From: a bacterium
Lineage (GTDB): Bacteria > UBA10199 > 2-02-FULL-50-16 > JAJFLM01
Direction of reading: 5' to 3'
Assembly (NCBI GenBank): GCA_965216315.1
Contig: CBDCFN010000016.1
Location: forward strand, 1,344,001-1,408,000
DNA length: 64,000 nt
Shown: piece by piece, positions 1 through 64,000 of the stretch
How the letters are laid out: every line of letters begins with the position of its first letter
Numbering within the stretch: the stretch's first letter is position 1
Position numbers and translations under genes: made by a program
Notes under the pieces: generated by a model
What the model was told of the DNA's origin: nothing
Database searches by the model: none
Seen by the model: only the letters and a program-made list of their open reading frames with translations

Positions 1-687
1 GTGCGTTATCCAGTCTTGGTCCCGAACATGAAGGGAATGGAAAGGGCGATCGAAGCGGGGGTTAAAGAAATCGCCGTCTTCACCGCAGCATCGGAGACCT
101 TCAACAAAAAAAATATCAACATGTCGATCGACGAATCGCTTCAGGCCATCGCCGATGTGATTAAACGCGCTCACGAAAATGACATTCAAGTCCGTGGTTA
201 TGTCTCCACGGGCTTTGGTTGCCCATATGAAGGCCGTATTCAGCCGGAAAAGGTGTTGGCCGTCATTCAGAAGCTCTTATCCTTACGAGTCTATGAGGTT
301 TCTCTAGGGGACACGATTGGGGTCGCTAATCCCAAGCAGGTCGAGGAAGTACTCGGCCTTATTCTGAAGTCCGTCAGTACCGATCAATTGGCGATGCACT
401 TTCATGATACCCGAGGGACGGCGTTAGCCAATATTCTGCAATCACTTCAAATGGGCATTACGACGATCGATTCGTCAGCAGGAGGGCTCGGTGGTTGTCC
501 TTATGCACCCGGTGCCGCGGGCAATGTCGCGACGGAAGACGTCGTCTACATGTTGCAGGGGATGGGGGTTCAAACCGGAGTGGACCTGGAAAAACTCGTC
601 GTAGCGAGCCAATTGATTCAACAGGAACTACAACGAGAGCTTCCAGGAAAATATTTACAGGCGGCCTTAGCCGCCTGCAAAAAGTAA
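1..687 (+). CDS. hmgL: Hydroxymethylglutaryl-CoA lyase (5' truncated by window edge)
   Basis: HFHDTRG metal motif and GLGGCPYAPGAAGNVATED signature. Confidence 0.93.
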   Translation: MRYPVLVPNMKGMERAIEAGVKEIAVFTAASETFNKKNINMSIDESLQAIADVIKRAHENDIQVRGYVSTGFGCPYEGRIQPEKVLAVIQKLLSLRVYEVSLGDTIGVANPKQVEEVLGLILKSVSTDQLAMHFHDTRGTALANILQSLQMGITTIDSSAGGLGGCPYAPGAAGNVATEDVVYMLQGMGVQTGVDLEKLVVASQLIQQELQRELPGKYLQAALAACKK

Positions 688-726
688 CGCTCAATGCGCG
701 CAAGGCGCACAAATCAGCTCCTGTAC

Positions 727-921
727 TTAGCCCATCATTAAGCTGCGAAAATTATCCAGGGCTGTTTCAGCAGACGTATAATGCGTATACCGCGGAGCCT
801 CGCCTCCAAGCTGCTCAACTGCACGGGCGCGTTCGGCTTGAAGTTTTTCCTGGCTCTGCACGAAGTCTCTCATCATTCTTATCGCCTGCTCATCGGTCAG
901 GGCTTGATTGTTCAATTCCAT
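727..921 (-). CDS. Small hypothetical protein (64 aa, MELNNQ...)
   Basis: ATG at 921 preceded by AGGAGGA RBS (927-933); fills the gap between neighbouring genes. Confidence 0.6.
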   Translation of the reverse strand: MELNNQALTDEQAIRMMRDFVQSQEKLQAERARAVEQLGGEAPRYTHYTSAETALDNFRSLMMG

Positions 922-1068
922 TAGATTCCTCCTCAATTATTACTGAGTTTAGTATCGCCGCACGAGCGGCTTCGAGTTTCCTGCCGATGAAGAAAAAAAT
1001 CTCTATATTTTATCAATATTTGCGAATCTTTCTCAGTATTCGCATGAGTCCGCAAAAAGCTGAAAGCT

Positions 1069-3030
1069 TTAGGGCTGAGTCGGGATATCCGCGATGGAAT
1101 TCGGGTTCTCGATCGAAGCCGTATCGCCTAAATCTTGGCCGAGATACTTCTTTTGAATGACGCCGCGGACGATCTTTGCCGAGCGTGTTTTGGGGAGAGA
1201 CGCAACGATATGGATGGCGCGAGGGGTCAGGGCCTTGCCCATGGCCTTAATAACCTGTTGTTTCAATTCTTCCTGTAGGGGCGCTGCTTGCTGCGCCCTT
1301 TGTTCGGGCGGACCAAGGGCCGCCCCTACGGCAGGGTCTAAAACAACGAAACAGACCAGTTCGGCCCCCTTGACCTCATGGGGAACGCCAATGGCCGCCG
1401 CCTCGATCACCGCGTCATGTTCAATCAAGGCTGCCTCAATCTCGGCCGGCCCGGTGCGGCGACCGGCAATCTTGATCGTGTCGTCGGCACGACCGCGGAG
1501 AAACCAATGCCCGTCGGCATCAACATAGGCCCAGTCGCCGTGGTTCCAGGTATCAGGCCATTTATCGAAGTAAGTACTGAGATAACGTTCCTTATCGTTC
1601 AAAAAGGCCTTCGTCATCGATGGAGCCGGCTGCTTACAGACTAGATAACCAACTTCTTCGCGAACAGACTGTTTGTCTTCATTAAAGACGTCGACATCCA
1701 TACCGAGACCAGGCCCGCGCAGACTACACGGCTTTAATTCCGTAATAGGCAAGGGTGCTAAGAGACAGCCAACTAATTCAGTTCCACCGGAAATGTTGAT
1801 GATCGGACAACGTGATCCGCCGATCTTTTCAAAAAACCACTCATATGATTCGGGGTCCCAAGGTTCGCCCGTTGAACCAAGCACTTCTAATGAAGAGAGA
1901 TCATGTTTGGTCACCCAATCCTCGTCGTAACTCTTTAACAGGCGAACGGCAGTGGGAGAAATGCCGAGATGAGTTAGCCGATGCTTTTCGACAATATCCC
2001 AAATTCGATCCGGCTGCGGATAATCGGGCGCGCCTTCAAAGATCGTTACCGTACCGCCAAAGGTATGCACGCCAATCAATTCCCACGGACCCATCATCCA
2101 ACCAATATCGGTCACCCAAAAAAACCGCGTCTCGGGTTTCACGTCAAAGTAATAGCCGAGCTCTTTGGCCATCTGCGCCTGGCAGCCGCCATGCGTGTGC
2201 ACACAGCCTTTCGGCTTTCCGGTCGTTCCCGACGTATAAAGAATCATTGCCGTCGCCTCGGCATCAAGAATGGCCGTCTCCGCCGTTTGATCTGCTTTGA
2301 CAAAGTCTTCCCACCAAATGTCTCGTGATTCATGCCAGGGGACCTCATCACCGGTTCGCTTCACCACGATGACGTGTTCGACTCCAGGAGCGTCTTTGAG
2401 CCCTTCATCGGCTGCTTCCTTAATGCGAACTTTCTTGCCCCGCCGGTACGCCCCGTCTGCCGTAAAAAGTAATTTACATTCAGCATCGACCAGGCGCGTT
2501 GCCAGAGCGGCCGAACCAAAACCGGAGAAAACGGGAATAAGCGGACAACCCAACTTGAGGCAGGCATAAAAGGCGATGACCATTTCAGGAATCATTGGCA
2601 TGTAAAGGCCCACCGTATCGCCGGCCTTAAGACCGAGTGCCTGCATCGCTCCGGCAACGCGTTCAATCTCAGCACCTAATTCGGAGTAACTCAGCGTCTT
2701 CGCGTCTCCTTCATCGGGTTCCCAAATCAAGGCAGGGTGATGGCCTCGCGTTGCAATATGGCGATCGATCGTATTGTGAACAATATTCAGTTGGCCACCG
2801 ATAAACCAGCGGGTCCACGCCAGCCCGTCGGACTCATCCATCACGTTGGAATAGGGCGTTTGCCACGCAATACCCAAGTCCTTAAGACAGACATCCCAAA
2901 AATGTCCCACATCCGCGACACTCCACTGCAACAAGCTTTCATAATCAGTGAGACCTTGAGCCTTCATGAGGCGGGTGATGTTGGCCGCATTGATACGTTC
3001 AGGACCGGGTTTCCAGATAACATCCGACAT
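1069..3030 (-). CDS. Acetyl/acetoacetyl-CoA synthetase-like AMP-binding enzyme
   Basis: YTSGTTGKPKG AMP-binding motif, GWMMGPW, LPKTRSAKIVR; ATG 3030 with AGGAG RBS; carries an in-frame REP doublet. Confidence 0.9.
   Translation of the reverse strand: MSDVIWKPGPERINAANITRLMKAQGLTDYESLLQWSVADVGHFWDVCLKDLGIAWQTPYSNVMDESDGLAWTRWFIGGQLNIVHNTIDRHIATRGHHPALIWEPDEGDAKTLSYSELGAEIERVAGAMQALGLKAGDTVGLYMPMIPEMVIAFYACLKLGCPLIPVFSGFGSAALATRLVDAECKLLFTADGAYRRGKKVRIKEAADEGLKDAPGVEHVIVVKRTGDEVPWHESRDIWWEDFVKADQTAETAILDAEATAMILYTSGTTGKPKGCVHTHGGCQAQMAKELGYYFDVKPETRFFWVTDIGWMMGPWELIGVHTFGGTVTIFEGAPDYPQPDRIWDIVEKHRLTHLGISPTAVRLLKSYDEDWVTKHDLSSLEVLGSTGEPWDPESYEWFFEKIGGSRCPIINISGGTELVGCLLAPLPITELKPCSLRGPGLGMDVDVFNEDKQSVREEVGYLVCKQPAPSMTKAFLNDKERYLSTYFDKWPDTWNHGDWAYVDADGHWFLRGRADDTIKIAGRRTGPAEIEAALIEHDAVIEAAAIGVPHEVKGAELVCFVVLDPAVGAALGPPEQRAQQAAPLQEELKQQVIKAMGKALTPRAIHIVASLPKTRSAKIVRGVIQKKYLGQDLGDTASIENPNSIADIPTQP
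1275..1329. repeat. GTAG-type REP doublet (family A) inserted in frame in the acyl-CoA synthetase
   Basis: GTAGGGGCG-ctgcttgctg-CGCCC ... GGGCG-gaccaagggc-CGCCCCTAC; encodes VGAALGPPEQRAQQAAPL. Confidence 0.85.
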
Positions 3031-3101
3031 GCTGTGCGATCTCCTAGCCAGTTTCTTGACTTTTTTCAAGCACTTAACTAGCTTTTCTCGAACATTTTAC
3101 T

Positions 3102-4208
3102 ATGTCAGCATTATCAAAAAATCGCGTCGTGGTCGCCATGAGTGGGGGCGTCGATAGCTCGGTCGCCGCCTGGCTCCTTAAAGAGCAGGGATACGAGGTC
3201 ATTGGCATCAGCATGAAGACCCATGAAGAGGTGGAACCTTGTCCGGAAGAATTACCAACTTTCCGCCATGCCGCTAAGAATTGCTGTTCGGTTGAAGACA
3301 TCATCGATGCCCGCGCCGTGTGTCAGCTTCTCGATATTCCATTCTACGCGATGAACTTTAAGAAAGAATTTAAAGAAAAGGTGATGGACTACTTTGCCGA
3401 TGAATACGCCGCCGGCCGAACACCCAATCCCTGCGTCAAATGTAATGATGAATTAAAGTTTGATGCCCTCTTGAGGCAAGCACGTGCACTGGGTGCCTAT
3501 TATCTGGCGACAGGTCATTATGTTCAAAAACAGCAAGATGAGTCGGGGCAATGGCATCTCTATTGCGCCAATGACACGAACAAAGATCAAAGTTACTTTT
3601 TATTTGGATTAAGGCAGTCTGAATTAGAACACATCCTCTTTCCTGTTGGCGCTATGAATAAAGAAGAGGTCAGGGAAATCGCGCGGAAGGCGGGAATTGC
3701 GACATCTGAAAAAACCGAGAGTCAGGAGATTTGTTTTGTTCCGAATAATGACTACGCCAGGGTTATTGAGCAACTGTATCCCGATAAAGTGCCCGGCCGA
3801 GGAACCTTTCGTAATGAGCGCGGCGAGCCGCTTGGAACGCACCGGGGAACCCATGCCTTCACGATAGGGCAGCGTCGCGGGCTGGGAGTCGCCGCCGGCG
3901 AGCGGCTCTACGTGACGCGAATTGACAGCCAAAATAATGAAGTCGTGCTGGGTACCGACAACGAGCTATACCGAAACGAGTTGGAGGCTTCCGAAATCAA
4001 TTGGGTGGGTGAGCTCCCATCGCAACAAGAATTACACGTCGAGGCCAAGATTCGTTATCGGCAAACGCCCGCGCCGGCGATCGTCCGTCTCCAGGGTGAA
4101 GATAAGGCAACGATCCAGTTTGTAGCGCCGCAACGAGCCATTACACCGGGGCAGGTCATTGTCTTTTATCATGACAATGAACTCTTGGGAGGCGGCTGGA
4201 TCCAATGA
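3102..4208 (+). CDS. mnmA: tRNA 2-thiouridylase MnmA
   Basis: AMSGGVDS, GRTPNPCVKCN, ATGHY, KDQSYFL, ESQEICF, TIGQRRGLG. Confidence 0.97.
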   Translation: MSALSKNRVVVAMSGGVDSSVAAWLLKEQGYEVIGISMKTHEEVEPCPEELPTFRHAAKNCCSVEDIIDARAVCQLLDIPFYAMNFKKEFKEKVMDYFADEYAAGRTPNPCVKCNDELKFDALLRQARALGAYYLATGHYVQKQQDESGQWHLYCANDTNKDQSYFLFGLRQSELEHILFPVGAMNKEEVREIARKAGIATSEKTESQEICFVPNNDYARVIEQLYPDKVPGRGTFRNERGEPLGTHRGTHAFTIGQRRGLGVAAGERLYVTRIDSQNNEVVLGTDNELYRNELEASEINWVGELPSQQELHVEAKIRYRQTPAPAIVRLQGEDKATIQFVAPQRAITPGQVIVFYHDNELLGGGWIQ

Positions 4209-5536
4209 GAGTTGCACTCCATACCTTAGGCTGTAAAGCCAACCAGGCCGATGCCACGTATTTGACCGCCGTCTTGAGACAGAAAGGCTACCAAGTTGTC
4301 GGGCTCAATGACGTCGCCGAATATTACATCTTCAACACCTGTACGGTAACCGACGAGGCGGATCGCGAGGCCCGTCAACTGACCCGAAGGGCAAAGCGGA
4401 AAAATCCCGACGCCAAAGTCATCGTCACCGGCTGTTACGCCCAAACTCAGGCCGAGGCCGTCGCGGCCTTGCCGAGTGTTGATGAGGTAGTAGGGAATCA
4501 AGAGAAGGGGAATATTCCCGAATTACTTCCCCTCCTTGCCAAGGAGGGGATTGAGGGGAGGCCCACAAAAGACCCCTCCCTAACCCTCCCCTTTGTAAGG
4601 GGAGGGAGCATACGACGGCAAACAAATGTACCCAGTTTCGGTTTCTCGCACTATTCCAAGAACACGCGCGCCCAGGTCAAGATTCAGGATGGCTGTGACA
4701 AATTTTGCACCTTTTGCATCATTCCTTTTGCACGTGGCAAAAACCGTAGCGTTCCACCGGAGCAAATCATCTCTGAACTGCACGAACTACGTCGACATGG
4801 CTATGAAGAGGCTGTTCTGACCGGAATACACATCGGCACGTATGGCCTCGATATTCATAGCAGTCTCGAAAACCTATTAGAGCAGATTGAAGCGGCCAAA
4901 CCATTGCCACGCATTCGCCTGTCGTCACTGGATCCGGAAGAGATCAGCGACCGTCTCATCCAAATGATTGCCAACAGCGAAATTATCTGCCCGCATATCC
5001 ATGTCGCCGTACAGAGTGGGGACGACACGATCCTGGCGCGCATGAAGCGCCGTTATGGGGTTGGGCAGTTTCGCGACATTATCAATCAAATAGTGAAGGT
5101 CATGCCAAAGATCGCGATTGGAACCGACCTTATTGTGGGTTTTCCGGGCGAAACCGAGGCTCAGTTTGAGCACAGCTACCAGATGATCGCTGAACTGCCT
5201 ATCAGCTATGCCCATGTTTTTCCCTATTCCACGCGCAAGGGCACTCCCGCTGCGAGCTATCCCGGCCAAGTCAGCCCTGACGAGAAGAAAAAGCGCACCA
5301 AGCGGCTGAGACAACTGAGCCAGTCCAAACGAATGCGTTATTTTGAACAATTTTTAGGCAAACCTCTGGAGATCGTCGTTGAATCACGGCGTGAGCCTAA
5401 AGAAGGCTTGTTAAGAGGCGTCACTCCAAACTATATTCCTGTTCACTTTAAAGGGACGGATCATTTGTTACGCACGCGTCAGATCATCCGCTTAGATCAA
5501 ATTCATAATTCAAGGGTGTATGGACATGTGGCGTAA
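4205..5536 (+). CDS. mtaB: tRNA methylthiotransferase MtaB (radical SAM)
   Basis: TLGCKAN, NTCTVT, VTGCYAQ, KIQDGCDKFCTFC. Confidence 0.9.
   Translation: MRVALHTLGCKANQADATYLTAVLRQKGYQVVGLNDVAEYYIFNTCTVTDEADREARQLTRRAKRKNPDAKVIVTGCYAQTQAEAVAALPSVDEVVGNQEKGNIPELLPLLAKEGIEGRPTKDPSLTLPFVRGGSIRRQTNVPSFGFSHYSKNTRAQVKIQDGCDKFCTFCIIPFARGKNRSVPPEQIISELHELRRHGYEEAVLTGIHIGTYGLDIHSSLENLLEQIEAAKPLPRIRLSSLDPEEISDRLIQMIANSEIICPHIHVAVQSGDDTILARMKRRYGVGQFRDIINQIVKVMPKIAIGTDLIVGFPGETEAQFEHSYQMIAELPISYAHVFPYSTRKGTPAASYPGQVSPDEKKKRTKRLRQLSQSKRMRYFEQFLGKPLEIVVESRREPKEGLLRGVTPNYIPVHFKGTDHLLRTRQIIRLDQIHNSRVYGHVA
4528..4606. repeat. CCCCTCC/GGAGGGG double-hairpin repeat (family B) inserted in frame in mtaB
   Basis: tcccctcctt-gcc-aaggagggga ... 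ccctcccctt-tgt-aaggggaggg; encodes PLLAKEGIEGRPTKDPSLTLPFVRGG between the N-domain and SAM core. Confidence 0.8.
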
Positions 5537-6281
5537 ACGCGTTATTGGCGAAGAAAAGAAGCAGCTCAAGCAACTGGCTAAAAAACTGGGGTTTTCTTTT
5601 AAACGACTCAGGCTGCTGCGCCGAGCCCTCACGCATCGTTCCTATGCCAATGAGCAAGGCTTTCCCGCCGAGGCTCACAATGAACGACTCGAGTTTCTGG
5701 GAGATGCCGTCCTTGAATTAGCAATCAGTGAACTTCTCATGACGCGCTACCCGGAATTCACCGAAGGAGAACTGTCTAAATTGAGAGCCGCCATCGTCAA
5801 TGAGAAACAACTCGCCGAAATTGCGCGCGTCTATCACATTGGGGACCATTTATTGTTGGGACGCGGAGAAGAACAAACAAACGGCCGAGAAAAACCCTCA
5901 CTTTTGTCTGATGCTTATGAAGCGGTTTTGGGAGCTGCCTATTTAGACCGGGGCTATAAAAGGTCACGTGCCCTGATCGAAAAACATTATAGCCGACTTT
6001 TTGAAAATCGTACGCCCGAATCTTTTTACCTTGATTTTAAGACCGAGTTGCAAGAACGCGTCCAAAGCATCTTTCGCACGATTCCTCAATACCGGCTTAG
6101 AGGGGAACGTGGACCCGACCATCGCAAGACTTTTGAAGTTCAACTCATGATTCGAGATCAAGCGTACGGAACGGGCGTTGGGCATAGTAAAAAAGAAGCC
6201 GAACAAAAGGCGGCCGAACAGGCCCTCAAAAAACTTGAAGAAGAACAAGCGAGCTCGGACAAATCAACGGCGGCACGCTAA
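5520..6281 (+). CDS. rnc: Ribonuclease III
   Basis: ALTHRSY, NERLEFLGDAVL, C-terminal dsRBD; start may be 5526. Confidence 0.97.
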   Translation: MDMWRKRVIGEEKKQLKQLAKKLGFSFKRLRLLRRALTHRSYANEQGFPAEAHNERLEFLGDAVLELAISELLMTRYPEFTEGELSKLRAAIVNEKQLAEIARVYHIGDHLLLGRGEEQTNGREKPSLLSDAYEAVLGAAYLDRGYKRSRALIEKHYSRLFENRTPESFYLDFKTELQERVQSIFRTIPQYRLRGERGPDHRKTFEVQLMIRDQAYGTGVGHSKKEAEQKAAEQALKKLEEEQASSDKSTAAR

Positions 6282-7171
6282 TGGCCTTTAAAACAGGTAT
6301 TATCGCAATACTCGGTAGACCTAATGCCGGCAAATCAACCCTATTGAATGCCTTGATCGGTCAAAAAATTGCTGCCGTTACCGACAAACCACAAACAACC
6401 CGCTTTAACGTAAAAGGCATACGGCATGCGTCTTCGTCACAAATGATCTTTTTAGATACTCCCGGATTCCATAGTGGCGAAAAAACATTTAATCAGTGGA
6501 TGCTCGATCAAACGCGGCACGCCATTCTCGAAGCCGATGTCGCCATTTTGCTGATTGCCGCAGATCGCAAATGGCATGAGTTGGATAAGCAGCTCCTGCA
6601 ATTGATTAATGATTCGAAATGCAAACCCATCCTTGTCCTCAATAAAATTGATCTCGTATCAAAAGGACGGCTCTTGCCATTGATGAGGAAAATCTCGAAT
6701 GACGCTCCGGACACGCTCATCATTCCTATCAGTTCTCTCAGCACTGATGGGATTGATATTCTCCTTAATGCCATGGAGGAGGCCCTTCCTGAAGCGCCGC
6801 CTTTGTATCCCGATGACATCCCAACCGATCAAACGATGCGCCAACTGGCCGCCGAACTGATTCGTGAAAAGCTCTTTCAACTTAGTCGTGAAGAATTGCC
6901 GTATTCCATTGCTGTTTTTATCGAAAGTTATGAAGAACCGCCGCAGGAGGGTGGATTAACCCGCATTGGAGCCGTTGTTCTTGTCGAGAGAAAGAGTCAA
7001 AAAAGCATTGTTATCGGCAAAGGGGGTGAGTTCTTGAAAAAAGTCGGGACAGCCGCTCGCAAGGAACTCGAGTCCATGCTCGGAGGCAAGGTTTTCTTAT
7101 CGTTACATGTCAAGATCTCGAAGGATTGGAGCCAAAACCCCATCAAACTAAAAGAACTGGGCTATGCATAA
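6281..7171 (+). CDS. era: GTPase Era
   Basis: GRPNAGKSTLLN, DTPG, NKID, KH domain VIGKGG; follows rnc. Confidence 0.97.
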   Translation: MAFKTGIIAILGRPNAGKSTLLNALIGQKIAAVTDKPQTTRFNVKGIRHASSSQMIFLDTPGFHSGEKTFNQWMLDQTRHAILEADVAILLIAADRKWHELDKQLLQLINDSKCKPILVLNKIDLVSKGRLLPLMRKISNDAPDTLIIPISSLSTDGIDILLNAMEEALPEAPPLYPDDIPTDQTMRQLAAELIREKLFQLSREELPYSIAVFIESYEEPPQEGGLTRIGAVVLVERKSQKSIVIGKGGEFLKKVGTAARKELESMLGGKVFLSLHVKISKDWSQNPIKLKELGYA

Positions 7172-8069
7172 GCTAATCATCATTATAGGGGTTCGCGTCA
7201 CCCCCTCCACCGGCAAAACCGGACGGAGCCTCCCCCTCTCACTCGCGTTGCTCGCAATTTTAGCATGTTTGGGAACCGTGCACCCCGTTTATGCAGAAGG
7301 GGACATCATTGGGGATATTATTTCCGCCGAAGCCAAGAAAAAGCCTACGTCATCGGCAAAGAAACCTTCCACAAAGAAGGCTAGAAAGAAGGTTATCGTC
7401 ATTGATCCGGGACACGGAGGGAAAGACACGGGTGCCATCGGAGTCCGAAAAGTTCGCGAAAAAGATCTCGTACTGCAACTATCGCGACGGCTGGCTAAGG
7501 AGCTCAAAAAAATAATTGATGCTGAAATTATCTTAACGCGTTCCAATGACAAATTTATCACGCTTGATCAACGCGATGAAATTGCGATTGCTAAAAAAGC
7601 CGACGCCTTTTTATCTATCCATGCGAATTCGGCTAAACGAAAAGAAGCGAATGGTATCGAAATCTATTACCTTAATGACGGCTCGGATGAAGCCGCCAAC
7701 CGCTTAGCCGCACGTGAAAACAAAGGCAGCAAAAAAAGCCTCTCAGACCTCAAAAAAATACTTTCAACTCTGATCCAGACAGACAGTACGGAATTATCGC
7801 AATTACTTGCAAAGGAAGTGAAAAAGTCGATTCACAAACAGATAGCCTCTCGCTACTCTTTAGAACGATTGGACATCAAAACGGCTTTATTCTACGTCCT
7901 GGTGGGCTCACAAGCTCCCAGTATACTCTTGGAAGTTGGTTTCGTGACCAATCCAAAGGAAGCCAAGCGGCTCGGACAAAAGGAATATCAGGAACGTCTC
8001 TCCAAAGCCGTCGCCGCCGGTGTTGCCCGTTATTTTAAAGTGATAGAATCGCAGAAAGTGAACTTATAA
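7164..8069 (+). CDS. N-acetylmuramoyl-L-alanine amidase (Amidase_3)
   Basis: IDPGHGGKD, EKD, LTR, FLSIHAN, PSILLEVGF; signal peptide interrupted by a 69-bp repeat. Confidence 0.92.
   Translation: MHKLIIIIGVRVTPSTGKTGRSLPLSLALLAILACLGTVHPVYAEGDIIGDIISAEAKKKPTSSAKKPSTKKARKKVIVIDPGHGGKDTGAIGVRKVREKDLVLQLSRRLAKELKKIIDAEIILTRSNDKFITLDQRDEIAIAKKADAFLSIHANSAKRKEANGIEIYYLNDGSDEAANRLAARENKGSKKSLSDLKKILSTLIQTDSTELSQLLAKEVKKSIHKQIASRYSLERLDIKTALFYVLVGSQAPSILLEVGFVTNPKEAKRLGQKEYQERLSKAVAAGVARYFKVIESQKVNL
7188..7256 (-). repeat. 69-bp palindromic element (family C), antisense in-frame insertion in the amidase signal peptide
   Basis: Reverse complement gcgagcaacgcgagtgagagggggaggctcc...ggagggggtgacgcgaacccc matches the copies in miaB and argS. 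Confidence 0.85.
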
Positions 8070-10756
8070 TGATGGATTATCCATTCCCTACATTAGATTG
8101 GAGTTTACCGGAAAAAGGCGAGGTCCTAAAGCGGTATGTTCAAGAGAAAAAGAGCACGCTTGATAAGATTATTGAAAACAAGGAGCCTGCACGCTTTGCG
8201 ATCGAATGGCGGACAAATGCCATTGATAAGCTTTTGATCGGTCTTTTTGAACAAACGAGCCGCACTTTGGAAGCCGATCAGAATCATTATGCCATGATAG
8301 CCCAAGGCGGTTATGGCCGGCGGGAACTCAGCTACCATTCCGATATAGACTTATTGTTCTTACATAACAGTCAACATCCTAAGAAGCTTAAAGCGCAACT
8401 CAATCAAATCCTTTATCCGTTATGGGATAGTGGACTCGATCTCGGCTTTGCCGTACGGACGGAAAAAGAGTGTCTCAAACTAATGAAGGATGATCTTACG
8501 ATCCTGACTTCGTTGATCGACGCGCGCTATATCGTCGGTAATGAAACTATTTTTAATAGTTTTGAAAAGAAATTTCGGAAGCATTTGGATAATTCACGTT
8601 TTCGCATCAGCTTCATGCAAAAGAAAGAAAAGGAACAAACAGATCGTTTGCATCGTTTTGGAGGGTCGGTTTTCTTACAAGAGCCTAACACTAAAGAGGG
8701 GAAAGGGGGATTAAGAGAATATCACCATATCCACTGGGTCACCAAAACTGTTTTCAATACAAATGACCTTTCCGCCCTTGTCCGTGCCGGTTGGATCAAG
8801 TCCAAGGAGCTCAGAAACTTGCAGGAGGCCATTACATTCATCTTGGCGGTACGAAACATGCTCCACAAACTCTCCGGACGCAAAACAGATCAAATCCTAT
8901 ATGAGCATAAAGCCGCAATAGCAGAATGGTTGGGCTTTAAGGATACTGAAACCATACTCGCCGTCGAAGATTTTATGAGAGCCTATTATCGGCATGCCAG
9001 TGAATGTTTTCGCATCAGTGAACAAGTTAATCGCAAACTTCTTCAATCTAAAGGTGGGTTTAGACTTAAGCGACTCAAACGGATGAAAAAGCAAAAATTT
9101 GATGAATATTTTAATATTGAAAATAAGTTCCTTACTTTAGGTGATCCTGACGCCTTCAAACTAAAACCATCAAACCTCATTTATATCTTTCGGATCATGC
9201 AACAAACGGGAATCACCCCCGGTCGAAGCGTTAAAGAAGCCGTCCGTGACAGCCTGAAACTAATCAATGATGATTTTCGCGCTAATCCCACCCACGCGAA
9301 AATATTCCGCGAGATGCTGGCCGAACCGGAAACCATCGCCCCGCCCATGCTTGCCATGCATGAGCTCGGCGTACTCGACCGTTTTCTGCCGGAGTTCAAG
9401 AACCTCATGTATCGTGCGCAACATGATGTCTATCACGTTTATACCGTCGATATTCATTCTATTCTGGCCGTAGGTGTCTTTGGGCGCCTGGTCGCTGGCA
9501 TCTATCAGGATAAATATCCAACGGCGACAGAAGTAGCCAAGGCCATCGTCAAAAAGGACCTCCTGTCTTTTGCTATCCTTTATCATGACATTGGGAAGGG
9601 GGAAGGGTCCGGACATGTAGAGAAGGGGGCACCACTTGTCCGCCGAGCGGCCGAACGACTGGGATTCACTCCTGATGAGATTGATACGAGTGAGTTTCTG
9701 GAATTGTCTCATTTAATGATGACACACTTGGCGTTTCGACGTGATTTAGATGACCCCAATCTCATTCTCCAGTTTGCTAAATCGATGGCGACAGAAAGCA
9801 ATCTTAATAAACTCTATGTGCTTACCTTTAGTGATGTAAAAGCAGTCAGCCAAGAGGCCCTTACTAAATGGAAGGAAAGCCTGCTCGAATATTTATATCT
9901 AAAGGCACGTTCCGTTCTCAAAAAAGGGGATTTTTCCAAAGAGAAAATTGAAGAAATTAAGAGCTCACTGCTGGAAAATACAAAAATTTTAGCTAATTCC
10001 GAGTTCAGTGATGACGAAATCAACCACTTTTTCAGTATTATGCCGCCGCGTTATTTCCTAACGGCGACAGCCGTTTCAATACTTGACCATCTAGACATGT
10101 TACGCCGTTTCAATGGGCTTCCCGTCGTCTTTAACCGTCGCATACTTGAGAAAGAGGGATCAAGTGAATGGACCTTATTGACACTCGATACTCCTGGCCT
10201 TTTTTCCAAAATCTGTGGTGTTGTCGCCGCCAATAGTCTCAATATTACTGAAGCCTATTTAAATACGACTAATGACGGTAAAGACCTTTTTATTTTCAAG
10301 CTTCAAACCGCACAAGGACAATCGATTGCGGAAGAAAGCAAGTGGAATAAATTGGAGGCGGACGTCCTTAATGTGGTTCAGGGTGAAATTCCCCTACAGG
10401 AACTGCTCGGCAACCGCTTGCGCCCATCGCTCATCAAGCCAAAGACAGCGCGACAACTCCCAACCAAGGTTGTTATCGATAATGATTTATCGCCGTTTTA
10501 CACAATCATTGATGTCTATGCGCACGATCGCGTCGGGCTCCTTTATCATATAACTTCGGCACTTGCAGAGCTGGGGCTTTATGTTGATATGTCAAAAATC
10601 GCTACTAAGGTCGATCAAGTCACGGATACATTTTATGTACGCGACATTTTTGGCCAGAAATTGCGCGCCGAAGACCGGATTAAAAGAGTTCGCAAAACGC
10701 TATTAAGCGTCATCGATGGAGTTCAAGAAGAAAGTCAGGAGGTCGCTCGAGCATGA
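8069..10756 (+). CDS. glnD: [Protein-PII] uridylyltransferase GlnD
   Basis: GGYGRRELSYHSDIDLL, EPNTKEGKGGLR, YHVYTVDIHS, LYHDIGKG HD domain, two ACT domains (DTPGLF, DRVGLL). Confidence 0.96.
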   Translation: MMDYPFPTLDWSLPEKGEVLKRYVQEKKSTLDKIIENKEPARFAIEWRTNAIDKLLIGLFEQTSRTLEADQNHYAMIAQGGYGRRELSYHSDIDLLFLHNSQHPKKLKAQLNQILYPLWDSGLDLGFAVRTEKECLKLMKDDLTILTSLIDARYIVGNETIFNSFEKKFRKHLDNSRFRISFMQKKEKEQTDRLHRFGGSVFLQEPNTKEGKGGLREYHHIHWVTKTVFNTNDLSALVRAGWIKSKELRNLQEAITFILAVRNMLHKLSGRKTDQILYEHKAAIAEWLGFKDTETILAVEDFMRAYYRHASECFRISEQVNRKLLQSKGGFRLKRLKRMKKQKFDEYFNIENKFLTLGDPDAFKLKPSNLIYIFRIMQQTGITPGRSVKEAVRDSLKLINDDFRANPTHAKIFREMLAEPETIAPPMLAMHELGVLDRFLPEFKNLMYRAQHDVYHVYTVDIHSILAVGVFGRLVAGIYQDKYPTATEVAKAIVKKDLLSFAILYHDIGKGEGSGHVEKGAPLVRRAAERLGFTPDEIDTSEFLELSHLMMTHLAFRRDLDDPNLILQFAKSMATESNLNKLYVLTFSDVKAVSQEALTKWKESLLEYLYLKARSVLKKGDFSKEKIEEIKSSLLENTKILANSEFSDDEINHFFSIMPPRYFLTATAVSILDHLDMLRRFNGLPVVFNRRILEKEGSSEWTLLTLDTPGLFSKICGVVAANSLNITEAYLNTTNDGKDLFIFKLQTAQGQSIAEESKWNKLEADVLNVVQGEIPLQELLGNRLRPSLIKPKTARQLPTKVVIDNDLSPFYTIIDVYAHDRVGLLYHITSALAELGLYVDMSKIATKVDQVTDTFYVRDIFGQKLRAEDRIKRVRKTLLSVIDGVQEESQEVARA

Positions 10757-11025
10757 CCGGCATGATCATATTAATCATTCTGCTCATGGCCGTCCTGATC
10801 GGTCTCGTTATCAAACTGCGTCAACAAAGCCGAAAATATGAGGAAAAAAGTGTCAAAGAGACGATGTCTCCGATCATGCACTCGATTATTCGGCGGGAGC
10901 GAACCGTCAATTTACAGCGAAAGCAGCGTTTTGAGAAGTCCTTGGCCGCAGCCACCGACCCGCAAGGTGAAGCTCGGGAAAGGCCGGATAAGACCTCTCC
11001 AGGGGAAAATTCCCACTCTTCTTGA
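10753..11025 (+). CDS. Small single-pass membrane hypothetical protein
   Basis: ATGA overlap with the glnD stop; hydrophobic N-terminus then basic helix. Confidence 0.6.
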   Translation: MTGMIILIILLMAVLIGLVIKLRQQSRKYEEKSVKETMSPIMHSIIRRERTVNLQRKQRFEKSLAAATDPQGEARERPDKTSPGENSHSS

Positions 11026-11165
11026 GTGAACCTGCCCTCAACCCATTACGATGCCATGCGTCAAAAGTGTTGATTTCATTAAGTATTCTTGAATACCCCT
11101 CGCGCCAATGTTAGGATGCGGCTGTCGAGACTGGAGAAGGGCTGGAGCGATCCGCGGAGCGAAAC

Positions 11166-11486
11166 ATGGCACGAAAAATAAAGATCTGCAGCGCTGAGGG
11201 CTGTAATAACGCCCAAACCACTAAAGAATATTGCCGCTTGCATTACTTGCAGAATTGGAAAACGATTAAAGCGGAAGAAAAACGTAAAGCAAGCAAGCGA
11301 CTCAATCGCTACGTTGAAGGCATCATGAAGCGCAACCCCGACTCAGCAAGGTCACGTGCTGAAGGCGGTGACGTAGAATACAGTTTAAGTGCCTCCGACG
11401 AAGTAGAGGGCCTGGTTGAGGACCTTGGTTATTCGGATCCAGACAGTCTCGATGAAATCATTTCCAACCTCAAAGAAGATAAGTAA
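11166..11486 (+). CDS. Hypothetical protein with N-terminal C-x4-C-x9-C-x2-H putative zinc finger
   Basis: CSAEGC...YCRLHY; GGAG RBS; upstream TTGAAT-17-TAGGAT promoter-like sequence. Confidence 0.7.
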   Translation: MARKIKICSAEGCNNAQTTKEYCRLHYLQNWKTIKAEEKRKASKRLNRYVEGIMKRNPDSARSRAEGGDVEYSLSASDEVEGLVEDLGYSDPDSLDEIISNLKEDK

Positions 11487-12879
11487 AAAAAAGGTCTATT
11501 TTAAGACATTCGGCTGTCAAATGAATGAGGCCGACTCCGACCGCATGCTCGGCCTCTTGGCAAATGATGATTACATTGCCACCCAGGATCCGGATGACGC
11601 CGACCTCATTATCGTCAATACCTGTAGTGTCCGCGATAAGGCCTACCACAAAGCCATCAGCGCGATTGGCAAACATAATAAAAATGGCCAAAAGATTAAA
11701 ATCGGCGTAACCGGCTGTGTCGCATCCCAAGAGGGAAAAGTACTTGCCGAGCGCTTTGATAGCGTCGATTTCGTGCTGGGAACCGACCATATTGATAAAA
11801 TTCGGGAGGCAGTTCAATATACGCGGCTTCAGGATGGTGCCTATATCGCGACTAAATTCCATGAAATTGAGGACTACCATTTTCCTGAGATCGCTATTGC
11901 CCCTTCAACGAGAATGGTGAAGGCCTATGTCACTATTATGAAGGGCTGCGATAATGTCTGTGCCTTTTGCATCGTTCCTTCGACACGTGGCCCTGAAATA
12001 TCCAGAAGGGCTGAAGACATCTTACAAGAGATACAAGCACTCGAACGACGAGGAGCCCGTGAAATCACGCTATTGGGGCAAAACGTCAATTCTTACGGAA
12101 AACAAAATTCTACCGATGCGGACTTCGCGTCCCTGCTCAGAAAAGTAGAAGAGAACACCCGCATTGAAAGGCTCCGTTTTACCTCACCTCATCCCAAGGA
12201 CCTTTCGCCGCGACTGATTGAAGAATATCGCCGCAGTAAAATTTTGTGTCGACATATCCACCTGCCGGCCCAGTCAGGATCTTCGCGTGTCTTAAAACGG
12301 ATGCGTCGGGCACATACTCGTGACACTTACTTGAAACGCATACACGACCTGCGCAACGCCTGTCCTGACGTGGCCATCACGACCGATTTAATCGTCGGGT
12401 TTCCAGGAGAAAGTGACGCCGACTTTCAGGATACTCTCTCGCTCATGCGGGAAGTCGAATATGATGCGTCTTATTCATTTGCCTATTCCGAACGACCGGG
12501 CACGGAAGCGGCTGGATTTGAGGATGATGTCCCCGCTAAAGTAAAATCGGAGCGCCTCCAAGCCCTCCAGGCCCTGCAACACGACCTCAGTGCACAAAAA
12601 AACAGCTATTTCATTGGGAAAATAGTCCCTATCTTGGTGGAAGGGATTGATAAAAAGCATCACAAAAACTATGTACATAGCGAACGCAGTAAGCGAGAGG
12701 GGGAGGCTCCAGGAGCTGTGCTTCTGGAGGGGGCGACGCGAGCCCCTATGATGGGACGTACAAGTTGCAATCGCGTCGTCAATTTTGATGGCAGTGACGA
12801 TGATATCGGTGATATCATTAATATAAGGATAGCGAGCGCAACAGCGTATTCACTGCATGGAGACAAGGTAGATGGGTAG
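11452..12879 (+). CDS. miaB: tRNA methylthiotransferase MiaB
   Basis: KTFGCQMNEADS, NTCSVR, MKGCDNVCAFC, LLGQNVNSYG, C-terminal TRAM domain; start uncertain. Confidence 0.95.
   Translation: MKSFPTSKKISKKKVYFKTFGCQMNEADSDRMLGLLANDDYIATQDPDDADLIIVNTCSVRDKAYHKAISAIGKHNKNGQKIKIGVTGCVASQEGKVLAERFDSVDFVLGTDHIDKIREAVQYTRLQDGAYIATKFHEIEDYHFPEIAIAPSTRMVKAYVTIMKGCDNVCAFCIVPSTRGPEISRRAEDILQEIQALERRGAREITLLGQNVNSYGKQNSTDADFASLLRKVEENTRIERLRFTSPHPKDLSPRLIEEYRRSKILCRHIHLPAQSGSSRVLKRMRRAHTRDTYLKRIHDLRNACPDVAITTDLIVGFPGESDADFQDTLSLMREVEYDASYSFAYSERPGTEAAGFEDDVPAKVKSERLQALQALQHDLSAQKNSYFIGKIVPILVEGIDKKHHKNYVHSERSKREGEAPGAVLLEGATRAPMMGRTSCNRVVNFDGSDDDIGDIINIRIASATAYSLHGDKVDG
12679..12747 (+). repeat. 69-bp palindromic element (family C) inserted in frame in the MiaB TRAM domain
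   Basis: agcgaacgcagtaagcgagagggggaggctccaggagctgtgcttctggagggggcgacgcgagcccct; encodes SERSKREGEAPGAVLLEGATRAP. Confidence 0.9.
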
Positions 12880-13402
12880 TTCTAAAAGTCGTGATGCTGA
12901 CTTTATCAAGGTGACCGTGACCGGTCTTACCATTGACCCATTTACTAATATGCCGATTATCATTCTAAAAGATGAAGACGAAAAAAATGCTCTCCCCATC
13001 TGGATCGGGCTCATAGAAGCTTCGGCCATCGCCACTGAACTTGAAAAGGTTGAACTGTCACGACCCATGACCCATGACCTCCTTAAAAATATTTTAGGTG
13101 AACTTGCCATTTCGGTAGAACGCGTTGAAGTCGTCGATCTACAAGACAATACTTTCTTTGCAAATATTCACTTAAAAAAAGCCGGCGAGGACATGATTGT
13201 CGATGCCCGTCCCAGTGACGCCGTTGCGTTGGCCTTGCGTACCAACGCTCCCATTTATGTCTCGCGTTCCGTAATGGAAAAATCACGAAAAATTGATCTC
13301 TCAGCTGAAGGGATTGATGCAGAAGAATCCGTTAAAAAAGAAAAATGGACGGAAATTCTTGAAGGCCTCTCGCCCGACGACTTCGGCAAATACAAGATGT
13401 AA
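12872..13402 (+). CDS. Bifunctional nuclease family protein (DUF151)
   Basis: LPIWIG, RPMTHDLL, DARPSDAVALALR. Confidence 0.92.
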   Translation: MGSSKSRDADFIKVTVTGLTIDPFTNMPIIILKDEDEKNALPIWIGLIEASAIATELEKVELSRPMTHDLLKNILGELAISVERVEVVDLQDNTFFANIHLKKAGEDMIVDARPSDAVALALRTNAPIYVSRSVMEKSRKIDLSAEGIDAEESVKKEKWTEILEGLSPDDFGKYKM

Positions 13403-13405
13403 GCC

Positions 13406-13816
13406 GTGTTAAAATCGACCTTCCGTCTCTTTATCCGCTATTGGATTCCATTGCTTGTCTATGCAATTCTCATCCTCTTTATCTCTTCGCGACCTTCACT
13501 AGGTCTTCCGCGCATCGACATTCCCGATAAGCTCATTCATTTTTGTGAGTATCTTCTCCTCGGCATGCTGGTATTCCGGCTGCTGACTCGCGATTATCAT
13601 TTAAGCGGTGCCAGGCTATGGGTGACCCATGTCGGCGGCATCATGTTGTTTGCGCTGGGCGATGAGTTCCTGCAGAGCTTCATTCCTGGTCGCGATTCCG
13701 ATGTATGGGACTGGGTCGCCGATGTGGGCGGCGGTAGTTTAGGGGCATTCTGCTATTGTATCATTCGATTGGCTTGGGATAGGATCAAAGGAAGGGCCAA
13801 CCATGACGATGTTTAA
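13406..13816 (+). CDS. VanZ-family membrane protein
   Basis: DKLIHFCEY, DEFLQSFIPGR, DWVAD. Confidence 0.85.
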   Translation: MLKSTFRLFIRYWIPLLVYAILILFISSRPSLGLPRIDIPDKLIHFCEYLLLGMLVFRLLTRDYHLSGARLWVTHVGGIMLFALGDEFLQSFIPGRDSDVWDWVADVGGGSLGAFCYCIIRLAWDRIKGRANHDDV

Positions 13817-14330
13817 ATTTGCACAAAAGACGCCTCAGGTCGATCCTACCGCGTTTATCGCGGCAGGAGCCTGCGTCATCGGAGATGTTATTATCGGAGC
13901 TGAAAGTTCTCTCTGGTATAACTCGATCTTGAGAGGGGATGTATTTCCCGTGCGTGTGGGCAAGAGAACCAACATCCAAGATCTTTCCGTGGGGCATGTC
14001 ACCAGTGGGACACATGCGCTTCACATTGGCGATGAAGTCACGATTGGTCATCGTGTCATCATCCACGGATGTACGCTTAACGATCGCTGTCTCATCGGCA
14101 TGGGAGCCGTCATCATGGATGGTGCTGAAGTAGGGGAGGAATCAATTATCGGCGCGGGAGCCGTCGTGACCCCGAACACAAAAATTCCACCGCGCAGTAT
14201 GGCGCTCGGCACTCCCGCACGGGTGACACGTGAACTCACCCCCGAAGAAATTGCCTTTTTATCTATCTCGGCGGAAAATTATGTCCAACTGGCCTTACGT
14301 CATCAAACAAATCTCTCAGTTTTCAGCTGA
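13803..14330 (+). CDS. Gamma carbonic anhydrase family protein (YrdA/PaaY-like)
   Basis: Hexapeptide repeats, LRGD, TNIQD, VTIGH, HGC. Confidence 0.92.
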   Translation: MTMFKFAQKTPQVDPTAFIAAGACVIGDVIIGAESSLWYNSILRGDVFPVRVGKRTNIQDLSVGHVTSGTHALHIGDEVTIGHRVIIHGCTLNDRCLIGMGAVIMDGAEVGEESIIGAGAVVTPNTKIPPRSMALGTPARVTRELTPEEIAFLSISAENYVQLALRHQTNLSVFS

Positions 14331-15294
14331 GCATCGCCTCTTATCGGCTGGCGATCGTATCCTCATCGGCATCTCGGGCGGCCCCGACTCCGTCTTGCTC
14401 AGCCATATTTTATTGGAACTCGCTAAACCCTTAGAATTTGAATGTCACCTCGCTCACGTCAACTACGGCCAACGGGGTGCCGAGTCCGACGGTGATCAGA
14501 ACTTTGTTGTCCGCTTGGCTGAATCCAAAGCATGCCCTTTATCTACATTAGAACTCAATGAAGGCGTCCAAGGGAATTTCCAAGATTGGGCGCGGCAAAA
14601 ACGCTACCAATATTTTGCGACTCTCTGCCAAGAATATAAATGCAATAAAGTCGCCGTCGCTCATCACCTCAGTGATCAGGTGGAAACGTTCCTCTTACGC
14701 TTATTGCGAGGAAGCGGGGCCACCGGACTTGCAGCGATGCGCCCTAAAAGCGCAAACCAAGGCCTGACGATTATTCGGCCACTCCTCTGTCTGACCCGAG
14801 GAGAGATCGTGGAGCTCCTCGACACCGAAGAGATCGGCTATCGCCATGACCGCAGCAATGATAATGATACCTATCAACGGAATCGGCTGCGCCAGCGAAT
14901 TCTACCGCTCTTGGCATCTATGCAGCCCAGCTATGAGCGAAATTTGGGGCAAAGTCTCTTACTCATGCAAGGAGAAGATCAATTACTCAATGAATTAGCC
15001 GCAGCCCAACTTCAGGAACTGAGGAGTCAAAACGGATCAAACGACTCCTTCACGCTGGCTATGGCCCGCAAGGGCTTACAATCACTACCTAAAAGTCTCC
15101 GGCTTCGGGTATGGCGGGTCGCTATTGGGGAATTGACAGGGGGCCCTCAAAGCATTACCTTTCATCATGTAAGCAAAATGGAGCAATTGCTATGCTCCGG
15201 CCCTGTGGAAGCCACTTACGATCTCCCCGGAGACATCCGCTACGAACAGGGTCCTATTATTGTTACAATAAGAAAGAAACAGACCAAGAGCTAA
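14281..15294 (+). CDS. tilS: tRNA(Ile)-lysidine synthetase TilS
   Basis: [38 protein letters not shown]; precedes ftsH. Confidence 0.93.
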
Positions 15295-15299
15295 TTTCT

Positions 15300-17222
15300 A
15301 TGAAGCAATCACAAAAAACACTCGCCCTCTGGGCGCTGATCATACTTCTGTCCGTCTCAATCCTGCATTTTCTTAATAACCGCCCCAGCCCGGAAAAAGA
15401 AATCAGTTTCAGCGATTTCATGAGCGCCGTCAGAGAGCAACAGATTGAATCGGTAACCATTAAAGAATCCGAATATTTCGGTCGCTTTAAAGAGGCCTCG
15501 GGAAGTGAGTATTTCAAGACGATCGGCCCGATTAATAGTGAAAAAGCCTTGGAGCTACTGGCGAGTACCGATGCCATTGTCCGTTACGAAAAACCCGAAG
15601 AAACCGCGTTGTGGCAACAAATCCTTATCTCTTGGCTACCGATGCTCCTGTTGTTTGGTTTCTTTTTCTTCAGCATGCGTCAGATCCAAGTCGGCGGGGG
15701 CCGAGCCATGAGCTTTGGCCGCAGCCGCGCCAAGCTCCTCTCAGCGGATCAGAAAAAGGTCACCTTTAGAGATGTCGCGGGAGTTGACGAAGCTAAATAC
15801 GAACTTGAAGAGATCATTGCGTTCCTTAAAGAGCCCAAAAAATTTACCAAGCTCGGCGGCAAACTCCCTAAAGGTGTTCTCCTCATCGGACCTCCGGGAA
15901 CGGGTAAGACTTTATTAGCCAAGGCGGTTGCCGGTGAGGCGGACGTCCCGTTTTTTAGCATCAGTGGCTCCGATTTTGTGGAAATGTTCGTCGGTGTCGG
16001 CGCTTCGCGCGTCCGCGACCTCTTTGAACAAGGTAAAAAGAACGCCCCCTGCATTATCTTTATCGATGAAATTGATGCCGTCGGCCGCCACCGTGGTGCC
16101 GGATTAGGCGGGGGTCACGACGAAAGAGAACAGACCCTCAATCAATTATTGGTTGAAATGGATGGCTTTGAATCCAACGAGGGCGTTATCATCATGGCCG
16201 CAACCAACCGTCCGGACGTTCTCGATCCGGCCCTGCTGCGTCCGGGTCGTTTTGACCGCCGTGTCACAGTCAACCGGCCGGCACTCAAAGGTCGGGAAGA
16301 GATCCTCAGGGTCCATACGCGTAATGTCATTTTGGCCGACAATGTCGATCTTTCGGTTATCGCCCGCGGAACACCTGGCTTCTCCGGTGCTGATTTAGCC
16401 AATCTCGTCAACGAGTCCGCCTTGCAGGCTGCTCGCGCCGACAAGAAAGAAATCGAGTCAGATGACTTCGAATTAGCTAAAGATAAAGTGCTGATGGGCT
16501 CTGAACGGAAGGGAATGATCCTCCACGATGAAGAAAAACGGACGATTGCGTTCCACGAAGCCGGCCATACCTTAGTCGCTAAATTATTGCCCGGCACGGA
16601 TCCCGTGCACAAAGTGTCGGTTATTCCGAGGGGCATGGCGCTTGGCGTCACGCAGCAATTACCTATCGACGAGCGCCATATTCATTCTAAAGATTACGCA
16701 GAAAATAATATTGCCGTCCTGATGGGAGGGCGTTGTGCTGAAGAATTGATCTTTCAGCAAAAAACAACGGGCGCGGGTGATGATATCGATAAGGCGACAA
16801 AAATGGCTCACAAAATGGTTTGCGAGTGGGGCATGAGTGATCTCGGACCGCTACGCTTTGGGGGTAATGACGAAGAAATATTCCTAGGCCGCGATTTTGC
16901 GCAAAAGAGCGAATACAGTGAGGCAACGGCGATTGCAATCGATACGGCCATAAAAGAATTGGTCACGTCTAACTACGAACGAGCCAAGAAATTACTCTCA
17001 GACAATAAGGAGACCTTGGTGCGCATTGCCGAGGCCCTCCTCGAACATGAAACCTTAGACGGTTCACAGATAGACCAACTCGTAAAGGGTGAAGATATAG
17101 ATCCACCGAGTTCTTCTTTTAAGAAGGGTCCTAAATCGGCACCGGCATCTGAAAGCAAACCGAGTCGTGAAAAACGTCAGAAGTTAACCGGCACGCCGTT
17201 CCCGGAGCCGGGTAAAGCCTGA
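15300..17222 (+). CDS. ftsH: ATP-dependent zinc metalloprotease FtsH
   Basis: Two TM helices, [22 protein letters not shown] 15300 preferred to the ORF-track start 15111. Confidence 0.98.
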
Positions 17223-17244
17223 TTCATAACACGGTTTCGATCCA

Positions 17245-18042
17245 ATGACGCATCCATTGATCATGGGCATCCTCAATGTGACGCCGGACTCTTTCTCCGA
17301 CGGCGGTCTCTACGTCGATATAAAGTCGGCTCAACAGCGCGCGCTCCAAATGGTCGACGAGGGTGCGGATATCATCGATGTCGGGGGAGAAAGCTCACGT
17401 CCCGGGGCAGCGGCTATTTCCGAAGCGGAAGAAAAGCAACGGGTCCTGCCTATCATTAAGCTTATTCGCGATCAGAGTACTATTCCCATCTCCGTTGATA
17501 CCCAAAAAGCGGCGGTCGCCTATGAGGCCATGAAGGAGGGCGCCAACTGGATCAATGATATCTCCGCGGCGAGCGCGGATCCCGAAATGCCGGCCGTCAT
17601 GGCTGAGACGCAGGCCAAGGTCATCCTCATGCATATGCGGGGAAATCCACGTACCATGCAGCAACAGACCCATTATACGGATATTGTGAGCGAGGTCCGT
17701 GACCGCCTCAATGAGCGGGCAGAGGCCTTGGAGGCGCGTGGCATCGGCACCATCATGCTCGATCCGGGGCTCGGATTTGCCAAGACAGCGACCCAGAATT
17801 GGGCCCTTTTAAGGAACCTAAGGGCATTTACGAGCGGCTCCCGGCCCATTATGATAGGGGCATCCAGAAAGTCATTTATTCAAGGGATATTAGCAGACAA
17901 GGCCTCGAATGTACTTGAAGGATCTCTCGCGATTGCCGCCTACAGCCTGCTTAACGGCATTTCCGCCCTGAGGGTCCACGATGTCCGGGAGACGGTCCGC
18001 GTCAGAACGACCCTGGAAGCGATCCAAGCGGCTCAGCTTTAA
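17245..18042 (+). CDS. folP: Dihydropteroate synthase
   Basis: MGILNVTPDSFSDGG, DVGGESSRPG, GASRKSF, RVHDV. Confidence 0.97.
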   Translation: MTHPLIMGILNVTPDSFSDGGLYVDIKSAQQRALQMVDEGADIIDVGGESSRPGAAAISEAEEKQRVLPIIKLIRDQSTIPISVDTQKAAVAYEAMKEGANWINDISAASADPEMPAVMAETQAKVILMHMRGNPRTMQQQTHYTDIVSEVRDRLNERAEALEARGIGTIMLDPGLGFAKTATQNWALLRNLRAFTSGSRPIMIGASRKSFIQGILADKASNVLEGSLAIAAYSLLNGISALRVHDVRETVRVRTTLEAIQAAQL

Positions 18043-18085
18043 CCTTGAAAATAAACGAAAAGTCCCGTAGATCCCGTGGCTCCGT

Positions 18086-19435
18086 ATGAAACGATTATTT
18101 GGCACAGATGGAGTCCGGGGGACGGCCAACATCTACCCGATGACGGCCGAGGTCGCCCTTTCGTTGGGACGTGCCATTGCCCACCTCTATCGTAACCAGC
18201 AGGGACGGCACCGCATCCTGGTGGGAAAAGATACGCGCCTTTCCGGCTATATGATCGAGTACGCCTTGACGGCGGGCGTGTGCTCAATGGGCACAGACGT
18301 GCTGCTCGTGGGGCCCATGCCGACACCGGCCATTGCTTTTATCACGAAGTCGATGCGCTGTGACGCCGGTGTCGTAATCTCGGCCTCACACAATCCCTTT
18401 CAAGACAATGGCATCAAATTTTTCGATTCACATGGTTACAAACTCCATGACGAAATAGAGTTGGAACTTGAAAACCTCGTATTTAGAAATGGGATTGATA
18501 CGCTCCGTCCCACTGCAGAAAAAGTCGGCAAAGCCACGCGTATCGATGATGCCAGCGGACGCTACATAGAATTCTTAAAACAAACCTTCCCCGATGAATT
18601 AAGCTTAGCCGGCATTAAGATTGTACTCGATTGCGCCAATGGCGCGGATTACGCCATTGCCCCCATCGTATTTGAAGAACTCGGCGCTCAAGTCATCCCT
18701 TTCAACGTCGAACCCGATGGGATGAATATCAATAAAGACAGCGGTTGTCTCAATCCGGAATTATTAGCCGACAAGGTTCGAGAACATGATGCCGACATCG
18801 GCATTGCCCTGGATGGAGACGGTGATCGTGCTATCTTTGCGGATGAAAAGGGTCAAGTTGTTCCAGGGGATGCCGCACTCGCTGTCCTAGCCGTCAAGCT
18901 GCACCAAGAAGAAAGCCTTAAGCAAAATGTTATCGTAGCCACGGAACAAAGCAGCATTGGCCTTGAACACTGCCTTGCCAAGCGAGACATCAAAGTTGTT
19001 CGCTGCCAAGTCGGTGATCGCTATGTCGTTGAAGCCATGAAAAAGCATCAGACAAATTTTGGCGGAGAGCAATCGGGGCATATTATCTGCGCCGACCATA
19101 GTACTACGGGTGACGGTATGGTCGCGGCCCTGCAAGTTCTTTCGACAATGTGCAAGCAACACCGCCCTCTGTCTGATTTGGTACGCGTCTTTGAGGTTTA
19201 TCCCCAAGCTTTCCGCAATATCCAAGTCAAAACAAAGAGCAACTTTGATGAGGTACGTGAAGTATCCGATACCATAGTCAAAGTAGAGCGCGAGCTAGGG
19301 GATAACGGGCGCATTCTCGTTCGCTACTCGGGAACGGAACCGTTGGCTCGCGTGATGGTAGAGGGGCCTGATCAAAATAAGATTGAAGGCTACGCCGAAG
19401 ATATCGCTACTGCAATCGCCCGTAATCTGGGATAA
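18086..19435 (+). CDS. glmM: Phosphoglucosamine mutase
   Basis: FGTDGVRG, ISASHNP, DGDGDR, GGEQSGH, RYSGTEP. Confidence 0.97.
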   Translation: MKRLFGTDGVRGTANIYPMTAEVALSLGRAIAHLYRNQQGRHRILVGKDTRLSGYMIEYALTAGVCSMGTDVLLVGPMPTPAIAFITKSMRCDAGVVISASHNPFQDNGIKFFDSHGYKLHDEIELELENLVFRNGIDTLRPTAEKVGKATRIDDASGRYIEFLKQTFPDELSLAGIKIVLDCANGADYAIAPIVFEELGAQVIPFNVEPDGMNINKDSGCLNPELLADKVREHDADIGIALDGDGDRAIFADEKGQVVPGDAALAVLAVKLHQEESLKQNVIVATEQSSIGLEHCLAKRDIKVVRCQVGDRYVVEAMKKHQTNFGGEQSGHIICADHSTTGDGMVAALQVLSTMCKQHRPLSDLVRVFEVYPQAFRNIQVKTKSNFDEVREVSDTIVKVERELGDNGRILVRYSGTEPLARVMVEGPDQNKIEGYAEDIATAIARNLG

Positions 19436-19450
19436 ACTAAACCCAGCCCA

Positions 19451-20173
19451 ATGCCTATGACTGCAAAGCTCGGTATCAACATTGACCATGTCGCAACCAT
19501 TCGCCAAGCGCGTGGCACACCTTATCCTGACATTCTTGAAGCGGCAAAGACATCGATTCGCGGCGGCGCGGATCAGATTACCATCCATCTCCGTGAAGAT
19601 CGTAGACACATCCAGGATGATGATGTGGAACAAATCCGCCGTACCATCTCGGTTCCCCTCAATCTTGAAATGGCCGCGACCGACGAAATGGTAGCCAAAG
19701 CTCTCGCATACAAGCCTCACCGCGTAACGCTCGTTCCGGAAAAGCGCCGTGAGTTGACAACGGAAGGGGGCTTGGACGTCGTTAAAAAAAATCGTCGCAT
19801 CAAGAAGGTCGTCTCAACCCTTGAAAATGCCGATATTCAGACCAGCCTTTTTATCGATCCCGAAGAGGATCAGATCAATGCAACACTTGAGACCGGTTGT
19901 CAGGCCATCGAACTTCACACCGGGTGTTATGCTGATGCGCCCACCGAACCGGAACAGGCTGCTGAAATCGAACGCATTATTATTGCGGCACGCTACGCAA
20001 CCAGCCAAAATATGTTTGTTGCCGCGGGCCATGGACTCCACATCCACAACATTACCGCCATGGCGGCCATCAGGGAAATCAAAGAGTTCAACATCGGACA
20101 CAGTATAATAGCGAGAGCCATTTTCATTGGACTTGAAGCAGCCGTTAAGGAAATGAAACAATTATTAACCTAA
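19451..20173 (+). CDS. pdxJ: Pyridoxine 5'-phosphate synthase
   Basis: NIDHVATIRQAR, HLREDRRHI, IELHTG, NIGHS. Confidence 0.97.
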   Translation: MPMTAKLGINIDHVATIRQARGTPYPDILEAAKTSIRGGADQITIHLREDRRHIQDDDVEQIRRTISVPLNLEMAATDEMVAKALAYKPHRVTLVPEKRRELTTEGGLDVVKKNRRIKKVVSTLENADIQTSLFIDPEEDQINATLETGCQAIELHTGCYADAPTEPEQAAEIERIIIAARYATSQNMFVAAGHGLHIHNITAMAAIREIKEFNIGHSIIARAIFIGLEAAVKEMKQLLT

Positions 20174-20189
20174 ATGCGAGCCTCTATTA

Positions 20190-21773
20190 ATGATACCTGT
20201 TCTTACTGGCAAGCAAGTTCGCAAAATTGATCAACACGCGATTGAGCAACATAAAGTTCCTTCACTTGATCTGATGGAAGCCGCTGGACGCGGGGCTTAT
20301 GAGTTTTTGGAAAGTGTTCAACCCGATCTTAAAAAAAATCGGGTCTTAGTCTTGTGTGGCAAAGGAAATAATGGAGGTGACGGCTTTGTTATTGCCCGCG
20401 CCTTGATCAAAGACTGGGTTAAGTGCACTGTCGCAACGACGACAGCACTCAGTGAACTCTCTCCCGATGCCCTCAATATGGCGAAAAAATTCAAGCAGAC
20501 GGGGGGCAAAATCATCCATCAGCCTAAGCTAAGCAAACTCGATCAGCTCATCGAGGAGGCGGATCTGATTGTTGATGCGCTCCTGGGAACCGGCATTCAA
20601 AAAAATGTACGCAGCCCTTATTCCGATTGGATTGAACGGGTCAATGCCTCCCGCAAGGCCGTGCTTGCTTTAGATATTCCGTCCGGCTTGCACGTCGATA
20701 CCGGGCGCGTCCTTGGAAAGGCCATTGAAGCCGACTGGACAGCGACCTTTGCCTTCATGAAACTTGGACTCACACAAGCACCGGGGTGCGAACATGCAGG
20801 CGAAATAGCCGTCATCGATATTGGGATTCCCACCGCGTTGAAAAAGAAAGTTCGTACGCCGTATCGTCTCGTCGAAGCGAACAGCATCCGCTCCGCCTTT
20901 CAGATACGTTCTTCCGACACACACAAAGGCAATTACGGCCACGTCCTTATCATTGCCGGTTCACCGACAAAACTAGGCGCCGCTTTGATGACGGCGAAAA
21001 GTTGTCTGCGCAGCGGTGCCGGCCTGGCAACCTTGGCCCTGCCCGAGAAGGCCTTTACCCGAATTCCCCAACAATTTTTGGAGCTCATGTATGAACCGGT
21101 CAATTCAACCAGCCGGGGAGAACTTGCAGCGACGGCCTTCAGGCAGATCAAATCTATCTGGAATGATAAAAAGGTAATTGCCCTCGGACCCGGCATCGGA
21201 GTGAACCCAAGTACAAAGCGTTTAGTCAGAAGCATAGTAGAAAACACGCCCGTCCCGCTTGTAATCGATGCCGACGGCATTAATTGTCTACAGGGACATT
21301 TAGCGAGCCTTAGCAAGGCCCCACGCCCGGTCGTGCTCACACCACATCCCGGAGAAATGGCGCGCTTGTTGGGTATCACGACGCGCGCATTACAAAAAGA
21401 TCGCATCAAGTATGCCCGGCGTTTCGCACAAGAGCATCAGGTTACTATCGTTCTTAAGGGATATAGAACCCTCAGTGTTTTTCCCGACGGCAAAGTCTAC
21501 ATCAATCCAACCGGCAACCCCGCAATGGCCACAGCCGGCATGGGAGATGTCTTAACCGGAATCATCAGTGCTTTTCTATCTCAGGGACTCCGTTGGGTGG
21601 AGGCGATTACGGCAGCTGTTTATCTCCACGGTCTTGCCGGAGACCGTCTGGCCGATCGAATGGGGGACAGGGGCTTACTCGCCGGAGACGTTATCGACTC
21701 GCTGCCTTTTGTTATGAAGGATTTTGTTCCCTCGAAACGAAAACTGCATTCATTCGAACTATCAACCCACTGA
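20190..21773 (+). CDS. nnr: Bifunctional NAD(P)HX epimerase/dehydratase
   Basis: LMEAAG, CGKGNNGGDG, DIPSG, HKGNYG, IDADG, TPHPGE, AGMGDVL. Confidence 0.95.
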   Translation: MIPVLTGKQVRKIDQHAIEQHKVPSLDLMEAAGRGAYEFLESVQPDLKKNRVLVLCGKGNNGGDGFVIARALIKDWVKCTVATTTALSELSPDALNMAKKFKQTGGKIIHQPKLSKLDQLIEEADLIVDALLGTGIQKNVRSPYSDWIERVNASRKAVLALDIPSGLHVDTGRVLGKAIEADWTATFAFMKLGLTQAPGCEHAGEIAVIDIGIPTALKKKVRTPYRLVEANSIRSAFQIRSSDTHKGNYGHVLIIAGSPTKLGAALMTAKSCLRSGAGLATLALPEKAFTRIPQQFLELMYEPVNSTSRGELAATAFRQIKSIWNDKKVIALGPGIGVNPSTKRLVRSIVENTPVPLVIDADGINCLQGHLASLSKAPRPVVLTPHPGEMARLLGITTRALQKDRIKYARRFAQEHQVTIVLKGYRTLSVFPDGKVYINPTGNPAMATAGMGDVLTGIISAFLSQGLRWVEAITAAVYLHGLAGDRLADRMGDRGLLAGDVIDSLPFVMKDFVPSKRKLHSFELSTH

Positions 21774-22177
21774 TGGAAACACTCACTCAGACTCCGGAAC
21801 AAACCCGCGACTTAGCCGCCAATTTTGCCCGCCAACTGCCCCCGCACGCTATCGTAGGGCTCAGCGGCACACTGGGTGCCGGCAAGACCGTTTTTGTCCA
21901 AGGAATGGCCGTTGGCCTCGGGATTGATCCGGAGGGCTACGTAACCTCACCAACGTTTGCGTTGATCCATGAATACGGCAAACTGATCCATTTTGATCTC
22001 TATCGCCTCAATTCCTTCGCGGAATTACTCGATATCGGCCTGGAGGACTATGCCGCCCAGGAGGGGATACTCGTCTTGGAGTGGGCCAATCGCTTTCCGG
22101 AGCTCGTTAAACAACTGACTCATCGGATTGAAATTGAGATTGTAAAGGAAGAAACCCGTCGCATCACCATTTCTTGA
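21773..22177 (+). CDS. tsaE: tRNA threonylcarbamoyladenosine biosynthesis ATPase TsaE
   Basis: LGAGKT, VTSPTF, HFDLYRL, EW; TGATG coupling to nnr. Confidence 0.93.
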
Positions 22178-22212
22178 CATATGGCCTGCATGTCCTCGAT
22201 ATTAGGCGACTT

Positions 22213-23460
22213 ATGGCCTTAATCGTCCAAAAATTCGGCGGGACCTCCGTGGCGGATCCGGAGCGCATCAAAAAAGTGGCAGCGCGGGTGCGGCGCTCAC
22301 ATGAGGCCGATAATCAGGTGGTCGTCGTTGTCTCCGCGATGGCCGGAGAGACTAACCACTTGGAGCGACTCGCTCATCAAGTTCACCCGGAACCAAACGG
22401 CATTCGTGAGTACGACATGCTGCTCTCCACCGGTGAACAAGTGACGATCGCACTCCTCGCGTTGGCACTCCAGGCAGAGGGGATGAAGGCCTGCTCCTTT
22501 CTCGGCCACCAAGTGCACATCAAGACCGACAGTTCCTTTTCGAAGGCGCGGATTAAATCGATTGATGATACGGTCATCCGTAAGGCCTTAGGCGAAGGGC
22601 ACATCGTCGTCGTCGCTGGATTTCAGGGGATTGACGAAGATGGTAATATAACCACACTAGGTCGAGGGGGCTCGGACACCTCGGCAGTGGCCCTAGCCGC
22701 GGCACTGCGTGCCAATGCCTGTGAGATTTATACAGATGTGGATGGGGTCTACACGGCCGATCCGCGTGTTTGCGAGGATGCGTGCCGGCTCGAAAAGATC
22801 TCGTATGAAGAAATGCTGGAATTTGCTTCGGCAGGGGCTAAGGTCCTGCAGAATCGCTCGGTTGAACTGGCAGCGAAACATCATGTTCCGCTCCTGGTGA
22901 AGTCATCGTTTACAGAAGGAAAGGGAACTATCGTGACCCATGAAGATTCAGACATGGAGCAACTCCTGGTTTCGGGTGTGGCCCATAATAAAAATGAAGC
23001 GAAAATTGCCGTCCGTCACTTGGCGGATGAACCGGGTATTGCGGCCCGCTTATTCATGCCGATTGCGGAAGCCAATGTGAACGTCGACATGATCGTTCAG
23101 AACGTCAGCGCCGATGGATTTACCGATCTGACTTTCACGGTTCCGCAAAATGAACTGAGCCGGGCGGTTCGCGTCGCCGAAGAATTTACCAAGGACATGA
23201 AAGGTTCCAGCATTGAAACCGATGAGGATATCGCCAAGGTGTCCGTGATCGGTGTCGGCATGCGCTCGCACGCAGGCGTCGCCGCAACGATGTTCAATCG
23301 CTTGGCCAATGCAGGGATTAATATCGAAATGATTTCGACCTCGGAAATAAAGATCAGCGTGGTTATCCGTGCAAGCCAAATGGAAAAGGCCGTTAATGAA
23401 TTGCATCAAGCATTTGATTTAGGCGAACTGAAGACAATCGCATCGAACAATAATACGTAG
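22213..23460 (+). CDS. lysC: Aspartokinase
   Basis: [30 protein letters not shown], two ACT domains. Confidence 0.96.
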
Positions 23461-23466
23461 GACCCT

Positions 23467-25056
23467 ATGAAGAATAAAGTCTATCTCTATGACACGACCC
23501 TCCGTGATGGGACCCAGGGTGAGGATATTGCCTTTACCGTGGAAGACAAACTTCGTTTGTCTCAACGCCTTGACGAAGTCGGAATGGCCTATATCGAAGG
23601 AGGTTGGCCCGGCTCGAATCCGCGTGATCTGACGTTCTTTGAGGAAGCTAAGCGGCTGAAACTCAAAAACGCCAAGCTGGCGGCCTTTGGCTCTACCTGT
23701 CATCCCAAGAAGAAACCATCCGCTTATTTCAAGCCTCTCGTGCAGGCGGAGACACCCGTCGTGACGCTCTTTGGAAAGTCGTGGCGCCTCCATGTCGAGA
23801 AGGCACTCGGGGTTTCCTTGCAGGAAAACCTCGACCTCATTGCCAATTCGATGCGTTATCTACAGAAGAAGGCCGACGAACTCATCTTTGATGCCGAACA
23901 CTTCTTTGACGGTTATAAAGACGATCCGGAATACGCGCTGAAAAGCCTCGAAGCCGCCGTGCAAGGCGGCGCCGACTGGGTCGTTTTATGCGATACCAAT
24001 GGCGGAACAATGCCACATGAATTAGCCCCGATCCTAACCGCGGTGCAAGCGCGTATTAAGGTCCCGCTTGGTATTCACGTCCATAACGATGCGGAGTTGG
24101 GGGTCGCCAATTCAATCGAGGCCGTGCGCCTCGGCGCGCGCCAGGTACACGGAACCATTAACGGAATCGGGGAGCGCTGCGGTAATGCGAATCTCGTCTC
24201 GATCCTGCCGAATTTGCAATTGAAGATGGGATATAAATGCGTCACCGCGGCTCAACTCAAGAAATTGCGCTCGATGAGCCGTCTCGTCGATGAACTCGCC
24301 AATCAGATGCCACGCAACAACCAGGCCTACGTCGGCAACTCCGCGTTCGCTCACAAGGGCGGCGTGCATGTCAGTGCGGTCCGCAAGGACAGCCAGACTT
24401 ATGAGCACTTAGAGCCGGAGCTCGTCGGGAATCGGCGCCGCATCCTCGTCAGCGATCTCTCCGGTCAATCCAATATCCTTTACAAAGCGGAGGAGTTCGG
24501 TATTGAACTCAAGGCCAAGGATGCGGTGACACGCCAGATCGTCAATGATCTCAAGAAACTGGAACATAAGGGCTATCAGTTTGAGGGGGCGGAGGCCTCT
24601 TTTGAATTACTGATGCATAAGGCCCTCAAAAAACATAAACCTTTCTTTAAGCTGGTCGGCTTCCGCGTCATCGATGAAAAACACCCGAGTGGCGATCAAC
24701 CTTATTCCGAGGCCACGATCCAGATTGAAGTCGATGGGCGCCAGGAGCACACGGCAGCGGAAGGGCACGGTCCGGTGAATTCACTCGACAAGGCCCTGCG
24801 CAAGGCCTTGAATCGCTTCTATCCGGAGCTTGAGGAGGTGCGACTCGTCGACTATAAGGTAAGAGTCTTGCCAGCGTCGCAGAAAAACGGCGAAAGCGGC
24901 ACGGCGAGTCTCGTGCGCGTCCTCGTGGAATCAGCGGACGCGCATGAACGCTGGGGAACCGTCGGCGTCTCCGAAAACATTATTCAGGCTTCTTGGATTG
25001 CCCTCGTCGATGCCTTGGAATATAAGTTGATGAAGGCCCGCAAAAAAAGGGCATAA
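23467..25056 (+). CDS. cimA: Citramalate synthase
   Basis: [44 protein letters not shown]. Confidence 0.92.
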
Positions 25057-25133
25057 ACAGCGCCAATCCGCACGGCTGGCTGATCGGCGCAAAATAGGGT
25101 AGAATCCAGGTAATAGATGGGAGAGATGACCGG

Positions 25134-25180
25134 CTACTTTTTATCATTTTGATAAATTTATCATTTTGATAATAAAGTAG
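25134..25180. promoter_or_regulatory. Tandem 17-bp palindromic operators (TTTATCA-N3-TGATAAA x2), probable enhancer for a sigma54 activator
   Basis: Copies at 25140-25156 and 25157-25173 flanked by ctacttt/aaagtag; about 75-110 bp upstream of a -24/-12 promoter. Confidence 0.7.
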
Positions 25181-25247
25181 GAGTGAGTGAGGCCAGGAAA
25201 AGTGTGTGATTTCAGGTGCGTAGTAGATAAACCCTCTAATTGATTCT

Positions 25248-25263
25248 TGGCATAATCTTTGCA
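25248..25263 (+). promoter_or_regulatory. Sigma54 (-24/-12) promoter
   Basis: TGGCAT-AATCT-TTGCA matches TGGCAY-N5-TTGCW. Confidence 0.75.
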
Positions 25264-25379
25264 GTTATTAAGTGATTGATGACTGTTCACCCAAGGTCGG
25301 TCTCTCGAGCAACTCGAGGCGAAGGCCGCTGCGATAACGAGGTGAAGGTGCTAATAAATTCCTTAGGGAGGATTTAAGT

Positions 25380-28300
25380 ATGAAATCAGGCGCATATAAA
25401 TTTTGGACTCGTTGCTTAACATTTGCGGGTCTCGCCGGGATCTTATTAATCGGGGCGTCCGCTGATTCTCTCTTCGCGCAGGCCGCGAAACCGGCGGAGC
25501 CGGCTTTTTTTCAACCCCATCCTCTCTATGAAAATGCCCGCCCCAATGGTTGGCCGGCGGCGATTCCAAATGTGGATACCAATAGCTATCCCTGCACGAC
25601 GGGAACGGTTAAGTCGGCGCCATACAACTACGACTCACACTGTAACGACTATTTCCTGGCCTACGATCAAGGGCCGATGCTCTCCGGGATCCAAAATACC
25701 AATCCACACCAGATCATCATGCGCCCGATGATGTACTGGCCGCTCTGTCCGCTCGATGTCTACATCGACGCGGGAGAGGGGATGGCCGGCGACAAGTTTG
25801 GCTTAGGCTGGCTCTTTGACGGTAAGTATTCTTATTCCGGTTGCTGGGGCCTTTATGATGCGATCACCGCGCCTTACGTCGACCGCACGAATAATCCCGA
25901 GAACTATCTGCTGAGCAATACCGTTGCCGACGCCTACGGTGACGGCACGGATAGCGTCTCTCCGTTCTTCGATGCAGACAACGCCCACAACCCCGTCAGC
26001 CTTGCTTTTGAAAACGACAAGATCATTCCCGAAGGGGAGGGGCTGTTGCCGATCAGCACAACGACGGGCTACTTCGTCCGCAAAAACATCATGGACATGG
26101 CGGCCGGCGATGTCTCGATCAAGCTGGGTTCCATGTTTGATGTCGCGACCCTCCTGCGCGGGGCCGATGGGAACAGCGAAGGCTACGTCAGCTTTCTTCA
26201 TCATACGGGCCTCAAAGAATCCTATACCTGTCACCAGACCGCCTTCGATCCCTGTGGCTCGCCGTGTAAAGACGACCCTTACGAAAATGCAGCCGCCTGC
26301 CAAGCCTGCATCTCGGGCGATGCGACCAAGGCCCAACAGGTTTCGGACAACTTGGAGGCCTGCACCAAGACTTATGAGTACGGCTCCGATGCCGCCTATA
26401 AGGACATCATGCTCGAGGGGACCAAGAACCCCGTCTTCATTCTCGGGCTGCCCTTATCGAGCGGTGTCCGGCGCGACGCAAACGGAGAACTGGCCCCGGT
26501 TGGCCATATCAAGGTGCCGCCCTTTGATGGTAGATTGGCCATCGGTGTGAAGGTGGGCGAGGCAGCGCCGGCGCCGGCAGAAGAAGTGGGCCCCCCGGCT
26601 GAAGAGGCGGGCGACGAAGCCCCCGCGGAAGCAGCCGATGAGGTCGCCGCACCCGCTGCGGGTAACGTCGGTAACATTAAAGACTTTGTCGCCCGCAAAC
26701 TGAACATTCCTCCCCGTTTCTTCGTCGCCGACCGCTTTGGCATGGACTGCTTCGGCCGCGACAGTAGCGGCGGCACTGAGACCCGTTTTATCCGCTACCG
26801 CAATCCGACGATCAATGCGGTGGGTGACATTATCGATACGGCCAACGATGCCGATGCCATTCCCGACTTGGAGGACACGCAGGGTATCGTCGCATACAAG
26901 ACCGATGGTGCCCCCGCTATCAACTTAAATACGACCCTGCCGGCGCCGCCGGAAACCAAGCGTTGCGGATCGCTGATCTTCTACACGACGGGAAAGGATG
27001 GAGCCGGCAACCCCACCGTCAATCCGGTCAAGAAGGATAATAAGATCTATCGCATCCCCGTAGGTTACAACCCAGTGATGTGTGAATACGGCCATGACCT
27101 GACCGGCGATACCGGTCCCGATATCATCTGCACCAATGCCGGCTCACCGACCGAGAATATCGCCGGCTCGATCACGGTCGTCAGCTGTCCGATGAACGCC
27201 AAGCAACATCCGGATCCAACCGGTGATGACCCTTATTACTCTTTAGATGATGCCGGCAACATCAAACACGATCCACTCTGTCAGAAGGGCTGGGTCGTTC
27301 ACGACTTCCCGATCAAGGCCGATGCCCCCGTCTACCATCCTTGGTGGCTGACGACGGCCGTCATGAAAGGCAAGAAATCCCTGAACCCGTCACCGGACAA
27401 GGGTGATCAGTTGAAAAAGGCCTTCGAGAATGCCGCCCGCAATCCGGAGGACTTTGCGGTCACTTACCTGGACGCCTATCAATCCGGGAGTTTCTCCGTT
27501 CACCTGAGCCAGTCGGACGGCGTCGCTCCGGCCAAGAAATTCGCGAATGACCCGAGTTTTGACGTGAATTATATCGATACCGAACCCTTGAGTACGATCG
27601 GGGCACCGCCGCTCGTCGAGCCCATTGTCACGGGCAAAGCCAATTTCCCGCTCGGCATCACGAGCGGCCACTTCGGCAACGTCTCTTACGAAGGTAAGGG
27701 GGCCCTGGGAGCCAACGCGATCATGAATGATTTCTACGCCCATGAGTTCATCTATGGCGGCTACCAAGTGACAATCGATCCCGATGATAACGAAGTCACG
27801 CCTTGTGTTGATCTCGTCATTGGTTTCAACAACGGACGCAAGTCCTGCGTGTTCCGCAACCTGACCGAAGAGACGGGCACTCATAACGTTAAGAAATGTA
27901 CCGGTAAATTCGCAATGCCGGACAAACGCATCGACTGTTCCGATACCTCGACGACCGTCTACAACCAGACGACGGATGACAACGGTAACGGCAACTGGGG
28001 CGATAAATATATCGCTCCGACGCGGCTCGATCTGCTCCAGTTTCAAATCCCCGATAAATCGAATGAAAAAATCTGGAGCTATATGTTCCGCTTGCCGATC
28101 TCGATCAACACGGCAACAGAACGCTCCTACAAGACCGATCTGCTCGGTAATAATTTCATGCCGCGTTTCTATCACGGCGGCCCGGAGATCGATGGCCGTG
28201 TCTTTGACATCCAGATAGACGTCAGTCCGGATCAGGCAGCGCTGAATGGGCCGATTAACTATCTGCCCGACCAACGCGTCTTCGGACCGAACGGCGTGAC

Positions 28301-30131
28301 CGAACTCCAAACCTCGCACCCGCACGTCGATGCCTGTGTGACGCCGAGCTATGAGATGGCGGCGATGATCACGGACACCAAGAATTTCGGTAAAGCCGAT
28401 CTGGAAGGCGGCCTGGTAGAAAACGGCACTTGGTGGACCGGCGACGATACCCCCGCCAAGCACCGTTGTTATCAGCGCCATATGATGCAGGGCGTGGATA
28501 TCACCGCCGATACCTATTACGGCACCGTACCGGCAGCCTGCTGCTTGATGCTGGAAGAACCGGCCAGCCCGGACTACGTCGGCTGGGACAAGATTCTAGC
28601 GACCAAAGAGGCTCAATGCCCCGGTGCAGACCCGATGACATGCTGCGTGAAGCAGAATCTCTTTCCGTTTAATCCGACTCCGGTGACGATCGACTGGAAC
28701 ACGCTGGACGTCAACGGCGCGACCTATGTCGGCGAAGATGCCGCGGCCTGTGATTGTGAGGGCGACCTGCTCGTGAAATACAACGCGGTGCTCGCGCAAC
28801 TCGCGGCGGCTGACTGTGTTGCCAATCCGGTCCTTTGTCAGACCCTGACGAACGATCTTTTATCACTGCAACAAGATCTCTGTGAGTGTAACCCGGTCTT
28901 CCCGTGGTGTGACGACGACGATCCGGATTGTTCGGCCATCGCGGACCCACAAGTCCAGGATTGTTGTGAGGACTGGGTCGCGGCCCATCCGGGCGAAGAT
29001 ATCTGGCCTGGTTTCGTCATCGCGCTGGCGGCGGGTGAAACGGCCTGCACGCCACCGGATGGTGATGGCGATCCCTGTGAAGATCCCTGGGGCAACCCGA
29101 TTCCGAACGTCCCGCTGCCATTCTACGACTGCTGCATGAGTGGCAATTGGGATGCCTGTGATCCGGGCGATGATGACGGGCCCTGTGAAGGTCTGCCGCA
29201 ACCGTGGAAGGATTGCTGTCTGGCCAATGACTGGAGCGCCTGTGAAGGCGACGGCGGTGGCGACCCCGGTGGTGGTGACGAATTCTGCGCGGAATGGATG
29301 CAGCAAAACATCACTGGTGATGACAATGACTGCAACATACAATGCTGCATCCAGATCATCAATAACGGCGGCACCCTTGATCTGAGTGGCGCGGACATCT
29401 GTACCTGCAATGATCCTGGCGGCCTCTGCGAGCAGTTCCCGAATGCACCGGAGTGTCAACCACCGACACCGGACGACTCACCGGCACCGCTCTCCGATCT
29501 CTGTGAAGGGGTCCTGGAGCTGGTTCCGGATAAGCCGGAAAAACCGCGCAAGATCGACGGTAAGGAGGTCGTCACTTTCTACCGGGCCTCGAATGCGGAC
29601 TTCAAGATCAATCTGGGCGCCAATAACGGCCAATTGCTGAAGACGCTCAAGATCGTCGGTCCCGAGGAGAATGCCATGTCCGCGCTGGCTTCTTTTGAGC
29701 CCAACGTCACCATTGAACAAGTCATGGGGACGATGCCTGAGATCACGGTCAAACAAGGACCGGACACGGTGGGCATCTCCTCCGTCAAGGATACGCCGAT
29801 CACGTCGCCGAGCACGATCCTGACCGGTAAATTCCAGGCGGCGGAACCTAATGTCCTCAGGATGACTTGGTCGCTCGCCTGCGAAAAAGACGATCCGAAA
29901 GAGTACTGTAAACACGATGAACCTCACGAGTGGAAGGCGCTCATTACGGCGAACGGACAGACTGCCGAATGTAAGCTACAAGCAATGCGGGCCGGCGGGC
30001 TCCACGGCGGCGCCTGCAGTCTGAACCGCGCCAGCAGTGTCACGGAGACATCACCTTGGGCGGCCGCCATGCTGTTCTTGGTCGGGCTTCCATTGATGCT
30101 GCTACGGAGGAGGTTCGTCCGTAACCGTTAA
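25380..30131 (+). CDS. Large Cys/Asp/Pro-rich secreted surface protein with MYXO-CTERM-like C-terminal anchor
   Basis: N-terminal signal peptide; FG-GAP-like DLTGDTGPDIICTN; DCC...W..AC repeats; C-terminal GGACSL-linker-TM-RRR; GGAGG RBS. Confidence 0.8.
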   Translation: MKSGAYKFWTRCLTFAGLAGILLIGASADSLFAQAAKPAEPAFFQPHPLYENARPNGWPAAIPNVDTNSYPCTTGTVKSAPYNYDSHCNDYFLAYDQGPMLSGIQNTNPHQIIMRPMMYWPLCPLDVYIDAGEGMAGDKFGLGWLFDGKYSYSGCWGLYDAITAPYVDRTNNPENYLLSNTVADAYGDGTDSVSPFFDADNAHNPVSLAFENDKIIPEGEGLLPISTTTGYFVRKNIMDMAAGDVSIKLGSMFDVATLLRGADGNSEGYVSFLHHTGLKESYTCHQTAFDPCGSPCKDDPYENAAACQACISGDATKAQQVSDNLEACTKTYEYGSDAAYKDIMLEGTKNPVFILGLPLSSGVRRDANGELAPVGHIKVPPFDGRLAIGVKVGEAAPAPAEEVGPPAEEAGDEAPAEAADEVAAPAAGNVGNIKDFVARKLNIPPRFFVADRFGMDCFGRDSSGGTETRFIRYRNPTINAVGDIIDTANDADAIPDLEDTQGIVAYKTDGAPAINLNTTLPAPPETKRCGSLIFYTTGKDGAGNPTVNPVKKDNKIYRIPVGYNPVMCEYGHDLTGDTGPDIICTNAGSPTENIAGSITVVSCPMNAKQHPDPTGDDPYYSLDDAGNIKHDPLCQKGWVVHDFPIKADAPVYHPWWLTTAVMKGKKSLNPSPDKGDQLKKAFENAARNPEDFAVTYLDAYQSGSFSVHLSQSDGVAPAKKFANDPSFDVNYIDTEPLSTIGAPPLVEPIVTGKANFPLGITSGHFGNVSYEGKGALGANAIMNDFYAHEFIYGGYQVTIDPDDNEVTPCVDLVIGFNNGRKSCVFRNLTEETGTHNVKKCTGKFAMPDKRIDCSDTSTTVYNQTTDDNGNGNWGDKYIAPTRLDLLQFQIPDKSNEKIWSYMFRLPISINTATERSYKTDLLGNNFMPRFYHGGPEIDGRVFDIQIDVSPDQAALNGPINYLPDQRVFGPNGVTELQTSHPHVDACVTPSYEMAAMITDTKNFGKADLEGGLVENGTWWTGDDTPAKHRCYQRHMMQGVDITADTYYGTVPAACCLMLEEPASPDYVGWDKILATKEAQCPGADPMTCCVKQNLFPFNPTPVTIDWNTLDVNGATYVGEDAAACDCEGDLLVKYNAVLAQLAAADCVANPVLCQTLTNDLLSLQQDLCECNPVFPWCDDDDPDCSAIADPQVQDCCEDWVAAHPGEDIWPGFVIALAAGETACTPPDGDGDPCEDPWGNPIPNVPLPFYDCCMSGNWDACDPGDDDGPCEGLPQPWKDCCLANDWSACEGDGGGDPGGGDEFCAEWMQQNITGDDNDCNIQCCIQIINNGGTLDLSGADICTCNDPGGLCEQFPNAPECQPPTPDDSPAPLSDLCEGVLELVPDKPEKPRKIDGKEVVTFYRASNADFKINLGANNGQLLKTLKIVGPEENAMSALASFEPNVTIEQVMGTMPEITVKQGPDTVGISSVKDTPITSPSTILTGKFQAAEPNVLRMTWSLACEKDDPKEYCKHDEPHEWKALITANGQTAECKLQAMRAGGLHGGACSLNRASSVTETSPWAAAMLFLVGLPLMLLRRRFVRNR

Positions 30132-30202
30132 ATTTGATCCCAAAATCTCCCGTAAGGCAGCTCATCCTTCCTTACCGGGAGTAACCCTAAATCCCTAAGG
30201 GT

Positions 30203-30236
30203 AAACGGCCTGCCGATTGGCAGGCCGTTTGTTTTT
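30203..30236 (+). terminator. Intrinsic terminator between convergent units
   Basis: aaacggcctgcc-gatt-ggcaggccgttt followed by gttttt. Confidence 0.85.
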
Positions 30237-30241
30237 GAGGA

Positions 30242-30493
30242 TTATTTATTAACAAGTAGTCCAGAAATAGAAATGTCTTCATCAAGATCTTCCCAGCGGA
30301 TTCCAACACCATTGCCGATAAGCCGCCAGTTATTGCGCTGAAGAGATGTTGCCGCAGATAACTTTGGGAACCACGCTAGAGGCACACTGATCTCCCTGCC
30401 ATCGGAGAGTTCCACATGCAGCATTGTTTCGTCGCACCGGATGTTTGTAGCCGCCACAGGCCCCAAGGTATTACCTCCGATTGAAGTACTCAT
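30242..30493 (-). CDS. DUF2442-family protein (putative antitoxin)
   Basis: LHVELSDGREISVPLAWFPKL...GIRWEDLDEDISISGLL. Confidence 0.85.
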   Translation of the reverse strand: MSTSIGGNTLGPVAATNIRCDETMLHVELSDGREISVPLAWFPKLSAATSLQRNNWRLIGNGVGIRWEDLDEDISISGLLVNK

Positions 30494-30710
30494 ACCAAGC
30501 TTTCTTAAATATTGCCTTATGCTCAATAACTATCTTTTGCAAACGGTTTAACTCCTTGTGATTATATCCAACGGAATTTGCCAATACAACGGGATCAAAC
30601 CAGAATTTTGCGTATTTACCGGCGCTCTCAACATGAATATGCGCAGGCTCTTGGCCCTCATTACTGAAAAAGAAAAAGCGATACGCATCTCGACGTAAGA
30701 CGGTTGGCAT
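30471..30710 (-). CDS. DUF4160-family protein (putative toxin)
   Basis: MPTVLR..YRFFFFSNE..EPAHIHV..AKFW; overlaps the DUF2442 gene. Confidence 0.85.
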   Translation of the reverse strand: MPTVLRRDAYRFFFFSNEGQEPAHIHVESAGKYAKFWFDPVVLANSVGYNHKELNRLQKIVIEHKAIFKKAWYEYFNRR

Positions 30711-30712
30711 AA

Positions 30713-31837
30713 CTAATTTTGTCTCAACGTCTCTTTGAGTCCATTCCAGCTGTCGTTGACCCAACCCCAGGACTGCTGACCAAGTTCTTTAATCGTGTTG
30801 TAGGCAGTATTACCAAGCGCATACCCCCTAATGGCGGCTGCCGAAACTTGCGAGAGCAAGGGGCCCAACCCTGGAATGGCATTCAGAGCCAAAGGTGCCA
30901 TCCAACGCCAGTTATCTTGGAGAAAGTTTCCTACTTTGCGAATGCCACGCTGAATCGTCCGCCAAGGGTTGCGAAAGAAATCCCGCGTCCATTCAACCGT
31001 TTTTTTAATGAGCCGGAGTGGACGCGAGGCAAGCTCAATGACCTTATTGACGGCCTCAAGAAGAGGGGAGACCAAGGCACGAATGCCGGGGACGCGACCT
31101 AACAGACCAATAGGGGACCAGGCCACCACCGTCTTTAAAAAAGAACCCAGCTTTTTAAATGCACTTCCAATCGCCCCAAACGTTCGCTTGATACAACTCT
31201 TGCCGCCATAAAGACCGCCTAAGAGGGAACGGTGGGCCTCTAATTGCTCGACATAGGGCTTAAATGTATTTTCTATCTCCTGGATCTCGGCTTGCAATTC
31301 TAATGCCGCTGGACTCCCTTTGCCCTGTGTCTGTTCAACGACTTTAAGCTCATCTTGAAGGTTTGCCAGCAAAGACTTCCGATAGCTTTCGATCTCTTGT
31401 TTAGATGCCTTGTAGATCTTCTCTAAACGACCGGTGAAGAGTTCACGCATTTCCTTTCGACTCAGACCTGACTCCTTACGCAGGACTTCGATCCTGTCTT
31501 TTTTTTCCGTTTTAGAAAGCGACGTATCCTTGAGTATCTCCAATAGGTCCTGCGTGATTTTTTTGAAGTCTAACGGGGGGAGTCCCTTTTGTTGGCGTTT
31601 TTCATTGACCTTATTGAGGCGCTCTTGCGTCTTCGGCCCAATTTCAAAGACCTTAGCGAGCAGGCGTTGTCCATGTTGCTTGATGTAGACCAACGCGCTG
31701 CCCGCATCGGCCTTGAAGGTCGGGAGCATGACAGCCTCTTGATGAAACTTTGTTTGCAGCAGGGGAGGGAGCTCGTGGAACTGCCCCGTCAACAGAGATT
31801 CGTACTGGAGTGACGGGCCTGGAGTTCCAATGTCCAT
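30713..31837 (-). CDS. Hypothetical 374-aa helical protein with basic amphipathic C-terminal half
   Basis: Long open ORF; own sigma54 promoter; no recognisable motif. Confidence 0.7.
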   Translation of the reverse strand: MDIGTPGPSLQYESLLTGQFHELPPLLQTKFHQEAVMLPTFKADAGSALVYIKQHGQRLLAKVFEIGPKTQERLNKVNEKRQQKGLPPLDFKKITQDLLEILKDTSLSKTEKKDRIEVLRKESGLSRKEMRELFTGRLEKIYKASKQEIESYRKSLLANLQDELKVVEQTQGKGSPAALELQAEIQEIENTFKPYVEQLEAHRSLLGGLYGGKSCIKRTFGAIGSAFKKLGSFLKTVVAWSPIGLLGRVPGIRALVSPLLEAVNKVIELASRPLRLIKKTVEWTRDFFRNPWRTIQRGIRKVGNFLQDNWRWMAPLALNAIPGLGPLLSQVSAAAIRGYALGNTAYNTIKELGQQSWGWVNDSWNGLKETLRQN

Positions 31838-31849
31838 GGTGACCTGAAC

Positions 31850-31865
31850 TGCAAGCAGGGTGCCA
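31850..31865 (-). promoter_or_regulatory. Sigma54 (-24/-12) promoter
   Basis: Minus strand TGGCAC-CCTGC-TTGCA, exact consensus. Confidence 0.8.
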
Positions 31866-31881
31866 ACGCAGGGGGGAGTCG

Positions 31882-31894
31882 TAATCCGTTGATA
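31882..31894 (-). promoter_or_regulatory. IHF binding site
   Basis: Minus strand TATCAA-CGGA-TTA equals WATCAANNNNTTR, just upstream of the sigma54 promoter. Confidence 0.65.
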
Positions 31895-31918
31895 TTTAGC
31901 GGTTTACGGCTACCACCC

Positions 31919-31942
31919 GTAGGGGAGACCTGCCGGTCGCCC
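31919..31942 (+). repeat. Single intergenic GTAG-type REP (family A)
   Basis: GTAG-GGGAGACC-tgcc-GGTCGCCC. Confidence 0.65.
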
Positions 31943-32025
31943 CTCCATAACATTGCAAATTGAGACAGCCGCATCCCATTTTGAAACCACTTGCAATTTC
32001 GGGCGGATATGGAAATAGTCCCGAC

Positions 32026-32613
32026 ATGGCTCGAACACCGGTCAAATTACATCCCCAGCAAAACGACGTCTTAGAGGAGGCGGTCCGTCGCCTCCTCGAA
32101 GAGATCGGTGAGGACCCCGCGCGCGAGGGCCTCCTGAAGACGCCCGAGCGGGTCGCCAGCTCCCTCAAATTCCTGACCAAGGGCTACAGTGAAGACCCTG
32201 TTGAGGTCCTCAACGGAGCCCTTTTTACCGAATCCCACGAAGAAATGGTCGTGATGAAGGACATCAATATCTACAGTCTCTGTGAACATCATCTCCTCCC
32301 GTTTTTTGGTCGCTGTCATGTTGCTTACCTTCCCAACGAAAAAATCGTGGGTATCAGTAAAATTGTCCGGCTGGTTGAAATCTATGCACGCCGACTCCAA
32401 GTTCAAGAGCGCATGACCAATGAAATTGCTGAAACCTTGCGCGAAGTCCTGGACCCGCGGGGTGTCGCCGTCGTCATCGAAGCCGAACACATGTGCATGC
32501 AAATGCGTGGCGTTCAAAAAAGCGGCTCGACCATGCTGACCTCCGCCATGCTCGGTTCCTTCCGCAAGGATGCCAGAACCCGCGAAGAGTTCATGAATTT
32601 GATTCGGAATTAA
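32026..32613 (+). CDS. folE: GTP cyclohydrolase I
   Basis: [38 protein letters not shown]. Confidence 0.97.
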
Positions 32614-33280
32614 TCGCAATGCGGTGACGCCACCGCCAATTTTGCCAATAACGACTTTGGTAGGCTGCCATAAAACCGGGAAGTTTCCCTAAGGCCTGCT
32701 TCTTAAAATAATTCGCGGCCAACGGCCGGCCTTCCTCGCGCCACTTCTCCGCGTAAAAGGTATTGAACAGTAGGGGCGCTTCGCGAAGCGCCCCTACATC
32801 CTTAAATCCCGCATGTTCCAAAAGCAGCTCACAACTCTCCCGCAAATAACGCTGATCATCGTGAGCTAAGACAAGCTCGCCCTCATCGCGAAGGGTCCGA
32901 TACAAATCATGGACAAAAGCGGCCTGAAACAAGCGGTGCTTGGCATGGCGCTTTTTCGGCCATGGATCCGAAAAGAGAATATAAATAGATTGCAATTGAT
33001 TGGGCCGAAACAGGCAGGGCAAAGCCACACGGGCATCTCCTAAAATGAGCCGGATGTTACTCAACTGAAAGCGCTGCACCCGTTTGATCAGTTTATAGTA
33101 GCGCTTTTTTTTGATCTCAATCGCCGCAATGACTTCTTCGGGGTGATTGCGTGCCAATTCAAACAAAAAATCACCACGGCCCGGACCGACCTCGAGCCGC
33201 GTCGCTGCATCGATATCGTCGGAGGTCGGATAACAACTCAGCGGCTCATGATAACGAAATGGATTATGCCTATTTGTCAT
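32591..33280 (-). CDS. trmB: tRNA (guanine-N7)-methyltransferase TrmB
   Basis: [38 protein letters not shown]. Confidence 0.88.
32770..32797. repeat. Perfect 28-bp GTAG-type REP palindrome (family A) in frame in trmB
   Basis: gtaggggcgcttcg|cgaagcgcccctac; encodes VGALREAPL. Confidence 0.85.
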
Positions 33281-33317
33281 TAGACACGTTTACATCATTT
33301 CCTTATAATTCGCGTCA

Positions 33318-34235
33318 ATGGGATCTCTATTGTGTCATAATTCGGAGCTTTTAGCGCATTTAGACCGATATTTGGTGCACTTGCGCATCGAAAAGGGGCT
33401 CGCCACCAATACCATCGAGGCCTACAACGCCGACCTGATGGATTTTTATGATTATCTGGCACGACTTAAGATCACTCAGCTCCAGCAGATCACGCAAGAA
33501 AAACTCCTCGAGTACGTGATTTCGCTAAGCAAACGTCAAATTCAACACACGACCCTCGCACGTAAGGTCGTCTCGCTCCGCCGCTTCTTTGCTTTTCTGG
33601 TCGAACGGAATCAATTGAAGGAAGATCCGGCCAAACGAATGGACAGCCCCCAACGCCAACTGAAGTTGCCTTCGGTATTGAGTCGGTCGGAACTCGAAGA
33701 GCTCCTGAAACAACCGGACCTCGCGCGTCCGGAAGGGCTCCGCGACCGCACGATGCTGGAGTTTCTCTACGCCTCGGGACTGCGTGTCTCTGAGTTGGTC
33801 GGTCTCCGTCCCGAGTTCATCAATAATCAACATGGTTATATCCGCACGATAGGCAAGGGCGCAAAGGAAAGAATCATTCCAATGGGCAAGAGTGCGCTCG
33901 CTTATTATCAACAATATCTCGAGGCGGCGCGGCCGAAGCTCGCTCGCACTCGAGACTCCGGACACCTCTTTTTATCTCGTCGGGGCAATGGCATGTCACG
34001 TCAGTCCGTTTGGGAACGACTCCGCACGTACGCCCGTCAGGCGGGTCTCAAGAAGAAGATCTCGCCTCACACCTTGCGCCATTCCTTTGCCACCCATCTC
34101 TTAGAAGGCGGCGCCGATCTCCGCAGCCTCCAAATGATGCTTGGCCATTCGGATATATCGACGACCCAGATCTACACCCATGTTTCCGGATCCCGACTCA
34201 AAGAAATTCATGAAAAATATCACCCACGGCCGTAG
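33318..34235 (+). CDS. xerD: Tyrosine recombinase XerD
   Basis: EKGLATNTIEAY, LYASGLRVSEL, GKGAKER, SPHTLRHSFATHLL, LGHSDISTTQIYTHV, HPR end. Confidence 0.93.
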   Translation: MGSLLCHNSELLAHLDRYLVHLRIEKGLATNTIEAYNADLMDFYDYLARLKITQLQQITQEKLLEYVISLSKRQIQHTTLARKVVSLRRFFAFLVERNQLKEDPAKRMDSPQRQLKLPSVLSRSELEELLKQPDLARPEGLRDRTMLEFLYASGLRVSELVGLRPEFINNQHGYIRTIGKGAKERIIPMGKSALAYYQQYLEAARPKLARTRDSGHLFLSRRGNGMSRQSVWERLRTYARQAGLKKKISPHTLRHSFATHLLEGGADLRSLQMMLGHSDISTTQIYTHVSGSRLKEIHEKYHPRP

Positions 34236-34292
34236 GGGTGCCCCGCAGCATCAACCATTGACCTATTAATCGATCAACCGTATATACCCTGA

Positions 34293-35300
34293 ATGTCAGC
34301 TAAACCACGTGTCGTCAGCGGCGTCCGCCCGACCGGTCGCCTTCATCTCGGTCACCTTCATGGCGTCATCCGCAACTGGGTCGAACTGCAAGAGAGCTAT
34401 GAATGTTATTTTTTTATCGCCGATTGGCATGCCCTGACGACCGAGTATGAAGATCCCAAAATCGTTGCCCAATCGGGCCGCGATATTCTGGCCGACTGGC
34501 TCGCGGCCGGCATTAACCCGAAAAAGTCGACCCTATTCATTCAATCAGACGTTAAAGAGCATGCGGAATTATACCTACTCTTGGGGATGACGACCCCCTT
34601 GAGTTGGCTGGAGCGCGTCCCATCCTATAAGGAAACCCAACAAAATTTAGCCAACCGCGACCTTAAAACCTATGGTTTTTTAGGCTATCCCTTACTCCAA
34701 ACCGCCGATGTCATCCTTTATAATGCCGAACGGGTGCCGGTGGGCACGGACCAAGTCCCGCATATTGAACTGTCGCGCGAGATCGTCAGGCGTATCAACC
34801 ATATCTATCGTAAAGCGGCAGGGGGTAATGACCTCTTTGTCGAACCGCAACCCTTGTTGACCAGTAGTCCCAAATTGCTCGGACCCGATCGGCGCAAAAT
34901 GAGCAAGAGCTATGATAACTGTATCTACCTAGCCGATCCTCCTGAGGTAATCCGCAAAAAAATCATGGCGGCCATCACGGATCCGGCTCGGGTGCGCAAA
35001 GACGATCCGGGAGACCCCGATATCTGCCTTATTTATGACTATCACAAAATCCATAGTGATAAAGAGACCTTAGCGCGAGTCGCTCAAGAATGTCGGGCCG
35101 GAACCATGGGCTGTGTCGAGGATAAGAAGATGATGGCGGAAACCCTGGTTGAATTTCTCCAACCTCATCAACAAAGACGCCAAGAGTATCTTGACGACCC
35201 GGCCCAATTAGATGCCATATTAGCGGCAGGAACGGCCCGCGCCCGCGATGTGGCGGCCGACACCATGAAACGAGTCCGTAAGGTTATGCAGGTAAGATAA
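34293..35300 (+). CDS. trpS: Tryptophanyl-tRNA synthetase
   Basis: SGVRPTGRLHLGH, ADWHALT, VPVGTDQ, KMSKS. Confidence 0.97.
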   Translation: MSAKPRVVSGVRPTGRLHLGHLHGVIRNWVELQESYECYFFIADWHALTTEYEDPKIVAQSGRDILADWLAAGINPKKSTLFIQSDVKEHAELYLLLGMTTPLSWLERVPSYKETQQNLANRDLKTYGFLGYPLLQTADVILYNAERVPVGTDQVPHIELSREIVRRINHIYRKAAGGNDLFVEPQPLLTSSPKLLGPDRRKMSKSYDNCIYLADPPEVIRKKIMAAITDPARVRKDDPGDPDICLIYDYHKIHSDKETLARVAQECRAGTMGCVEDKKMMAETLVEFLQPHQQRRQEYLDDPAQLDAILAAGTARARDVAADTMKRVRKVMQVR

Positions 35301-35303
35301 GCT

Positions 35304-36077
35304 ATGTCAGAAGTAAGCCCCTCACCAGCCGATATCTCCTACCGCGTCTCCTTGGAATCCTTCGAGGGACCGCTGGATCTTTTGCTCCACCTTATAAAGA
35401 AGAACGACATTGATATCTACGATATCCCCATTGCCCTGGTCCTGGAGCAATACTTGGGCTACGTGGAGGAGGCTAAGGAACTTGATATTGACTTGGCGGG
35501 CGATTTTCTGCTCGTCGCCGCGGAACTCATCCTAATTAAATCACGACTCCTCATGCCCTGCGATGAAGAGGGAGAAGGGGAGGAAGGACCAGATCCACGT
35601 GAAGAACTGGTTCGACGTCTGATTGAATATCAACGCTATAAAGAAGCGGGAGAAAAACTGATCACTCGCCCGATGCTGGGCAAAGACGTCTTCAAACGCG
35701 GTATCACCGAAAATCCGCCCGAGGAAGAAGAGAGCCTGGAATGCGACATGACCGCTCTTTTGCTCGCCTTTCAGGATGTGCTCAAGCGTCTTCCCGCCGA
35801 TAAAGCCTATGAGATTCAGCAAGAATCTTTCAGCGTGCAAGACAAGATCCTCGAATTGACGGAACGTCTTAAAATCGAGCGCGAGCTCAAATTTCAGGAT
35901 CTATTTGCCATGGACAAAGGGAAGGGTGAGGTGATCGTTACCTTTCTCGGCCTCTTAGAAATGGCCAAACTACGGATGATTCTTATTAGACAAGGGAGCA
36001 GCTTTGACGAAATTTTCGTTTCTTCGCGAGTCGAAGCAGCGCCCGAGACAGCCACTGAGGAAGAAGGAGACGGTTAA
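35304..36077 (+). CDS. scpA: Segregation/condensation protein ScpA (kleisin)
   Basis: FEGPLDLLLHLI, IKSRLL, DPREELVRRLIEY, TFLGLLEM. Confidence 0.95.
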   Translation: MSEVSPSPADISYRVSLESFEGPLDLLLHLIKKNDIDIYDIPIALVLEQYLGYVEEAKELDIDLAGDFLLVAAELILIKSRLLMPCDEEGEGEEGPDPREELVRRLIEYQRYKEAGEKLITRPMLGKDVFKRGITENPPEEEESLECDMTALLLAFQDVLKRLPADKAYEIQQESFSVQDKILELTERLKIERELKFQDLFAMDKGKGEVIVTFLGLLEMAKLRMILIRQGSSFDEIFVSSRVEAAPETATEEEGDG

Positions 36078-36869
36078 ATGTCCGAGTTGAGACCTATCAT
36101 TGAGGCCCTCTTGCTAGCCGCCGAAGAACCGCTTTCTCTCAACGAGCTTGCCAAGATAATTATCGATAAAAAAGCCGAATCTCAGCCGACTAAGGCCGAT
36201 ATCAAAGGCGTATTGGATGAAATGATCGAAAAATATGCAGAATCAGCGCATGGGATCCATATCGTTGAGGTCAATGGGGGCTATCAATTCCGTACGAAGC
36301 AGGCTTATGCCGATTGGATCCTTCAACTCAACAACCCCAAGGCCATTCGCCTCTCCAAGCCCGCCGTTGAATCGTTAGCGATCATCGCCTATCGCCAACC
36401 GATCACGCGTGGTGAAGTCGACCATATCCGCGGCGTCGACAGTGGCGCCGTAATGAAAGGGCTCTTAGAAAGGCGCCTCCTCAAGATTGTCGGTCGCAAA
36501 GAGGAACCAGGGCGTCCTTTACTCTATGGAACCACCCCCGACTTTCTAGAACTCTTTGGCCTCAAAGATCTCAAAGAATTGCCCCCGCTCAAGGAATTAG
36601 AGCAACAAGCTCAAGAAATGATCCGCCGCAGCCGTGAAGTCGAGGAAGAGGGTGAAGAAGGGCTTCACGGGCTCGAAGTTGATATCAGCGACCTTGAATG
36701 GCTCGATGAGAAAGAAAAAGAAGTCTTCAGCGAACTCGATACCAAGTTATCTGATTTGAAAAATGCCGACAAAAAGACCCAAGAGATCATCACCCCGTCC
36801 GAAAACGCCGCCCCAACGAGTCCAGAAACGCCCGAAACGCAGCCCGAAGAAAACCCTGTAACTGATTGA
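36078..36869 (+). CDS. scpB: Segregation/condensation protein ScpB
   Basis: IIEALL, GGYQFRT, LAIIAYRQPITR, PGRPLLYGTT. Confidence 0.95.
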   Translation: MSELRPIIEALLLAAEEPLSLNELAKIIIDKKAESQPTKADIKGVLDEMIEKYAESAHGIHIVEVNGGYQFRTKQAYADWILQLNNPKAIRLSKPAVESLAIIAYRQPITRGEVDHIRGVDSGAVMKGLLERRLLKIVGRKEEPGRPLLYGTTPDFLELFGLKDLKELPPLKELEQQAQEMIRRSREVEEEGEEGLHGLEVDISDLEWLDEKEKEVFSELDTKLSDLKNADKKTQEIITPSENAAPTSPETPETQPEENPVTD

Positions 36870-36881
36870 TTTTTAAAGATA

Positions 36882-36913
36882 AAAGGGCCACCTCCCGTGT
36901 GAAGGTGACCCTT
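36882..36913. terminator. Hairpin between convergent scpB and tRNA, probable terminator
   Basis: aagggccacct...aggtgaccctt with an A-run on the left. Confidence 0.55.
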
Positions 36914-36926
36914 GAAGTTTTGTCTT

Positions 36927-37001
<75 letters not shown>

Positions 37002-37198
37002 ATAAGTTTTGCCTTTTAAACAGGAACTCCCCGTAAAAAGTCAAGAAGTGAAATTTAAGTGTCAAGTGACCTGATTGCGACGATAAACTGCGACATAAAA
37101 GCATGATTAAGTGCGTAACTTGCACGCGCTTCATTAAAGAAACATCGCGCCAACCCGCATGAACTGTGCGTTTGCTAATACACTCCGCTTGCAAAAAG

Positions 37199-37207
37199 TT
37201 ATCCACA
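37199..37207 (+). promoter_or_regulatory. Perfect DnaA box
   Basis: TTATCCACA, 100 bp upstream of the histone-like gene promoter. Confidence 0.5.
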
Positions 37208-37307
37208 AGTCAGAACAAAGTGACATCTTTGCGTGCAAACAAGTCATTAAGTGACGGTTGATTGTTACTAACCCGTTGTAAAAATGTGTTTTTTTCTTGA
37301 ATATCTG

Positions 37308-37336
37308 TTGACCACATTGCTCCAATTAAATATAAT
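37308..37336 (+). promoter_or_regulatory. Sigma70-type promoter of the histone-like gene
   Basis: TTGACC-17bp-TATAAT. Confidence 0.75.
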
Positions 37337-37403
37337 TTCGCTTAATTGTGGCAAATCTCGTTTAATTAAACGTGACCACGTGAACGAGAGCTAGGAGGTA
37401 ACA

Positions 37404-37865
37404 ATGGCAGCAAGGAAAAGAAAGGCAGCAGCGAAAAAGAAATCGCCTGCCCGTAAAAAACCGGCGCGCAAAAAGGCGTCGAAAAAGAAAGCCTCTGCAA
37501 GCAAGAAAAAAGTAGCCCGTAAAGCTACTAAGCGGAAGGCGACTAAACGTAAAGCTACCAAGCGTAAGGCAACCAAGCGTAAGGCAACTAAGCGTAAGGC
37601 AACTAAGCGTAAGGCAACCAAGCGTAAGGCAACTAAGCGTAAGGCAACTAAACGTAAGGCAACCAAGCGTAAGGCAACTAAGCGTAAGGCAACCAAGCGT
37701 AAGGCAACCAAGCGTAAGGCAACCAAGCGTAAGGCAACTAAGCGTAAGGCAACTAAACGTAAGGCTACCAAGCGCAAAGCTACCAAGCGCAAAGCGACTA
37801 AACGGAAGGCCACAAAGCGTAAAGCGACTAAACGCAAGGCCACCAAGCGTCGTAAAAAGAGGTAG
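37404..37865 (+). CDS. Histone H1-like basic nucleoid protein with 22 KATKR pentapeptide repeats
   Basis: AGGAGG RBS, promoter and terminator; Lys/Arg/Ala-rich with no acidic residue; synonymous variation among repeats. Confidence 0.88.
   Translation: MAARKRKAAAKKKSPARKKPARKKASKKKASASKKKVARKATKRKATKRKATKRKATKRKATKRKATKRKATKRKATKRKATKRKATKRKATKRKATKRKATKRKATKRKATKRKATKRKATKRKATKRKATKRKATKRKATKRKATKRRKKR
37521..37850 (+). repeat. Coding tandem repeat, 22 x 15 bp
   Basis: AARGCNACHAARCGN units varying only at third codon positions. Confidence 0.95.
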
Positions 37866-37941
37866 AAACGCCTAACTTTGGTTAGGCAGAAACTGCAGCA
37901 TTGGCATTGCCTCCTTGCTGCTATTCAGCTTTCTGTCTCTC

Positions 37942-37977
37942 AACCCCGTGGGATTAATTTCCCACGGGGTTTTTTTA
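37942..37977 (+). terminator. Intrinsic terminator of the histone-like gene
   Basis: aaccccgtggga-ttaatt-tcccacggggtt plus T-run. Confidence 0.92.
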
Positions 37978-38022
37978 TAGGCGAACGCTTGATAATTCAT
38001 CCGGCTTCGCTAACTATACGGC

Positions 38023-38892
38023 ATGGCACATTACTTCTTCGATCTCGATCCGAGCACCCAAACCAATTTACAAAAGCGCTACGCAATTATCCCCATCCCG
38101 TATGAGCGCACCGTTAGTTATGGCAATGGAACCGCGGCGGGACCGCAAGCGATTCTCGACGCGTCACGTCAATTAGAAGCGTATGATGAGGAAGTCAAAA
38201 GTGAAGTCAGTCGACAGATCGGTATCGAGACATTGCCAAGTATTTCATTTGATGAACGGGAAGGGGAGTCGGCTATTCAAATGATTCAACAGCAAGTCGA
38301 ACCCATCGTCGCAAAGCAGCTTATCCCGATAGGCCTAGGAGGCGAGCATACCGTCAGTTTAGGCATTATTCGTCCCTTGATCGCCATTTATCCTGAACTA
38401 CAGGTCGTGCAGATCGATGCCCATTCGGACTTGAGAGACCAATATTTGGATAATTCTTATTCTCACGCCTGTGTCATGCGTCGTGTCCATGAGCTTGGGG
38501 CAAAGATACACGCTGTCGGCATTCGTGCCCAATGCCGAGAAGAAGCTGAGTTTGCCAAGGAGACGGGTATCCACCTTTACTATGACTATCAGCGACGCAA
38601 CAATCCGGACTGGGTTAATGAGTTTATCTCTCACTTGGATCCTTCGCTGCCGGTCTACCTTACCATTGATTGCGATGGCTTTGATCCGGCCGTTTTGCCG
38701 CATACGGGAACACCCGTGCCCGGAGGACTTAATTGGACAGACATGATGGCCTTATGTCGCGTTTTGACACAGTGCTTCACAATCGTCGGTGTTGACGTGG
38801 TCGAGCTGGCACCCAATCAATACAGCCAAGCCTCGGATTTTCTCTGCGCCCAGCTTATCTATAAGTTAATGAGCTACAATGAGGCTAAATAG
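38023..38892 (+). CDS. speB: Agmatinase
   Basis: GGEHTVS, DAHSDLRD, SHAC, TIDCDGFDP, GTPVPGG, DVVELAP. Confidence 0.93.
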   Translation: MAHYFFDLDPSTQTNLQKRYAIIPIPYERTVSYGNGTAAGPQAILDASRQLEAYDEEVKSEVSRQIGIETLPSISFDEREGESAIQMIQQQVEPIVAKQLIPIGLGGEHTVSLGIIRPLIAIYPELQVVQIDAHSDLRDQYLDNSYSHACVMRRVHELGAKIHAVGIRAQCREEAEFAKETGIHLYYDYQRRNNPDWVNEFISHLDPSLPVYLTIDCDGFDPAVLPHTGTPVPGGLNWTDMMALCRVLTQCFTIVGVDVVELAPNQYSQASDFLCAQLIYKLMSYNEAK

Positions 38893-38906
38893 CGATTAGT
38901 TCGCGC

Positions 38907-39170
38907 TTAACGCGCCAAAGTGTCAGCTTTCATTGGCTCCGTGGCAGCATCCAGAATTGTCTCAGTTTTCAGCTTTTCTTCGTCCTGAAGCTCAACCTGA
39001 ACCGATTTTGTGGAAACTTCCTGGCTGGTCGTATCAATCTTAGTGGAAGTCGTATCCGTAAGGATCTTAGTTTCGTCGGTTTTGATCTGACCACGAGGCA
39101 TCATGCCCATGCCATAAATCGAAGCGGACAGACTCATGAAGAGCATCAATGAAAGGAGGCGTTGTATCAT
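38907..39170 (-). CDS. Small secreted Thr-rich hypothetical protein
   Basis: Signal-peptide-like N-terminus MIQRLLSLMLFMSLSASIYG; GAGG RBS. Confidence 0.65.
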   Translation of the reverse strand: MIQRLLSLMLFMSLSASIYGMGMMPRGQIKTDETKILTDTTSTKIDTTSQEVSTKSVQVELQDEEKLKTETILDAATEPMKADTLAR

Positions 39171-39271
39171 GGTGCGCCTCTTATGACCCAAGCAAGGGAA
39201 ATAGATCAAGAACAAGATCGATCCGCAAGCTACCTTTATATATAAGGTGCCCCAATCCGCCCACACATACA

Positions 39272-39299
39272 ACGTCGCATAAGATATATTATGTCAAAT
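39272..39299. other. Chromosomal dif site (XerC/XerD)
   Basis: ACGTCGCATAA-GATATA-TTATGTCAAAT, 11-6-11 layout closely resembling E. coli dif; intergenic; near the coding-strand switch. Confidence 0.88.
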
Positions 39300-39441
39300 A
39301 ATAGCGATATCAAGCGGGACTGCCTGGGGGCAGCATCTACATCACTCGTGATTAATTGACATAATATTTCACTTCGGGGGCTGCCGATCGCAGAGCGCTC
39401 GGCACTTTGGGCGCCAGAGGCGCTGATCCGACGCTAGCCCC

Positions 39442-41403
39442 TTACGATAGATAAGTATAGCCGGCAAGGGCCTGTTTGTATTCATGGAGAAGATCCATGC
39501 CTGAACTGGAACGGAGCTGGCCGGAGCGGATGGCTTGATCGACCTGGGCCTTGAAGCGGCGGACCAGGTCCTGGGTGTCATATTGGGTATCCTGCAAGAC
39601 CTCGTCGATGGATGAACCCCGCATGACTTCCTCGATATAGTAGCCCTTATCCTCGTTCGCATCGGCATAGACGTGGATCTCATTGACCCGTCCAAACAGA
39701 TTGTGATGGTCTCCCATGATATCCTGGTAGGCCCCTGTCAGGAAGATTCCCAGATAATAGGGTTCATCCCCGATCGCATGAACGGACACGCCCGCCCCAC
39801 TCGCCTCCATTTTGCCCTCGGAATCGCAGGTGATATCCACCAAAGACGCCACGTATTCGGGCTTTTCATTCAGGCGATGAATCGGAACGATGGGAAACAA
39901 CTGATCAATAGCCCAGTTGTCGAGTAAGGACTGGAAGATAGAGAAATTACAGACGTATTGGGACCCCAGGTCGGCTGCCAGCTGAGTAATTTCAGCCGGA
40001 ACGGAGCCCTGTTGCTCACAGCGATGAACGATCATGCCGGCGACGTGCCAATAGAGATCCTCCACCTTGGCTCGCGTTTCCAGATCCATCATGCCGACAT
40101 CAAAAAGACTTAAGGCCTCTTCGCGGATATGATGCAGTTGATGATAGGAACGAACCAAGTCACGGCCGGCTTCGATTTCGCTTAGCAGGCCCAGTATATC
40201 CCGGACCAGGCGGTGTTCCGCATCAAGCGATTGAATTTGCAATAAACGCTCTCCGCGCCCCTTTTCGACGTTTGCAAAGGCTTCGACGAGTAAAACGGCA
40301 TGGGGAGCCACGATAAAGCGACCGCTCTCTGACAAGAGACCGGGATGAGAGACGCGTTCTTCATTACAAATGTCACGCACGCAATTAACGATCGTGCTGG
40401 CGTATTCTTCGACGGAGTAATTCTTCGATGACGCCTGACTCGAGGCCGTGCCATCATAGTCGACGGCCAAGCCCCCGCCGACATCCAGATATTCGAGAGG
40501 AGCCCCCAAATGCACAAATTTCGCATAGTATCGGGTGGCCTCACGCGTCGCCGCCTGAAAAGAACGAATATCCGGTATTTGCGACCCAATATGAAAATGA
40601 ATCATCTTAAAAGCTGAAGCCAGCCCGTGGGATTGCAAGCGCTCCCACGCCGTCAGCGCCTCGGACGCGTTCAGCCCGAATTTCGCACACTCCCCGCTCG
40701 AATCGGACCATTTTCCACTCCCGCGGCTATACAGGCGCATACGAATCCCGAGTTGGGGACAAACTTTGAGTTCGTGAGACAATCGGATAATTCGATCCAC
40801 CTCATCAAGCTTCTCGATGACAATAATGATGGTGCGACCCAAGCGTTGTGCTTGCAGAGCCAACCGAATAAAGGTGTCATCTTTATACCCATTACAAATA
40901 ATGGGTCGTTCCCCATTATCATTAATTGCCAAAGCGGCTACGAGCTCTGCTTTACTCCCTACCTCAAGCCCGAGTTGATAATCCCGTCCGGCTTCGAGTA
41001 TCTCTTCGACAACCTCACGAAGTTGATTGACCTTAACCGGATAAATTCCTTGATAATCATTTTCGTAACCCGCACTGCCAATCGCCCGATCAAAGGCCTG
41101 ATGCACCCTCTTGACGCGCTCCTGCAGTAAGTCCTGAAAACGAATTTGCAACGGAAAAGACAGGCCCTTCTCCTTAGCCTCTTCTGCAATCTCGAGCAGA
41201 GAGACAGGATGACTTTGGCGGCGCGGGTTACAGGTAACCTCTCCCCGCTCGTTGCCGGAAAAATATCCCAGCCCCCATCGATCCATCTTGTATAGAGCTA
41301 TTGAATCCGCCACCGACCAGGCCCGACGTTTAAGCGCCGGCATGGCATCCAGTATTTTAGCTCCTTTGATGGGAGAGCTCTTGTCAGGTTTGAGTATCTT
41401 CAT
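39442..41403 (-). CDS. speA: Biosynthetic arginine decarboxylase
   Basis: YPVKVNQ, GLEVGSKAEL, CNGYKD, HFHIGSQ, DVGGGLAVDYDG, DITCDSEG, GAYQDIMGDHHNLFG. Confidence 0.96.
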   Translation of the reverse strand: MKILKPDKSSPIKGAKILDAMPALKRRAWSVADSIALYKMDRWGLGYFSGNERGEVTCNPRRQSHPVSLLEIAEEAKEKGLSFPLQIRFQDLLQERVKRVHQAFDRAIGSAGYENDYQGIYPVKVNQLREVVEEILEAGRDYQLGLEVGSKAELVAALAINDNGERPIICNGYKDDTFIRLALQAQRLGRTIIIVIEKLDEVDRIIRLSHELKVCPQLGIRMRLYSRGSGKWSDSSGECAKFGLNASEALTAWERLQSHGLASAFKMIHFHIGSQIPDIRSFQAATREATRYYAKFVHLGAPLEYLDVGGGLAVDYDGTASSQASSKNYSVEEYASTIVNCVRDICNEERVSHPGLLSESGRFIVAPHAVLLVEAFANVEKGRGERLLQIQSLDAEHRLVRDILGLLSEIEAGRDLVRSYHQLHHIREEALSLFDVGMMDLETRAKVEDLYWHVAGMIVHRCEQQGSVPAEITQLAADLGSQYVCNFSIFQSLLDNWAIDQLFPIVPIHRLNEKPEYVASLVDITCDSEGKMEASGAGVSVHAIGDEPYYLGIFLTGAYQDIMGDHHNLFGRVNEIHVYADANEDKGYYIEEVMRGSSIDEVLQDTQYDTQDLVRRFKAQVDQAIRSGQLRSSSGMDLLHEYKQALAGYTYLS

Positions 41404-41596
41404 CGCAAGGTCGCCAGTATTAGCCTAAAAAAACGATTCGCGTCAATTGACCTAAATCCCTGCCCTAACGCCCTGAAAATACGTATGAAATAGCGCTTTC
41501 CCCTGATTCGTTCTTGTAAAATCATCCTATAAAGAGCAAAGTGTCGCCTCGGATCACGCGATCCTATTGATTGATAACACTTAAGAGGAGGATTTC

Positions 41597-42241
41597 ATGC
41601 AGGGATATAAGGGTTTATTTGCCATGGTGATGGCTACGGCCATCCTTTCTTTTGCTGCCTGCGGCGGCGGAGACAATAATAACAATAACAACACAGGTAC
41701 TTTAACGGATGAAGAGGCCGCATCAGCGGTCACGGCGGCTTTCAGCACCTACTCCACGGCCCTCTCGCAGGCTTTTGGTGGCGGTGGAGCCACCCTGCTC
41801 AGTGATGACGAGGCCTTAGTCGATACGATCAAGGACGTCATCAGCGTCAATCCATCGGGAAGTTGTTCCGATGGTCCGATTCCAAACCCGAGCGGTTCGG
41901 CATTTAACAATACCATCACCGGTGGAGGTGGCGGCAGCTGCACGCTCCTTATCGATGGTACGTCGAACACGTTCGACGCTGTACTCGATTGTACTGATTA
42001 CGTCCCGAATTCAGGAGACACGGTCTCGTTAGACGGAAAAGAGGGCTTTTCAGTCACATCCGCAGGAACAGGTGACGCGACGATTGCCTGGGGCTCTGAC
42101 AACCTTCAGATGACAATCAATGGAACGCTTTGTGACGTCAATATTGACTTTGCCGCTACGATCGCCGGGGAGGCTATTACCTTCAACGGCTGCATCGCAG
42201 CTTGCGGTCAAGGCTACACGATTTCCGGGACATCACCGTAA
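41597..42241 (+). CDS. Hypothetical Gly/Ser/Thr-rich lipoprotein
   Basis: Lipobox FAAC followed by GGGDN6; GAGGAGG RBS; six further Cys. Confidence 0.8.
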   Translation: MQGYKGLFAMVMATAILSFAACGGGDNNNNNNTGTLTDEEAASAVTAAFSTYSTALSQAFGGGGATLLSDDEALVDTIKDVISVNPSGSCSDGPIPNPSGSAFNNTITGGGGGSCTLLIDGTSNTFDAVLDCTDYVPNSGDTVSLDGKEGFSVTSAGTGDATIAWGSDNLQMTINGTLCDVNIDFAATIAGEAITFNGCIAACGQGYTISGTSP

Positions 42242-42261
42242 CTTAGCTTATTGATATCCTT

Positions 42262-42298
42262 AAAAAGCCCGGTCTGCTCCCGCAGGCCGGGTTTTTTT
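42262..42298. terminator. Bidirectional intrinsic terminator
   Basis: aaaaa-gcccggtctgc-tccc-gcaggccgggt-tttttt between convergent genes. Confidence 0.88.
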
Positions 42299-45200
42299 AT
42301 GCCTTTTTTAGGGCTTTATGATACGCCTGGACCGCTTTGACATCTAAGCCCTTGTAACGAATGGACTGAATCCCTTCGACAGCCGCGGCGGCCGCTGTGA
42401 TCGTCGTAAAGTAAGGAATCTGGCTCATAAGAGCCGTTCGTCGGATACTAAAAGAATCAAGCGCCGAAACCCGCCCTTCCGGTGTATTCATAACAACATC
42501 GACCTCACCTCGCTGTATGAGATCAACGATATGCGGAGAGCCCTCGGCCACTTTATTAATCCGTTCCGTTGCCACTCCGAGCGTCTGGAGATACTCACAG
42601 GTGCCGCTCGTGGCAATCAATCGAAATCCCATTTCAGCTAAGCTTTTCGCAATCGGACCGGCCGCGACTTTATCTTCGTCGCGCACGCTCAGAAAAACCG
42701 TCCCATCCAATGGCAAACCATTGCCACAAGCTAATTGTGACTTGGCAAAAGCCCTCCCAAAGCTCTCGTCAATTCCCATGCCCTCCCCTGTCGACTTCAT
42801 CTCCGGTCCTAGGATGGTATCGACTCCGGGAAATTTCGTAAACGGAAAGACGGACTCCTTCACGGAGAAGTGGCTCGGAACGATCTCTTTAGTAAAGCCT
42901 TGTGAACGCAAACTAATACCAACCATCGTCTTAGCGGCTATTTTGGCCAGGGGTTCCCCTATCGCCTTGGAAACAAAAGGAACACTACGCGAAGCCCGTG
43001 GATTGACTTCGATGATGAAAACCTGATCCCCTTTCAAAGCAAATTGAACATTCATCAGCCCAATGACATTCAGCTCTAAGGCCATCAATTTCGTCTGGCG
43101 GGAAATCTCATTAATAAGCTTCTTTGGTAGACTGTGGGGCGGCAAGGCCATGGCGCTATCACCGGAATGAATCCCCGCCTCTTCAATATGCTCCATAATG
43201 CCACCAACAACGACCTGCTTTCCGTCCGACACGGCATCGACATCAACTTCGACGGCCCCATCCAAAAACTGATCGATCAAAACGGGATGGGACGGAGACA
43301 TGACCACCGCCTCTTTCATATACCTGCGCAAGGCCGTCTCGTCGTAAACAATCTGCATGGCACGACCACCGAGGACATAAGACGGCCTAACCACGATGGG
43401 ATACCCGATCCTTTTGGCTATCTTAACCGCCTGTGCTTCTGATTCGGCCGTTCCGTTCATAGGCTGTAACAACTTCAGCTTACGTATCATCTTCGCAAAT
43501 TGCTTGCGGTCTTCAGCGCGATCAATGCTATTCGGTGAAGTCCCGATAATCGGCACTTTGGCCTTCTGCAACGGAACGGCTAATTTAAGGGGAGTCTGAC
43601 CACCGAATTGAACGATGACACCCTTCGGTTTTTCGGTCTCGACAATTTGCATCACGTCCTCAAAGGTCAGTGGTTCAAAATAAAGCCGATCTGAAATGTC
43701 ATAATCAGTACTGACGGTCTCGGGATTGCAATTGACCATTATCGTTTCATAGCCCTCCTCACGCAAGGCAAGGCTGGCATGAACGGCACAATAATCAAAT
43801 TCAATCCCCTGACCGATACGATTAGGACCGCCACCCAGTATCATGATTTTCTTGCGTGAAGACACGCGCACTTCATCTTCATCATCATAGCTAGAATAAT
43901 AATAAGGCGTTTGCGCCTCAAACTCAGCGGCACAGGTGTCGACAAGTTTGTACCCAGGAGTCAGCTTGAGCCGTTTGCGTTCCTTACGAACATCCGTTTC
44001 TTTTTTGCCAATGACGGTTGCAATGCGACTATCTGCAAAGCCCTGCTCCTTTGCCCCCCGTAAGATCTCCCGTCGCTTGGCTTTATTTCGTTCCTTTTTA
44101 AGCTTGGAAACTTCTTTAGTCTCATAACGAATAATCTCGGAGATGTGGTAAAGGAACCACGGATCGATCTTCGTCCACTTCTGAACGTCTCTGAGGGATA
44201 TGTCGCGGCGAAAAGCCTCCCCGATGTACCAAAGCCGATCTGAATTAGGAACGGAGAGTTTTTCACGAATAATGCGCCTTGCCTTTTGTTTGAGTCGCGG
44301 TAGCCCCATATCGACGAATCCATCCCGGTCGATTTCCATTGATCGCATCGCTTTATGGAGACTCTCACGAAAGGTCCGGCCGATCGACATCACTTCACCA
44401 ACCGATCTCATCTGTGTCGTTAAGCGATTGTCGGTTTGTGAAAATTTCTCAAAGGTAAATCGAGGAATTTTTGTCACGACATAATCTATCATCGGCTCAA
44501 ACGAAGCCGGCGTGGTACCGGTAATGTCATTGGTGATTTCATCCAAAGTGTAGCCGACCGCCAGTTTGGCAGCTATCTTGGCAATGGGGAATCCGGTCGC
44601 CTTTGATGCTAGAGCAGAGCTTCTGGAAACGCGTGGGTTCATTTCAATAACAATCAGGCGACCGTCTTTGGGGTTGATCGCAAATTGAATATTCGAACCC
44701 CCTGTATCAACGCCTATTTCGCGAATAATTTTAAGCGAGGCATTCCGCAGTATTTGGTATTCTTTATCCGTTAAGGTCTGAGCGGGAGCAATCGTAATGG
44801 AATCACCTGTATGAACCCCCATCGCATCAAGATTCTCAATCGAACAGATAATGACGACATTATCCTTGGTGTCACGCATGACCTCGAGTTCGTATTCTTT
44901 CCAGCCGACTGCCGATTCTTCCACGAGAATCTGGGTAATGGGCGATGCTTCAAGCCCTAACTTGGCATATTCCTCAAACTCTTTTTCATTCTTGGCTACG
45001 TTGCCACCGGTGCCACCAAGCGTAAAAGCCGGCCGAATAATCGCCGGATACTTCGTTTTCTTGACAACCTCTCGGGCCTCATCCATGGTCTTCGCAAAAC
45101 CACTGCGCGGCATTTCAAGGCCAATCCGTTCCATCGCTTCCTTAAAAAGCTCCCGATCTTCAGCCATTTCAATGGCCGGCAGCTTAGCCCCGATCAGTTC

Positions 45201-45539
45201 GACGTTGTACTTGTCGAGTATTCCCCCTTTAGCGAGGGCCACAGCGGTATTAAGGGCGGTCTGGCCACCCAGAGTCGGCAACAAGGCTTCCGGCTTTTCT
45301 TTGGCCAGTATCTTTTCAACGATGTCGACTTGAATCGGTTCAATATAGGTCTTATCTGCAATATCCGGATCCGTCATGATCGTCGCTGGATTAGAATTGA
45401 TGAGGATTATCTTATAACCTTCCTCACGCAGCGCTTTACAGGCCTGAGTCCCCGAATAATCAAATTCACAAGCCTGCCCAATAACAATGGGACCCGATCC
45501 AATGATGCATATTTTCTTTATGTCAGTACGTTTTGGCAT
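42297..45539 (-). CDS. carB: Carbamoyl-phosphate synthase large subunit
   Basis: [24 protein letters not shown], duplicated ATP-grasp, MGS domain. Confidence 0.98.
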
Positions 45540-45549
45540 ATCTATCAAA

Positions 45550-45606
45550 CCTCTCCCGACCTTCGGCCACCCTCTCCTTACTTAAGGAGAGGGGCTGGAG
45601 GTGAGG
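45550..45606. repeat. Intergenic family-B repeat between carA and carB
   Basis: cctctccc...ccctctcctt-actt-aaggagaggg-gctggaggtgagg; same layout as the mtaB insert. Confidence 0.7.
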
Positions 45607-45607
45607 T

Positions 45608-46729
45608 CTATCCTTTCATCAATTGAATAAACCTCTCAAACAAATAGTGCGAATCATGCGGCCCAGGCGACGCCTCCGGGTGATATTGGACCGAAAAGAC
45701 ATTATGCTTTTTAAGCTGTATTCCCTCGACCGTTTTATCGTTGAGATTAACATGAGTCAGCTGCGCCTTTTTCTGCAGCGAATCGACATCGACAGCAAAA
45801 CCGTGGTTTTGGGCTGTAATTTCAACCTTGCGCGTCGATAAATCCATCACCGGATGATTGCCCCCATGATGCCCGAATTTGAGTTTGTAGGTCGAGCCGC
45901 CGAGGGCCAAAGAAAGGAGTTGGTGCCCCAGGCAAATACCGAAAATCGGAACAGAGCCGACGAGTTGGTTGATGTTTTCGATGGCATAATTCACGGCAGC
46001 CGGATCTCCCGGACCATTAGATAAAAACACGCCATCAGGCTTCATTTTGAGAACCTGGTCGGCCGTCGTCGCCGCCGGCACGACCTCAACATGACAACCT
46101 ACACCAACTAAATTCCGTAAGATACTGTATTTTATGCCAAAATCATATGCCACTACGCGGAATTTGAGCGCGGCCTTCTTAAGTGGCTTCCCGGTGAGAT
46201 CGGTCAGGCCTTCCTTCCATTGATAAGCCGCTTTACAACTCACCCGTTTGACCAAATCGGCGCCCTCGATCCGAGGAGCCGCAGCAAGCTTTTTAAGGAG
46301 TCGTTTCGTATCAAAATCCCGACTTGAAATGATCCCCATCTTAGCGCCTTCGTCCCGAAGGTGTCTTGTCAAGGCACGTGTATCAATCGCTTGTATTCCC
46401 ACCACCCGATTGCGCTTTAAATAACTATCTAAGGTAGAGCGACACCGGAAATTACTCGGCATCGAATTATAGTTTTTGACAATATACCCTGATAGAAAGG
46501 CGCGACGCGACTCATCATCATCATTATTAACGCCGTAGTTGCCGATTTCCGGGTAAGTCATGCAAACAATCTGGCCACAATAAGACGGATCGCTGATAAT
46601 CTCTTGATAGCCGGCCATGCTGGTATTAAAAACAACTTCACCGGTCGCTTCACCTTCGGCTCCAAAATGCTTCCCGGAGAAGACACGTCCATCCTCAAGA
46701 ACTAATATGGCTGCTTTATTCTTCGGCAT
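45608..46729 (-). CDS. carA: Carbamoyl-phosphate synthase small subunit
   Basis: [33 protein letters not shown]. Confidence 0.98.
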
Positions 46730-48002
46730 CGTACACTGACTCCCCCGCAACTATCGTATGAATCACACGACCAATGAGCGCTTTACCGCCAAAAGGCGTA
46801 TTGTGTGAACGAGACCGAAACTGGGCTGGATCCACATTCCAACAGGCCTCCGGATCAACTATCGTTACATCACCATCGGTCCCCGGCTCGAGCCGCCCTT
46901 TGCTATCGAGTTTCAGGATACGGGCTGGATTACACGTCATTTTAGCAATCAACTCCGCTTCCGAAAGTCCGGCTTCTCTTCCCACCGTCCAAGCCACAGC
47001 AAAAGCTGTTTCCAGCCCAACCATTCCCGGCGCCGCAAATTCAAAGGCCACGTCTTTTTCCATTGAACTATGCGGCGCATGGTCGGTTGCAATGACGTCG
47101 ATAATTCCCCGCTTTAATGCCTGGAGTAATTGGCGGCGATCACTCTTAGTCCGTAACGGCGGATTAACCTTTGCCTCGGTACGAAAACCAAGCACCTCTT
47201 CCTCTGTAAGAAACAAATGGTGAGGTGTTACCTCACATGTGACCCCGATACCTTTATCTTTTGCTTTAGCGATGATCTCAATCGCTTCTCCGGAGGAAAC
47301 ATGGGCAATATGCAGATGGGCACGCGTTAAAGCAGCTAAGGCGCAATCACGCGCCACCATCACCGCCTCGGCCGTTGCCGGGCTTCCGTTGAGACCTAAC
47401 TGCGTCGCCACCCAGCCCTCGTTGATGCCCGGATAACCGGCAAAGTCTGGGTCTTCTGAATGCGTGATGACCGGGAGTCCAAAAGATTTTGAATACTCCA
47501 GAACCTTGCGCATAATCTTCGCATCAGTGACACAATGACCATCATCGGAGACCGCAACAATACCGTATTGGCTCATTTCGCCAATTTCGGCCAAGCTCTC
47601 GCCCGCGAGATTTTTCGTGGCGGCACCCACGGGATAAACATTGACACAGGCCTCACGCGCCACTTGTGCCATGATATACCGAGTCACTGAGGCATTATCA
47701 TTAACCGGGTTTGTATTCGCCATACAGACAAGACTCGTAAACCCGCCGGCTGCTGCCGCTTCACAGCCGGTTTTAATCGTTTCCTTATGCTCCCCTCCAG
47801 GCTCACGTAAATGGGTGTGCATATCAATCAGCCCGGGAATAACCAGCTTGCCCGCCGCATCGATAACCACAGCCCCGCGCTTTTGACGCACTTTAGCCTG
47901 AACCTCTTCGATGCGTCCATCAATGATACGAACATCAGCGACTTGATCAAACCCTGATGACGGATTAATAACGCGGCCTTTATGAATTATGAGTTCACTC
48001 AT
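46716..48002 (-). CDS. pyrC: Dihydroorotase
   Basis: [37 protein letters not shown]. Confidence 0.96.
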
Positions 48003-48993
48003 TCTCTTCGTCGCTCTTCCATTTACTGTGATGCACAAGCAAGTACAAAACCGCCATCCGGACAGCAATCCCATTAGTCACTTGGTCAAGGATCATATTG
48101 CGTGGTCGAACCGCTTCAGCACCATCCTTTACTAAAGCCGTATCAGCAATAGCAGGAGAAATTTCTACGCCACGATTGATTGGGCCGGGATGCATAATAA
48201 TCGCCGTATCTTTCATAAACTCAACCGCTTCATCACCAAGTCCAAAGAAGCGCGCATATTCACGGAGAGTAGGAAAATTGGCCTGATCCTGCCGCTCTTG
48301 CTGGATACGCAGTAAAATAACCGCATCGGCCTGCGGCAGAGCCTCACGTAAATAATGATAGACTTCGACTCCCATTTCTTCGAGCCCGTAAGGCATTAGC
48401 GTCGCCGGACCCACAACGGAAATGCGAGCCCCTAATTTGCGAAAACCATAGATGTTAGACCGAGCGACCCGGCTAAACCGTATATCCCCGATAATCACGA
48501 CATGCTTGCCTTCAAGATCTCCCAAGGCTTCTCGAGCTGTGAATAAATCGATCAGCGCCTGAGTGGGATGCTCATGGGCCCCATCGCCTGCACTCACGAC
48601 GGAGGCATCGGTATATTCAGTAAATAAGGAGGGAACACCGCTACTCTTATGACGGACGATCAATATATCCGGCCTCATGGCATTCAAGGTTTCCCCCATA
48701 TCCTTTAAACTCTCCCCTTTCGAAAGACTGGAGCTCCCCGTATTAATATTCAATAAGTCGGCAGAGAGCCGTTTGGAGGCTAGTTCAAAGGAAGTCCGCG
48801 TACGCGTCGAGGGCTCAAAGAAAAGGTTCATGATAGTCCGCCCGCGCAATGAAGGGACCTTCTTGATCTGTCGAAACAAAACTTCCTTAAAAGATTTGGC
48901 GGTATCCAGAATAGCTGAAATCTCCCCGGCCTCGAGATCGCGCAGCCCTAAGAGATGTTTACGGTTAAATTGTTGTGCCGCGGCCTCAACCAT
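47995..48993 (-). CDS. pyrB: Aspartate carbamoyltransferase catalytic subunit
   Basis: FFEPSTRTRTSFE, HEHPTQAL, LRIQQER, MHPGPINRG. Confidence 0.97.
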   Translation of the reverse strand: MVEAAAQQFNRKHLLGLRDLEAGEISAILDTAKSFKEVLFRQIKKVPSLRGRTIMNLFFEPSTRTRTSFELASKRLSADLLNINTGSSSLSKGESLKDMGETLNAMRPDILIVRHKSSGVPSLFTEYTDASVVSAGDGAHEHPTQALIDLFTAREALGDLEGKHVVIIGDIRFSRVARSNIYGFRKLGARISVVGPATLMPYGLEEMGVEVYHYLREALPQADAVILLRIQQERQDQANFPTLREYARFFGLGDEAVEFMKDTAIIMHPGPINRGVEISPAIADTALVKDGAEAVRPRNMILDQVTNGIAVRMAVLYLLVHHSKWKSDEENE

Positions 48994-49516
48994 GAGGGCC
49001 TCCCCGCTCGATAACAACACTATCATCCCCATCGACTTCTTTCAGTCTGACTTCGACATTATCCGTCGGCTGGGTTTCGATTTGTTTTCCCACGATATCC
49101 GCCTGAATGGGCAGTTCACGATGACCGCGATCAATCAAAACAACAAGAATGACCCGGCTCGGACGTCCATACTCCAACAACGCATTTAAAGCCGCTCGGA
49201 TTGTCCGGCCTGTGAAGAGGACATCGTCAACCAGATAGACAATGCGATCATCGACTGAAAACGGCAGATTGGTCACACCAATCTGCGGATTAGGCGCGAT
49301 ATGGGAAAGATCGTCCCGGTAGAAAGTGATATCGAGGCTCCCCACTTCGGGTTGCGCGTCTCCCGCCTTAAGCAAACGAGCAGCTAAGCGCTCCGCGAGC
49401 GGAATGCCCCGGCGCCGTATCCCGACCAGGAGGGGCTGATCCACCCTTTCCTTCACGATAGCAGCGGTCAGGCTATCCAGGATCTGAGCAATCTCCTGTG
49501 CGCCCATCAACTGCAT
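48986..49516 (-). CDS. pyrR: Bifunctional pyr regulator / uracil phosphoribosyltransferase PyrR
   Basis: LDITFYRDDL, VDDVLFTGRTIRAAL, DRGHRELPIQAD. Confidence 0.95.
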   Translation of the reverse strand: MQLMGAQEIAQILDSLTAAIVKERVDQPLLVGIRRRGIPLAERLAARLLKAGDAQPEVGSLDITFYRDDLSHIAPNPQIGVTNLPFSVDDRIVYLVDDVLFTGRTIRAALNALLEYGRPSRVILVVLIDRGHRELPIQADIVGKQIETQPTDNVEVRLKEVDGDDSVVIERGGPHG

Positions 49517-49539
49517 GAGGAAATCCCCTTTAAATTCCT

Positions 49540-49574
49540 AAAAAAAACCTCCCCGAAGGAAATTCTGAGGAGGT
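49540..49574 (-). terminator. Terminator in the pyr operon leader (candidate attenuator)
   Basis: Minus strand acctcctcagaa-tttcc-ttcggggaggt then T-run, between promoter and pyrR. Confidence 0.75.
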
Positions 49575-49611
49575 CAAGAAGGCACAAACCGGCGTTGGAC
49601 ATTAAAGCGGT

Positions 49612-49640
49612 CTTCTATTCACTACCGCCGCCCTTGTCAA
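49612..49640 (-). promoter_or_regulatory. Sigma70-type promoter of the pyr operon
   Basis: TTGACA-17bp-TAGAAG on the minus strand. Confidence 0.55.
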
Positions 49641-49668
49641 GAAATTGCCTTCCGAGGGTGAAATTTCC

Positions 49669-50442
49669 CTATTCCAGCCAATGACCGAAGCGGTCCCAGC
49701 GGACCCCGAATTTATCATAATTGAGAGAGAGCCAGACAAACATGGCTCGCCCTTTGAGGTTGGTTAGCGGAACAAAGCCCCAATCACGGCTATCTGAAGA
49801 GCGATTCCGGTTATCCCCAATAACAAAAAAGTGCCCTGCCGGTATCGTCACATCAAAACGCATCGGCATCGCCGCGCGGTGATACTGAACCACAAAGTGC
49901 TTGTCCGCTATCGTTTCAATATAAAACTCGTAATCACTCCAATTAGGAAAGCTGTTCACCTCAAACGAAGGGACATTACTGTTCTTCAGAACCGGCTCAA
50001 TCTTGAGGAGCCCATCGCGCGCGGAGGCCTTGGCCCGTACTTTCGGCACCTCGACCTCATTAATATAGAGTCGCTTACCGTCCATAGCAATACGGTCACC
50101 GGGTAAACCAATGACACGTTTAATGAAATCTTTTTTCTCATCAATAGGATAGATAAAAACGGCAATATCCGCCCGCTCCGGATTGCCAAAACGGGCAATC
50201 CAATTCTTGCTCAGCGGCACCCGCAAGCCATAGGCGAATTTGTTCACAAAAAGATGGTCGCCGATCAAAATAGAAGGCACCATGGAGGCTGAGGGCACTT
50301 TAAACGCCTCAATGACAAAAGAGCGCAAAACAACCGCTACAAGCAGGGCCGTAATCAAGGCCTCTGAGTATTCCCGAAGCTTTGACTTCTTCTTTTTTAC
50401 AGGCTTTGCTGCCTCGACTCCTTGTTCTTTAGCATCGGTCAT
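49669..50442 (-). CDS. lepB: Signal peptidase I
   Basis: PSASM catalytic Ser, FIKRVIGLPGD, GDNRNRSSDSR. Confidence 0.96.
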   Translation of the reverse strand: MTDAKEQGVEAAKPVKKKKSKLREYSEALITALLVAVVLRSFVIEAFKVPSASMVPSILIGDHLFVNKFAYGLRVPLSKNWIARFGNPERADIAVFIYPIDEKKDFIKRVIGLPGDRIAMDGKRLYINEVEVPKVRAKASARDGLLKIEPVLKNSNVPSFEVNSFPNWSDYEFYIETIADKHFVVQYHRAAMPMRFDVTIPAGHFFVIGDNRNRSSDSRDWGFVPLTNLKGRAMFVWLSLNYDKFGVRWDRFGHWLE

Positions 50443-50472
50443 CGAATAGTCCTCATATATATCTGGACGCCT

Positions 50473-52266
50473 TTAATCAACTTTTAATACCGCCAGGAAA
50501 GCCTCTTGAGGAATCTCAACATTGCCCACCTGCTTCATGCGTTTCTTACCCGCCTTCTGCTTTTCCAGTAGTTTGCGCTTGCGTGTAATGTCGCCGCCGT
50601 AGCATTTAGCCGTCACATTTTTACGTAAGGCTTTGACGTTTTCGCGCGCGATGATGCGTCCGCCTATCGCCGCCTGCAGCGCCACATCATACATCTGCCG
50701 GGGAATGACCTTGCGCAACTGCTCGACCAATTGGCGACCCCGACTCTCGGCCTTCTCACGATGGATAATCACGCTCAAGGCGTCAACGGGGTCCCCGTTC
50801 ACCAAGATGTTGAGGCGAACCAAATTAGCGGGACGCCACTCGCTGAGCTCATATTCAAAACTCGCGTAACCCTGAGAGATGGATTTAAGTCGATCGTAAA
50901 AGTCGAACATAATTTCCGCAAAAGGCATGTCATAGTCGAGCAAAACGCGATTCTGGGACGGGTAATGCATCCCCGTTTGAACGCCGCGCTCTTCCACGCA
51001 AAGTTGAATCAAACCACCCACCATTTCCGCGGGTGTATGAATGTGTGCCTTTACAAAAGGCTCCTCCGTCCGCTGTATTTTTTGCGGATCCGGCCATTCC
51101 GCCGGGTTATCGATTTCCATCCAACTATCGTCCGTCAACTGAACCCGGTACTGGACAGTCGGCGCCGTCACGACCAAGTCCAATCCGTATTCCCGTTCGA
51201 GTCGTTCACGGATAATCTCCACATGCAAAAGGCCTAAGAAACCGCAGCGAAACCCAAAACCCAAGGCGTTAGATGTTTCGGGCTCATATACAAAAGAAGC
51301 ATCGTTGAGGCGGAGCTTTTCGAGAGCCGCTTTCAGCGATTCGTATTGTTCTGAATTCGTCGGATAGATCCCTGCAAAGACCATGGGTTGAACTTCGCGA
51401 AAACCTGGAAAGGCTTCTGCAGCGGGTCGTTCACTGTCCGTTACCGTGTCTCCCACGTGAATGGCACGAATATCTTTAATCGCCGCGGTTAAAAATCCGA
51501 CCTCCCCTGCCTTCAGCTCGGCTACTTCGGCAGGCCGGGGCTGGTGGATACCAAGGCTGAAAACATCATAGCTAACACCGGTTGCCATAAACTGAACATT
51601 CATTCCCTTCTTCAGGGTCCCATCCAGTACGCGCACCAACGCCACGGCGCCGAGATAATTATCAAACCAACTATCAAATATCAGCGCCCGCAAAGGCGCC
51701 TCATCATCCCCTTGCGGCGCCGGAATGCGGTTTACAATGGCCTCGAGCAACTCCTCAATTCCGGCGCCTGTCTTGGCACTTGTCAAAATGGCTTCATCCG
51801 CAGGGACACCCAAGACTTCTTCGATCTCGTGCCTGATTTCTTCGGGACGCGCGGAAGGAAGATCGATCTTATTAATGACCGGTATGATTTCAAGATCATT
51901 ATCGATGGCCAAGTAGGCGTTCGCGACCGTCTGTGCTTGAACCCCTTGCGCCGCATCAACAACCAGCAAAGCCCCTTCGCAGGCCCTGAGACTGCGTGAC
52001 ACTTCATAAGTAAAGTCGACATGGCCCGGTGTATCAATCAGGTTCATTGAATACACTTCGCCATCGTGCGCTTTAAAATTCATTCGAACGGCTTGTGCTT
52101 TGATGGTAATACCGCGTTCGCGTTCTAGCTCCATGGAATCAAGGATCTGATCCTTCATTTCCCGCGCTGTAATCGCACCGGTATGCTCGAGAATTCGATC
52201 GGCAAGTGTCGATTTGCCGTGATCGATATGGGCAATAATGCAGAAGTTTCGGGTCCGCTCTCTCAT
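50473..52266 (-). CDS. lepA: Elongation factor 4 (LepA)
   Basis: [41 protein letters not shown]. Confidence 0.98.
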
Positions 52267-52508
52267 CAACGACGCTTCAGATCTGCGGCTCGCTTGAGAC
52301 CCTCCGGCTCCTCGGACACCAATTGCAATTCATCACGATAGAGATCTAGTTGGCCAGGGAGGTAGCGGCGATTTTGGTCCAGGATGATATCAATCCCTTG
52401 GCGAATATACTCGGCCACGGGAACTTTCGTGCGCGCATGGAGCGCTTTTAATTCCAGCTCCTGCTGTGGTGTAATATAAACCGTTGTGGGAATTTTTCGC
52501 CGTGCCAT
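52266..52508 (-). CDS. Ribbon-helix-helix DNA-binding protein
   Basis: TTVYIT strand then ...[14 protein letters not shown] helices; coupled to lepA. Confidence 0.8.
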
Positions 52509-52517
52509 TAGAAAACC

Positions 52518-53108
52518 TTATGTATTTGAGCGCACGATGATTGCCGCCACCTTTTCCCGTTGGGAAAGTTGATCGAGAAACTTTCGTGCCCCTTCTCTCG
52601 TCTTGAAACTGCCAATTCGCACACGATACCAGGTACCGCTATTAGCCACCTCACCAATCGATAAAAAGGCATCATATCCCTTTGCCTGCCATTGATTGAC
52701 CTTCGCCGCGGCACCACCTGCCTGGCGATACGATCCTACTTGGATAGAGTAGCCTCGCCGACTTCGAGCTTTTTCAGGTTTTGCCGGAATAGCGGGTTTT
52801 GCCTTCGCCAATTGTTCAATCGTTGGCGTTACAGGCTCCGGCAACGTCTCTTTGCGCGTCAACTCTTTTGGAAACGTGTACTTTATCTCTGCATTTGTCG
52901 GCGTTCGCTCTAATTTCAGTTCTTCTTCGGTCGATGCTAGCGGATTCTTATCAACCGGTGCCTCACCACCAATCATGGCCGGTCCGTAACGTGCCCCCAA
53001 GTAGAACACAAAAAAAAGCGCTACAACCTCCAGCAGTGCGAGGCTGATAAACTGCCCAAATGTAAATCGACAAAAATAATCTTCGTCTTCTTCATGAAAT
53101 TCGTTCAT
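52518..53108 (-). CDS. SPOR-domain membrane protein (FtsN/DedD-like)
   Basis: N-terminal TM; YSIQVGSY...WYRVRIGSF; downstream of argS. Confidence 0.88.
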   Translation of the reverse strand: MNEFHEEDEDYFCRFTFGQFISLALLEVVALFFVFYLGARYGPAMIGGEAPVDKNPLASTEEELKLERTPTNAEIKYTFPKELTRKETLPEPVTPTIEQLAKAKPAIPAKPEKARSRRGYSIQVGSYRQAGGAAAKVNQWQAKGYDAFLSIGEVANSGTWYRVRIGSFKTREGARKFLDQLSQREKVAAIIVRSNT

Positions 53109-54871
53109 GGGGACTCAACCTCATCCTCTGGTAGGGATCTCATCTCATCCGGAGCCGATAAATTCAAGAGCTGCAGGCCATCGGCCAGCACTGATTTGAT
53201 GACGCGCAGAAGATACAATTTTGCCCGAGAGCTGTCAATATCCTCTGATATTACGCGATATTGCGCGTCTTCCCGGGCCTTGGCATAATAATTGTGAAAG
53301 CGGCGGGCCAAATCGAGCAAATAAAAAGCGATATGATGCGGCTCAAGCGTTCGTGCCGCTTTCTCAATGATTTCAGGGTATTCAAAAAGAAACTGTATCG
53401 TCTTCAACTCTTCCGGCAAACTCAAGCGGTCGAGAGCCAGGTCCACTGCATCAAGGAGTTCAATCCCTTGTGACATCGCTTTACGCTCGATACTGCAGAT
53501 TCGAGCATGGGCATACTGGATATAATAGATAGGATTCTCCGCATTCTGCTGCTTCGCTAATTCCAGGTCAAAGTCCAAGTGGGCGGAAGGAGCTCGCTGC
53601 AGCAGAAAAAAGCGCATCGCATCCGGACCCACCTCGTCGAGAACTTCACGAGCCGTCACGTAGTTGCCGGCCCGCTTACTCATTTTTACAGTCTCCGTAC
53701 CGCGACATACCCGAACATACTGATAAAGGACAACATCTAACGAGTGAGGATCATAGCCGAGCGCCTCAAGAGCCGCCTTAACCCGTGGCACGTGACCATG
53801 GTGGTTGGCTCCCCAAACATTAATCACCCGATCGAACCCATCCTTATATCGATTCGCGTGACAAACGATATCATCGGCAAAATAAGTCGGTTCCCCATCA
53901 CTTCGTCTGAGGACCGAATCACGTTCGTCAATCGAAGGGGCTTGCGTCGCCCCCTCCTGAAGCACAGCTCCAGGAGCCTCCCCCTCTCGCTCGCGTAGCT
54001 CGCTAGGAACAAACCACAAAGCTCCATCCTCTTCCTTTGTTACCCCCCGTTCAATTAGTTTTTGCATCACCTCATCGACTTCGTTGCGAATGTCGTGTTC
54101 ATAGATCCAACGATCAAAACTTGAGCCCATAGAGGTACAATCGTTTTGGATTTGCTCAAGAAGTCGACGCACACCCCAGGTCGCCAACTGATCCACCGCC
54201 GCAACTTCATCTTCCTCCAAATAATTGCGTTCCGGGTGTCCGGCGGCTTCTCGAGCCAGCTCCTTAACATATTCCCCGAAGTACCCCCCCTCCGGAAGCT
54301 CACTGGCGATTCCAGCCGCCTCCTTCATCCAATGAAGTATCGACTGGCCTAAACGATCAACCTGCCCGCCAATATCGTTAACATAATACTCGGTCTGCAC
54401 TTCATAGCCGCATTGAGCTAAAATTCGGGCCAAACTATCCCCAATAGGCCCTCCACGCGCATTGCCGACATGAAGCGGGCCGGTCGGATTAGCACTGACG
54501 TACTCAATAAGAACCTTTATACCGTTGCCGATTTGATGCTTAGCAAAATGCGGGTCTTCCAGTTCCGGCAACGTATTCTGCCAGGCTCCTTCCGCGAGGC
54601 GTATATTGATGAAGCCCGGGCCGGCAATTTCAGTCTGAGCAATCACACCCGCCTCATCTTGCAATTCATTACATATCATCTCCGCAAGTTGTCGCGGTTT
54701 CATTTTATAACGATTCCCCAGTACCAAGGCGAGATTCGAAGCAAAATCACCATGTTCTTTCTGCTTCGGTCGTTCAACAGTTGCCTCAAAATCCTGCAAC
54801 TCTCCCCACCCCGCTTTGTGCGCCGCATGATGAACTGTATCCGTCAGAATTTTAGCTATTCTTTGCTTCAT
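53105..54871 (-). CDS. argS: Arginyl-tRNA synthetase
   Basis: GPGFIN, EYVSANPTGPLHVGN, KMSKRAG, YYIQYAHAR. Confidence 0.97.
   Translation of the reverse strand: MKQRIAKILTDTVHHAAHKAGWGELQDFEATVERPKQKEHGDFASNLALVLGNRYKMKPRQLAEMICNELQDEAGVIAQTEIAGPGFINIRLAEGAWQNTLPELEDPHFAKHQIGNGIKVLIEYVSANPTGPLHVGNARGGPIGDSLARILAQCGYEVQTEYYVNDIGGQVDRLGQSILHWMKEAAGIASELPEGGYFGEYVKELAREAAGHPERNYLEEDEVAAVDQLATWGVRRLLEQIQNDCTSMGSSFDRWIYEHDIRNEVDEVMQKLIERGVTKEEDGALWFVPSELREREGEAPGAVLQEGATQAPSIDERDSVLRRSDGEPTYFADDIVCHANRYKDGFDRVINVWGANHHGHVPRVKAALEALGYDPHSLDVVLYQYVRVCRGTETVKMSKRAGNYVTAREVLDEVGPDAMRFFLLQRAPSAHLDFDLELAKQQNAENPIYYIQYAHARICSIERKAMSQGIELLDAVDLALDRLSLPEELKTIQFLFEYPEIIEKAARTLEPHHIAFYLLDLARRFHNYYAKAREDAQYRVISEDIDSSRAKLYLLRVIKSVLADGLQLLNLSAPDEMRSLPEDEVESP
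53936..54004 (-). repeat. 69-bp palindromic element (family C) inserted in frame in argS
   Basis: Reverse complement agcgagctacgcgagcgagagggggaggctcctggagctgtgcttcaggagggggcgacgcaagcccct; encodes SELREREGEAPGAVLQEGATQAP. Confidence 0.9.
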
Positions 54872-54878
54872 TTATTTT

Positions 54879-56261
54879 TTACGGGTTTCGTTTACCGGCT
54901 TCAGGATGCCTCGCCTTAATGGCAGGCCACAGTTTTTCTGAACCGACTATCAAAACCGACAGTTTATCAGGATGGAAATCTTCGCGTAACACGCGATTGA
55001 CATCATCGACTTCGACCTTCGATATCTTCTCTGCAAAATGCTTTAAATAATTACGTTGATAGCCCCAAAATTCAAAACGAGCCCAATCTTGAGCAATCGA
55101 GTACTTGGATTCATACTCGAACAGAAGAGATCTGATAATGGCCTTTTTGGCGTTATCGACTTCGTCGGCAGTCACACCCTTCTCTTGCAGTTCCTTGAGA
55201 ATGCGCTGCATTGATTGAGCGACATCAGCTTCTTGGCTTGCTTCCGTTTGGGCGATCATTGAAAAAATACCGGGCACGCGCTTAAAGCCATACTGACTCC
55301 ACACACTATAGGCTTGGCCTTGATTTGACCGAATCTCCGAACCCAAGCGGCTCGTCATCGCCCCGCTTCCCCCCAAGATAAAGTTCGCAACGAGCAAGGT
55401 AAACTTGTCCGGATCTGTCCGCTTCTTGCCTAGGTGTCCCAGGCGCAAAGCCACTTGAGAAGCTGTTTTCGGAATAAAAAGCGTCTGTACGGGTTCGGGG
55501 ACAATCTCTGGCCACTCAAGCCTACCGGGGGCCGTTTTTTTCCATTGCCCCAAACTCGCTTCAAGCTCTTGTAATATCGCGTCTGTCTTGAAATCACCGG
55601 CTACCGCCAAAATCATTCGCGCCGGAAAATACTGTTGCTCATAAAACTGTTTTACTTGCTCGATTTTTAGAGCCGCAATTCCTTCCTTAGTCGGCACGGC
55701 CGCCCAGGGCGATTCTTTCCCGTAGATGAGCCCAGGAAAATAAAGTGCCGCAATACCGGAGGGTTTTTCCTTCGAACGCCGCAACGCCACTTGTGCCTGT
55801 CTGCGGGCCACTTCAAAAGCGGAAGTATCAAAGCGTGGTTCACGCAATAAAGCTGACATGAGATTGAGCATCTCCCGCCGATCTTCAGCGAGAACACGCA
55901 AACTAGCGCTGGCAGACGCTCTGGAGGCGCCAAACTCAATCTTCGCCGTCGCCGCACTAATAAGTTGATCGACTTGTGCTGGATTGTGCCCGCGTGTTCC
56001 TCCCGTCCTCAATAACTCGGCCGTTATACCCGCAACTCCCCGCTCTCCCGGCTTTTCAAAAACTGAGCCGGGCGGATGAATCATCGAGAGGCGGAACGTT
56101 GGCAGGCTATGATCTTCAAGCACAAACACCCTCATACCATTACTCAACGTATGAAAACTGGGTTGAACATGCGTAAAGCTCGGGAGATCATTCGAGCTAC
56201 ATCCAGGCAATGAGCTCATCAAGAAACACAATAACAATGCAAGAATCGTACTACGGCTCAC
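54879..56261 (-). CDS. M16B peptidase non-catalytic subunit, lipoprotein
   Basis: Lipobox LPGC; LSNGMRV; SRL..EIR...GQAYSV; no HxxEH. Confidence 0.85.
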   Translation of the reverse strand: MSRSTILALLLCFLMSSLPGCSSNDLPSFTHVQPSFHTLSNGMRVFVLEDHSLPTFRLSMIHPPGSVFEKPGERGVAGITAELLRTGGTRGHNPAQVDQLISAATAKIEFGASRASASASLRVLAEDRREMLNLMSALLREPRFDTSAFEVARRQAQVALRRSKEKPSGIAALYFPGLIYGKESPWAAVPTKEGIAALKIEQVKQFYEQQYFPARMILAVAGDFKTDAILQELEASLGQWKKTAPGRLEWPEIVPEPVQTLFIPKTASQVALRLGHLGKKRTDPDKFTLLVANFILGGSGAMTSRLGSEIRSNQGQAYSVWSQYGFKRVPGIFSMIAQTEASQEADVAQSMQRILKELQEKGVTADEVDNAKKAIIRSLLFEYESKYSIAQDWARFEFWGYQRNYLKHFAEKISKVEVDDVNRVLREDFHPDKLSVLIVGSEKLWPAIKARHPEAGKRNP

Positions 56262-57771
56262 CGTCTACTCCTCCATGCAAAAAACCATAACAACGATTAC
56301 CCTCAGTAAAATATTTTTTTGCAACCCTTTGAATGTGTTCCGGTCCGATCGACTTCAAGTGATCACGATAGCGGACGAGATAACGCCAATCTCCTGTCAA
56401 GGCCTGAAAATAAGAGAGCTCGGACGCCAACGAATTATTCGTTTCGAGGCGCCAAACTTGATCATTAAGTAGCCGCTTTTGAGTGCGTTTCAATTCTTTT
56501 TCAGTGACCGGCTCCGTCTTGAGCTTGGCAAGTTCCACGCGAATCTCCTCTGCCAACCGATCCAAAGGAACGCCCGGACGTGGCACCGCGAAAATCATGA
56601 AAAGATTCGGTAGCCGTGAACCCGGAACTCCGGCATAGGCCGACACAGAAGTCGCCAACTTTTTCTCAATGACAAGTGCGCGATACAGGCGTGCGGCCCG
56701 ATCTTCAGTTAATAAGCTCGAAATAACATCAAAAATATAATCATCTTCCGCCGGCATCTGTGGTTTATGAAAAGCGACGGCAAAACGGGGTTGAGCCGGA
56801 CGGGTGATATCAACGCGACACCCGGCATTATTATAAGGTGGCGGCTGCGGTGACGGAAGAGCTGGAAGCTTTGGCGCCGATTCCGGCAGGCTCACCTGCC
56901 CAAAGGTGCGCTCCAATAACTTTTTGACTTTCTTAACGTCAAATTGTCCGACTATCGTCCCGGTCGCACGATCCGGACGGTAATATTTGCTAAAAAATTC
57001 CTCAGCATAGGTTCGTGTCAGCGTCAGCAGATCTTGATGATACCCTATCGTCGGCCGCCCATAACGACTGTCCGGAAAGGCCTCCGCAAGAATGGAGGTA
57101 TAGAAATTACCCGAGGGATCATCAACAACTCGCATACGCCTCTCTTCCAACACAACATCCCGTTCTCGATAGAACTCCCGAAAAACAGGTTGAAAGATGC
57201 GTTCCGCCTCCGTCTCAGCCCAAAACTCCAGCTCGGAGCTTGGCAAACTGACAAAATAACTCGTGAGATCCTGACTTGTCGTCGCATTTAGATTTAAGCC
57301 ACCTCGTTTTTGATATTCACGGGTGAGTTGCTCACGAATGGTCCACTGTTTGTGCTCATTATAGAGCTTATCGAGTTGCCCTTTGAGTTCAGCCAAAGTC
57401 TTCGGGTCGGCTTGTTGACCTTTAGCATACTCAGCGGAAATCTTTTGCCCAACGGTCTCAATCCGTGCGAGCACCTTCTTTTCTTCGTCCCAATTTTGGC
57501 TGCCCCACTTCTTCGTTCCTTTAAAGGCCATATGCTCAATCACATGGGCAACGCCCGTCTTGCCTTGGCTTTCATCTACCCCCCCGACAAGAACACGTAT
57601 ATAAGCACTGAAAATCGGAGTCTCACCATGAGGCACGAGCAAAAATGTCATCCCATTTTTCAAACGGAAGGTTTCGACCGTATCTTCGGAGAGAAATGTA
57701 TTCGCTCCCACGTCAAGCGGCAATAAGACGACAATCAATAAAACCGCTATTTTTTTCAATAAACGGATCAT
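56251..57771 (-). CDS. M16B zinc peptidase catalytic subunit
   Basis: GVAHVIEHMAFKGT (HxxEH), NATT, ERDVVLEERR; signal peptide. Confidence 0.9.
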   Translation of the reverse strand: MIRLLKKIAVLLIVVLLPLDVGANTFLSEDTVETFRLKNGMTFLLVPHGETPIFSAYIRVLVGGVDESQGKTGVAHVIEHMAFKGTKKWGSQNWDEEKKVLARIETVGQKISAEYAKGQQADPKTLAELKGQLDKLYNEHKQWTIREQLTREYQKRGGLNLNATTSQDLTSYFVSLPSSELEFWAETEAERIFQPVFREFYRERDVVLEERRMRVVDDPSGNFYTSILAEAFPDSRYGRPTIGYHQDLLTLTRTYAEEFFSKYYRPDRATGTIVGQFDVKKVKKLLERTFGQVSLPESAPKLPALPSPQPPPYNNAGCRVDITRPAQPRFAVAFHKPQMPAEDDYIFDVISSLLTEDRAARLYRALVIEKKLATSVSAYAGVPGSRLPNLFMIFAVPRPGVPLDRLAEEIRVELAKLKTEPVTEKELKRTQKRLLNDQVWRLETNNSLASELSYFQALTGDWRYLVRYRDHLKSIGPEHIQRVAKKYFTEGNRCYGFLHGGVDGEP

Positions 57772-57788
57772 TAAGCCAACATCCTCGA

Positions 57789-59390
57789 TTAGCGACATGA
57801 CATCCCCTTATTGGGGCCAAAACGAGCTATGCAGGTGACACTCTTTCCGGGCCGAATGTCAACTGTTCGCTGCAGTTGATCCCCGGTTGGAGGATACTTA
57901 ACCGTAATTCGCTGTCTCCCAACAGCAAGTTTCAACCCTGTCAACGGAGTCTCACGGCGCCCGCTACTCCCGGCATAGACATAGCCCCACGGAACCGCCT
58001 GAACGCTCAGTCGACCGTATGATAACGCCTCCGATTCACTCTTAACGGGCTTAGGTGTTACCAAGGGTTCCGGTCGCGCTGAAATCGCTTGATCACCCTT
58101 CACCTCTGGCTCTCCCACAGTAGGAAGAGTTTCTTCCACTTCCGGCGGAGTCCGTCGAGGCGGGGACTCTGCTTTTGGCAACAAACCCTGTTTGGATGGC
58201 GTATCCGCCGATGGCCACAACGCAACCAGGGAGAGCACCACAACAACGAGTAGAGCCGAAATCAACAAAGCCGGCCACTGCCGTTTGACGCGCGCACGCC
58301 AAGGGGAAGGATGATCTTGTTTCCAATCCCCAACGATAACGCGGGTCGAATCTTTTCGCGGCAAAACCGGGGGAACCGTCCGGGTTTCTTGTTCACTGAC
58401 TGGCGACTCAAATTTTTTGACCTGTTTGGCGAGGCGAGCGCGGTTTGATTTGCGGGCCTGAATGCGCTCTTGAAGCGCGTCGCTAAGAAAACCGGCCAGC
58501 TCCTGACGATCACAACTCAGTTGAAGCAACTGAATCAATTCTCTAAGCCTATCCCGCACTTCCGCTGCCGAGGAAGGCCGCTCCGCCGGCACCTGAGCTA
58601 ACAAGCTGACAATGAGTTTCCGCACCTCTTCCGGAAGCGCCAACAACGCGGACTGATCCTCAGGCAGCTTCGCCTCCCGCACCTTATCAAGGATGCCCAC
58701 ATCACTGTCGGCGGCAAAGAGACGCTGGCCGGTTGCAAGCTCATAAAAAACAATTCCCAGCGAAAAAAGGTCACTCCTTTGGTCTAAGCTCAACTGATTC
58801 GCCTGCTCCGGAGACATGTAGGAAAACTTTCCCTTGAAGGTCCCGGTCACCGTTTCTTGCTGACGGTCGGCCGCCTTGGCAATTCCAAAGTCGGTCACTT
58901 TGACCTGCCCTTCGTAAGAGACCAGTATGTTTTGAGGGCTTATATCCCGATGAATAATGTCGATAGAACGGCCGCTCTCATCCGTCAGCTCGTGCGCATA
59001 CGCCAAAGCCTGGGCAACCTCCTGCATGACGAATAAGACCAACGGCAGGGGCAATGGGGTCCCGGATAATCGGCAGGCCTTCTGCAACTCGCGCAGGTCG
59101 ACCCCTTCAACCAACTCCATCGCAATATAATAATGAGAGTTTTCGTTCCCGAGCTCGTACACCTGGACGATGTTGGGATGATTAAGGCGAACCGCTATCT
59201 TGGCCTCATCAATCAACATCGCCACGAAATTCGTCTTTTCCGACCAATGGGGCAGGATCTGCTTAATCGCCAGCGGTTTCTCAAAACCCTCCACCCCAAT
59301 AAGACGTGCCTCATAGATCTCGGCCATTCCGCCCGTAGCCAGCTTTTCGACCAATAAATAGCGCCCAAAACGGCGCGGGAGTGTCATCAC
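57789..59390 (-). CDS. Membrane Hanks-type Ser/Thr protein kinase with PEGA-like C-terminus
   Basis: GGMAEIY, AIK, IHRDISPQN, TDFGIAK, GKFSYMSPEQ, TM helix, AVPWGYV; start GTG 59390 or ATG 59387. Confidence 0.92.
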   Translation of the reverse strand: MMTLPRRFGRYLLVEKLATGGMAEIYEARLIGVEGFEKPLAIKQILPHWSEKTNFVAMLIDEAKIAVRLNHPNIVQVYELGNENSHYYIAMELVEGVDLRELQKACRLSGTPLPLPLVLFVMQEVAQALAYAHELTDESGRSIDIIHRDISPQNILVSYEGQVKVTDFGIAKAADRQQETVTGTFKGKFSYMSPEQANQLSLDQRSDLFSLGIVFYELATGQRLFAADSDVGILDKVREAKLPEDQSALLALPEEVRKLIVSLLAQVPAERPSSAAEVRDRLRELIQLLQLSCDRQELAGFLSDALQERIQARKSNRARLAKQVKKFESPVSEQETRTVPPVLPRKDSTRVIVGDWKQDHPSPWRARVKRQWPALLISALLVVVVLSLVALWPSADTPSKQGLLPKAESPPRRTPPEVEETLPTVGEPEVKGDQAISARPEPLVTPKPVKSESEALSYGRLSVQAVPWGYVYAGSSGRRETPLTGLKLAVGRQRITVKYPPTGDQLQRTVDIRPGKSVTCIARFGPNKGMSCR

Positions 59391-59526
59391 CAACGTACGC
59401 TAACAGAGGCCTATGGTCATTTCAAGAACGCGACATCGACTGGCACCTCACCTCACTTTTTGATAGAATTTTCTTAACGCAGCGTAGAATGAGACGTTTT
59501 TGCTTAGAAATAATCCATAGATTTAG

Positions 59527-59955
59527 ATGACTTATCTGCGATTTCTTAGCTTTTTACTCGTTTTTTTAGGGGCCGCGTCCCTGGCCTCCGCGCAAGACTC
59601 CAGCCTCTGCCAGCGGGGATTTAGTTATTTTTCCGGCAAACAAGCCCTCTGCTCGAAGGCTATCCGGAAGACGGTCCCCGATGGGCCCCGCAATAAAGTC
59701 GATCTTGTCTGGGCCTGCCATAACCGCAATCCGGACAACCCCCCCGATCAAAGCGGCTGTGGAGCGGGTGGCCTGAAGATGCCTGGCGACATCCTTATAA
59801 GAGAGGGCGAGATCTTCCTTAATGACGAGGACACCAAAGTCGGTTCCAATGGGGCCCGCCTGCCCGATGGCCCCTACCATTGCTGTTTCACCCGAACGCC
59901 GCCTCCTAACGACCTCTTCCGCTCAAGCGCCATCGAACCCATAGTTATCGACTGA
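59527..59955 (+). CDS. Secreted Cys-containing hypothetical protein
   Basis: Signal peptide ending ASA-QD; six Cys. Confidence 0.7.
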   Translation: MTYLRFLSFLLVFLGAASLASAQDSSLCQRGFSYFSGKQALCSKAIRKTVPDGPRNKVDLVWACHNRNPDNPPDQSGCGAGGLKMPGDILIREGEIFLNDEDTKVGSNGARLPDGPYHCCFTRTPPPNDLFRSSAIEPIVID

Positions 59956-59997
59956 AGCCACTCTTATCCCCATTCTTTCCCTAAATTAAGTTTAATC

Positions 59998-60026
59998 TTG
60001 ACACAAAACATATAAAAGAATATAAA
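59998..60026 (+). promoter_or_regulatory. Sigma70-type promoter in an AT-rich spacer
   Basis: TTGACA-17bp-TATAAA. Confidence 0.65.
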
Positions 60027-60144
60027 TTATGTATAATTTAAGAGAATCAACAATATATTCATGTTAACTATACTATTATTCAACTTTATTGCGACTAGAT
60101 TGATTTTCTTTAGATAGTAATTCTGAGCCAAGGGGGAGGGTCTC

Positions 60145-60345
60145 ATGGGTTACCGGGATGTCTATTTGCGAGAGTTGTGTCTCGAGCTTGTCCAAGGAGA
60201 TGTGAGCGGAGAGCGTTTTAATGATCTGCTCGTCAAGACGGGAATTTTCCTAGACGAGAGTGAGTGGTCGATGACAAATCGACTCCTTGAGAAATGTGAG
60301 CAGACCGACCATTTGATGGAGCTCTCAACAGCTTCCATACACTGA
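60145..60345 (+). CDS. Small acidic hypothetical protein (66 aa)
   Basis: GGAGG RBS and upstream promoter. Confidence 0.6.
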   Translation: MGYRDVYLRELCLELVQGDVSGERFNDLLVKTGIFLDESEWSMTNRLLEKCEQTDHLMELSTASIH

Positions 60346-60511
60346 TGCTTTTTACGGTCTTTCAATTCGTGGTCTCGGCAATACGTGTGCCCGGGTTTGC
60401 GCACGCCCTGCTCCGCCTTTCAGTCGATCCGCTAAGACTTCGATCATTTTGATAAACTTTTTTCGTCCACTTTTGTCTTTAATTTAGCTATAGTAGACTC
60501 GTATTGATGAT

Positions 60512-61432
60512 ATGAGGCTGTTTTCTTTCGCAATTTTGACCTTAACGCTCTTTTGGCTGCTTCCGACTTCCACCCAGGCCAGCAACAGTTTTTATGCCCG
60601 CATCAATGCCCTCAACGCGGCCGACTATTATCTGATCCCTCTCCGACAACCCCTCGATTCCCTATTTTCTGCAGCAGAAACCTCGTTAACTGAAAATCAC
60701 GCCGAAAAGGAAGTCCGTTTTGTCGTCAATCTGCCACCGCGTCAGCTGACGATATTTGAAGACCAGTCACCGACCCGCAAGTACCCGGTCACCATCGGAC
60801 GAACCCGCTATAAAACCCCCATCGGTCCCCGGAGTCTGTCTAAACTTATTTGGAATCCCTGGTGGTACCCGCCTGACTCGGAATGGGCCAAGGATGCCAA
60901 TGACACCCCTCCCGGTCCACGCAACCCTTTAGGCAAGGTTAAGATCCCGCTCGGGGGACCCATCCTCCTCCATGGAACCAGTAAGCCTTGGAGCATTGGC
61001 CGCGCCGCCTCTCATGCCTGTATGCGCATGCACAACCGTGATATTATCGAAATTGCCACGTGGCTCCAATCCGAATTCTCAAATCATGCGGAAGATCCAT
61101 TGGCACTCAAGCATCGCGAATCCTGGTTTTACCGGAGTTACGAGGTACCACTGAATCGAACGATCCCGTTGGAAATTGTCTACCAGACGGTTGAGGTCGA
61201 TGGTGACGATATTGTGTTATATCCCGACGTCTATAAACGACTCCATGATTACTCCGATGATCTAATCGTCGCGCTCGCGACCATCGGCATCCCCGCCGAA
61301 GACATTGACTTTGATCGCCTCCCCAAAGTCCTTCCAATTAAGGAATCTATCCGCATCCCCATTTTAAATATTCTTCAGCATACGAAACTCTTGGGAAAAT
61401 GCGAAAAAGTCGATAAAAATCGCCCCTGTTAA
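60512..61432 (+). CDS. L,D-transpeptidase (YkuD family)
   Basis: YPVTIG, TPIG, NPWWYPP, PGPRNPLG, HGT...IGRAASHACMRM; signal peptide. Confidence 0.92.
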   Translation: MRLFSFAILTLTLFWLLPTSTQASNSFYARINALNAADYYLIPLRQPLDSLFSAAETSLTENHAEKEVRFVVNLPPRQLTIFEDQSPTRKYPVTIGRTRYKTPIGPRSLSKLIWNPWWYPPDSEWAKDANDTPPGPRNPLGKVKIPLGGPILLHGTSKPWSIGRAASHACMRMHNRDIIEIATWLQSEFSNHAEDPLALKHRESWFYRSYEVPLNRTIPLEIVYQTVEVDGDDIVLYPDVYKRLHDYSDDLIVALATIGIPAEDIDFDRLPKVLPIKESIRIPILNILQHTKLLGKCEKVDKNRPC

Positions 61433-61483
61433 GCTTTTCTAAATATTTGACAATAACGCGGTCTAACAGGCACAGTCCCGCGC

Positions 61484-63562
61484 ATGTCGCCGCCTATCGA
61501 GACATCGGAAGCTCGCTATCAAGCGAGTCCGCTCTCACTGGAGCACGCCATCAAACAGGCTCAGGACCAGATTCTGGCGCAACAAGCGCCGGACGGTTAC
61601 TGGTGGTATACGCTCCAGGCCAACGAAACCATCGGCAGTGGTACTATCATGCTGCACCACTTTCTCGATTGTGTCGATCCCGCCGTTGAAGCCGGTTTGT
61701 GCCGACGACTGTTGGATGAACAAGCGGATGATGGCTCATGGAATCTATCTCATGGAGCCACCGGCGATCTCTCGGCCACGATTGAAGCCTATCTGGCCTT
61801 ACGCCTCGCCGGGTACCAAAAAGATCACGCCGCACTCGAAAAGGCCCGCCGATTCATTCTATCCAGAGGCGGCCTGAGTCAAATGCGTGTCTTCTCACGC
61901 ATCCATCTCGCGCTCTTCGGCTTAATACCTTGGAGTGCGTGCCCGGCGATGCCCACGTGGCTTATTTTTATGCCGCTGTGGACACGCTTTTCGATCTATG
62001 AATTTTCGAGTTGGGCCCGCGCATCCATTGTTCCTCTGCTGATTATCATGGATAAAAAACCGGTACGACCGGTGACGTTTGATCTCAACGAATTATCAGC
62101 GCACCCATTGAATGAAAACGATTGGCAGCTGCAAGCCCAATCTAAGGGATTAAGTTGGGAACGCTTTTTTATCGTCGTTGACCGGATCTTGAAGTTGATC
62201 GAAAAATTACCGTGGCATCCGGGCAAAAAATGGGCGGCTAAGGCCTGTGAGTCCTGGGTGCGCGATCACCTCGCCCGTACAGAAGACATTTACCCTGCTT
62301 TGGCCTATGGAGCGATGGCCCTGGGAGCCATGGGGTATTCGACTCGTGATCCCCATTTGAACAAGGCCTTGGCGGCCTTGAAAAAATTTCAGCAAATCTA
62401 TGTCGGCGAGCTTCCTGAAAACAGCGACCCCATCAGCCTCTCACATCCCATTGAAAACCATCCGGTCAATACGACATTGGCTCACCCGGTTGATTCCGCC
62501 AGTATTCGTATCCATCAACAATGCTGTATCTCACCGTTATGGGATACTCCCTGGAACATTACCGCACTGCTCGCCTCGGGAATACCGAGTAACGATGCCC
62601 GCATGCAAAAAGCCGCGCGTTATTTGATTCAACATCAAATTAAGGAATTTAAAGGTGATTGGGCCGTCAAGCGGCCTCGCTCCAATGCAGGTGGCTGGGC
62701 CTTTGAATTTGAAAATGATTTTTTTCCTGACGTGGATGACACGATTCAAATACTCAATATCTTAAAAGATGTGGAATTACCCGAATCAGAAACCAAACTT
62801 GCGATGGCACGCGGACTGAGCTGGCTCTACGCGATGCAATCGGACAATGGAGGCTGGGCTGCATTTGATGTCGACAATACAGCCAACTGGGTGAATAAGA
62901 TCCCCTTCTCTGATCATGGCGCCTGCCAGGACCCTCCCACCGCGGATATCACCGGGCGCATGATCGGTCTCCTCGCCCAATTTGGAGCCAATCTGGCCGA
63001 CCCGGTTGTCAGGAAAGCTTTGCATTTCATCGAGTCCGACCAGCACGTCAGTGATGACCCGGCACTCACGCATTACATCAAAGGCTCCCACAATATGGCG
63101 CCCACGCGTCAATTTGGGGCGTGGTGGGGTCGCTGGGGAGTTAACTATCTCTACGGAACCTGGTGCGTTCTTAGTGGATTGAATAAAGTCGGCATTCCCA
63201 AAGAACATGCCATGATACAACGCGCGGTTGCCTGGCTAAAGGCCGTCCAGTGCAGCGATGGGGGTTGGGGAGAATCCTGTAATGGCTATCTCAAGGATCA
63301 TTTTCTCACTTTAGATCACGGCGTCCCTTCTCAGACCGCTTGGGCCCTGTTAGCCCTGATCGCGGCCGGCGAACATGAGAGTCCCGCCGTGCGACGCGGA
63401 ATTGATTTTCTGCTGCAAAATCAAAATGACGAAGGCGTTTGGGATGAGCCCGAACATACGGGTACCGGTTTTCCCGGACATTTCTACTTACGCTATCATG
63501 GCTATCGTCACTATTTTCCCCTCTTAGCCTTAGGAACCTATCAGCATGTCGAAACCAGCTAA
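61484..63562 (+). CDS. shc: Squalene-hopene cyclase
   Basis: QW repeats, SPLWDT, PDVDDT (DxDD), WWGRWGVNY, TGTGFPGHFYLRYH. Confidence 0.95.
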   Translation: MSPPIETSEARYQASPLSLEHAIKQAQDQILAQQAPDGYWWYTLQANETIGSGTIMLHHFLDCVDPAVEAGLCRRLLDEQADDGSWNLSHGATGDLSATIEAYLALRLAGYQKDHAALEKARRFILSRGGLSQMRVFSRIHLALFGLIPWSACPAMPTWLIFMPLWTRFSIYEFSSWARASIVPLLIIMDKKPVRPVTFDLNELSAHPLNENDWQLQAQSKGLSWERFFIVVDRILKLIEKLPWHPGKKWAAKACESWVRDHLARTEDIYPALAYGAMALGAMGYSTRDPHLNKALAALKKFQQIYVGELPENSDPISLSHPIENHPVNTTLAHPVDSASIRIHQQCCISPLWDTPWNITALLASGIPSNDARMQKAARYLIQHQIKEFKGDWAVKRPRSNAGGWAFEFENDFFPDVDDTIQILNILKDVELPESETKLAMARGLSWLYAMQSDNGGWAAFDVDNTANWVNKIPFSDHGACQDPPTADITGRMIGLLAQFGANLADPVVRKALHFIESDQHVSDDPALTHYIKGSHNMAPTRQFGAWWGRWGVNYLYGTWCVLSGLNKVGIPKEHAMIQRAVAWLKAVQCSDGGWGESCNGYLKDHFLTLDHGVPSQTAWALLALIAAGEHESPAVRRGIDFLLQNQNDEGVWDEPEHTGTGFPGHFYLRYHGYRHYFPLLALGTYQHVETS

Positions 63563-64000
63563 GATCGCACTCGTCACCGGAGGCATTAAAGGAACCGGGC
63601 GTGAAATCATTAGACAGTTTATTGAGCGTGGCGTGCATGTGGTGACGAACTATCGCAAGGATAAAGCCAGCGCTGACGCCTTTGTCGCCGAGTTTGGGTC
63701 GGAAAATATCCACGTCATGCAGGCGGATCTTGGCGACATCGAACAAGTTCATGCTTTATTTAATTTTGTTGAGGAAAAATACGGGGCTCTCGACTATTTT
63801 ATAGCCAATGCCGCCGCGACGGCCTTCAAACCATTACTTGAGATCAAACCCCATCATATAGAGAAAACCTTTGCGATCACCGTCACCGCTTTTGTCGTCG
63901 CTTGTCAACATTGCGCGAAACTGATGGAAGGCCGTGATGGAAAAATTGTAGCGATATCAGGCTATGATACGCACACCTTCTTGCCGCGCCATGGCGTCCT
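63546..64000 (+). CDS. Short-chain dehydrogenase/reductase, FabL-like (3' truncated; absent from the ORF track)
   Basis: MSKPAKIALVTGGIKGTG Rossmann motif, QADLGD, LDYFIANAA; overlaps the shc stop. Confidence 0.85.
   Translation, partial: MSKPAKIALVTGGIKGTGREIIRQFIERGVHVVTNYRKDKASADAFVAEFGSENIHVMQADLGDIEQVHALFNFVEEKYGALDYFIANAAATAFKPLLEIKPHHIEKTFAITVTAFVVACQHCAKLMEGRDGKIVAISGYDTHTFLPRHGV

What the first reader, a model, noticed from the sequence alone, without database searches (positions are those of the whole stretch)
7188..54004. A 69-bp palindromic element inserted in frame in three unrelated conserved genes
Seen: three copies (7188-7256 amidase, 12679-12747 miaB, 53936-54004 argS), each 23 codons, none noticed in intergenic DNA. 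The miaB and argS copies are in the same frame and give near-identical peptides (REGEAPGAVL[L/Q]EGAT[R/Q]AP); the amidase copy is antisense. The central stem has a compensatory change (ctccAggagc..gcttcTggag vs ctccTggagc..gcttcAggag) and the third copy rebuilds it with other bases (ccgg-ttttg-ccgg). Known precedent: Rickettsia palindromic elements insert in frame in housekeeping genes. Inference: a possibly undescribed family of structured, non-autonomous coding-sequence invaders that add peptide loops, or alternatively are removed at RNA level.
Basis: partly seen in the sequence, partly recalled or inferred. Interest (0 to 1): 0.88.

Follow-up and report, generated by a model that had tools for sequence, protein, structure and literature searches.

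The report
Three-hairpin mobile repeat, sometimes translated
The three 69-base inserts are real copies of a small, structured, apparently selfish DNA repeat that sits mostly between genes but is occasionally read through as an extra floppy loop in working proteins, a behaviour already known from Rickettsia and other bacteria.

Summary
All three copies are at the stated coordinates and in frame: ArgS, MiaB, and the signal peptide of an amidase. Orthologues lack the ArgS and MiaB segments (10 of 10, 9 of 9).

The "coding-sequence invader" reading does not hold. The genome carries 39 copies. By my crude gene searches are intergenic and 9 lie in ORFs, although about 90% of the genome is coding.

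The element is about 70 nt long. It has three hairpins with compensatory changes in 13 of 20 pairs, and two invariant C-rich linkers. It has no terminal inverted repeats. I found no match in Rfam, no partner transposase, and no paper printing its core.

It occurs in 37 of 93 genomes of its own phylum. Nearly the same core appears in MAGs labelled Nitrospirota, Syntrophorhabdus, Syntrophus and others.

Two features are unusual:
- **Flanking duplications.** About 10-15% of copies are flanked by long direct duplications of host gene ends, and these differ almost only at synonymous sites.
- **Bridge ORFs.** Short ORFs cross the element and stop at the next gene's start codon, as in mycobacterial MIRUs.

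This scan had already noted the same family in another genome (e1-972832).

Verdict: a new family and variant of a known kind (RPE, intragenic REP, MIRU-like). The insertion mechanism is unknown. Removal at RNA level is untested, but the strictly open frames argue against it.

The parts
7188..7256 (+). Element copy read in frame as residues ~8-31 of the amidase precursor. It lies inside the signal peptide, and its 3' part supplies part of the hydrophobic core.
7164..8069 (+). N-acetylmuramoyl-L-alanine amidase gene (Amidase_3 domain at residues 82-292). Its ATG overlaps the stop of the upstream ORF, which ends at 7171.
12679..12747 (-). Element copy read in frame in MiaB, between the radical-SAM core and the TRAM domain (residues ~420-443). 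It is absent from 9 of 9 orthologues.
11416..12879 (+). miaB gene (UPF0004, Radical_SAM and TRAM domains). The true start codon may lie downstream of 11416.
53936..54004 (+). Element copy read from the opposite strand as ArgS residues ~288-311. It is absent from 10 of 10 orthologues. In the AlphaFold model it covers the protein's only long internal low-confidence loop (298-315).
53105..54871 (-). argS gene (Arg_tRNA_synt_N, tRNA-synt_1d and DALR_1 domains).
53937..53953 (+). Hairpin 1 of the ArgS copy: a 5-bp stem (GGGGC/GCCCC) with a 7-nt loop. It is nearly invariant across the family; the amidase copy carries the compensatory GGGGT/ACCCC.
53954..53976 (+). Hairpin 2 of the ArgS copy: a conserved CTCC/GGAG base, then a variable, covarying upper stem and a small loop.
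53989..54003 (+). Hairpin 3 of the ArgS copy: GC..GC arms around a conserved 2x2 pyrimidine mismatch. The two central pairs are unpaired in 76 of 88 copies and become Watson-Crick pairs in 12.

Best explanation
The inserts are copies of a small, non-autonomous mobile DNA repeat. The core is about 70 nt. Many Nitrospirota and Desulfobacterota copies extend to about 110 nt by adding a fourth long hairpin.

The unit is three hairpins joined by two invariant C-rich linkers.

**Shown**
- It has spread within genomes and between distant lineages.
- It lands mainly at gene boundaries: next to stop and start codons, and next to tRNA genes.
- It survives inside genes only where it is harmless.
- Four of its six frames are open. 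One of them encodes a hydrophilic Gly/Ala/Pro/Glu-rich peptide.
- In-frame copies persist in surface loops, inter-domain linkers and a signal peptide.
- At operon junctions, a short ORF that runs through the element and stops at the next start codon is often present.

**Inferred**
- These in-frame copies are translated as disordered loops.
- The bridge ORFs preserve translational coupling.
- The invariant motifs and the conserved imperfect third hairpin are the recognition features of a trans-acting enzyme, which I could not identify.

**Open**
- The chemistry of insertion. A subset of copies carries long, variable flanking duplications of the target. This fits neither a classical DDE MITE nor an HUH/RAYT element.
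For: **Dispersal**
- 39 copies fall into subfamilies and sit in both orientations.

**Inserted, not ancestral**
- ArgS: 10 of 10 orthologues lack the segment.
- MiaB: 9 of 9 orthologues lack it.
- NadC and the nitrite/sulfite reductase carry extra residues exactly at the element when compared with solved homologues.

**Location**
- 30 of 39 copies are intergenic, against about 9.5% non-coding DNA.
- There is no orientation bias between co-directional genes: 8 same, 10 opposite.
- 5 copies lie within 3-10 nt of tRNA genes, two of them in the rRNA spacer.

**Structure**
- 88.6% of cells are paired.
- 13 of 20 pairs show double changes.
- 0 of 500 shuffles reach the observed values, and the slid controls are far lower.

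**Distribution**
- Patchy: 37 of 93 genomes of the phylum, 33 of 73 genera, and neither of the two genomes of the same family; backwards-read control 0.
- More than 119 loci turn up in named MAGs of other phyla.

**Tolerance in proteins**
- The AlphaFold model of ArgS has mean pLDDT 86.1. Its only long internal stretch below 50 is residues 298-315.

**Bridge ORFs**
- Seen. The precedent is MIRU (passage read).
Against: - No transposase or recombinase could be tied to it. There are no split halves bracketing a gene in this genome. Genes lying between paired copies in other genomes are housekeeping or ParD-like. Y1 transposase genes occur in 78 of 93 genomes regardless of the element, and 8 element-bearing genomes show none, among them G008 at 98% completeness.
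- No empty site was seen. Contigs from 4 runs (2 samples, 1 study) all carry both window copies. Recent mobility and the true target duplication are therefore not shown.
- Near-identity of about 40 nt across phyla is unusual for a selfish repeat. It could instead reflect a conserved cellular function.
- Translation of the inserts is inferred from the open frames, not observed.
Confidence: 0.78

Rival explanations
1. The element is primarily a functional structured RNA or DNA signal: an mRNA stabiliser or processing site, an attenuator whose C-rich linkers pair with Shine-Dalgarno sequences, or a protein-binding site. On this view the intragenic copies are by-products.
For: - Two linkers and hairpin 1 are almost invariant across phyla, while stems 2 and 3 covary.
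- Many copies fill the whole spacer between operon genes.
- Some foreign copies end in a terminator-like hairpin followed by a T run.
- Copies sit directly 3' of tRNA-Ile and tRNA-Ala in the rRNA spacer.
Against: - No orientation bias relative to transcription: 8 same, 10 opposite.
- No Rfam match even at E <= 1, in the 7 of 39 copy loci that I searched.
- Presence inside unrelated enzymes, and patchy presence among relatives: 37 of 93 genomes, and neither of the two genomes of the same family.
- No RNA data are available.
Confidence: 0.15
2. The inserts are taken out after transcription, or skipped by the ribosome (intron-like removal or gene-60/byp-like translational bypassing), so the proteins are unchanged.
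For: - Stable hairpins inside coding sequence.
- Copies in 8 genes, of which 5 are well-conserved enzymes or an exported amidase.
Against: - All 8 intragenic copies keep an open frame. They use only the four stop-free frames, six of them the same frame. That would not be needed if the segment were removed or bypassed.
- No intron-like family matched in Rfam.
- No matching take-off and landing codons or in-frame stop were seen at the ArgS and MiaB junctions (by eye).
- The insert sites are loops or linkers where extra residues are tolerable.
Confidence: 0.04
3. The flanking duplications and their synonymous-only differences are not made by the element's insertion mechanism. They come from ordinary processes: homology-facilitated illegitimate recombination with DNA of related strains that carry the element next to the same gene, or later allelic replacement of one copy by homologous recombination.
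For: - The differences between duplicate pairs look like differences between orthologous alleles. In seven coding pairs, 30 are synonymous and 2 are not, and 29 of 32 fall in one codon phase.
- Most copies have no long duplication: 33 of 39 here, and 100 of 113 elsewhere.
Against: - The same architecture recurs in unrelated genomes and genes.
- Some duplications are perfect and non-coding, at 55, 40 and 38-41 nt, as expected for fresh target duplications.
- Both copies abut the element closely, within 4-12 nt on the left.
Confidence: 0.3

Closest known systems
Rickettsia palindromic elements (RPE; Ogata et al. 2000, 2002, as summarised in passages of PMC10969869 and PMC3733652)
   Same: - A short structured repeat with no coding capacity of its own.
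- Found between genes and also in frame inside unrelated conserved genes, where it adds a peptide segment at tolerant sites.
- No known transposase.
   Different: - RPEs are described as about 100-150 bp and as confined to Rickettsia.
- This element is about 70 nt with three separate hairpins and invariant C-rich linkers.
- It recurs nearly unchanged in several phyla.
- Only about a fifth of the copies here are intragenic.
- Sequence relatedness to RPEs was not tested.
REP / BIME / REPIN elements, including the intragenic GTAG- and CGTC-tagged REPs of Di Nocera et al. 2013 (PMC3733652; abstract, section 5 and passages read)
   Same: - GC-rich hairpins that are mostly intergenic and close to gene ends.
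- Stems covary.
- Occasional in-frame copies or dimers encode 20-30 residues, including in tRNA synthetases.
   Different: - REPs are single 20-40 bp palindromes with a terminal GTAG or CGTC tag, and they often bracket a RAYT gene.
- Here the unit is a fixed three-hairpin composite.
- GTAG precedes only 4 of 35 copies.
- CGTC is invariant but lies inside the loop of hairpin 1.
- The one RAYT-like gene carries unrelated inverted repeats.
Mycobacterial interspersed repetitive units (MIRU; Supply et al. 1997, as described in a passage of PMC12548453)
   Same: Repeats sit at operon junctions and contain a short ORF that overlaps the flanking stop and start codons, so that translational coupling is kept.
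   Different: - MIRUs are tandem minisatellite units of mycobacteria, oriented with transcription.
- This element is mostly single-copy per site, occurs in either orientation, is strongly structured, and also sits inside genes.
IS200/IS605-type non-autonomous derivatives (palindrome-associated elements); features recalled from my own knowledge
   Same: - No terminal inverted repeats.
- Imperfect subterminal hairpins.
- A conserved short motif just outside the left end: T at -5 in 32 of 35 copies, and TA in 27 of 35.
   Different: - That family makes no target duplication, whereas 6 of 39 copies here have long ones.
- No tnpA or tnpB with matching ends was found.
Classical MITEs such as the Correia/NEMIS element (TA duplication, 26-bp inverted repeats; described in passages of PMC3733652 and PMC10969869)
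   Same: - Small, non-autonomous and AT-dinucleotide flanked: TA on the right in 34 of 35 copies and on the left in 27 of 35.
- Can lie in or next to coding regions.
   Different: - No terminal inverted repeats: the best end-to-end identity is 8 positions, which 63% of shuffles reach.
- No related full-length insertion sequence.

Membership tests
Rickettsia palindromic elements | Repeat inserted in frame in conserved genes and absent from orthologues | tested here: met
   ArgS 10 of 10 and MiaB 9 of 9 orthologues lack it. NadC and NirA/Sir were checked against solved homologues.
Rickettsia palindromic elements | Size of about 100-150 bp forming one long palindrome, and homology to RPE-1 to RPE-10 | tested here: not met
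   The size and the three-hairpin fold differ. Homology to RPE sequences was not tested, because none were at hand.
REP / REPIN (GTAG or CGTC tagged) | Single 20-40 bp palindrome with a terminal unpaired GTAG or CGTC tag in most members | tested here: not met
   GTAG precedes 4 of 35 copies; ATAG precedes 21 of 35. CGTC is invariant but internal to the loop of hairpin 1.
REP / REPIN (GTAG or CGTC tagged) | Copies bracket a RAYT (Y1 transposase) gene | tested here: not met
   There is one RAYT-like gene (NF047646 at 55.6 bits, below its cut-off of 80). It is flanked by an unrelated perfect 15-bp inverted repeat, and I noted no element copy near it (nearest about 59 kb away by the coordinates).
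MITE (IS-derived) | Terminal inverted repeats | tested here: not met
   The best identity between the ends is 8, and 62.6% of shuffles reach it.
MITE (IS-derived) | Short target-site duplication of fixed length | tested here: inconclusive
   TA lies at both ends in most copies, but no empty site was found. A subset has 17-68 nt duplications.
MITE (IS-derived) | Parent insertion sequence with the same ends | tested here: not met
   No orphan left or right halves exist in this genome at up to 3 mismatches.
IS200/IS605-derived palindromic elements | Subterminal imperfect hairpins, no inverted repeats, fixed flanking target oligonucleotide, no duplication, cognate TnpA | tested here: inconclusive
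   - The hairpins and the lack of inverted repeats are met.
- The flank motif is weak.
- Long duplications occur in 6 of 39 copies.
- No cognate gene was found.
MIRU-like operon-junction repeats | ORF inside the repeat overlapping the neighbours' stop and start codons | tested here: met
   Of 13 copies lying close between co-directional genes, 4 have an ORF coupled at both ends, and 6 have one that stops within 7 nt of the next start.
MIRU-like operon-junction repeats | Tandem arrays, one orientation relative to transcription | tested here: not met
   Copies are mostly single, and the orientation split is 8 same to 10 opposite.
Any Rfam RNA family | Covariance-model match | tested here: not met
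   No family matched the element in 7 copy-bearing loci at E <= 1.

The most novel reading that the evidence does not exclude
The family marks an undescribed way of inserting DNA. On this reading, a structured element of about 70 nt that is shared by several phyla goes in together with a long target duplication of variable length (17 to about 95 bp). The duplication regenerates the interrupted gene end. It leaves a translated bridge ORF through the element, and both copies of the gene end stay under purifying selection. This would imply an unknown enzyme, or a replication and template-switch route, rather than a DDE or HUH transposase.
Probability: 0.25. Interest if true: 0.75.

Novelty: new variant of a known kind. 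Interest (0 to 1): 0.5.

Why it matters
Small repeats that become part of working proteins are a source of new loops and signal-peptide variants. They also cause annotation errors such as false N-termini and spurious small ORFs.

This family is shared almost unchanged by Nitrospirota, syntrophic Desulfobacterota and this genome's own lineage. Whatever moves it must therefore cross phylum boundaries, and it has not been identified.

If the long gene-end duplications are made at insertion, they point to an unknown integration mechanism. They would also explain how operons absorb such elements without losing translational coupling.

Tried and rejected
- **RNA evidence.** No RNA holder is listed for the window stretch, so expression and RNA-level removal are untested.
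- **Presence/absence polymorphism.** Contigs of 4 runs (2 samples, 1 study) all carry both window copies, with no joint across them. This says nothing about mobility.
- **Partner gene, searched four ways.**
  - Orphan halves in this genome: none.
  - Genes between paired copies in other genomes: a beta-CASP RNase, PFOR subunits, a ParD-like antitoxin, and TPR or amine-oxidase-like proteins; no transposase.
  - Paralogous short ORFs downstream of copies in one Nitrospirota MAG, which led nowhere.
  - Co-occurrence with Y1 transposases: not informative, at 78 of 93 against 37 of 93 genomes.
- **DUF559 lead from earlier scan notes.** The only DUF559 gene lies about 23 kb from the nearest copy, by the coordinates.
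- **Plasmids.** There is only a 32-nt match to the fourth-hairpin region in a Vibrio plasmid.
- **Viral contigs.** 1 locus among 2.9 million contigs, not followed up.
Only one copy of this family lies in that window, so the priA copy belongs to another family.
- **The phylum-level search** returned the same 93 genomes as the class search and added nothing.
- **A tmRNA-like Rfam hit** beside copy 4 scored 29 bits, below the gathering score of 47. I regard it as a tRNA-like flank, not part of the element.
Full report
**1. Observation**

- A profile built from them finds 39 copies in the 2.96 Mb genome: 38 full or nearly full and one internally deleted. All have E <= 6e-8, and the next hits have E > 2.
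- Only the three named copies lie in the window.
- A two-motif pattern taken from the invariant parts gives 26 exact matches in this genome. The same pattern read backwards gives none in any of 93 genomes.
- The repeat is therefore far beyond chance.

**2. The three window copies are in frame in real genes**

Pfam names the hosts as arginyl-tRNA synthetase, MiaB and an Amidase_3 cell-wall amidase.
- **ArgS.** The element encodes residues ~288-311, between two strands of the catalytic domain. All 10 orthologues that I aligned, out of the 11 relatives' loci returned, lack the segment. One locus (L012) was dropped by my motif filter. Identities to the query are 43-64%.
- **MiaB.** The element lies between the radical-SAM core and the TRAM domain. 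9 of 9 orthologues lack it.
- **Amidase.** The copy occupies codons 8-31.
  - The ATG at 7164 overlaps the stop of the upstream ORF.
  - The two closest orthologues have an ordinary signal peptide followed by the same mature N-terminus.
  - So the element sits inside the signal peptide, and its 3' part now contributes the hydrophobic core.
- An AlphaFold model of ArgS was built from an 11-sequence alignment (mean pLDDT 86.1). Its only long internal stretch below pLDDT 50 is residues 298-315, which lies in the insert.

**3. Genome-wide context**

I made crude gene calls with a codon-usage score: 2420 genes covering 90.5% of the genome. With these calls, 30 copies are intergenic and 9 lie in ORFs.
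- One of the nine is a 70-codon ORF that is itself a product of the element (see section 7).
- Of the other eight:
  - Five are internal to conserved proteins: ArgS, MiaB, quinolinate phosphoribosyltransferase, a nitrite/sulfite reductase, and the amidase signal peptide.
  - One forms the C-terminal tail of a CDP-alcohol phosphatidyltransferase.
  - Two lie at the extreme N-terminus of a cytochrome-b-like and an AtpI-like ORF, where the true start may be downstream.
- Many intergenic copies fill almost the whole spacer between operon genes, or touch a stop codon.
- Five lie 3-10 nt from a tRNA gene. Two of these follow tRNA-Ile and tRNA-Ala in the rRNA spacer.
- Between co-directional genes the element is in the same orientation 8 times and the opposite orientation 10 times.
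- The element is thus not a coding-sequence specialist.

**4. Frames**

Four of the six frames of the unit are free of stops. The other two are closed by the terminal TAG.
- Six of the eight intragenic copies use the same frame of the G-rich strand, which gives a hydrophilic Glu/Gly/Ala/Pro-rich peptide.
- NadC and the amidase use a frame of the other strand.
- Copies with one extra base in hairpin 2 change frame inside the element yet stay open.
- Open frames in all eight argue that the inserts are translated rather than removed.

**5. Anatomy**

- The unit starts with TA in 27 of 35 full-length copies and ends with TA in 34 of 35.
- A T is conserved five bases upstream in 32 of 35.
- The layout, in order:
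  - hairpin 1, a 5-bp GGGGC/GCCCC stem with a 7-nt loop;
  - hairpin 2, a conserved CTCC/GGAG base with a variable upper stem;
  - an invariant C-rich linker;
  - hairpin 3, whose arms keep a 2x2 pyrimidine mismatch.
- I counted pairs on 88 distinct copies: 15 chosen from this genome's 35 full-length copies, and 73 of the 74 full-length foreign copies (one, L090:3-80, was left out by oversight).
  - 88.6% of cells are paired.
  - 13 of 20 pairs show changes on both sides.
  - None of 500 shuffles reaches any of the five measures, and slid controls give 32-53% paired.
  - The two central pairs of hairpin 3 are unpaired in 76 of 88 copies and become Watson-Crick pairs in 12.
- There are no terminal inverted repeats.
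- No Rfam family matches at E <= 1. This search covered 7 of the 39 copy loci.
- Many foreign copies carry a fourth, long hairpin to the right, and an ATCTA-type motif to the left.

**6. Distribution**

- **Own phylum.** The held set has one class and 93 species genomes. The pattern occurs in 37 of 93 genomes, 25 of 63 good-quality ones, and 33 of 73 genera. There are up to 35 exact matches per genome. It is not found in the two genomes of the same family, which are 93% and 80% complete.
- **One genome per species across prokaryotes.** Of the 80 rows listed:
  - 41 carry Nitrospirota-type labels,
  - 17 'delta proteobacterium',
  - 7 Syntrophorhabdus or Syntrophorhabdales, including the cultured S. 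aromaticivorans UI,
  - 5 Syntrophus, Smithella or Syntrophobacterales,
  - 4 'Pseudomonadota',
  - 6 other, one of which (Streptomyces) I noted as a likely chance match without checking it against the profile hits.
- **Other collections.** One viral contig holds it. No plasmid holds it.
- **Intragenic copies elsewhere.** They occur in other genomes too, for example in the linker of a pyruvate:ferredoxin oxidoreductase subunit.

**7. Flanking duplications and bridge ORFs**

This was not part of the original finding.

*How often they occur*
- Six of the 39 copies here are flanked by direct repeats of host DNA, 37-68 nt ungapped. Their scores are 18-60. The other 33 copies score <= 10, and 120 mismatched left/right flank pairs score <= 9.
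- Among 113 foreign copies, 13 score >= 34, while 298 of 300 controls score <= 26. Three of the 13 are neighbouring element copies, which leaves ten.

*What is duplicated*
- The duplicated pieces are gene ends:
  - the first 13-22 codons of smpB, a hisF-like gene and a peptidase-like gene;
  - the last 16 codons plus the stop of nuoC;
  - the 5' leader plus start of a sufS-like gene;
  - a tRNA 3' end in a foreign locus.
- Some pairs are perfect and non-coding, at 55, 40 and 38-41 nt.

*How the copies differ*
- In the seven coding pairs that have at least 2 differences, 29 of 32 differences fall in one codon phase.
- In the frame that starts at the ATG or ends at the stop, 30 are synonymous and 2 are not. 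One of those two lies upstream of the start codon.
- A non-coding pair (L107) shows no periodicity.
- The best frame was chosen from six, which flatters the synonymous count. The phase count is nearly free of that choice.

*Bridge ORFs*
- In each of the five cases examined here, an ORF runs through the element and stops at, or overlapping, the next gene's start codon. At nuoC-nuoD it also starts on the nuoC stop.
- Among 13 copies lying close between co-directional genes, 4 have such an ORF coupled at both ends, and 6 have one that stops within 7 nt of the next start.
- The same trick is described for MIRUs (passage read).

*Open questions*
- I cannot decide between three accounts of the duplications: made at insertion; arising by recombination with related DNA; or both copies being selected.
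- The nuoC pair has 8 synonymous differences in 16 codons and no replacement, which is hard to reconcile with a decaying relic.

**8. What moves it**

- There are no orphan halves in this genome.
- The single RAYT-like Y1 gene is flanked by an unrelated 15-bp inverted repeat.
- Y1 genes occur in 78 of 93 genomes of the phylum whether or not the element is present. Eight element-bearing genomes show none, and four of those are at least 95% complete.
- Genes lying between paired copies elsewhere are ordinary.
- The enzyme remains unknown.

**9. Comparison and novelty**

- In-frame palindromic repeats are known from Rickettsia (RPE). They are also known from intragenic REPs in several phyla, including in tRNA synthetase genes (PMC3733652: abstract, section 5 and passages; PMC10969869: passages).
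- Coupled ORFs inside operon-junction repeats are known from MIRUs (PMC12548453: passage).
- This family fails the defining features of REPs (tag, single palindrome, RAYT association), MITEs (inverted repeats, parent IS) and RPEs (size, single palindrome).
- I found no paper that prints any of six core strings. One unrelated hit came up. That search covers main texts of open-access papers only, not supplements.
- The scan itself had already described the same family in another genome as a cross-phylum three-hairpin intergenic repeat (e1-972832). It had also described similar in-frame hairpin families in Nitrospirota.
- I therefore rate this as a new variant of a known kind. The long gene-end duplications and the unknown mobilising agent are the parts worth following.

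Noticed in passing
G000:C16:1708121-1708445 (L042:2750-3074): Two copies, one truncated in hairpin 3, lie in the 16S-23S spacer. Each sits a few bases 3' of tRNA-Ile or tRNA-Ala and is co-oriented with transcription, so they must be transcribed and removed during rRNA and tRNA processing.
   Followed up: partly
G000:C16:784941-785013 and 1900333-1900404 (L016, L030): Two copies share both flanks. The left flank is a tRNA/tmRNA-like T-arm fragment (Rfam tmRNA hit of 29 bits, below the gathering score of 47). A tRNA-Ala gene lies about 120 nt to the right. This may be a duplicated tRNA-linked module.
   Followed up: no
G000:C16:1980723-1980843 (L050): One copy carries a 48-nt insertion inside hairpin 2. 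The origin of the inserted piece is unknown.
   Followed up: no
G000:C16:1212049-1215378 (L171:923-1999): A single RAYT-like Y1 transposase gene of 247 codons is bracketed by a perfect 15-bp inverted repeat that is unrelated to the element. This is a 'TIRYT'-type arrangement in the sense of Di Nocera et al.
   Followed up: partly
G000:C16:~2310416-2331428: The earlier scan note e1-354310 reports a 76-78 nt hairpin repeat in priA and near lexA. Only one copy of the present family lies there (2314285-2314356), so the genome holds at least one further in-frame repeat family.
   Followed up: partly
window 11982-12391 (inside miaB): In all four runs one high-depth contig (45-187x, against 3-11x for this organism) joins across 408 nt with only 20 nt on the shorter side. 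It most likely comes from another organism's radical-SAM gene and is not a variant of this gene.
   Followed up: no
L133, L134, L106, L075, L081 and others (right of the element): In Nitrospirota and 'delta' MAGs the element is followed by a long perfect hairpin with TAGAT...ATCTA arms. The left flank carries an ATCTA(T/C)T motif that resembles the end of that hairpin. This may define the full-length unit of about 110 nt.
   Followed up: partly
L202 (IMG/VR contig, 16399-17039): One viral contig out of 2.9 million carries an exact match to the two-motif pattern.
   Followed up: no
G000:C15:464611-464928 (L203): A DUF559 (Vsr-like) nuclease gene. Earlier scan notes link this gene family to another hairpin repeat. 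Here it is about 23 kb from the nearest copy of this element.
   Followed up: partly

Follow-up and report, generated by a model that had tools for sequence, protein, structure and literature searches.

The 3' untranslated region (UTR) of a bacterial gene for a small, very basic, histone H1-like protein carries an element of 30 nt that is complementary to the translation initiation region (TIR) of the same mRNA, and folding of the complete predicted transcript joins the two ends in an interrupted helix that takes in both the Shine-Dalgarno sequence (SD) and the AUG. That the 3' UTR is antisense to its own SD and start codon had been claimed in a preliminary description of the locus and is borne out here. 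Tentatively, and with somewhat less than even confidence, we read this arrangement as a translational lock that would act in cis between 5' UTR and 3' UTR, as described for icaR, and that would compete with a decoy hairpin in the 3' UTR.

The gene and its transcription unit

Positions refer to the window, i.e. the whole stretch of 64,000 nucleotides that was analysed, in a genome designated G000; two relatives of the same family are designated G001 and G002. The transcription unit contains the following elements.

37308-37336, + strand: sigma-70-type promoter TTGACC-17-TATAAT (11/12)
37343-37385, + strand: 5' leader with the stem-loop UCUCGUU...AACGAGA (from leader-only folds)
37386-37416, + strand: TIR, consisting of GAGAG, the SD UAGGAGGU, the AUG (37404-37406) and codons 2-5
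37404-37865, + strand: H1-like gene, encoding a protein of 153 amino acids with 59% K+R
37869-37887, + strand: small hairpin of 7 bp located where the 3' UTR begins, -9.8 kcal/mol, not conserved in G001
37886-37936, + strand: local 3' UTR hairpin, -18.1 kcal/mol, with CCUCCU at its apex
37912-37941, + strand: anti-TIR arm, which provides the predicted long-range helix with its 3' strand (from folding; unique in the genome)
37942-37977, + strand: intrinsic terminator with a 12-bp G+C-rich stem (37942-37971) followed by seven U

Judging from the promoter position, transcription would start at about 37343, and the 3' UTR comprises 112 nt (37866-37977). With a near-consensus promoter before it and a strong terminator after it the gene looks monocistronic. 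Its coding region is made up of a 15-nt repeat that encodes ATKRK and is present in 22 copies (37518-37850; 85% matches). The composition of the product agrees with its earlier description as histone-like, but no curated family matches it (none of the Pfam and none of the NCBIfam models), so that "histone H1-like" is used here as a purely compositional label. The 3' side of the leader stem-loop overlaps the GAGAG, which can alternatively pair with the 3' UTR.

Several further observations concern the gene and its surroundings. The number of repeat copies varies among relatives, whose H1-like proteins have 149 and 114 residues, and metagenome contigs with joints inside the ATKRK array skip 330 nt or step back by 65 nt, indicating that the length of the array is probably variable. 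Just after the AUG a 19-nt sequence is directly duplicated (37406-37442; GGCAGCA..GAAAAGAAA, twice). The word GGCAG is common to the second copy of this duplication and to the 5' arm of the hairpin in the 3' UTR (from 37885), which provides the 3' arm with several possible partners. Upstream neighbours are scpA, scpB and, on the opposite strand, a tRNA-Met gene (36927-37001); a homologue of the latter is found in two halves some 650-700 nt apart in three genomes of the class (G012:C8 384255-384976; G018:C31 83-816; G025:C91 20083-20830), which suggests an intron or an insertion inside the tRNA gene of these genomes. Downstream follow an arginase-family (agmatinase-like) gene and a gene for a biosynthetic arginine decarboxylase. 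A polyamine-synthesis gene lies directly 3' of the H1-like gene in all three genomes of the family: the arginase-family (agmatinase-like) gene in G000 (38023-38892), where the arginine decarboxylase gene adjoins it (39442-41403), and in G001 (L002 1243-2112), and a gene for a pyruvoyl-dependent arginine decarboxylase in G002 (L003 2746-3300). The family genomes thus have genes for two kinds of DNA-binding polycation next to each other. The gene for RNase III (rnc) is located within the window at about 5613-5990 (G000:C16:1349613-1349990), and a gene for RNase E/G is also present in G000.

Complementarity and the predicted long-range helix

How do the two ends of the message fit together? Positions 37912-37925 (tccttgctgctatt) and 37403-37416 (aatggcagcaagga) can form 13 Watson-Crick pairs and one G-U pair (G37406-U37922), confirming the 14 consecutive pairs with a single wobble that had been noticed before, and a repeat search returned the same pair of segments (14 nt, 93% complementary). 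When the 14-mer was searched for in the 64-kb window, with R at the wobble position and at most one mismatch, only these two sites were found with 0.02 expected, and none of 100 shuffled windows contained two or more sites. The origin of the 3' element from a repeat family or a mobile element was considered and rejected, as the element is unique in the genome.

Folding of the 37343-37977 transcript, which the preliminary description had named as a check, extends the complementarity to 27 pairs (5+8+14, five of them G-U) between 37386-37416 and 37912-37941, a predicted helix that spans the GAGAG, the SD, the AUG and codons 2-5. The helix is carried by both the minimum free energy structure and the centroid, the z-score of the fold is -3.79 and none of 20 shuffled sequences folds equally well. 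Pairing probabilities are 0.8-1.0 for 26 of the 27 pairs and 0.52 for the terminal pair (37416-37912), and the SD and the AUG are paired with a probability near 1. Within the predicted helix the SD is matched by GCUUUCUG, chiefly through G-U pairs. Since there are many such pairs in the helix, five in G000 and more in G001, the two strands pair in the sense RNA only and do not constitute an inverted repeat at the DNA level. Comparison of split-transcript ensembles yields a gain of -23.7 kcal/mol in G000 when the 5' part and the 3' UTR are allowed contact, and a two-fragment cofold of start region and tail gives a ddG of -21.6 kcal/mol in G000 and of -13.1 kcal/mol in G001. All structural statements made here are equilibrium folding predictions.

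The 3' arm has an alternative partner close by. In the local hairpin (37886-37936) it pairs with a 5' arm (GGCAGAAACUGCAGCA) that resembles the TIR (GGCAG...GCAGCA) and thus competes with it for the 3' arm. An anti-SD in the loop of a hairpin just before the terminator had been described earlier; the hairpin is indeed predicted and CCUCCU is found at its apex, but the first two C's are engaged in an apical mini-stem of 3 bp (GGC/GCC). Moreover, the second register that had been proposed, with CAUUG opposite CAAUG, CCUCCU opposite AGGAGG and GCU opposite AGC, can be read directly in the sequence of G000 but is not conserved, as CCUCCU sits in a 7-nt insertion that is absent from G001.

Expectation by chance

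As a genome-wide null, the start regions of 2518 SD-bearing candidate genes, called crudely as open reading frames of at least 80 amino acids with an SD-like word upstream, were each compared with their own 80-nt downstream region. The contiguous helix of 14 bp between own start and own tail is the longest of all (rank 1 of 2518), the next being four genes with 12 bp. Its RNAduplex energy places the own pair only 38th of 2518, since high scores in this measure go to G+C-rich candidates. Searched against 4659 SD-bearing starts, the 3' arm finds its best target in its own TIR (rank 1), albeit with -38.5 as compared to -38.1 for the next target, a difference of 0.4 kcal/mol. In the comparison with shuffled controls that had been proposed at the outset, hybrid energies as good as the natural one were obtained with 3 of 500 dinucleotide-shuffled 3' UTRs and with 5 of 500 shuffled TIRs.

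At the level of the whole ensemble, shuffled tails gain -14.8 +/- 3.1 kcal/mol and none of 114 reaches the -23.7 kcal/mol of the natural tail of G000. Such shuffled tails nevertheless still pair with the SD-AUG segment with a mean probability of 0.35 in G000, and composition, a purine-rich TIR facing a CU-rich tail, hence explains part of the pairing propensity, and indeed much of it. Taken per gene, the signal corresponds to odds that range, depending on the statistic, from about 1 in 100 down to 1 in several thousand. This is mixed but positive evidence, beyond chance for a single gene or window, though far from overwhelming once very many genes are scanned.

Conservation in relatives

The lineage is poorly sampled, and the relatives available for comparison were the two other genomes of the family and 93 genomes of the class. 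A protein search over the latter found H1-like genes in G066 and G067 only, which belong to another family, and a protein-profile scan of metagenomes returned four loci, one of them (L042) with a comparable gene. Searching with the promoter pattern recovered only the two known relatives among genome contigs and nothing among metagenome contigs, while the TIR pattern with up to three mismatches hit only unrelated genes (groES-like, pyrF-like) in the 93 genomes of the class. In four metagenome runs, contigs of relatives span the promoter and the 5' region and leave the 3' UTR almost uncovered; one X6 metagenome contig joins the ATKRK array to 37928 onward, and no 3' UTR variants usable for covariation were found in these runs.

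The 5' end of the transcription unit is well preserved within the family. The -35 and -10 hexamers and TTAATTGT at the presumed transcription start are invariant in G000, G001 and G002, and RNAalifold applied to the three leaders (37343-37392; L002 577-635; L003 2236-2285) predicts 9 pairs, 2 of which are changed on both sides. In G001, a member of a different genus, the locus is 74% identical to that of G000, with promoter, leader and TIR nearly the same. Two blocks of its 3' UTR have been preserved while the remainder diverged: one is AGGCAGRAAC, the other is GCUGYUAUU(CA)GCUUUCUGUCUCUC, the anti-TIR arm. The arm is identical at 22 of 25 positions, including the CUCUC, as compared to 7 of 16 in the hairpin apex, and the upper 5' arm of the local hairpin has diverged as well. 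In G001, the sole relative with a long 3' UTR, no other part of that 3' UTR is as well conserved as the anti-TIR arm.

Folding of the full G001 transcript keeps the helix between the 5' and 3' ends with 7+6+8 to 10 pairs, mostly at probabilities of 0.8-1.0 and weaker at the ends. The hybrid energy is matched by 3 of 500 shuffles, and the SD-AUG segment is paired with the tail with a probability of 0.73 as compared to 0.24 for shuffled tails, 3 of 94 of which reach the natural value; the net energy gain is ordinary, being reached by 16 of 94 shuffles. Of the differences between the two genomes, the one substitution of C37921 by U in the arm retains the pairing with the TIR as G-U, and an indel of 2 nt falls within an internal loop of the long-range helix.

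The other relatives lack such a signal. The 3' UTR of G002 comprises only 32 nt upstream of the terminator and offers no convincing pairing (probabilities of 0.2-0.5, a gain of -4.7, and a hybrid energy worse than the shuffle mean), and the complementarity is absent from all three of the more distant H1-like genes (G066, G067 and the metagenome locus L042). As to conservation of the complementarity in relatives, a point raised in the preliminary description, the anti-start motif and the predicted helix are kept in one of the two family relatives, G001, but not in G002 or in the three H1-like genes from beyond the family. As G000 and G001 are homologous, this conservation is to be counted as a single evolutionary event common to two genera. 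Occlusion of the SD of G002 by its own 5' leader was considered and rejected as not significant: the pairing probability is 0.69, shuffled leaders give 0.60, and 66 of 200 of them attain the natural value.

Covariation had been another of the checks proposed for the long-range pairing, and here the outcome points elsewhere. The TIR is invariant, so that no covariation can support the long-range helix. As regards the two competing structures, the only compensatory change seen between G000 and G001, from G-C to A-U at the C37921/U site, belongs to the local hairpin, which is kept in G001 with a 9-bp base and with a 5-bp upper stem that holds this change and two one-sided ones; one-sided changes of the wobble type number three in the hairpin as a whole. 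This change supports the hairpin as a real structure and would be neutral for the long-range helix, where a G-C becomes a G-U opposite the invariant TIR. On the other hand, the hairpin model leaves the conserved CUCUC without a partner, and in the long-range fold it pairs with the leader GAGAG. The much better conservation of the arm than of its local partner, the pairing of CUCUC with GAGAG and the position of the indel in an internal loop go beyond what would be expected of a mere hairpin. The terminator is conserved in G001, with compensatory changes in its upper stem.

Proposed mechanism and alternative explanations

What the analysis shows is the complementarity, a predicted thermodynamic preference for the long-range helix and an arm conserved in one relative. 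If the transcript has the ends deduced from promoter and terminator and if the helix forms in vivo, the message might exist in two states that would differ in translation or decay. In one state the tail would be folded on itself, the 3' arm being paired with the TIR-like decoy arm (37886-37911) in the local hairpin, and the mRNA would be translatable. In the other state the 30-nt tail element (37912-37941) would anneal to its own TIR (37386-37416) and close the mRNA into a circle-like fold, with SD and AUG buried in the interrupted helix of 27 pairs. Burial of the start site would exclude ribosomes and thereby reduce translation of a protein that is likely to be harmful in excess, and the long duplex may in addition serve as a substrate for RNase III, the gene of which is present. 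Kinetic considerations count against such a lock, as ribosomes can load before the tail has been made and the local hairpin forms first. They argue that each message starts in the open state, since ribosome loading and hairpin formation both precede the long-range pairing, and the lock would then act later, on full-length messages.

The most serious rival is that only the local stem-loop (37886-37936) is functional, for example as a barrier against 3' exonucleases or as a protein-binding hairpin in front of the terminator, and that the complementarity to the start is a by-product. TIR and 5' arm of the hairpin are both purine-rich sequences of the GGCAG/GCAGCA type, so that whatever pairs with one of them also pairs with the other, and words of the GGCAG type recur at 37406, 37425 and 37885. 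The hairpin is conserved between G000 and G001, holds the sole compensatory change together with the one-sided wobble-type changes, is stable (-18.1 kcal/mol) and would be the first to form during transcription. Consistent with such a by-product are also the residual pairing of shuffled CU-rich tails with the purine-rich TIR, the rank of merely 38 of 2518 by hybrid energy and the missing signal in G002 and the distant homologues. Against the hairpin as the only functional element speak the conservation of the 3' arm, which is much higher than that of its local partner arm and of the apex, and the conserved CUCUC, which lies outside the local hairpin and yet pairs with the leader GAGAG. Moreover, the contiguous 14-bp helix centred on the AUG is the longest among the 2518 candidate genes, and composition-keeping shuffles reach its hybrid energy in just 3 of 500 cases. 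Altogether we consider this explanation rather unlikely, though not negligible.

Two other explanations would give the pairing a different role, and we regard both as improbable. The 3' UTR of about 110 nt (37866-37977) could be processed into a small RNA that exerts feedback by acting in trans on the parental TIR, with other mRNAs as further targets perhaps. The cofold in trans would be favourable in both genomes by the ddG values given above, the strong terminator hairpin and its U tail would form the 3' end of the fragment as is typical of such RNAs, the fragment would in G000 display an anti-SD at the apex of a hairpin, and 3' UTRs are described as reservoirs of small RNAs (PMC5502269). 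Against this speak the apical anti-SD, which is not conserved, and the searches for further signs of a small RNA: no internal promoter was found on the + strand, Hfq (Pfam) was found nowhere in G000, a genome that is 98.3% complete, and no Rfam family reached its gathering score, all matches being sub-threshold (anti-hemB with 26.5 bits, NsiR1 with 25.7 bits) and spanning the terminator region from 37898 or 37919 to 37978. In addition, the top target of the arm is its own TIR, so that no separate regulon is evident. Alternatively, the pairing could be a clamp that protects the ends of the mRNA and the leader from endo- and exonucleases and has no part in translational repression. The hbs mRNA, which also encodes a nucleoid protein, is reported to have a 14-bp interaction between 5' and 3' UTR that modulates RNase Y cleavage (PMC5737220), and near-consensus promoter, strong SD, 5' stem-loop and strong terminator are hallmarks of a highly expressed, stable message. 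In hbs, however, the initiating ribosome itself acts as protector, whereas the helix predicted here contains SD and AUG themselves and should exclude ribosomes.

The cis-acting lock could also be imagined in a more elaborate form, as a self-closing two-state switch through which the protein regulates its own synthesis. Once the highly basic product exceeds the DNA, it would attach to the mRNA that encodes it and promote RNA annealing, taking the 3' arm off its decoy hairpin and onto SD and AUG, and the annealed message would be masked or marked for RNase III. The probability of this variant is very low in our estimation, below that of any of the explanations discussed so far. If it were true, a DNA-condensing protein would set its own level via a clamp between the two ends of its transcript, possibly in connection with a compact-nucleoid stage in this little-known lineage.

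Comparison with known systems

To our knowledge, there are only a few bacterial mRNAs for which control of translation by pairing between 5' and 3' UTR in cis has been established. The 3' end of a full-length type I toxin mRNA, hok for instance, pairs with the 5' region and the message is translationally inert until processed; these mRNAs encode small hydrophobic toxins and are accompanied by an antisense RNA gene. The product here differs in being a protein of 153 amino acids, 59% of them K+R, and a search of the transcription unit for an antisense promoter found none. Chlamydial Hc2 is a histone H1-like protein of the KR-repeat kind, and so, as reported, is AlgP of Pseudomonas (PMC9239181). 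Both resemble the product of the present gene in their low-complexity repeats of Lys, Arg, Ala and Thr and in presumed binding to polyanions or the nucleoid; unlike them, the present protein shows no detectable family membership, and its ATKRK unit and gene neighbourhood are lineage-specific. In Chlamydia the small RNA IhtA is reported to repress translation of hctA, which encodes Hc1 (PMC3469542, PMC4355289). The common features are antisense occlusion of the start region, predicted in the present case, and a small, very basic DNA-condensing protein, whereas IhtA is encoded by a separate gene and acts in trans and the antisense element described here belongs to the transcript of its own gene, with the stop codon before it and the terminator after it. 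The analogies to IhtA and type I toxins that had been drawn in the preliminary description thus share the logic but are more distant than icaR and hbs.

In hbs of Bacillus subtilis a 14-bp interaction of the 5' UTR with the 3' UTR is described as modulating cleavage by RNase Y in the leader (Braun et al., 2017; PMC5737220). The likeness consists in long-range pairing of 14 bp between the UTRs of a nucleoid-protein mRNA, the fate of which is tied to translation initiation. As described, however, the pairing in hbs overlaps the RNase Y site without masking the SD, while SD and AUG are inside the predicted helix here, and the proteins are unrelated, hbs encoding an HU fold and the present gene a low-complexity KR repeat. 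In icaR the motif UCCCCUG of the 3' UTR is reported to pair with the SD, to block initiation and to create a site for RNase III (2013, PMC3868564; reviewed in PMC5502269). The present mRNA resembles icaR in that a segment of the 3' UTR is complementary to its own SD region (27 predicted pairs) and in that the gene for RNase III, which cleaves the icaR duplex, is present in G000. Compared with the UCCCCUG core, the predicted helix is much longer and also takes in the AUG and codons 2-5, its SD is mostly matched by the G-U-rich CUUUCU and not by a C-rich motif, and the 3' UTR of 112 nt contains a competing decoy hairpin and belongs to an uncultured lineage, where it is known from prediction.

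What is described here is at present a well-defined and cheaply testable prediction, not a demonstrated mechanism. As icaR and hbs are both from Firmicutes, the present gene would be a further case outside this phylum, in an uncultured lineage with relatives that are recorded as Deltaproteobacteria or Pseudomonadota, and one in which the product is a histone H1-like polycation and the decoy hairpin is built into the message. Confirmation would suggest that the logic of control between 5' and 3' UTR is more widespread, and that nucleoid-condensing proteins, through their dosage, provide a recurrent reason for such control, as in hbs, hctA and this gene. Among the systems compared, the H1-like mRNA is a probable member of the icaR-type kind, with the longer helix and the decoy hairpin as its particular features.
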